This document shows positions 1-23,258 of a DNA stretch of 23,258 bases, one piece after another. Positions within the stretch are counted from its first letter, which is position 1. Each line of letters begins with the position of its first letter. The position numbers and the translations under genes are program-made. The stretch covers positions 1-23,258 of the IMG/VR virus record IMGVR_UViG_3300005713_000003; one strand, 5' to 3'. The notes beneath the pieces were generated by a model. It was not told where the DNA came from and did not search any database. It saw nothing but the letters and a program-made list of their open reading frames with translations. Source of the stretch: a virus.

Positions 1-30
1 TCCGCATGGTTTGCCGTCCTTTCGAGTGAA
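1..30. repeat. Terminal direct repeat, copy 1 (30 bp, identical to 23229..23258); signature of a circular genome or assembly overlap
   Basis: The string tccgcatggtttgccgtcctttcgagtgaa occurs at both extreme ends of the window. The minus-strand gene starting at 23235 has its start codon inside the repeat. Its RBS and promoter would lie across the junction. Confidence 0.95.
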
Positions 31-141
31 GTGAGTTTGCGCAGGCCTTCGAGCTTTGGTAAAGGGGGGTGGAGCCGGGGCGGTGGTGAGGCCGAAACAC
101 TGGTGTTAGTGGCCATCGTTTCCGGCGAGCTCTTATCGGTT

Positions 142-198
142 GCCGCACCTGGGGCTGGGGCGCTCCCCCCGCGCTACCCTTCACTCCCCAGGTGCGGC
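142..198. repeat. Perfect 13-bp inverted repeat (GCCGCACCTGGGG / CCCCAGGTGCGGC) with a 31-nt loop; candidate origin or regulatory hairpin
   Basis: Arms at 142..154 and 186..198 are exact reverse complements. The loop contains a nested GGGG-CGCT-CCCC mini-hairpin. It lies in a region without a convincing ORF. Confidence 0.6.
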
Positions 199-373
199 GT
201 ACCGACCATTGACGGTTCCGTTTCGAGTCGCTGAAGTGGTCTGGTGTAGGTGGATGCGAAAAGGCCGAAGCTGTTTGCCGAAGGGGCGCCGGCTTCGCCG
301 CGAGCACCACGATCAGCGGCTACGTTTCCTGCGTTCGAAGCCGCCGGGCCACCTAGCGATCATTCCGCGCCGC

Positions 374-547
374 ATGCCGTGGCACTTGCGCGACGCGGTG
401 ATCGAGGCGGCAACGCCGGCGCGCCGCGCGCGTCTCGAGCGGCGCCGGGCCCGCGCGTTGTTGCTGGGGGCGCTTCGCCTTCGGATCGCGTTGCTGGAAG
501 CTATCCCGGAATGCGCGTCGTCTCTCTGGTTGTACGGTGTGCCGTGA
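374..547 (+). CDS. Possible small, highly basic protein (57 aa; could extend to the ATG at 254); weak resemblance to ribbon-helix-helix regulators
   Basis: This is a sub-ORF of track ORF 140..547. It has very high third-position GC (about 84% by hand count), higher than the other frames here. There is no clear SD. The RHH resemblance (LAIIPRRMPWHLRDAVIEAA) is weak. Confidence 0.25.
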   Translation: MPWHLRDAVIEAATPARRARLERRRARALLLGALRLRIALLEAIPECASSLWLYGVP

Positions 548-718
548 TGGTGCACCCTGGGGCAACCGTGCCGGAGTGCTGAGCGGCGCTGGCCTGGGGA
601 GCAAGCGCGCAAAGTCTCCCGGGTTTCCCGCCAGCGTTCCGGGCGGTCGTTAATCGCCCCCTGCCTTCGTTGACGCGCCCCCAGCGCGCGTGTCGCGCCG
701 GTACCCCCCAGGGGTGAC

Positions 719-793
719 CCCCTCCCCTCCCCCGTGCCTCAGCGCGTCGCTGGCGCGCGGCAATCGGCATTGGGCGCCGGGGGAGGGGAGGGG
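719..793. repeat. 15-bp perfect G/C-tract inverted repeat (CCCCTCCCCTCCCCC ... GGGGGAGGGGAGGGG) with a 45-nt loop; G-quadruplex-capable on both strands
   Basis: 719..733 pairs perfectly with 779..793. Four or more G-runs occur at 772..793 on the + strand, and C-runs at 705..733 give G-runs on the - strand. It sits about 130 bp upstream of the first structural-operon gene. Confidence 0.7.
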
Positions 794-829
794 CCCTTGC
801 GTGGTGACCCATTCGTGGCCACTGATCGC

Positions 830-858
830 TTGACCCCTATCCGCAAGCGGTTCAATAT
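830..858 (+). promoter_or_regulatory. Candidate sigma70-like promoter for the + strand operon (TTGACC-N17-CAATAT)
   Basis: The -35 TTGACC is at 830..835 and the -10-like CAATAT at 853..858, with a 17-bp spacer. This is a locally AT-rich patch in a GC-rich intergenic region, about 60 bp upstream of the ATG at 922. Confidence 0.35.
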
Positions 859-921
859 CTGGTTACGTAAGCGCCGGACCCGGCACACGGGGGCGCTCTT
901 CCAACCGGAGCAACACCGCCC

Positions 922-1263
922 ATGGCCGATCAGGTTTCGTCGATCAGCACCGCACGCCAGTCAATCGAGCGCCTTCGTTCCCGTCTCGCGACCATGCGCG
1001 ATGAAGCAAAGTTGGCGGCAAAGACAGGTACGACGGCAGTCATCACGATCGGTGGCGGCGTTGCCGCCGGCGCGATCGCCTCGAAGATGCCCTATCTGCC
1101 CGGAACGCAGGTGCCCACCGCTGGCGCGATCGGCGCGGCGCTGATCACCGCGGCCATGACGGGCATGCTGGACGAGCACGGCGAGCAAGTGAGCGCCTTC
1201 GGTGCGGGCATGCTCGCGGCCATCGCGGCGCGCGAGACGGAAAAGGTCCTCGCGGCGGCCTGA
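922..1263 (+). CDS. Small multi-pass membrane protein (113 aa), function unknown
   Basis: ATG ORF with a charged N-terminal helix followed by Gly/Ala-rich hydrophobic segments (TAVITIGGGVAAGAIA, AGAIGAALITAAMTG, FGAGMLAAIAA). Third-position GC is high. Confidence 0.7.
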   Translation: MADQVSSISTARQSIERLRSRLATMRDEAKLAAKTGTTAVITIGGGVAAGAIASKMPYLPGTQVPTAGAIGAALITAAMTGMLDEHGEQVSAFGAGMLAAIAARETEKVLAAA

Positions 1264-1439
1264 GGTTTCGGGGCTGGCCGCGAAGTGAGGCGCGGCACGC
1301 CCTGGCTAATTTTCGCTGCCTGCGTGGGAGCGCCGGTTATGAGACGGCGCCGCCCGCCTGCGTGGCCCAAACGGCTGGTTGTCGCGTAGCGGTCGGTTCC
1401 GCCCACGTGCTGCCCGCGCATCGCCTTTCGAGGTGAAAA

Positions 1440-2090
1440 ATGGGTCTCTATTTTGGTGGTCCGGATGAAGCGGACTTCGGCAACGGCAGGCCTCCCGTGT
1501 GGGGTCAGCCTGGCTTGGCAGTCTATGCCCAGCCGCAATTCGGCAGCCCGGGGCCGGTAGTTTGGGGTCAGCCCAACGCCGGGTATCGCGGTGCGGCCTT
1601 CGGTGCGGATTACGAGATCATCGGCGCGTACGAGATTCTCGGTGACCCCACCTCGAGCCCTGCAAAGCAGGCGCTTGCACAGTCGATCATCGCGGCGAAG
1701 CAACTCGGTGGCAAGGCAGTGCTTCAGACGGCTCCTCGTCGGGAGTACTCCCAGGTTCTCCCGTGCACGTCGCTTGCCGTCACGACCGCTGACCCGGTGC
1801 GTGATATCGAGTTGAAGCCTCAGCGTCCGTTCCGCCCGGAGAAATTCCGCGCGAGCTCGACGCATACGGCGCCGTTTTTCGTGATCACCGCCTACTCGAT
1901 CGGTCAGGACAACCAGTTTGTCGGGCCCGGCTCGATCCCGGTGGACCTGTTCTCCGAGGTGGCTTTGTACTCTCAGATCGAGGCGTACACGGCCAACCTG
2001 GGTAACCTGATCACGATGACCGTCCAGAACATCGACGATGAAACGCGCGACTTCCGCGCGGCTTTCTTCGGCACGTCGCTGGGCAACTGA
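1440..2090 (+). CDS. Beta-rich structural protein candidate (216 aa); possible jelly-roll capsid or vertex protein
   Basis: A strong SD (AGGTG at 1431..1435) lies 4 nt before the ATG. The N-terminus is Gly/Pro-rich with a repeated VWGQP motif. The C-terminal ~120 aa alternates hydrophobic and polar residues as in beta sandwiches (FFVITAYSIGQDNQF...GNLITMTVQNIDD...AAFFGTSLGN). Confidence 0.75.
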   Translation: MGLYFGGPDEADFGNGRPPVWGQPGLAVYAQPQFGSPGPVVWGQPNAGYRGAAFGADYEIIGAYEILGDPTSSPAKQALAQSIIAAKQLGGKAVLQTAPRREYSQVLPCTSLAVTTADPVRDIELKPQRPFRPEKFRASSTHTAPFFVITAYSIGQDNQFVGPGSIPVDLFSEVALYSQIEAYTANLGNLITMTVQNIDDETRDFRAAFFGTSLGN

Positions 2091-2154
2091 TCGGCGGTTT
2101 GGGCAACGGCCGGGGGCGACTTCCAGCGCTCCCGGCCTTCACTCGAGAGAGTCT

Positions 2155-2589
2155 GTGCGTGCAATCGTTTCTTTGGTCGGTGTCGACGATGATGGTGTGC
2201 TGGCTGGCTTTGCTGAGCGCATTTTGGAGGTGGTGGTGGACAACAACCGCTATCTCATGCGGCGCAACCCCGGGAAGGTGCCACCCATCTATCAGAGCGG
2301 CGTTCGGTTTCGTCCCGAGCCGTGGGCGGGCCCAAACCCCGCTACTCCGCCGATCGAGCAATTCTGCCCGTACCCTGAGCTCATTGCTCGCGGTTGGGCT
2401 GACTGCGCGCAGCTATGCCCATGGGTGGTGGCTGAGGCCCGCGAGCACGGAGACCTGGGGGCTCGGCTTCGCTTCTACTGCCGCACGCAGGGTGACCCGC
2501 GCGATCCGGAGCGCCGGCGCTTCTATCACGTCGAGACGCGAGACGGTCGTGGTCGTATTTGGGACCCGTCGAGGCTTTTGGACTTTTGA
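2155..2589 (+). CDS. Transglutaminase/papain-fold cysteine peptidase-like protein (about 144 aa)
   Basis: The Cys-His-Asp arrangement is typical of transglutaminase-like cores: GWADCAQLCPWVVAEAREHG ... FYHVETRDGRGRIWDPS. The start is set to GTG 2155 because the upstream part of track ORF 2038.. overlaps the preceding gene. The exact start is uncertain. Confidence 0.6.
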   Translation: MRAIVSLVGVDDDGVLAGFAERILEVVVDNNRYLMRRNPGKVPPIYQSGVRFRPEPWAGPNPATPPIEQFCPYPELIARGWADCAQLCPWVVAEAREHGDLGARLRFYCRTQGDPRDPERRRFYHVETRDGRGRIWDPSRLLDF

Positions 2590-2677
2590 GGCGGCGCTTG
2601 CCGTCACTCTGATCGGCTCGTCCGCGCTGGGGCAGTGGCTCGAGGCGCGTGGGGTCGGCAACATCATTAGAGGATCC

Positions 2678-3040
2678 ATGGGAGCACTGTTCGGCTTGGG
2701 AGTGGCGGCGTTGGCGTGGTGGTGGCTCGGTCGCCACTACCCGGAAGGCGAAGGACCCTTCGATCATCTCCCCTCAGGGGTGACGAAAGGCACGCGGTCA
2801 GCGCCGTCGCGAGTTAAGGCCTCGAGCGGTCGTTCTTACGATACCTACACCTGGCCACCTGATTCGAGCGGACGTCAGTTTCATGTGGCGGAGCGCCCCG
2901 GCGCTGGTGCATGGATCTCGTATTGGGTCGATCGTGCCACGGGGGCTCGATCGCTTCACATGACGCGAACGCCGTTCGCGATGGGCTCCGCTTCAGACCT
3001 GTCTGAGGTGGCCGCACTCCGGAAGGACTTCGGAGCATGA
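2678..3040 (+). CDS. Small membrane protein (120 aa; alternative GTG start at 2549 would add a second TM helix)
   Basis: GAGGA lies just upstream of the ATG at 2678. There is an N-terminal TM segment (GALFGLGVAALAWWWLG). The stop overlaps the next start (ATGA at 3037..3040). The 5' part of track ORF 2099..3040 overlaps the previous gene and was discarded. Confidence 0.55.
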   Translation: MGALFGLGVAALAWWWLGRHYPEGEGPFDHLPSGVTKGTRSAPSRVKASSGRSYDTYTWPPDSSGRQFHVAERPGAGAWISYWVDRATGARSLHMTRTPFAMGSASDLSEVAALRKDFGA

Positions 3041-4542
3041 ATCCACTGGTTATCGGCGCTGGGGGCGCTGCGTTGTTGCTACTTCTCACGAGCAAGTCGA
3101 AGGCCTCGACGCCTTCGGCTCCCTCGACGCCTTCGGTTCCCGGTGCCCAGCCGCCCGGGAGCGTCGTCACGCCAACGGGGGCGGGCAGCGTCGCTGAGCG
3201 CGTTGCAAACGTGCTCGCCACTCAGGACCCGAACGCGATCCGCTTCGAGGCGGGTCGGCTCCGACAGGAAGGCTTCACCGCGCAAGCCGCTCAGCTCGAA
3301 GCCGTTGCGGCTCAGCTCGAGGCTCAGATCGCAGCGGGTCAGCGGCCACCCCCCGTGTACGTTCCACCGCCGGTGGTGACGGCGCCGCCGGTGACGACGC
3401 CGCCGATCGTCGTGCCAACGGCGCCCCCGATCGTGATCGTCTCGCCGGGCTTGCCGCCGGGCACCGTCACGTCCCCTGGGGTGCCTCAGCCGCCCGCCTC
3501 GACGATTCCCCAGCCGTTCCAGCCGTGGATCGACGGGGTGCCTCCCGAGCTCCAGAAGGTCGTCCTTCGGAAGGTGGCGGCGCCGGCGCCGTTCGATCCC
3601 AAGGTCCTGTTGTTGCAGGCCCGCTTGCTCGATCTGGGTTACAGCGTCGGCTCGAACGGCACGGACGGCAAGTTTGGAGCCGACACGGAGAAGGCGGTGA
3701 AGGCGTTCCAGAAGGCCAACAACCTGCCTCAGGACGGCATTGCCGGCGCCCTGACGATCGCTCGGATGGCTCAGCCCAGCGCGAAGCGCGGCCCGGGTGC
3801 GCCGCTGGTGACGGTTCCGACCGCGCCGCCACCTGCCTCGACGCTGCCCGCGCCGGGGCCATGGATCCAGGGGGTGCCCGCGGAGCTCCAGGGCGTGTTG
3901 CTGGTGAAGGTGTCACCGGCGCCGGTGGATCCGCGCGTCACCATTCTGCAGACCCGTCTCGCGGAGCTCGGGTACCTGAAGCCGGCCGACATTGATGGCA
4001 AGTTTGGGCCCACCACTGAGAAGGCGGTGAAGGCCTTCCAGACGAACGCGAAGCTGAAGCCGATCGATGGCAAGGTCGGGCCCGCCACGCTCGCGGCGCT
4101 CGCCGGCGCCGGCGCGGTGCGCATGCAGGGTGATGAAGCCTTCGGGTTCGACCCGGGTTTCGACCGGGCGCCACCGGAGCCCATCGCGGGCACCCCGCTC
4201 CCGGGGGTGATTCCGCCGATGGTTCCGAACAGCCCGGAGCCGCGCAAGGCGCTCGCGGCGCGCGTCGCGCTGATGCTGTTTGGCGCTCCGCCGGGGCAGG
4301 AAAACAAGACGCTGATCGCTGCCTTCCAGGCTCAGGAAGGACTCAAGGCGAGCGGCTTCTACGGGCCTGCAACGGCGGAGGCGCTCGCGGAAAACTACGG
4401 GATTATCCCGCCGAAGCCGCTCTATTGGAGCAAAAAGCACCAAACGAAGGCAAAGCAGGCCTACCGCGCGCGCTTGCTCGCCTTCGTGCCGGATGACCCC
4501 CAGCGCGCCGAAGAGTGGCAGCAGGCGGCGAAGGGCCTATGA
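3037..4542 (+). CDS. Membrane-anchored peptidoglycan-binding protein with two PG_binding_1 repeats and Pro-rich linkers (501 aa)
   Basis: There is an N-terminal hydrophobic anchor (VIGAGGAALLLLLT). Two clear PG_binding_1-type repeats are present (LLQARLLDLGYSVGSNGTDGKFGADTEKAVKAFQKANNLPQDGIAG and ILQTRLAELGYLKPADIDGKFGPTTEKAVKAFQTNAKLKPIDGKVG), plus a degenerate third (FQAQEGLKASGFYGPATAEAL). The internal ~100-aa tandem duplication is also visible at the nucleotide level. Confidence 0.85.
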   Translation: MNPLVIGAGGAALLLLLTSKSKASTPSAPSTPSVPGAQPPGSVVTPTGAGSVAERVANVLATQDPNAIRFEAGRLRQEGFTAQAAQLEAVAAQLEAQIAAGQRPPPVYVPPPVVTAPPVTTPPIVVPTAPPIVIVSPGLPPGTVTSPGVPQPPASTIPQPFQPWIDGVPPELQKVVLRKVAAPAPFDPKVLLLQARLLDLGYSVGSNGTDGKFGADTEKAVKAFQKANNLPQDGIAGALTIARMAQPSAKRGPGAPLVTVPTAPPPASTLPAPGPWIQGVPAELQGVLLVKVSPAPVDPRVTILQTRLAELGYLKPADIDGKFGPTTEKAVKAFQTNAKLKPIDGKVGPATLAALAGAGAVRMQGDEAFGFDPGFDRAPPEPIAGTPLPGVIPPMVPNSPEPRKALAARVALMLFGAPPGQENKTLIAAFQAQEGLKASGFYGPATAEALAENYGIIPPKPLYWSKKHQTKAKQAYRARLLAFVPDDPQRAEEWQQAAKGL

Positions 4543-4811
4543 CCTGGGGCTTTCCCGTCAACGCCGAGCTCGCGGCGGCCTGGCAACACACCTGGGAGCG
4601 AAAGTATCGCCCCCGGTGGGTGCAGGTCGGGAGCAAGTTCTATCCGCAAGGCGTGGCGCGAGCGTTGCCGCCTGCGCCCGACCCGCGCGCGCTCGAGCGG
4701 CTAGCGAAGGACGCGGATCGCACCGCGCGTAGGAACGCGCGCATCATGCGCCGGCGCGCAGCGGCGCGAGAGTGCATGCGACGGCTTCGAGCCGAAAGGG
4801 CTGGACAATGA
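4539..4811 (+). CDS. Hypothetical basic protein (90 aa)
   Basis: ATGA overlaps occur at both ends (4539..4542 and 4808..4811), indicating translational coupling with its neighbours. The C-terminus is Arg-rich and helical. Confidence 0.65.
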   Translation: MTWGFPVNAELAAAWQHTWERKYRPRWVQVGSKFYPQGVARALPPAPDPRALERLAKDADRTARRNARIMRRRAAARECMRRLRAERAGQ

Positions 4812-6205
4812 CGGCTCAGGACGATTTCGACACGGCAGCGGCGTTCGGTGACTCGGGCGAGATGGCCTCGATCTGGGGTGCGGCGAGCGTTGCTCAGACG
4901 GGCAACTTTCTCGAAGCGACGCGCGTTCCGCTCGCGGCTCCGAAGGCGCTGGCGCCGGTGAAGGCCGTTCAGATCAGCACGGCCGCGAAGCTTCCAACCG
5001 TCAACGTCTCCACCTCGAAGGGAGCAACGAAGGCGCCAGCGATCGCAGTGCCAACGAAGCCAGCCGCGGCGAAGGCGCCGGCGGCGCCGGCGAAGGCCGC
5101 GCCGGCGCCGGCCTCGACGAAACCAGCCATCACCGCCGGCGGTCTTCTGTCGGGTGTGCAGGCGGGCATTTCGAACGCCGTCACTACGGCATTGAATGCC
5201 GGAACGGGTGGCTTCGCTCCCAATACGATCCCGCCTGGGGTCAAGCTCGACGTGTTCTCGCTCAACCTGCTGAATACCGTTCCGGGTGCGCGGGTCGTGA
5301 TGTCGAAGGACGGGAAGTATTCGGTGGAGACCCCGAAGGCGGCGCCGGCGCCGGCCGGCACGAAGCCGACGCTGACCGATGCCGAGCGAGCCGCGAACGC
5401 TGAAGCGATCAGGCAAGCCGCGAACCGCACGGCCAACATCAACGCCGCGCCGGGTGGCTACAGCGATCAGCGCACGGATGCGCACGCGCGCGCGGTGGCG
5501 CTCAACAACCTGATCGCCGAAGGGCCAGCGGGCAAGGCGGGAACGGACCTGGATCAATTCATCATGGGAGGCAAGGTCCTGGCCGCCGGCGCTGCCATCA
5601 TCGCGTCGGGTGGAACGGCGGCAGGCGGGCTCGGACTCACGGCTGGCGCGGGCTCGCTCGCCGCGGCGGCCAGCGCCGATCGGTTGCTGAGCGCGATCGA
5701 GACGGGTGGTGCGATCGGCAAGCAAGCGACGGCCGTCCTGAACGAAGCGAAGGCAGCCGCGGCGAAGGGCGATGCGATCGCGAAGACGGCGCTCGACGTG
5801 GTGGCGGACGTGAGTGCCGACCGCATCGCGGCGAAGGTGCCCGCTGGTGTCAAGCAAGTCCTGAGCGTCAACGCGAAGGATGCGCTCGCGACCGTGGCGA
5901 GCATGCCGGCGGTGACGACCGCGCTGGCCGCGGCCAATGCTTCGAGCGGCGGCTACATGACGACGCCGCTCACCACGAAGCCCCATGCGACGGCTCCCGT
6001 CGTCAACCAAGCCACGAAGCAAATTCTTGCAACCGTCCAGGTGCCTCGCGCGCTTTGGCTGGTGTCGAACGCGGGAGGCATCACGAGCCTCACGCAGACC
6101 CCCAATGCGGCATGGTCGGGCGGCTTCGTGGTCTTCTCTTCGGGACTCGTGATGCGGCAGACAGCCGAAGCCGCGGCGCTCGCCGCAAAAGGCGTGGCAG
6201 CGTGA
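4808..6205 (+). CDS. Ala/Lys/Pro-rich low-complexity protein with a Gly/Ala-rich hydrophobic segment (465 aa); structural or DNA-delivery candidate
   Basis: The start is set to the ATG at 4808 (ATGA overlap). Repeats of KPAAAKAPAAPAKAAPAPASTKPA type occur near the N-terminus. A hydrophobic stretch (VLAAGAAIIASGGTAAGGLGLTAGAGSLAAAA) is present. Third-position GC is high. No catalytic motif was recognised. Confidence 0.75.
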   Translation: MTAQDDFDTAAAFGDSGEMASIWGAASVAQTGNFLEATRVPLAAPKALAPVKAVQISTAAKLPTVNVSTSKGATKAPAIAVPTKPAAAKAPAAPAKAAPAPASTKPAITAGGLLSGVQAGISNAVTTALNAGTGGFAPNTIPPGVKLDVFSLNLLNTVPGARVVMSKDGKYSVETPKAAPAPAGTKPTLTDAERAANAEAIRQAANRTANINAAPGGYSDQRTDAHARAVALNNLIAEGPAGKAGTDLDQFIMGGKVLAAGAAIIASGGTAAGGLGLTAGAGSLAAAASADRLLSAIETGGAIGKQATAVLNEAKAAAAKGDAIAKTALDVVADVSADRIAAKVPAGVKQVLSVNAKDALATVASMPAVTTALAAANASSGGYMTTPLTTKPHATAPVVNQATKQILATVQVPRALWLVSNAGGITSLTQTPNAAWSGGFVVFSSGLVMRQTAEAAALAAKGVAA

Positions 6206-6558
6206 TCTATCTCGCTGCGATTATGGCGGCGCTCGCCGGGTGGGCGCTCAAGGGGGTGTTGCCGAGTGACCCCAGCGCCGTCACGCGCGGCACGGCTACG
6301 CTGGTGCCCGGTGACACCTACCGGCTCACCTATCGCGGCGACTTCAATCTCGAAGCGAGCCCGTCGGCTCAGGCGGACGTGCGCTTCGAGCTGATCAGCC
6401 ATTCGGCTTTCGATATCGCCTTCGATGGATCGGACGTGAGCTTCACGATTCGCGCGCCTGAGCCGCGGTCGTTGCCGATCGGTAGCTCGCTCGAGGCCAC
6501 GGGGGCCATGACTAGTTTCGGAGCCAGTCTTCGGCTGGTGAAAGTGAAGGCGTTGTGA
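6202..6558 (+). CDS. Small protein with an N-terminal TM/signal segment and a beta-rich domain (118 aa)
   Basis: GTGA overlaps occur at both ends (6202..6205 and 6555..6558). The N-terminus is IYLAAIMAALAGWALKGV. The upstream part of track ORF 6055.. overlaps the previous gene. Confidence 0.65.
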   Translation: MIYLAAIMAALAGWALKGVLPSDPSAVTRGTATLVPGDTYRLTYRGDFNLEASPSAQADVRFELISHSAFDIAFDGSDVSFTIRAPEPRSLPIGSSLEATGAMTSFGASLRLVKVKAL

Positions 6559-7385
6559 ACGACTGGCGAAACCGACCGCGCGTCTTCGAGCTCAATGGTG
6601 GATACCAGCCGGACCCGGTACCGGCTGGCTATGTCGAACCTCCCCAGGGTCGGCATGTCGTCGAGACGATCGAGCCTTCGCGTGGGTGGTGGACTCAGGC
6701 GGGTAAGTTCGGCTTTCGTGCTCAGTTGCAGGTCGATCAGATCGTCGAGGGGCTTCAGATCCCGCTCTTCGAAAACCTGGCGTTGCCGGGGCCGCCGGCG
6801 CCGTGGTGGGTTCAGTTTTTCCGCTTCGATCGGGCGCTCGACACGGAAGAGTCGTCTTCGCTCTTCGAGCTTCGTGGGCGCGTGCTCTATGGCGTGGGTG
6901 GTATCACCAACGTGATCGAGTGCGATGTGATGCAAGGCATTCAGCTCCCGATCGTGTGCAACTCGATCAACGTGTCGCTGGTGCCATACAACCCGCGGCC
7001 CTTCGATGAATTTACTCCGGGCCCGGTGACGGTGGGTGCGGTGATCGGAAAGGGTGGTGGCGCTGGCGCGTTGCCTCCTACGTACACCACGCCCTTCGAA
7101 CAGCAGGTCGGTGCAACGCCGCTGGTGATGACCGTTCCGCTGCCGGACTTCGCTCGATCGATCTGCCTGCACACGACTGAGCCTGACGCCAGCGCGCTCG
7201 CTGGCGCGACGCTCGCGTTTCTGTCGAGTGCTGCGATGAAGGTGATCGACGTGGGCGCCTGCTATCAGCTCTTGACTCAGGAAAAGGGCATCGCGATCCC
7301 AGCTGGCACGAATCAGGTGGTGCTGACGACCGTTGCCGGCACGGCCGGCGAAGTCTTCGGGCTGCAATTTTTCCTCGCATTCTGA
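6555..7385 (+). CDS. Beta-rich structural protein (276 aa); best candidate for the major capsid protein (possible double jelly-roll)
   Basis: GTG start coupled to the previous gene. It has no TM segments and many short alternating beta-like segments, ending in FGLQFFLAF. Its size is close to the ~270-aa double jelly-roll capsid protein of corticovirus PM2. The fold assignment is inference only. Confidence 0.8.
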   Translation: MNDWRNRPRVFELNGGYQPDPVPAGYVEPPQGRHVVETIEPSRGWWTQAGKFGFRAQLQVDQIVEGLQIPLFENLALPGPPAPWWVQFFRFDRALDTEESSSLFELRGRVLYGVGGITNVIECDVMQGIQLPIVCNSINVSLVPYNPRPFDEFTPGPVTVGAVIGKGGGAGALPPTYTTPFEQQVGATPLVMTVPLPDFARSICLHTTEPDASALAGATLAFLSSAAMKVIDVGACYQLLTQEKGIAIPAGTNQVVLTTVAGTAGEVFGLQFFLAF

Positions 7386-7397
7386 CCCCCCCTCACT

Positions 7398-7790
7398 ATG
7401 GCAGCACCCCTCACGTTCAACCCGTTCCGCGCCGCCTTCGGTGTCGTGGAGGATCCACCGCGGCCCGCGCCGCCGGCGCGTCGTCGCGTTGGCCCGCGCT
7501 CACACGAGGGGAGCGGACGCCCTAGCATCGCCGCTACTCGTGTGGGCGCCGCACCTGATGCTACGGACGCTCGCCGCGGCCCGCGCCGCCCGCCACGCCC
7601 CGGCGAGCGCGCGGGAGCTGAGCCATGTGGTCGCCCGGGTTCCGAAGGCCCGCGCAGCGGGCTCCGTTCCGCGAGCCCCCTGGGGGGGGGCGGCGCGAAG
7701 CGCGCGGCAGGGGGGGCGGGAAGGACGCTGGTGGTTGCCGTGGTCTATCGACGGCCGTTTCGCACGCCGTCCGAGGAGCGCCCGCTGTGA
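7398..7790 (+). CDS. Arg/Pro/Gly-rich, probably disordered basic protein (130 aa); coding status and frame uncertain
   Basis: The ATG lies 12 nt after the previous stop, and its stop overlaps the holin-candidate start (GTGA at 7787..7790). However, all three + frames are open here, and frame 7333..7977 has equal or higher third-position GC. The ORF contains a C5-T-G9 tract. Confidence 0.4.
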   Translation: MAAPLTFNPFRAAFGVVEDPPRPAPPARRRVGPRSHEGSGRPSIAATRVGAAPDATDARRGPRRPPRPGERAGAEPCGRPGSEGPRSGLRSASPLGGGGAKRAAGGAGRTLVVAVVYRRPFRTPSEERPL

Positions 7791-8005
7791 GCGCCTTCGG
7801 TGGGATCGTGCTGAGCATCCTTCTGGCCATTTGGATGACCGGGTGCCTGCTGTGCATCGCGGTTCCGATCGTCGACCCGAAGGCCCGCGCGGGCATGTGG
7901 GGCTGGCCGTGGCTGGTGCCCGTGTGGCCGTTGCCGGTGCTTTGGGACACGGTGGTGATGCTGCGTCGTCGCGCTGAAGCGAAGCGGGGGCGTGCATGCG
8001 ACTGA
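7787..8005 (+). CDS. Holin candidate (72 aa, two TM helices, charged C-terminus)
   Basis: It reads VSAFGGIVLSILLAIWMTGCLLCIAV ... MWGWPWLVPVWPLPVLWDTVVML followed by RRRAEAKRGRACD. Third-position GC is very high. It overlaps the lysozyme start by 10 nt. It is a sub-ORF of track ORF 7625..8005. Confidence 0.65.
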   Translation: MSAFGGIVLSILLAIWMTGCLLCIAVPIVDPKARAGMWGWPWLVPVWPLPVLWDTVVMLRRRAEAKRGRACD

Positions 8006-8640
8006 GCCCGGCCGGCGTTCAATTCATCAAGGGCGAAGAAGGGCTCAGCCTCACCGCCTATCGCGACCCGCCGATCGCGGATCAGAACGCTCAGCTTTGG
8101 AGCGTCGGCTACGGGCATCAGCTCGGGAAAGGCCCCCAGTGGGAGGGGTACACGATCACTCGCGCCGAAGCCGATCGGCTCTTCGATGCTGATCGCGTCT
8201 CGCGCGAAGCGGCGGTGTCGTATCTGACCCCCGTCGCCAACCAGCAGCAATTCGATGCAATGGTGTCGCTGGCGTACAACATCGGGATCGGCGATCAGAC
8301 GCGCCAGAAGGACGGCGGCTTCGCCACCTCGACGGTGCAGCGCTTGCACAACCTCGGTGATTACCAGGGAGCGGCGGACGCCTTTCGTCTCTGGAAAAAT
8401 TCCGCCGGCGCCGTCAACCCGGTGTTGGTTGCGCGTCGCGAGCGTGAGCGCTCGCTCTATCTGAGCGGTCCGACCTACAGCCAGCCTGCCCAGTCGCCTG
8501 CGCCGGCGCCTTCGCCTGCCCCGGTGGCTTCGAGCACGCCGCGAAACGTTGCAGCCATCACCGCGGCTGGGCTGGTTTTTTTTTGCCCCTCGTGTGGAGC
8601 GCGCTCAGCCAGCGTAGGCATCGAGGTTGACGATGGGTGA
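7996..8640 (+). CDS. GH24 (T4/lambda-type) phage lysozyme / endolysin with a Pro/Ala-rich C-terminal extension
   Basis: The N-terminal signature FIKGEEGLSLTAYRDP...LWSVGYGH matches the catalytic Glu/Asp/Thr region of GH24 muramidases. The motif QQQFDAMVSLAYNIG is also typical. The C-terminal tail contains a hydrophobic patch (VAAITAAGLVFF). Confidence 0.9.
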   Translation: MRLSPAGVQFIKGEEGLSLTAYRDPPIADQNAQLWSVGYGHQLGKGPQWEGYTITRAEADRLFDADRVSREAAVSYLTPVANQQQFDAMVSLAYNIGIGDQTRQKDGGFATSTVQRLHNLGDYQGAADAFRLWKNSAGAVNPVLVARRERERSLYLSGPTYSQPAQSPAPAPSPAPVASSTPRNVAAITAAGLVFFCPSCGARSASVGIEVDDG

Positions 8641-9454
8641 GACCACGAATTTCCGAAAGGTCGTGCCCACCGAGCTCCCGCAACACATTGCGGCAACGGA
8701 GGACTGGAAGGCGTGGCCGCGCAAGCTCGAGGCGCACGTCCGCTGGGGCGTGCGCGAGCGGCAGGTCACCTCGTATTGCCGCACGGGGCGGCTGGTTGTG
8801 TGGCGTTGCCCGGACGAGTCGTTGCGCATTGACCCATCGCAAATGGAGGAACTCTTTGGCGTCGAGGGAGCGGTACAGGGGCGCGCGGCTCGCGACGTCC
8901 CGCCGGATGCCCCTGAACGAAAAGAGCCGGCTTCGAAGCGACCCGCGCGAGATGACTGGGATTACTCCGACCCGCTCCCCGCGGTCGTTAAGGAGCTCCG
9001 TGGGGTGATTGCTCAGCAGCAAACGGCGATCGCCGATCTGCTGAAAATGTCAACGGACCCGATCAAGTATGCGATGCAACTCGCGGAAAAGGTTACTGCG
9101 TCGGCCCTGAGCGAGCTCAGCGCGCTACGGGCGAAGGACCTGGAAAGTGCGGTCCTTCGCGAAGAGCTCCTGACCACGAAGCACATTCGGGACCTGGAGC
9201 TCGCGAAGCAACAGGCCGCCGATCGGCGGAAGGACGAGACGCTGGCCTTGCTCAAGGCGAAGGCGCCGGCGTTGTTGGATCGTTTCTTCGCGACGACCGA
9301 TTTGGCGTCGTTTGTCAAAACAATAGACCCGGCGCTCCTTTTGATGCTGCTCGAGTCAGGGACCCTGACCGAAGAGCAGGCAGCGACCTTGCGCCGGGTC
9401 TCTGGAATTGGGAAAACGCCGGTCAACGGCAAAGGTAGCGAGGTAGTGCAATGA
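8633..9454 (+). CDS. Protein with an N-terminal excisionase/MerR-like HTH and a long coiled-coil region (273 aa)
   Basis: GAGG lies 6 nt before the ATG at 8633. WGVRERQVTSYCRTGRLVVWRCPDESLRIDPSQMEELF resembles HTH_17/excisionase-type DNA-binding domains. The remainder is helical and charged. Confidence 0.7.
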   Translation: MGETTNFRKVVPTELPQHIAATEDWKAWPRKLEAHVRWGVRERQVTSYCRTGRLVVWRCPDESLRIDPSQMEELFGVEGAVQGRAARDVPPDAPERKEPASKRPARDDWDYSDPLPAVVKELRGVIAQQQTAIADLLKMSTDPIKYAMQLAEKVTASALSELSALRAKDLESAVLREELLTTKHIRDLELAKQQAADRRKDETLALLKAKAPALLDRFFATTDLASFVKTIDPALLLMLLESGTLTEEQAATLRRVSGIGKTPVNGKGSEVVQ

Positions 9455-10053
9455 GCGGTCAGGACGGCGTCTACAAGGCGCTCGAAGGGCTCCGAGTCGA
9501 GGTTTCGATCGTCAAAAAGCAAGTCACCCCCGTGGTTGACTTCCTGAAGCGCGTTCAGGGTGCGGCAAGCCGCCTCGACGTGATTGAGCGGACCATGACG
9601 GCCGTGGAGGCGAAGCTAGGGATCGTGCGAGCTCCGGAGCCGGCGGCGCCGGCGGCTGGGGCGAAGAGCCCAGCGAAGGCCGCTGCGCGCCCCGTGGTGG
9701 CGCCGCCCGTCGTCGAGGTGGTGTCGGTGCTCGATGGGCCGCCGGAGCCGTCGACGTTGCTCGCGGCTGCCTTCGAGACGGCAGAAAACCCCGCCGCGGT
9801 CGTGGATGCGATCAGGGACGTCGCGCTGGGTTTCTTTCAGGACCTGGGGCAACAGATCGCGCGCGCGCTCCCGAAGTCCGCGCCGCCGGCCGCGGCTCCC
9901 GCTGAGGCTGCCCCTGAGGCAGCCGCGGCTCCCGCTGAGCCCGCGCCGCCGGCGAAGCCGAAGCCGCCGGCGCGCGCCACCACCCGTGCGTTCGTTGACG
10001 ACCTGGGCATTCCGCCCGGGAGCGTCGTCGAGCACGTCCAGACGAAAGGCTGA
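9451..10053 (+). CDS. Hypothetical protein with an N-terminal coiled coil and Ala/Pro-rich regions (200 aa)
   Basis: ATGA overlap with the upstream gene. Third-position GC is high. Confidence 0.7.
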   Translation: MSGQDGVYKALEGLRVEVSIVKKQVTPVVDFLKRVQGAASRLDVIERTMTAVEAKLGIVRAPEPAAPAAGAKSPAKAAARPVVAPPVVEVVSVLDGPPEPSTLLAAAFETAENPAAVVDAIRDVALGFFQDLGQQIARALPKSAPPAAAPAEAAPEAAAAPAEPAPPAKPKPPARATTRAFVDDLGIPPGSVVEHVQTKG

Positions 10054-10057
10054 GCCG

Positions 10058-10297
10058 ATGGCAGCGAAGAAAGCAGGCCCGAAGACGCGAAGCGAGGTTT
10101 TCGCGGGCCTCGAGCACAACCCGAAGTATCAAAACCTGCACAAGGCGAAAGACAAGCTCGAGGCAGCGTTGACGCTGGCGAAGGCTGCCCGCGATCCCGC
10201 GTCGGTGAAGGCGATGGGTCGTGCCTTCGATCGCGTCGTCGCTCAGATGATCAAGGTCGAAAACGCTGCGTTGAAGCGAGCGGGGTTCAAGGTCTGA
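10058..10297 (+). CDS. Small basic helical protein (79 aa)
   Basis: ATG at 10058, a sub-ORF of track ORF 9734..10297, with AAAGG upstream. The next gene starts immediately after its stop (TGAATG). Confidence 0.6.
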   Translation: MAAKKAGPKTRSEVFAGLEHNPKYQNLHKAKDKLEAALTLAKAARDPASVKAMGRAFDRVVAQMIKVENAALKRAGFKV

Positions 10298-10675
10298 ATG
10301 GCTGTCGAGCGCGCAAACCCGCTGCCTCAGGGGCGATATTGGGTCGACCTTTCCCCGGATGACTTGCTCCCGTTCAACGTGTGGCTCGGTCAGAACAAGG
10401 GATCGGTGGCGGTGCGCGCTTCGAGCAAGTCGGCGACGGATGGCTGGGAGTGGGTGCTGTTCGATGTTGTCGCGCCGGCCATGGTATTTTGGAACGGCCC
10501 GGGGTATCCAACGATCGCTCCGGCGGATGCGACGTCTGAGCGGGACGTCAAACAGATCCCGATCGTACAGGGGTCGGGCCCGGGTGACTTCGCCACGAAA
10601 CTGGTGATGGGGCTCGCGCCGTGGGCACTCGCGGCGGTGCTAGGTGTCTACGCGATCAAGCGCGTTTTGAAGTGA
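10298..10675 (+). CDS. C-terminally membrane-anchored protein (125 aa)
   Basis: ATG ORF with a Trp-rich soluble domain and a C-terminal TM segment (LVMGLAPWALAAVLGVYAI) followed by KRVLK. Confidence 0.7.
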   Translation: MAVERANPLPQGRYWVDLSPDDLLPFNVWLGQNKGSVAVRASSKSATDGWEWVLFDVVAPAMVFWNGPGYPTIAPADATSERDVKQIPIVQGSGPGDFATKLVMGLAPWALAAVLGVYAIKRVLK

Positions 10676-10685
10676 GGAGCAAGCA

Positions 10686-10982
10686 ATGTCACAGGTAGTT
10701 CGAAACGGATCGAGCGGCGAGATCGTCGCCAACATCGGAGCCATCGCGGTTCCGCAAACCGCCGTTGCCGTCACGGCTTCGGCTTCGGCAACGGCGGCTT
10801 TCACTGGCGCTGAGGTGGGCGATATCGTGAAGGTCTCCCCGCTCGCGGCGTTGCAGGGTGGGATCGGGATCGCGTCGGCCTTCGTTGCGGTGACTGGCGT
10901 GATCACGCTTCAGCTGATCAACGTGGGTGCCAACGCGACGCTGAGCGCTCAGACCATGTGGGCGGAGTGCGTACACCACTGA
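10686..10982 (+). CDS. Small beta-rich, Ala/Val/Gly-rich protein (98 aa); minor structural candidate
   Basis: A strong SD (GAGGAG at 10674..10679) precedes it. There is no TM segment. The composition suggests a small beta sandwich. Confidence 0.7.
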   Translation: MSQVVRNGSSGEIVANIGAIAVPQTAVAVTASASATAAFTGAEVGDIVKVSPLAALQGGIGIASAFVAVTGVITLQLINVGANATLSAQTMWAECVHH

Positions 10983-11018
10983 TCGAGTCCTGACCTTTCG
11001 AAAGGCTTCTGGAAGAGC

Positions 11019-12110
11019 ATGACGACAGAGATGGATCCGATCGCGGTGGACTTGCCCGACTATGCGATCTGCACCCCGTACTGGGGTGCGGTCGACATAG
11101 AGCACGATGATTGCAAGCGGTGGCTCCGTGGAGCGCTCCCGACGCTGAAACACTACAGGGTCACCGCTTGCGCCTACATCGATCTGGCGCGAGCCGCGCT
11201 GGTGCGAATGGTGGAGATGAACGGGCATCGCGGGCTCGTTTTCATTGACCATGACATTCTCTTCCAGCCGGGCGATGTTGCAGCGCTGATTCGCTCGGCT
11301 GAGGCGAATCAGGCGGTGGTGAGCGGCGCCTATTGCATGCGCAAAAGCGGTGACAAGATCATCGCTGGCTTTCATGAGATGTACCGGCGGGCGACCTTCT
11401 TTGAAGGGGGTGACCTGTATGCTGGGGCGTGGAGCGGGCTCGGCTTCACTGCGATCCCGTGGGCGGTGATCGAGCGGGTCGTGAAGCATTTCGACATGCC
11501 GCGGCTGCACACTCCGATCCCGGATATCGATGGTGTGTGGCCGCTCTTCGCGCTGGACGTGTCGGGCACCTGGTACAACGGCGAAGACATTTCGTTTGTG
11601 CAACGGCTCAAAGCGGCGGGCGAGTCGTTGCTGATCGACACGCGCGCGCGGCTATTTCATAAGGGGAGCTACTCCTACGGGATCGAAGATGCTCAGGTGA
11701 TCGTGCCGCGAGCGAAGACGCTTTACGTCGATTTGAAGCCGAAGCAACCCGCGCCGAAGGCAGCGGCGGGCGAGCAATTCGAAGGCCTGGACGCTGGTGT
11801 CGATCCGGTGGTGCTCGAAGAGCAAACACGAAGCGAGCGTTACACTGCAGCAAAAATGGAGTGGCTCGAAGCGCGCCGGCGGGCGGGCGGCGTGCTGCCT
11901 CAGGAAGAGGAGGCTCGTTTCGCTGACCAGTGCGATCGCATTTGGGTGACGCTCACACCTGCTGAGTGTCAACGGCTTGCGGACGCTGCGCGTTCCCCCG
12001 TGCACGCTGATGCGATCGTGGATCCGGACTCGTGTGACTGCCGCTGGTGTGTGGGCGCGCGCGCGGGTTTCGATTTGCCGCGCGAAGAGCAGGCGAGTCC
12101 AGGGCCCTAA
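11019..12110 (+). CDS. GT-A fold (GT2-like) glycosyltransferase with a C-terminal charged/Cys-containing extension (363 aa)
   Basis: It has YAICTPYWG near the N-terminus, a DxD-like motif (VFIDHDILF), and GEDISFVQRLKAAG...LFHKG, as in many GT2-like phage and bacterial transferases. The last ~130 aa have no match I recognise (contains DSCDCRWC). Confidence 0.6.
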   Translation: MTTEMDPIAVDLPDYAICTPYWGAVDIEHDDCKRWLRGALPTLKHYRVTACAYIDLARAALVRMVEMNGHRGLVFIDHDILFQPGDVAALIRSAEANQAVVSGAYCMRKSGDKIIAGFHEMYRRATFFEGGDLYAGAWSGLGFTAIPWAVIERVVKHFDMPRLHTPIPDIDGVWPLFALDVSGTWYNGEDISFVQRLKAAGESLLIDTRARLFHKGSYSYGIEDAQVIVPRAKTLYVDLKPKQPAPKAAAGEQFEGLDAGVDPVVLEEQTRSERYTAAKMEWLEARRRAGGVLPQEEEARFADQCDRIWVTLTPAECQRLADAARSPVHADAIVDPDSCDCRWCVGARAGFDLPREEQASPGP

Positions 12111-12119
12111 ATAGCGAAA

Positions 12120-12145
12120 CTCCCCGAAGGCGAGCCTTCGGGGAG
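12120..12145 (+). terminator. Strong stem-loop terminator candidate after the structural/GT operon
   Basis: Perfect 11-bp stem CTCCCCGAAGG / CCTTCGGGGAG with loop CGAG, starting 10 nt after the stop at 12110. There is no clear U-tract, which is common in high-GC genomes. Confidence 0.65.
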
Positions 12146-12577
12146 CCATTGTCAATCGGAATCGGCGATCAGGTAGAGCTAGTTCGAAGACGGCAAAGTG
12201 CAGCGAAGAGCAACGACTCAGATCAGAAAAACGACACAGTTAACCGAAGCTAACGGGGCAATTTCTCACACCAGAAACGCGACTAACTCGTGAATCCAAC
12301 CACCGAAATACAGCGAAGTCAAGCGGCGCGAGCGTGCGGCATAACACCCCGTACGACCCGGGCGGCCACTGGTGACAGTGACCGCGCGCTCCCGCCGCTC
12401 GGCTTAGCGCTGGGGAGCGAGGTTTTGTCTCAGCAAACCGGGGCGATAGCTTGCGCATTTTGTCACGCAATCGCGTCCGCTTGCCGGAAACGCGGCGGTG
12501 GTTGTTGCGCTCGCTGCAAATGTGTGCCGACCGCGGTTGAGCGCGTTTCAGGCCCGGCGCCGTTCGTCAACCTCGGA

Positions 12578-12781
12578 ATGGGGGGCGAGCCCATTCACCC
12601 CCGCAAGTGCGGCGCGGGTTGCCGGCATTGCAGCGCGATCGGTCTGTACCGCGGCGCGTCGGAATCGAACCGCCGGAGCGCGATCCTCACCAGCGGGGAG
12701 GGGCACGACGTCGAGCCCAACTTTTCGACGAACGCGCCAAAGTTGGGAACACCGCCCGATCCATCGGAGCCGAAGCCGTGA
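12578..12781 (+). CDS. Possible small Cys-containing protein (67 aa; alternative GTG start at 12524)
   Basis: Third-position GC is about 80% over roughly 80 codons. The stop overlaps the next start (GTGA at 12778..12781). There is no good SD and the sequence looks disordered. This call conflicts with the tRNA-like reading of the same DNA. Confidence 0.3.
   Translation: MGGEPIHPRKCGAGCRHCSAIGLYRGASESNRRSAILTSGEGHDVEPNFSTNAPKLGTPPDPSEPKP
12650..12695 (-). other. tRNA 3'-half-like sequence (anticodon-arm-like, T-arm and 3' acceptor strand); not a complete canonical tRNA
   Basis: The minus strand reads ...CGCTG-GTGAGGA-TCGCG-CTCC-GGCGG-TTCGATT-CCGAC-GCGCCGC-G. It contains the canonical T-loop 11-mer GGTTCGATTCC (+ strand 12661..12671). 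I could not fold the 5' half into a cloverleaf. Confidence 0.3.
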
Positions 12782-13020
12782 GCTCAGCGCGGCCAGCGTG
12801 GTGTGCGTCGTGCGGCATGAGCGAGCGTCTCTGTCAAGCGAAACGCTCGAAGCTTCGCCAGCGATGCTGCGCGTCGTGCACGTGCACACCTGAGGTGGCG
12901 GCGCGGCCAACCATGTTGGCGCCGGACGAGTGCGCCTCGACGTGCGGCTATCCGCCGGGCGCATGCGTCGACGGCTGCCGGCGCGCGAAGCTGGCCTCGA
13001 AACTCGGGAACGGCACATGA
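12778..13020 (+). CDS. Small Cys-rich protein (80 aa, 12 Cys; zinc-binding or disulfide-rich)
   Basis: The GTG start overlaps the upstream stop, and the stop overlaps the next start (ATGA at 13017..13020). Motifs include WCASCG, CCASCTC and ECASTCGYPPGACVDGC. Third-position GC is about 80%. Confidence 0.5.
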   Translation: MSSARPAWCASCGMSERLCQAKRSKLRQRCCASCTCTPEVAARPTMLAPDECASTCGYPPGACVDGCRRAKLASKLGNGT

Positions 13021-13211
13021 CCTATCGCCGCGTCAAGCGCACCCGTTGGGATGTTGTTGCGCTGATCGCGGTTTGGGTGGTGGCTGGTTTCGTTACCGGG
13101 TTGACCGCGGCGCGGGTTTGGTGGGTGGCCAGCGTGCGGTGCATGCATGGTCCGGCTCGTTTGTCTAGGCACTTCGCGGATAACCCGAGTCGTGCCCCGG
13201 GAGGCTGGTGA
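13017..13211 (+). CDS. Small single-pass membrane protein (64 aa)
   Basis: ATGA-coupled to the previous ORF. A basic N-terminus is followed by a TM segment (VVALIAVWVVAGFVTGLTAA). Confidence 0.5.
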   Translation: MTYRRVKRTRWDVVALIAVWVVAGFVTGLTAARVWWVASVRCMHGPARLSRHFADNPSRAPGGW

Positions 13212-13348
13212 TGGGCCTGAAAGGGCGCCTTGTCAGGCGCGGCCCGACTCCCCCGGGCTGGGGCAGGCAGCGTGCGCGCGCGCTCGAGCGGCGTTGCAGC
13301 GCGCCCCAGGGCGAGTGCAGGTCGTCCGACACCAGCGAGCTCCCGTTC

Positions 13349-13840
13349 CTACTCTCGGTGCCCAGCCGGCGCGTCCAGCGGCGCCGCCGGCGCGTCTGGA
13401 CGGCGCTCGCCTTCGCCCTGAGCCTCGCTCTTTGGTGGCTCGTCTACAGGGCCACCAGGGCCACGGGAGCACTCGGCTTCGATTTCGACTTCGAGGCCAC
13501 GCATGCGGTGGCCGCCGTACGGAATGCCCACCGGGTCGATCACCGCGTAAGTCGCTACGCGCTTCAGCAACTCGAAGCGCCGTTTCGCATCTTGCTCGCT
13601 GCCCCTGAGGCGCTCGACTTCCGCGATCAGGATGCGAATGCAGCGGGCGAAGGCCGACACGCCACCGCCCGCCGTTGCGAGCTTCCAGCGGGCAAGGTCA
13701 GCGTCTGTTGGCCGGGGCAACGGGGCTTTGCTCAGGAGCTCTTCGATTTGGGCGAGCAATCGCCTTTCGCCACCGGGGCAACTGACCGCGCATTCAATGC
13801 CGGCTTCAGCGTTGCATTCGGGGCAACGACACCAGGTCAT
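13349..13840 (-). CDS. Cys-rich coiled-coil protein, paralog of the upstream gene (163 aa)
   Basis: The start follows the upstream stop directly (TAAATG). It has an N-terminal Cys cluster (WCRCPECNAEAGIECAVSCPG). It shares the module PLPRPTDADLARW...IRILIAEVERL with the gene at 13841..14437. Third-position GC is high on this strand. The overlapping + ORF 13208..14566 looks like a shadow ORF. Confidence 0.7.
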   Translation of the reverse strand: MTWCRCPECNAEAGIECAVSCPGGERRLLAQIEELLSKAPLPRPTDADLARWKLATAGGGVSAFARCIRILIAEVERLRGSEQDAKRRFELLKRVATYAVIDPVGIPYGGHRMRGLEVEIEAECSRGPGGPVDEPPKSEAQGEGERRPDAPAAPLDAPAGHRE

Positions 13841-14437
13841 TTACCCGTTCCCTTCGCGGTGATCGCGCAGCGCCCCGTTCAGGCGGTCGACTTCGGCAAT
13901 CAGGATCCGGATGACCCGGAAGAGCGGCTCGAGCAGTCCACTGGGGCTGTGTCGGGCCGAAAGGGCCGCCTGCCGTCGCCAGCGCTCCAGGTCGGCCGCG
14001 GTCGGCCTGGGAAGGGGCTGATCGTCGAAGGCGTCGAAGGACTCCGGAATGCCGTGAGACTGGCGATTCGCCAGCGGCGCGAGCCGTCCGCTGGTTCCGT
14101 ACTGACACCAGCCGGCGCCGTGGTAGGGCCGCTGGTTGTCGCCGCATGGGCAAGGCTCGGGAGTGCAGGCGAGCTCTTCCAGCCTCAGGACGCGCCGGAA
14201 CAACCCTTCGAATTTGGCGGCGAGTCGACTGGTTGCGGGGTTGCCGCTGGTTTCGAGCTCGATCACGCGCCGCTCGATACGAGCGAAGCATTCCAGCGTC
14301 ATTCGATTCATATTGCTTTGGAAAGTGGCGTCCGGTGCATCCGCTTGCGGTTCGCCGCGGGCACCAGCAGCACAAGCGTCGCAACGCAAGTGGAAACCGA
14401 CTCCGTGTTGGCAGGTGGTGATTTTGCCGTCTGTCAT
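13841..14437 (-). CDS. Cys-rich coiled-coil protein (198 aa), divergent from rep
   Basis: It has two Cys clusters (TTCQHGVGFHLRCDAC and CTPEPCPCGDNQRPYHGAGWC) and the module PLPRPTAADLERW...IRILIAEVDRL. Third-position GC is high. Confidence 0.7.
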   Translation of the reverse strand: MTDGKITTCQHGVGFHLRCDACAAGARGEPQADAPDATFQSNMNRMTLECFARIERRVIELETSGNPATSRLAAKFEGLFRRVLRLEELACTPEPCPCGDNQRPYHGAGWCQYGTSGRLAPLANRQSHGIPESFDAFDDQPLPRPTAADLERWRRQAALSARHSPSGLLEPLFRVIRILIAEVDRLNGALRDHREGNG

Positions 14438-14685
14438 TGCGCCACGGTAGCGCGTCCAACGGCAGCCAGCCCAGCTGAGCGGGCGATCCCCTTGACGGCG
14501 AGCGAGCCCCCGGGCGGGGCGACGGGCGCTCAGTGGAAAAGCTCGGCCCGGGGGTCGCAGTGGTGAACGCCTCGGCAGATGGGAGGGAGTCCGTCCGCGG
14601 ACTCGAGGGTCAGCGAGCGCGAAGCGATCGCCCCACCCCTGACGGAACCGCCGTTGCCCACCTGGCCAATGGGCTGAGAGGGTTG

Positions 14686-16167
14686 ATGGGTCGGAATCAG
14701 GACACCTGTCGGCTCCGGCGCGTCACTCCCACGGTGCAGCTGGTGGAGTACGCGGGCAAAGATGGCTCGCGCCTCAGCGTTCAGGGGGTGCACACGTGCA
14801 AGTCTCCACTTTGCCCGTTTTGCACGCGTAAGTGGCAGCGGGAGCGCTCAGGCGAGATCAAGCAAGCGATCGACAACTGGGAGGCGAAGGATCGGAAAGT
14901 GCTCTTCGGAACCTTCACGTTCCGCCACCACCACGGCATGAAGCTGGCGCTCATGCATCGCTTGGGGCGCGATGCCTTCGGGCACCTGTTCAGCGGGCGA
15001 GACGGTCAGGACTTCGCCGCGATGCTGGGGGGCAAGCCTGAGACGGTGCGCGCGCACGATCGCACGTGGAGTCTGGAGCATGGCTGGCACCCGCACATTC
15101 ACGCGCTGATTTTTCTTCGGCAGGTGAGTTACACCGAAGCCGAGCTCGAACAGTTTTTCTATGATCGCTGGTGCGCATCGCTCGAAACGTCGCTGATGCG
15201 TTTCAAGCGCTTCGCCGATCGTGTGCTCGCCGGCGAGCCGTGCAAGCATCCGAGCGAGTGCCCCTGTTGCTTCTATGGGCCGTTGCCGCTGAGTGTGCCG
15301 CGGGAGCGGGATTGTCCGTCTTTGGTGGAGCGTGCGCGTCGCGTCTTCGGTGCCAAGTTGTTGCCGCGCCGCGAGCCGTTGCGCGATTCGATGCAACGTA
15401 TCTCAGGGTTGCTCGATGCCTTCACGGTGGCGGGCATCATGCCGGAGCGCTGGAAGGTCAACTCGGAAGGCGAGCGCGTCGGGCTCGGTGTGCAAGTCGA
15501 ATGGGCGCGCAGCGCTGACCGGGCCTCGACGTATCTCTCGAAGCTGGGGCTCGAGCTGACGAACAACGATAAGCTCGGTCGCGTTGGGAGCGATGGCATC
15601 GCGCGCTATGGTTTGTGGGAAGTGGCGCGGCTCGCGACGCGCCACCACCACCCGCTTCGAACGCCGGCGCGTCGTGCATGGTCTGAGCTTTTCCGGGCGA
15701 GCTTCGGGACTCAGACGATCACGTTTTCATCGCGCGAAGAATTGGGGCTCGATCCCGATCGCTACGCGGAAGGCGAAGAGCCTGAAGAGCAGGATCCGAG
15801 CGAGACTTCGAGGTTGCTCGGGTCGATTATCGATCGCGACTGGGATACGTTGGTGAAGGTGCAGCGGCAGGGATTGCACGTGACGCTCGAAGCCGCGTGG
15901 AGCGCTGGGGTGTTGGGCGAGCTTCCCTATGTGGTGGCGCCCACCTGGTTTCAAGGGCTCCCCTCGACACATGATCCGCCGGCGCGAGCTCAGCCACCAC
16001 CGGAATGGTGGGAGCGCAACCGGGCAGAATTGGCAGCCGAGCAACGCGGAAAGGACTTGGCCGCTAGAGTTGCGCGCGCGGTGCACGCTCGGGACGAGGA
16101 TCGGAGCCTGTTCGTCGAGGAGTTGCGGTACAGGCTCGCGGTGGAATTGGGTGAGATCAAGCAATGA
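14686..16167 (+). CDS. rep: Rolling-circle replication initiator, Rep_1 (pC194/pUB110) HUH superfamily (493 aa from ATG 14686; ORF open from GTG 14533)
   Basis: CKSPLCPFCTRKW matches the conserved CKSRLCPMCNWRR-type N-terminal motif. FGTFTFRH corresponds to motif 1 (FLTLT-like). HPHIHALIF is the HUH motif. STYLSKLGLE is a Y-x2-K catalytic-Tyr motif candidate. The ATG at 14686 has the SD GAGAGGG. The C-terminal ~200 aa are unassigned. Confidence 0.9.
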   Translation: MGRNQDTCRLRRVTPTVQLVEYAGKDGSRLSVQGVHTCKSPLCPFCTRKWQRERSGEIKQAIDNWEAKDRKVLFGTFTFRHHHGMKLALMHRLGRDAFGHLFSGRDGQDFAAMLGGKPETVRAHDRTWSLEHGWHPHIHALIFLRQVSYTEAELEQFFYDRWCASLETSLMRFKRFADRVLAGEPCKHPSECPCCFYGPLPLSVPRERDCPSLVERARRVFGAKLLPRREPLRDSMQRISGLLDAFTVAGIMPERWKVNSEGERVGLGVQVEWARSADRASTYLSKLGLELTNNDKLGRVGSDGIARYGLWEVARLATRHHHPLRTPARRAWSELFRASFGTQTITFSSREELGLDPDRYAEGEEPEEQDPSETSRLLGSIIDRDWDTLVKVQRQGLHVTLEAAWSAGVLGELPYVVAPTWFQGLPSTHDPPARAQPPPEWWERNRAELAAEQRGKDLAARVARAVHARDEDRSLFVEELRYRLAVELGEIKQ

Positions 16168-16301
16168 CGGAATTTATGCTGGCGCACCCGATACTCAGCC
16201 TGATCGGCTGGTGTTGGGCATGGTTTTGCTTTTGGATGGGGTTGGCCGCCGCTGGTGAGATAGCTGAAAGAAAAGAGATTGACAATGAACGGACCGAATA
16301 A
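16164..16301 (+). CDS. Possible 45-aa single-TM micro-protein coupled to rep (below the ORF-track size cut-off)
   Basis: ATGA overlap with the rep stop (16164..16167). The sequence is MTEFMLAHPILSLIGWCWAWFCFWMGLAAAGEIAERKEIDNERTE. Its 3' end overlaps the next gene by 17 nt. Confidence 0.35.
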   Translation: MTEFMLAHPILSLIGWCWAWFCFWMGLAAAGEIAERKEIDNERTE

Positions 16302-16572
16302 AAACGGGTACTGGCATGGGTCTGCACCCACGAAGCTCGAAGACGGGCACCGGGTGATCACCAAAGAAATCGACGCGAAGCGCACGGGGGTATGGCTCGG
16401 TGAAGGCCCGGCGGGCTTCGCGTTGCTCGCTGGCGCGCCGGCTGAGAAGATACAGACGGTGCCTGGTGGGGTGATGATCGCGTTCAGCTTCACGCCCATG
16501 CAACTTCGCTACCTTCGCGGTGTGATCAACGGTCTTCTGGAGCCGTACGACAATGCGGCGGTGAAGGGATGA
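16285..16572 (+). CDS. Hypothetical protein (95 aa)
   Basis: ATG at 16285 within track ORF 16279..16572. The stop overlaps the next start (ATGA at 16569). Confidence 0.65.
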   Translation: MNGPNKNGYWHGSAPTKLEDGHRVITKEIDAKRTGVWLGEGPAGFALLAGAPAEKIQTVPGGVMIAFSFTPMQLRYLRGVINGLLEPYDNAAVKG

Positions 16573-16841
16573 ACGATCGGGCAAAGCTGGGGGCTTCGAG
16601 AGTTGCTGAAGTGCAACGGTTGTCGAATCGCGTTGGCCTTGCTCAGCTCATTCTGAAAGCGAAGGTTGATGGCGGTGGCGTCGTGCGCTTGCCGTCACCG
16701 GTGGCGCTCGAAACGCTCAACTCGGTGTTGTCGTTCATGGGTGACGCGCCGATCGAGGGGCCATCGGACATGATGCTGGAAACGGTTGTCGTGGTGCGGG
16801 CGGCGCTGGGCTTTGCGGTGGTGAAGGGTGACCCGTCGTGA
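16569..16841 (+). CDS. Hypothetical protein (90 aa) ending in VVKGDPS
   Basis: Coupled at both ends (ATGA at 16569, GTGA at 16838). Its last 25 nt form copy 1 of a perfect direct repeat. Confidence 0.65.
   Translation: MNDRAKLGASRVAEVQRLSNRVGLAQLILKAKVDGGGVVRLPSPVALETLNSVLSFMGDAPIEGPSDMMLETVVVVRAALGFAVVKGDPS
16817..16841 (+). repeat. 25-bp perfect direct repeat, copy 1 (ggtggtgaagggtgacccgtcgtga)
   Basis: Identical to 17059..17083. It covers the gene end (VVKGDPS, stop), an SD-like GAAGGG and the GTGA overlap start of the next gene. Confidence 0.95.
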
Positions 16842-17083
16842 TGAAAAACAGATCGCTTTGGTTCGCTAAGGAAGGTGTTTCGGGTTGCTTTAGCCGGTGC
16901 GGCAAATGCGCTAAGGAGATGAAGGACGATGGGATTCACGTCCGCGTCGGTAATGAGGTGTTGGCCATTGTTTGTGGCGAATGCTTTCAGGCTGTCAGTC
17001 AGAGTATCTCTGAGGCATACCCTCACTCGATCGTTGATTGCGACGAAAGGGGGCGTCTGGTGGTGAAGGGTGACCCGTCGTGA
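16838..17083 (+). CDS. Small zinc-ribbon protein (81 aa) with visibly lower GC than its neighbours; also ends in VVKGDPS
   Basis: It has CFSRCGKC ... CGEC (Cx3Cx2C...Cx2C). Many codons end in A or T, unlike flanking genes. The gene is exactly bracketed by the 25-bp direct repeats. Confidence 0.65.
   Translation: MMKNRSLWFAKEGVSGCFSRCGKCAKEMKDDGIHVRVGNEVLAIVCGECFQAVSQSISEAYPHSIVDCDERGRLVVKGDPS
17059..17083 (+). repeat. 25-bp perfect direct repeat, copy 2
   Basis: Identical to 16817..16841; spacing is 242 bp. Confidence 0.95.
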
Positions 17084-17349
17084 GTGGGTATCTGGAGGAC
17101 CTAGCGCCTCACCTCGATGGCAAAGACGTTGCTCTCTTGCTGGCCTTTCTGGAGCAAATGGAAAGGGAAATGCAGGAAGACGCGCTCAGGCGCTACAGCT
17201 TCACTCGCGACGCCGAAGGGTACACGCTGCGCGTCACGTTTCTCGAAGGCGGCCTGATCGTTGGCCGTGGTGTGACGATCAGCGAGGCTGTCAAGTCGCT
17301 ATCGAGCGAGCTGATCAGGGAGGGATTGAAGGGGGCTGGCCGTGGCTGA
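17080..17349 (+). CDS. Hypothetical protein (89 aa) with a weak HicB/UPF0150-like pattern
   Basis: GTG start in a GTGA overlap. YSFTRDAEGYTLRVTFLEGGLIVGRGVTISEAVKSLSSELIRE loosely fits the HicB-type N-terminal domain pattern. No HicA-like partner was seen. Confidence 0.6.
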   Translation: MSGYLEDLAPHLDGKDVALLLAFLEQMEREMQEDALRRYSFTRDAEGYTLRVTFLEGGLIVGRGVTISEAVKSLSSELIREGLKGAGRG

Positions 17350-17719
17350 TCGGTACCTGCCGCCTGAGAGAATGACCTTTTCGTATGGTGACGATGGGAA
17401 GCCGGTGCTCAATGAGCGGCGGCCCGCGTGGGTGTGTTTCGCGTGCGGGCATGAATCCTTTGACCTTGCTGCGCACGACTTCCCTTGCCCCGATTGCTCT
17501 CGTGCGCCGGGCTGGACGACTCGCCCCCGGGAGGCGCGGCGTGCTGTTCGTTTGCACCGGCTTCGTGTCGCGGGTCGGCTGACACCCGCCGAGTGCGCCG
17601 CGCTCATGCGCAAGGTGACTACAGTGTGGGCCTTCCCTCGCTCTACAGGTGACGGCAACGCTGCCGTTCAGGTGGAGCATGGGGCAACCGAAGCGATCGA
17701 ATCAGCCGAAGACGGGTAG
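17342..17719 (+). CDS. Zinc-ribbon protein (125 aa)
   Basis: GTG start overlapping the previous gene by 8 nt. It contains CFACGHESFDLAAHDFPCPDC (CxxC...CxxC). Confidence 0.6.
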   Translation: MADRYLPPERMTFSYGDDGKPVLNERRPAWVCFACGHESFDLAAHDFPCPDCSRAPGWTTRPREARRAVRLHRLRVAGRLTPAECAALMRKVTTVWAFPRSTGDGNAAVQVEHGATEAIESAEDG

Positions 17720-17864
17720 CTTGCGCGAGTCGTTGCGCTCGCTGGACGCGACGCGGGCCCGATTGTTTCCGGTGGCGGCGCTGCAACAGTGGCGCGTGGA
17801 TAACGCTCGCCTGTATGTGCGCGGTGCAGCGCCGCCGGCGGCGCGTAGCGCTGGACGTCGCTGA
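17679..17864 (+). CDS. Possible small basic protein (61 aa)
   Basis: A good SD (GGTGGAG) lies 3-4 nt before the ATG at 17679. Third-position GC is about 74%. It overlaps the 3' end of the previous gene by 41 nt. Confidence 0.35.
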   Translation: MGQPKRSNQPKTGSLRESLRSLDATRARLFPVAALQQWRVDNARLYVRGAAPPAARSAGRR

Positions 17865-17876
17865 CCCTGGAGTGGC

Positions 17877-18440
17877 ATGCTCCGCCCCGGCATGGGGCGA
17901 CGTTCTCATTTGCGGCTGGTGAGTGCTCCACCACGGCCGGCCACCGAAGCTGAGCTCGACGTCATTCGCAACGGGCCGCCGGCGGCGCTGCGCGTGAGTG
18001 CATGCGCTGGTGCGATCGAGCACTTGCAAGCGGAGTGGGATCAGCGAAAGCGCCCGGAAGACGAAAACTGGCGACTTCCCGAGCCTGAGCCTGAGAACCG
18101 CCTAGCGACGCGCGCAGCGGTGCGCGGCGCTTTGCTTTGGGGCATCAAACAGCATCGTCTGATGAACCATGGGACCGAGCGGCCTCAGCCGATCGACGAC
18201 TGGCGACGTCCAATGCCGCCCTGGGAGCGTGTGAATTTGTATGTGCTGGGGGCAACGTTTTGGACTGAAAGCCTCGATGCGTTGGTGCGTGGTCAGGCGG
18301 ACCGGGCAACGAAAGGCATTCTGATTGCAGTGGCGGCAGGGACTCTATCGCTGAACGAAGCGCTGAGTCAGTTGCGCGACGTGCGGGGGTGGTTAGAAAA
18401 GCTGGGGCACCTTCGTGCCCTGAAAGGTGATCACGAGTGA
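17877..18440 (+). CDS. Hypothetical protein (187 aa)
   Basis: The ATG is preceded by GGAGTGG. The stop overlaps the next start (GTGA at 18437). No motif was recognised. Confidence 0.7.
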   Translation: MLRPGMGRRSHLRLVSAPPRPATEAELDVIRNGPPAALRVSACAGAIEHLQAEWDQRKRPEDENWRLPEPEPENRLATRAAVRGALLWGIKQHRLMNHGTERPQPIDDWRRPMPPWERVNLYVLGATFWTESLDALVRGQADRATKGILIAVAAGTLSLNEALSQLRDVRGWLEKLGHLRALKGDHE

Positions 18441-18799
18441 GCGAGCCAGAAACGACGCCGATCAACGAAGCTGCGAGCGAGCCCGAAGAGCCGAAGACCG
18501 CGCCGAAGAGCGAGGCTCAGCTGAAGCGCGATGGGCTGGGAACGCTGATCATGATGCTGTTGCCGATGGTGCTGAAACAACTCTATCCGGACCCGGATCC
18601 ATTGGATGAGCCTGATGAAAAGGACGATGAAGCGGAGCGGGAGCCGATCGAAGAGTGGTCGGTCACGATGGCAGTGGTAGGCGACGGCGGCGTTGCAGAC
18701 ATTCCGCGGCCCAACGGTGATGGGTGGCTGGCGTACGGTCATCGGGTGGAGCCGGGGAGCGTCACCATGCTTTGGCGCCGGGAGCGAGACGCGAAGTGA
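18437..18799 (+). CDS. Acidic protein with a central TM segment (120 aa)
   Basis: GTGA overlaps at both ends. It has a TM segment (LGTLIMMLLPMVL) and an Asp/Glu/Pro-rich linker. Confidence 0.65.
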   Translation: MSEPETTPINEAASEPEEPKTAPKSEAQLKRDGLGTLIMMLLPMVLKQLYPDPDPLDEPDEKDDEAEREPIEEWSVTMAVVGDGGVADIPRPNGDGWLAYGHRVEPGSVTMLWRRERDAK

Positions 18800-19101
18800 C
18801 CCGGGCGGCCCGGCGCGCAAAGAGGCGCATCGCGATCGACGCGCGCAAGCTCGAAGCGAAGCGGCGCCTCGCTGGCGAAGCCGCCGGGCCACCGCCGGCG
18901 CCGGACCGGACGGCGCCGGGGCACCGGGTGCGGCCGACGCGCGCCCCCGGGCGACGCAAGGCGCCGGTCTGGGCAACCCTATCGGCCCTGTTGGCGGTCG
19001 ACACGCTGGTGACGTTGCAGCCGCGGGCCTTCGAGCAACGCATCGCGCTGGCGCGCGAGCTCAGGCGCGAGCGGGAGCGGCTCAGGGCGCGTCGTGGCTA
19101 A
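18796..19101 (+). CDS. Arg-rich basic protein (101 aa)
   Basis: GTG at 18796 in a GTGA overlap, a sub-ORF of track ORF 18724..19101. It contains a hydrophobic segment (VWATLSALLAVDTLV). Confidence 0.5.
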   Translation: MTRAARRAKRRIAIDARKLEAKRRLAGEAAGPPPAPDRTAPGHRVRPTRAPGRRKAPVWATLSALLAVDTLVTLQPRAFEQRIALARELRRERERLRARRG

Positions 19102-19375
19102 AAAACCGCCACGCTCGAAGCTCGAGCAACTGATTCGCGATCGTCGGTTGCCGGGCTGGAAGAGCCGGGCGCAAGAGGCGCTCGAAACGGCGGAAGTGAG
19201 AAAAGCCGCGGTGGCTGAAGCCGACGCGGCGAAAAAGGCAGAGAAAGCGCGGTTTCAGCAGTCCGTTGACGAAAACGTGGCGCGCGCGAATGCCTGGGGA
19301 GCTGAGCAGATTGCCAACGGCCTGAGGGAGCGGCATGAGGCATTTTTGCGTCGCAAGGGGGGTGATACAGGTTGA
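19094..19375 (+). CDS. Helical charged protein (93 aa)
   Basis: GTG start overlapping the previous stop by 8 nt. The sequence is Lys/Glu/Ala-rich and helical. Confidence 0.6.
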   Translation: MAKKPPRSKLEQLIRDRRLPGWKSRAQEALETAEVRKAAVAEADAAKKAEKARFQQSVDENVARANAWGAEQIANGLRERHEAFLRRKGGDTG

Positions 19376-19414
19376 CGCTTATTTAAGTGGCAGGGATGCT
19401 ACGATTCATGTTGC

Positions 19415-19774
19415 ATGGATCCGTTGCTGCCATCGCCCGAAGGTTTGGAACGCTGGTTGACCGCGCAAAACGTCGCGATCGTGGTCCTGGTGTTGTGGGT
19501 GCTGTCGTTGCACCGGCTTTTGTCCCGCTCGATGAAGAGGAGCGAGACCTTATCCGATCAGTTGACCCTAAGCACAGAACGCGCATGGCACGCGCGCTGG
19601 AAGGACGCCGAAGACTTCGGACTCAGGCTCGACTCCTCTCAGCGCAACACGCTCGAAGCCTTCGTGTCTGCTGCGACGCGGCGAGCACGGCCGGCGAGCT
19701 CTACTCTGCATGGTGCGACGCGGCCAGCGCCACCACCGCCACCGCCTCAGCCGAAGCCGAAGCCGACAACGTGA
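19415..19774 (+). CDS. Single-pass membrane protein (119 aa) with a Pro-rich C-terminus
   Basis: Third-position GC favours this frame over track ORF 19387..19962 for the first ~90 codons. It has a TM segment (VAIVVLVLWVLSL). No SD is present. An AT-rich patch with TTGACG (19372..19377) lies upstream. Confidence 0.55.
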   Translation: MDPLLPSPEGLERWLTAQNVAIVVLVLWVLSLHRLLSRSMKRSETLSDQLTLSTERAWHARWKDAEDFGLRLDSSQRNTLEAFVSAATRRARPASSTLHGATRPAPPPPPPQPKPKPTT

Positions 19775-19962
19775 TGGCTCAGTTCGTCGAGCTCGCGGAC
19801 GAGACGGATTTCGAGGTGGCAACCAGCGACTTCGTGGAAGACGCGGCGCCCAATTCGGATCGGCCGCCGGCGTTGCCGCATGCGGGCGAGTCGGGCCTTC
19901 GCTACGTGCCTGATCTGCAACTGGAGTACTCCCTAGGCAACCCCTGGACGTCGAAAGGCTGA
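19771..19962 (+). CDS. Small acidic protein (63 aa) immediately upstream of the spike gene
   Basis: GTGA overlap with the previous stop (19771..19774). Third-position GC in this frame is high from about 19690 onward. Confidence 0.45.
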   Translation: MMAQFVELADETDFEVATSDFVEDAAPNSDRPPALPHAGESGLRYVPDLQLEYSLGNPWTSKG

Positions 19963-19972
19963 AAGCAACCCA

Positions 19973-22174
19973 ATGGCTATTGATGTTCTGACTACGCGCC
20001 GCTCTCCCAGCGGCAAGATCGACCCGCTCGCGGACGTTGCGTGGCGTTCGCGCGGTGACGGCGCAACGGTTCGAAGCTTGTATACTCGCGATCAGGATCT
20101 GATCTGGGTGACGGACTTCATGTCGTTGGAAGAGCAGATCGATGCCTATGCGGGGAGTCTGCTGTATGACGCTTCGCCAGCGAATCAGAACGCGATCGAT
20201 TATGCCGTCTACAAAGACGAGCTCGCGGACTCGGGAGGTGGCCCGCGAGTGCGCATGCCCGGCGCGCTGATGCGCATCGATCGGACGATTCAGGTGGGCT
20301 ATGGGATCGACTTCCGAGCGGTCGTCTTCGAGGGCGAAGGGATGCGATCGGGCGGGACGAATCACAAGCAAGCGAGCGGGACGTGTCTCTTCCAGACGTT
20401 CAACGACGCGCCGGGCATCAACGTCCAGGGCGGTCGCAACGTGGTGGTGAGAGGCTTCAGCATGCTGGGGCCGAATGGGCTTTGGCTCTTCAACTTGATC
20501 CAGGGCGAGACGATGGGGGTTCTCAACGTTGCCAACTGGATCGATCCCGATTTCCCCGCGAGCGCTTCATCGCGCTACGCGCCGCTCGCTGGCATCGCGA
20601 TCGATGCGTACAGTGGGCCTCAGCCGGTGGTGCACTACCCTGACGTTGACTATCCTGCTTTCCTGGGGCCGGTGGCTCAGTACAACAAAGGGGCTTCGAG
20701 CAACACTCTTATCGAAGACGTGATGATCGACGGTTACTATGTTGCAATCGTGCAACAGCCGGGAGATTACGACGGCAACGGCGACTACACGCATATCAAC
20801 CGGGCGATCGTGCTTCGGTGCGCGTATGCGTTCAGCTGGGGCAACAGCCAGTCGCGCGTGCCGACCGTCGAGAACTGTGCTTTCGACTCGGTGCATACGA
20901 CGTTCTCCACAGCGACCTTCGGAAAGCAGATCGGGCAACCGGGCCTGGCTTGCTACTCGACGGCGTGGAGCCGGTGCGTTCAAATGTTCGACATTCGGAC
21001 GCTCAGCTACGGTCAAGGGCCGTCGTTCTACAATTGCTATGCCGAAGCGATCTATCGCATTGGCACGCTGGGCAATGCCGCTGAGACGGCGGGCTCCGTG
21101 CTCTTCTCCGGGTGCGATCTGGGCTTCAGTTGGTGGGAGACCTATGGCGTGCCTGTCTACATTCTTGACAACCGCTGCACCAGCGTCGTCACCTTTCAGA
21201 GTTGCTTCTTTGGAGGCTTCAGGAACGACACCTGGGGAGGCTTCGCTTTCTTTGGCACGGACGCTGGCGCCGATGGCGAGACGGCTCGCGGCTTCGCTTT
21301 CCGCGAGTGCACCATGTTCCACGTTGCCGGGCCGCCGTCGCAGCGCTGGGCTCAGTGCGCGTACAACGCCACTCAGGGCTTCAGCTTTAACAAGGCAGCG
21401 ACGACGCTGGAATACTACTCGTTTCGAGCGCCCAACGTCTTCAACCTCGACACGGGTGCAAACCTCAGCGTCTCTCTCTTCTCGCACGCCAACATCGCGC
21501 CGCGCAATCGGTGCATGCCATCCTACAGCGAGCGCGTGAAGTGCTCGATTCGTGGTGACGCTGGCTTTCCCGTGTCGTTGCCGGCGCGCTTCATCGAAGC
21601 GAACGGCGCCGGCGGGGTGATCACTCAGGTCGGGCGCAATATCACCTTCACGTTCTCTGGGGTGGATGCCGACTTCCTGAGCTATTCGGGTGGTGGCGTT
21701 GGCGACGTGATTCAGAGTCGAGCCACCGGGGCGACCTTCTGGGTGTACGCGCGCACGGGTGACGTGATCAGCGCTCAGGCTCAGACTGGCTTCGATAAGA
21801 ACGAAAACCTTCTGACCCCGCTGCCCAATGGCGATGTCTTCGATACCATCAATTGCCGGGTCTACTCCCCCAGCGCGAGTGCGGACGTGCTCTATGCCGA
21901 TATGGTGGCAGGCAGCCCAGTGCTGCTGAATGTCGTCAACGGGGAGGGTTTGGCGCCTACCACGATCGGTTCCTACGTGTCGGTGGGAGACTGGTTTTTC
22001 CCATCGTACTACGTGGATTCGATCGTCAACCCGTTCGGTGGCAACGGTAGGATCCAGTCGATCGACAACACCGCGAAGACGATAACGGTGGGCGGCAATT
22101 TCAAGCAAGACTTGCTGCATTGGCGAATGGGTCTGATGATTCGTCCCGAGATGGCAAACGGTACGCCTGCCTGA
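19973..22174 (+). CDS. Right-handed beta-helix (pectate-lyase-fold-like) spike / receptor-binding depolymerase candidate (733 aa)
   Basis: This is the largest ORF. The N-terminal region resembles the Pectate_lyase_3/tailspike start (VTDFMSLEEQIDAYAGSLLYDASPANQNAIDYAV...VRMPGALMRIDRTIQV). It is followed by many ~25-aa segments rich in N/G/S/C with aromatic caps, typical of parallel beta-helix coils. The C-terminal ~200 aa form a separate beta-rich domain. Confidence 0.75.
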   Translation: MAIDVLTTRRSPSGKIDPLADVAWRSRGDGATVRSLYTRDQDLIWVTDFMSLEEQIDAYAGSLLYDASPANQNAIDYAVYKDELADSGGGPRVRMPGALMRIDRTIQVGYGIDFRAVVFEGEGMRSGGTNHKQASGTCLFQTFNDAPGINVQGGRNVVVRGFSMLGPNGLWLFNLIQGETMGVLNVANWIDPDFPASASSRYAPLAGIAIDAYSGPQPVVHYPDVDYPAFLGPVAQYNKGASSNTLIEDVMIDGYYVAIVQQPGDYDGNGDYTHINRAIVLRCAYAFSWGNSQSRVPTVENCAFDSVHTTFSTATFGKQIGQPGLACYSTAWSRCVQMFDIRTLSYGQGPSFYNCYAEAIYRIGTLGNAAETAGSVLFSGCDLGFSWWETYGVPVYILDNRCTSVVTFQSCFFGGFRNDTWGGFAFFGTDAGADGETARGFAFRECTMFHVAGPPSQRWAQCAYNATQGFSFNKAATTLEYYSFRAPNVFNLDTGANLSVSLFSHANIAPRNRCMPSYSERVKCSIRGDAGFPVSLPARFIEANGAGGVITQVGRNITFTFSGVDADFLSYSGGGVGDVIQSRATGATFWVYARTGDVISAQAQTGFDKNENLLTPLPNGDVFDTINCRVYSPSASADVLYADMVAGSPVLLNVVNGEGLAPTTIGSYVSVGDWFFPSYYVDSIVNPFGGNGRIQSIDNTAKTITVGGNFKQDLLHWRMGLMIRPEMANGTPA

Positions 22175-22196
22175 GGCGAGAGAGGCTGATTCAGCG

Positions 22197-22313
22197 ATGC
22201 AATGGTTATCGGAGCACTGGGGAACGATCGTCACGGTGGCGAGCCTGATTCTGAACGCGCTGGGAGGCGCGGGAATCGTCAAGCCGCTTCGGAAGTCGAC
22301 TCCCAGCGAGTGA
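22197..22313 (+). CDS. Possible 38-aa single-TM micro-protein (below the ORF-track cut-off)
   Basis: The sequence is MQWLSEHWGTIVTVASLILNALGGAGIVKPLRKSTPSE. Third-position GC is high. It lies between the spike stop and the bidirectional terminator. The SD (GAGAGAGG) is rather distant. Confidence 0.3.
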   Translation: MQWLSEHWGTIVTVASLILNALGGAGIVKPLRKSTPSE

Positions 22314-22320
22314 AAGGCAG

Positions 22321-22351
22321 CGGGCGACCTGATCGTCGATCAGGTCGCCCG
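22321..22351. terminator. Bidirectional terminator candidate between convergent genes (15-bp perfect palindrome arms)
   Basis: CGGGCGACCTGATCG-T-CGATCAGGTCGCCCG. It sits 9 nt beyond the stop of the minus-strand gene at 22360 and downstream of the + strand spike operon. Confidence 0.7.
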
Positions 22352-22359
22352 GTGTTGCT

Positions 22360-22587
22360 TCATCGCTTCGAGGCCTTGCGTTTCGGATTCGGCTTCGGTG
22401 GCGGCGTTGGGTTGTCAGGGTCAGGGTCGCCCGGTGGAATCAGCCGGTTGCCGACCACCTGGACGTTGCCATCGTCCGGTTCGGGCTCAGCGGACCCGCA
22501 GACTTGCCAGCTATCACCGTTCCAATACCCGACTTCGGGGCGAGCTTTTGGGAAGAGACGGATCCAGTAAAAGCCTGAGTCTCGCAT
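22360..22587 (-). CDS. Hypothetical protein (75 aa) with a Pro/Asp-rich, Lys-rich tail
   Basis: Minus-strand ORF and last gene of a three-gene minus-strand operon. It has a compact Trp/Tyr-rich N-terminal domain (GFYWIRLFPKARPEVGYWNGDSWQVCG). Confidence 0.6.
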   Translation of the reverse strand: MRDSGFYWIRLFPKARPEVGYWNGDSWQVCGSAEPEPDDGNVQVVGNRLIPPGDPDPDNPTPPPKPNPKRKASKR

Positions 22588-22592
22588 CGCGT

Positions 22593-22826
22593 TCAGAACG
22601 GCACGTCATCTTCTGGGGGTGGCTCGGGTGTGTCTTCGCGTTGCTCGTGTATGAACATCACCAGTCGCCCGCTGGGGAGAAAGCGGTTCCAAAGCTCGAT
22701 GCTGAAACCGTCCTTTTCACGCAGCGGAAACGCCGTGCCGATTTGCCAGAAGGTCGTCTTCTCTTCGCCGCTGGACGTTTTGTACTGCCGCGGAACCATC
22801 ACGTTATACCGTTTGCCTGCTGCCAT
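22593..22826 (-). CDS. Small putative ssDNA-binding protein with an SSB-type acidic C-terminal tip (77 aa)
   Basis: The C-terminus ...PEPPPEDDVPF mimics the bacterial SSB tip (E. coli SSB ends DDDIPF). The N-terminal ~60 aa are beta-rich (TTFWQIGTAFPLREKDGFSIELWNRFLPSGRLVMF), compatible with a minimal OB-like or DUF736-like fold. Confidence 0.5.
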   Translation of the reverse strand: MAAGKRYNVMVPRQYKTSSGEEKTTFWQIGTAFPLREKDGFSIELWNRFLPSGRLVMFIHEQREDTPEPPPEDDVPF

Positions 22827-23235
22827 CTTCGATTCTTTCTGTTGTGAGGCGCCGAGCCCGAAGGATCGGCGTGGGAATGTAGGGACCAGCCGCGCCGATG
22901 ATTGGGCGGTTCTCCAGGTGGGCGGTGATCAGCAGTGGTTGAATGGTGAAAAGCCACTCGGACACTTCGAACCGATCGACCTTGCATTGGCCGTTGCAAC
23001 AGCACTCGACGTCGCATGCGTCGTCAATCTTCGTGACTTCGGTGGGGTTGCCGTTGGCGTCCAGCATTACGAGGTGATCGCACCACGACCCGCAATCGGG
23101 GCACATCTGGTGCCCGCATGCATCGCAGCGTGGCGACGGTGGAATGGCGATCGCGCCTTCGAGGTAGGCGTTTTGTTCCGGGTCATCGGTCGCGAGTTGC
23201 TGGCCGTCGTGGAGTGTGATCAGTCGAGTCCGCAT
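22804..23235 (-). CDS. Cys-rich (zinc-binding) protein (143 aa); first gene of the minus-strand operon
   Basis: It contains CDACGHQMCPDCGSWCDH and CDVECCCNGQC clusters. Third-position GC is high. Its start codon lies inside the terminal repeat, and AAGGA would precede it across the circular junction. It overlaps the next gene by 23 nt. Confidence 0.6.
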   Translation of the reverse strand: MRTRLITLHDGQQLATDDPEQNAYLEGAIAIPPSPRCDACGHQMCPDCGSWCDHLVMLDANGNPTEVTKIDDACDVECCCNGQCKVDRFEVSEWLFTIQPLLITAHLENRPIIGAAGPYIPTPILRARRLTTERIEDGSRQTV

Positions 23236-23258
23236 GGTTTGCCGTCCTTTCGAGTGAA
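23229..23258. repeat. Terminal direct repeat, copy 2 (identical to 1..30)
   Basis: Exact 30/30 identity with the first 30 bases of the window. Confidence 0.95.

Follow-up and report, generated by a model that had tools for sequence, protein, structure and literature searches.

A complete 23.2-kb circular element that may represent an undescribed lineage of tailless bacterial viruses

A circular element that encodes a rolling-circle initiator, a lysozyme and many candidate small membrane proteins, but none of the genes by which tailed phages are recognised, raises the question of whether it is a virus at all. The window considered here, the whole 23,258-nt stretch of DNA that was analysed, poses this question in full. 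Our answer, held with about as much confidence as doubt, is that it represents a lineage of tailless bacterial viruses not described before, of which the window is the entire circular genome or its replicative form.

1–30, no strand: terminal direct repeat with a copy at 23229–23258, the assembly overlap of a circular molecule

Bases 1–30 and 23229–23258 are identical and no longer overlap was found, so that 23,228 bp of the circle are unique. Each of two runs yielded this 23,258-nt contig, with break points at window 16432 (SRR5262245) and, in reverse orientation, window 22828 (SRR5262246). The stored stretches from both runs match the doubled circle letter for letter, and the assembled stretch L001 crosses the window's 23228/1 junction. 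An earlier note had judged from the identical ends that the whole element is present; two permuted assemblies with different break points bear this out, and the window is a complete circular element of 23,228 bp. It belongs to a coherent, so far undescribed family of related elements, with contigs of ~15–31 kb from soil and groundwater. A structural-like module is colinear across 12 related loci, around which lysis, spike and SSB genes are exchanged for analogues, behaviour typical of phage modules.

The replication region is the part of the element with the clearest relatives elsewhere.

13349–13840 and 13841–14437, − strand: two paralogous Cys-rich (zinc-ribbon-like) genes, divergent from rep
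14563–14596, + strand: conserved non-coding block of 34 nt, ~90 nt upstream of rep
14686–16167, + strand: Rep_1 (HUH) rolling-circle replication initiator, assigned by Pfam, PHROG and motifs
16164–19962, + strand: ~14 small ORFs following rep, with little conservation and no family match

The Rep_1 HUH initiator recognised in the earlier note is confirmed by matches to Pfam PF01446 (E 2.9e-11) and PHROG 11698 (E 2e-25). The protein combines an N-terminal Cys cluster, the catalytic motifs FxTxT, HPHIH and YLxK (all three unchanged in five relatives) and a family-specific C-terminal half of ~300 aa. Its first 170 aa share ~30% identity with plasmid Reps and with two small phages, the closest to the catalytic domain being plasmid Reps of Streptomyces, Acinetobacter and others. 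The upstream block reads TGAACGCCTCGGCAG-N2-GGGA-N6-TCCGTCC, and its 14-nt core recurs at 0–1 mismatch in the window, L003, L004, L018, L028, L029 and L031, loci whose Rep proteins are only 32–48% identical. The block is a candidate double-strand origin or putative Rep nick/binding site; the classical nick motif, CTTGATA, does not occur in the window. The two minus-strand genes have codon-position GC values of 0.73/0.55/0.73 and 0.68/0.53/0.74, respectively, and share the motif RPTxADLxRW...IRILIAEVxRL; one of them matches the rep-adjoining gene of L018 (E 1.6e-5). The 451-aa plus-strand ORF that the public annotation places over 13349–14437 has a homologue in no relative and is probably a shadow of these two genes. 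The region 16164–19962 is presumed to be early or accessory.

Rep_1 is mainly a plasmid family, which counts against a viral reading. The element might accordingly be a rolling-circle plasmid or plasmid-like element that never forms particles, its lysozyme, peptidoglycan-binding, glycosyltransferase and surface proteins making up an envelope-remodelling module, an explanation we regard as quite unlikely. The kinship of the Rep catalytic domain fits it, as do the ParA gene that adjoins rep in L031, the lack of any capsid, portal or terminase detectable by sequence, and the absence of the family from IMG/VR; relatives were not found among GenBank phages either. The rest of the gene content argues the other way: a colinear stretch of ~11 kb, whose genes have no cellular homologues, is kept across elements with differing replication genes, no relative occurs among 185,579 GTDB species genomes, and genes for conjugation or mobilisation were not found, nor was cargo of the resistance, metabolic or toxin-antitoxin kind. 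A relaxase besides Rep, a coupling protein or a VirB4/TraB-type ATPase would each need a Walker A motif; none is present, so these too are absent. The earlier note had left the choice between a new tailless lineage and a phage-plasmid hybrid. The lineage is probable. The hybrid draws indirect support from the ParA gene of L031, but the window itself has no partition gene.

That note had also found no Walker A by eye. A six-frame scan of the circularised sequence returned GxxxxGK[ST] at just three places, each within an implausible stop-to-stop frame of 45–103 aa, leaving no credible Walker A in the window; no credible packaging-type Walker A was found in any related locus scanned. None of the ORFs tested matched a terminase, portal, HK97 capsid, tape measure or recombinase/integrase in Pfam or PHROGs, and an NCBIfam search with the ten largest ORFs gave the same absence (a few small ORFs were scanned in one library only, and four of the smallest in none). 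The sole tail-type match was that of a 98-aa ORF to PHROG 584 ‘major tail protein’, which spans 74 aa of a 218-position profile and at E 0.01 is not significant. Profile searches and motif scan thus agree that tailed-phage, packaging-ATPase and integrase genes are lacking, and none of the family's elements was found to carry tailed-phage genes, an integrase or a packaging-type P-loop ATPase. Double-jelly-roll capsid viruses without an ATPase are already known in the FLiP-like and Odin groups (PMC8812541, PMC5894146), so its absence here is no argument against a virus.

Dependence on a helper would also explain the missing ATPase. As a satellite or defective element, the circle would be packaged by a helper virus that perhaps also supplies the capsid; a packaging enzyme is present in neither the window nor any relative, and the HTH/coiled-coil core protein described below could redirect helper machinery. 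Such dependence nevertheless seems improbable for elements of ~15–31 kb with their own lysis cassette, entry enzymes and capsid candidates, which are larger and more self-sufficient than known satellites, have no integrase and show no similarity to any helper-type gene.

If the element is a virus that builds its own particle, the proteins to do so should lie in the long plus-strand operon.

922–1263, + strand: 113-aa Gly/Ala-rich core protein, always directly upstream of the 216-aa gene
1440–2090, + strand: 216-aa protein, the family's most conserved gene (66 homologues, 47–77% identity)
2155–2589, + strand: 144-aa core protein in which Cys, His and Asp residues are invariant
2546–3040, + strand: ~164-aa conserved protein, predicted to cross the membrane once; start uncertain
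3037–4542, + strand: 501-aa peptidoglycan-binding protein with N-terminal membrane anchor, Pro-rich linkers and three PG_binding_1 domains
4808–6205, + strand: 465-aa Ala-rich protein with central hydrophobic segment, conserved in part
6555–7385, + strand: 276-aa core protein; the model shows two 8-stranded beta-sandwiches in tandem (double-jelly-roll-like)
7787–8005, + strand: 72-aa holin candidate with strongly hydrophobic segment, overlapping the lysozyme start
7996–8640, + strand: GH24 lysozyme (endolysin), Pfam PF00959 (Phage_lysozyme), 4e-27
8633–9454, + strand: 273-aa core protein with HTH-like N-terminus, long coiled coil and C-terminal NGK motif
10298–10675, + strand: 125-aa protein with C-terminal membrane anchor, conserved in some relatives
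10686–10982, + strand: 98-aa conserved beta-rich or hydrophobic protein, found in 5 loci
11019–12110, + strand: 363-aa core protein, GT-A glycosyltransferase-like, with motifs FIDHDI, GLGFTAIP, GEDISF and DTRxRxFHxGSYxYG

No known capsid protein was matched by sequence or profile, and structure models were made for two proteins, those of 276 and 216 aa. The 276-aa protein has 44 homologues and, in a set of 1.84 billion proteins, 346 homologous clusters (50% identity). Its AF2 model, a confident one (pLDDT 84.8, pTM 0.75), finds the FLiP major capsid protein 5oac at rank 2 in a Foldseek search of the PDB (E 1.3e-4, prob 0.98), the best viral match. The top match is a CUB-domain protein; others are PHM (ranks 4 and 5) and PNGase F (rank 14), both, like the FLiP capsid protein, of similar length, and birnavirus VP2. 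BFVD matches are weak. The FLiP capsid protein, PHM and PNGase F are all double-jelly-roll folds (PMC8812541). With TM-scores of 0.22–0.31, rmsd above 10 Å and a CUB protein in first place, however, the model may share just a two-beta-sandwich topology with these folds, and the protein has no sequence link to the FLiP capsid protein, PHROGs or the PDB. On the strength of its model it is a candidate major capsid protein; a capsid fold concealed in some other ORF is unlikely.

In the 216-aa model, a Gly/Pro-rich N-terminal arm that is disordered is followed by two helices and, at the C terminus, a beta-sandwich of 8 strands (single-jelly-roll-like); pLDDT is 63 overall, a low confidence, and 70–87 in the sandwich. 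Jelly-roll-type Foldseek matches are weak (best E 0.019, not significant), and the protein has no match in the PDB, PHROGs or GenBank phages; its model makes it a candidate for a capsid or penton protein. The 113-aa protein before it, present in 9 of 11 loci and 56–64% identical in L004, L006, L007 and L008, matches nothing in Pfam or PHROGs and is a candidate membrane or virion protein.

These models leave room for a virus other than an icosahedral jelly-roll one, with a pleomorphic particle or an enveloped one like that of plasmaviruses or pleolipoviruses, or with some other architecture, in which the beta-sandwich proteins would be spikes, carbohydrate-binding proteins or enzymes. The missing packaging ATPase and the hydrophobic segments of ~13 ORFs, several of them core genes, favour such a particle; PHM, PNGase F, CUB and vicilin-type proteins match the 276-aa model as well as capsid proteins do, all at low TM; and a core glycosyltransferase-like gene together with peptidoglycan-binding proteins points to surface chemistry. 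We nonetheless consider it unlikely. The broad 276-aa family has a single invariant Asp and no enzyme-like set of invariant polar residues, its members among the best 150 of the 346 clusters are nearly all stand-alone proteins of capsid-like, uniform size (200–320 aa), the FLiP capsid protein leads the viral structural matches, and a holin-endolysin cassette suits lytic release more than budding. The ~13 ORFs also bear on the ten or more small membrane proteins counted in the earlier note: that count is not confirmed, as not all of these are small and some are doubtful genes.

The lysozyme shares 42–44% identity with the lambda-R-type endolysins that proteobacterial phages encode. At its C terminus it is extended by a segment containing a hydrophobic stretch and a CPSC motif, and it lies behind the 72-aa membrane protein (Kyte-Doolittle score 2.57), whose place in L004 and L028 is taken by non-homologous small transmembrane proteins. 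The pairing of holin candidate and GH24 lysozyme therefore holds, and a lambda-R-type endolysin behind a small transmembrane protein is a phage lysis cassette, a further point against a plasmid. Equally secure is the peptidoglycan-binding protein, a core gene in 9 loci, with its three PG_binding_1 domains (Pfam 1.3e-43) and membrane anchor; no catalytic domain was detected in it, and NCBIfam matches are confined to the binding domains. The 144-aa protein had been labelled transglutaminase-like, a label that no profile match supports (none in Pfam or the PDB); what it has is a GDCAQLC...HV...IxDxSR pattern, invariant in an alignment of 8 relatives, and this pattern makes it a putative cysteine peptidase of papain/transglutaminase-like type.

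The ~164-aa protein is 40–43% identical to relatives by tblastn; the public gene call merges its gene with upstream sequence into a 283-aa ORF. Residues 189–451 of the 465-aa protein are 39–40% identical in L003, L007 and L008, and the protein has a single faint PHROG match (E 0.02). The 273-aa protein, with 13 homologues plus loci and no significant Pfam or PDB match, appears to begin with an excisionase/MerR-type helix-turn-helix of approx. 75 aa; it may bind the genome, act as a scaffold or serve as a packaging adaptor. The 363-aa protein is 35–60% identical throughout the family, distant L035 included. It matches PHROG 1574 (E 1.4e-7), whereas its profile reaches the STIV A197 glycosyltransferase in the PDB only at E 0.13; its distant homologues include proteins on 8 IMG/VR contigs, which otherwise have nothing in common with the family.

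The remainder of the circle holds a large gene and a small divergent cluster.

19973–22174, + strand: 733-aa protein, candidate receptor-binding spike or depolymerase, with a 52% identical homologue in L004
22360–23235, − strand: divergent three-gene cluster with homologues in L004, L028, L007 and L008, comprising
22360–22587, − strand: 75-aa protein
22593–22826, − strand: 77-aa protein with C-terminal SSB tip DDVPF
22804–23235, − strand: 143-aa Cys-rich protein

The beta-helix spike proposed in the earlier note finds no profile support: the 733-aa protein has no match by sequence in Pfam, PHROGs, NCBIfam or the PDB, nor does a two-sequence profile with its 52% identical homologue. In L028 the same position is held by a non-homologous 595-aa protein with a PF12708 pectate lyase domain, and the 733-aa protein is a candidate receptor-binding spike or depolymerase of putative fold. 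The SSB-tip protein fares better, since its homologues in L004 and L028 likewise end in DDVPF and the equivalent position in L006–L008 is occupied by a full-length SSB (PF00436).

Taken as a whole, the element is probably, on a balance we put near the midpoint, a tailless, ATPase-less jelly-roll phage lineage. Against this reading stands the absence of the family from IMG/VR and from GenBank phages. In the life cycle that we envisage, Rep would nick at or near the block at 14563–14596 and drive rolling-circle replication with host enzymes; host SSB would handle the displaced strand, and the 77-aa SSB-tip protein may link in to SSB-client proteins. The operon at 922–12110 would yield the virion, with the 276-aa two-jelly-roll protein as major capsid protein, the 216-aa single-jelly-roll-like protein as second capsid or vertex protein, and several membrane proteins possibly forming an inner membrane or genome-delivery device. 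The 733-aa protein would bind the receptor, the peptidoglycan-binding and Cys/His/Asp proteins would breach the wall at entry, and holin and lysozyme would release progeny. The genome would be enclosed without a motor, either by particle assembly on DNA that the HTH/coiled-coil protein (8633–9454) has condensed or, as has been suggested for FLiP-like and Odin-group viruses, through coupling to strand displacement by Rep.

Among known systems, Rep_1 plasmids (pC194/pUB110/pJV1-type) share the Rep catalytic domain, with its three motifs at ~30% identity, and a conserved upstream cis element, the likely origin. Rep alone is common to both, however; the plasmids are mostly <15 kb, have neither a lysis cassette nor an 11-kb conserved module, and use the CTTGATA nick motif missing from the window. 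PM2 and the Corticoviridae, with PM2-like/autolykivirus elements, resemble the element in circular DNA, a rolling-circle initiator, many small membrane proteins, a small double-jelly-roll capsid protein of ~270 aa and plasmid-like replication modules (PMC5894146). All PM2-group genomes keep an FtsK-like packaging ATPase beside the capsid gene (PMC5894146), whereas the window, ~twice as large and with a different Rep family, has none, as the earlier note had observed and the six-frame scan upholds; PM2 P2 matches the 216-aa model only, at E 0.14. The metagenomic Odin group (Yutin et al. 2018) offers a double-jelly-roll capsid-like protein without a detectable packaging ATPase, a conserved single-jelly-roll protein, and sporadic lysozyme and glycosyltransferase genes (PMC5894146). 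It is set apart, by description, by genomes of 7–11 kb from marine sediment with ParB, PD-(D/E)XK nucleases or PolB in place of Rep_1. Known ATPase-less jelly-roll viruses have genomes of 7–11 kb, under half the window size (PMC5894146), which counts against the virus reading.

Membership of Corticoviridae or Finnlakeviridae was considered and rejected, given another Rep family, no ATPase, no sequence link and a genome 2–2.5 times larger. The FLiP genome is ssDNA and measures 9.2 kb, compared with 23.2 kb for the window, and its Rep is Phage_CRI (M13-like) rather than Rep_1; its capsid protein and the candidate here share no sequence or profile similarity (TM 0.26). The Finnlakeviridae (FLiP and phiCjT23-like phages) nevertheless have in common with the element a circular genome, an HUH rolling-circle initiator, a lytic enzyme and the lack of a packaging ATPase (PMC8812541), and in FLiP all or nearly all genes likewise lie on one strand. 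The earlier note's likening of the element to PM2 or FLiP thus survives in part: it is a member of neither family, but the two-jelly-roll model of the 276-aa protein, with the FLiP capsid protein as its second-best PDB match and best viral match (fold matches at TM 0.22–0.31), provides the first direct, though weak, support for that idea.

The earlier note took the element to be complete from its identical 30-bp ends, and the assemblies bear this out. The first 30 nt of the window (23,258 nt, 64.7% G+C) equal its last 30 nt, with no longer terminal overlap, and we infer that this repeat is the residue of a k=31 assembler on a circular contig. Look-up of the 733-aa protein (19973-22174, + strand) returned this contig, again 23,258 nt long, from the Logan assemblies SRR5262245 and SRR5262246, and the stored stretches of both are exact substrings of the doubled circle. 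One of these contigs starts at window position 16432 and crosses the junction of the window uninterrupted; the other starts at 22828 in reverse orientation. Three different linearisation points of a single 23,228-bp circle thus establish that the element is complete and circular. Nearly all coding lies on the + strand, and the - strand holds only two short divergent clusters. The cumulative GC skew climbs almost monotonically round the entire molecule; G outnumbers C along nearly all of the coding strand, a pattern that would fit replication and transcription in one direction. The glycosyltransferase (GT)-like gene is followed by a perfect GC-rich hairpin (CTCCCCGAAGG...CCTTCGGGGAG, 12113-12150) and then, at 12160-12290, by a 130-nt, relatively AT-rich spacer in which CGAAG is repeated; together they probably mark the end of the long operon. 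The terminal overlap aside, a repeat search of the window found only low-complexity GC-rich repeats, and tRNA and Rfam scans of it gave no match.

Only three confident Pfam assignments were obtained in the window:

14533/14686-16167, + strand, Rep_1 (Pfam E 2.9e-11)
7996-8640, + strand, Phage_lysozyme (Pfam 4e-27)
3037-4542, + strand, three PG_binding_1 domains (Pfam 1e-43)

In PHROGs, the Rep and the GT-like protein at 11019-12110 each match an unnamed family (2e-25 and 1.4e-7, respectively); profile scans of the remaining small ORFs and the - strand ORFs, and NCBIfam searches of the ten largest proteins, returned nothing relevant. Several gene labels proposed from the sequence are upheld by these searches, namely the Rep_1 HUH initiator (a PF01446 match plus three invariant motifs), the GH24 lysozyme, encoded behind a small TM protein, and the peptidoglycan (PG)-binding protein, which is membrane-anchored. 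The SSB-tip label is real at the level of the motif, the 77-aa product of 22593-22826 (- strand) ending in DDVPF. Two other labels lapse: the 733-aa "beta-helix" protein has no match in any library, even as a two-sequence profile, and the "transglutaminase-like" protein has no profile match and shows only an invariant Cys/His/Asp pattern. Residues 158-214 of the lysozyme (window 8467-8640) comprise a linker rich in Pro and Ala and, at the C-terminal side, a hydrophobic stretch that carries a CPSC motif; the region is missing from the closest phage homologues and may be a membrane tether.

The claim that the element has no tailed-phage, packaging-ATPase or integrase genes also stands. Among the ORFs tested against Pfam, PHROG and NCBIfam there was no match to a terminase, portal, HK97 capsid, tape measure or recombinase, with the lone weak exception of a 98-aa ORF against PHROG 584, "major tail protein" (E 0.01). 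A scan for [GA]xxxxGK[STQ] in six frames of the circularised sequence gave three hits, each in an implausible frame of 45-103 codons, leaving no credible Walker A motif or P-loop ATPase in the window. Assignment to Caudoviricetes was rejected on these grounds. An integrated prophage was set aside (no integrase, no flanking host genes), as was a conjugative or mobilisable plasmid (no relaxase, coupling-protein or VirB4/TraB match in Pfam, and no Walker A). Inoviridae were likewise dismissed, the window having no Walker A of a Zot/pI-type ATPase, an endolysin being present, and only the Rep domain resembling that of two small phages. Phage-plasmids join phage structural and lysis genes to plasmid replication and partition genes; of these the window has a plasmid-type Rep, a lysis cassette and structural genes that are putative. 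A helper-dependent satellite is a very unlikely reading.

The window Rep scores 43.7 bits against PF01446 (cut-off 33.2). Four features prove invariant on alignment with five relatives: the Cys cluster HTCKSxxCxxC, motif I (FxTxTxRH, with F74/T76/T78), motif II or HUH (GWHPHIH, with H135-P-H137-I-H139) and motif III (YLxKxGLE, with Y283..K286). The protein is a Rep_1 initiator. Its first 170 residues are ~30% identical to Reps of rolling-circle plasmids (Streptomyces pJV1-like, Acinetobacter, Bifidobacterium and others), and this stretch also matches the replication proteins encoded by two small phages (6.7-7.3 kb) that are probably inoviruses; the C-terminal 300 residues are family specific. 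A 28.7-kb relative, L031, encodes a ParA-type partition ATPase (CbiA/MipZ/AAA_31) at 11485-11934, downstream of rep, which hints that some family members persist as plasmids. The window itself has no partition gene. That the element is a non-viral rolling-circle plasmid is a reading to which the Rep kinship and this ParA lend themselves; for a circle that also encodes a phage-type endolysin, it is distinctly unlikely.

When the regions upstream of rep were compared by k-mers, a non-coding block of 34 nt, TGAACGCCTCGGCAG-N2-GGGA-N6-TCCGTCC, proved to be conserved in nucleotide sequence across seven loci, between which Rep identity is only 32-48%:

14563-14596, conserved block, window
12970-13003, conserved block, related locus L003
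18091-18124, conserved block, related locus L004
393-426, conserved block, related locus L018
18923-18956, conserved block, related locus L028
19022-19055, conserved block, related locus L029
8764-8797 (approximate), conserved block, related locus L031

In the window the block ends ~90 nt before the start of rep; it is a likely origin or Rep-binding site and the best candidate for the double-strand origin. The classical CTTGATA nick motif is absent from the window, no conserved hairpin accompanies the block, and in folding stability the candidate origin does not exceed shuffled sequence. Between the structural operon and rep, a public gene call places a 451-aa ORF at 13211-14566 (+ strand) that has no homologue anywhere. 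The - strand ORFs at 13349-13840 and 13841-14437 are Cys-rich paralogues with better codon statistics, and one of them matches a gene beside rep in L018; this better supported pair is taken to be the real genes, and the 451-aa ORF was rejected.

The element belongs to a family of metagenomic contigs. The 276-aa protein (6555-7385, + strand) has 44 homologues at 41-57% identity and the 216-aa protein (1440-2090, + strand) 66 at 47-77%, all of them metagenomic proteins without a name; the contigs that carry them have maximum lengths clustering at ~15-31 kb. By source name, the relatives come from Hainich groundwater (0.1-um fraction) and from forest and rhizosphere soils; in a metagenome scan, Hainich groundwater and soils gave 16 contigs, most of them short. 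Comparison of twelve related loci defined a conserved colinear module of ~11 kb, in this order:

1, 113-aa Gly/Ala-rich protein
2, 216-aa protein
3, Cys/His/Asp protein
4, small TM protein
5, PG-binding protein
6, protein of ~350-510 aa
7, 276-aa protein
8, small TM protein and lysin
9, 270-aa HTH/coiled-coil protein
10, 98-aa protein
11, GT-A-like protein

Even L035, a distant relative of 22.3 kb whose 276-aa homologue matches at E 5e-15 only, keeps the 216-like, Cys/His/Asp, PG-binding, 276-like and GT-like genes, and Rep_1 is found in every relative whose contig covers that region. Other components vary. The lysin may be Phage_lysozyme, Phage_lysozyme2 or DUF2272, and the place of the large distal protein is taken either by the 733-aa type or by a pectate-lyase protein (PF12708, 595 aa) unrelated to it. 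The SSB is either full length, as in L006-L008 (PF00436, ending DDIPF, at the position of the 77-aa tip protein of the window), or a tip protein of 75-77 aa that keeps only the acidic SSB C-terminal tip, DD[VI]PF or DGLPF; the tip homologues in L004 (3782-4009, - strand, ending DDIPF) and L028 (4737-4964, - strand, ending DGLPF) are 50-52% identical to that of the window. L004 encodes a second, 302-aa paralogue of the 216-aa protein (10563-11471; 28% identity, E 3e-10) directly after its 276-aa homologue. The GT-like gene is tandemly duplicated in the distant relatives L026 (16808-18448) and L035 (6213-7664), and it alone is common to eight otherwise unrelated IMG/VR contigs; profile searches of its family against the PDB gave weak matches only, including the STIV A197 glycosyltransferase (E 0.13). 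Apart from the ParA of L031, no credible Walker A protein occurs in the related loci.

Relatives that the earlier note had suggested seeking were thus found among metagenomic contigs and not among bacterial genomes, two scans of the 185,579 GTDB species genomes yielding no relative and hence no host. The whole window had no match in 50,697 phage and 72,556 plasmid records (megablast; PLSDB at the nucleotide level), nor did the 216-, 276- and 733-aa proteins in GenBank phage records (tblastn), and IMG/VR scans with the 276-aa protein and the family profiles A1 and A2 found no relative. The family has no PHROG, and neither a described ATPase-less rolling-circle jelly-roll family of this size nor a paper on the two run accessions was found in the literature; the family appears to be undescribed, with no name in any source.

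The capsid candidates are the two beta-rich proteins, both of which are modelled as all-beta sandwiches and neither as an HK97-type alpha/beta fold. The AlphaFold2 model of the 276-aa protein, built with a 43-sequence alignment (pLDDT 84.8, pTM 0.75), has a disordered N-terminus and then two tandem sandwiches of ~eight strands, the second with short helices, one of them after the strand taken as F'. Among Foldseek/PDB matches of similar length, the FLiP major capsid protein 5oac ranks second (E 1.3e-4, prob 0.98, TM 0.26, rmsd 14.5 A), peptidylglycine alpha-hydroxylating monooxygenase (PHM) fourth and fifth, and PNGase F fourteenth; vicilins, CUB-EGF-CUB proteins and birnavirus VP2 are also present. 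Krupovic et al. 2022 (PMC8812541) count PHM and PNGase F with the small number of cellular proteins that share the double-jelly-roll fold of viral capsid proteins, and the matches therefore form a double-jelly-roll set. TM-scores are all 0.22-0.31 with rmsd >10 A, and so the model shares topology, not close geometry, with its matches; a BFVD search was no clearer than the PDB. Sequence comparison by hhalign finds no relation of the family to the FLiP capsid protein (probability 0.05%) or to the 216-aa family. A profile search of 1.84 billion representatives placed the 276-aa family in 346 clusters at 50% identity, from soil and groundwater data, and the best 150 of these are nearly all stand-alone proteins of 200-320 aa. 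Searches with 81 diverse members gave nothing significant in PHROGs and no match in the PDB, and profile searches of the core families A2, A3, A4, A5 and A6 against the PDB gave nothing significant. The 216-aa model (pLDDT 63) opens with a disordered, Gly/Pro-rich arm of 52 residues; two helices follow, and the C-terminal part is a sandwich of eight strands (pLDDT 70-87). Its Foldseek matches are weak (best E 0.019) and are to jelly-roll-type domains: nucleoplasmin, the furin/Kex2 P domain, coat proteins of a cucumovirus and a luteovirus and a PBCV-1 capsid protein, with PM2 P2 at E 0.14. A virus of another architecture is unlikely.

It is established that the circle is complete and encodes an intact HUH initiator, an endolysin of phage type, a PG-binding protein with a membrane anchor and the conserved 11-kb module; integrase and conjugation genes were not found among the ORFs tested. 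We give about even odds to the proposal that the window is the genome of a motor-less tailless phage with a jelly-roll shell and plasmid-like rolling-circle replication. Rep would nick near 14563-14596, and host enzymes would carry out rolling-circle replication, with the SSB-tip protein connecting to host SSB partners. The 276-aa protein would build the shell and the 216-aa protein a second shell or vertex protein, while membrane proteins might supply an inner membrane or delivery device. The 733-aa protein could be a receptor-binding spike, the PG-binding and Cys/His/Asp proteins would open the wall at entry, and the small TM protein and lysozyme would lyse the cell. The genome might be enclosed by assembly round DNA organised by the HTH/coiled-coil protein, or by coupling to strand displacement, two ways of doing without a motor that have been considered for viruses of the FLiP and Odin groups (PMC5894146, PMC8812541). 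That the family is a new high-rank, motor-less tailless lineage of roughly 17-31 kb, possibly with ssDNA spooled off Rep-driven rolling-circle replication, is a long shot.

Tailless phages are badly under-sampled, and this family escaped IMG/VR, GenBank phages and PHROGs, which are the standard viral catalogues that were checked. If it is viral, the 346 clusters of the capsid-like protein represent a sizeable uncharted group, for which the 216-aa protein, the 276-aa protein and the conserved block upstream of rep offer markers. Jelly-roll viruses without a packaging ATPase are known, with genomes of 7-11 kb only (PMC5894146); a 23-kb member would stretch the assumed size limit of motor-less encapsidation and, if its genome is ssDNA, would be by far the largest ssDNA bacterial virus.

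The likeness to PM2 and FLiP put forward in the earlier note holds for the circular genome, the plasmid-type rolling-circle initiator, the small two-jelly-roll capsid candidate, the membrane proteins and the lytic enzymes; it does not extend to sequence similarity, and the element belongs to neither family. In the PM2 group a packaging ATPase of FtsK/HerA type always lies next to the capsid gene (PMC5894146), and no packaging-type Walker A occurs in the window or related loci. The P23-77/sphaerolipovirus-like Helvetiavirae differ in the same respect; moreover, the 216- and 276-aa genes are not adjacent, lying 4.5 kb apart, and neither VP16 nor VP17 of P23-77 is among the top 50 structural matches of either model. 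With regard to Bamfordvirae, whose double-jelly-roll capsid protein forms pseudo-hexameric trimers, the 276-aa model offers two predicted sandwiches with matches of low TM-score. As to Finnlakeviridae, the Foldseek match to the FLiP capsid protein (E 1.3e-4) has a low TM-score and no hhalign counterpart; the FLiP Rep is M13-like and matches PF05144 (Phage_CRI) rather than PF01446, and the circular ssDNA genome of FLiP is 9.2 kb as against 23.2 kb. If the high-rank, motor-less reading holds, FLiP, for which a place at the base of the double-jelly-roll virus kingdom has been proposed, would have in this family a counterpart with a large genome. Such viruses have been proposed to arise from plasmid-like replicons before gaining an ATPase (PMC8812541), a proposal on which this family, if viral, would bear directly.
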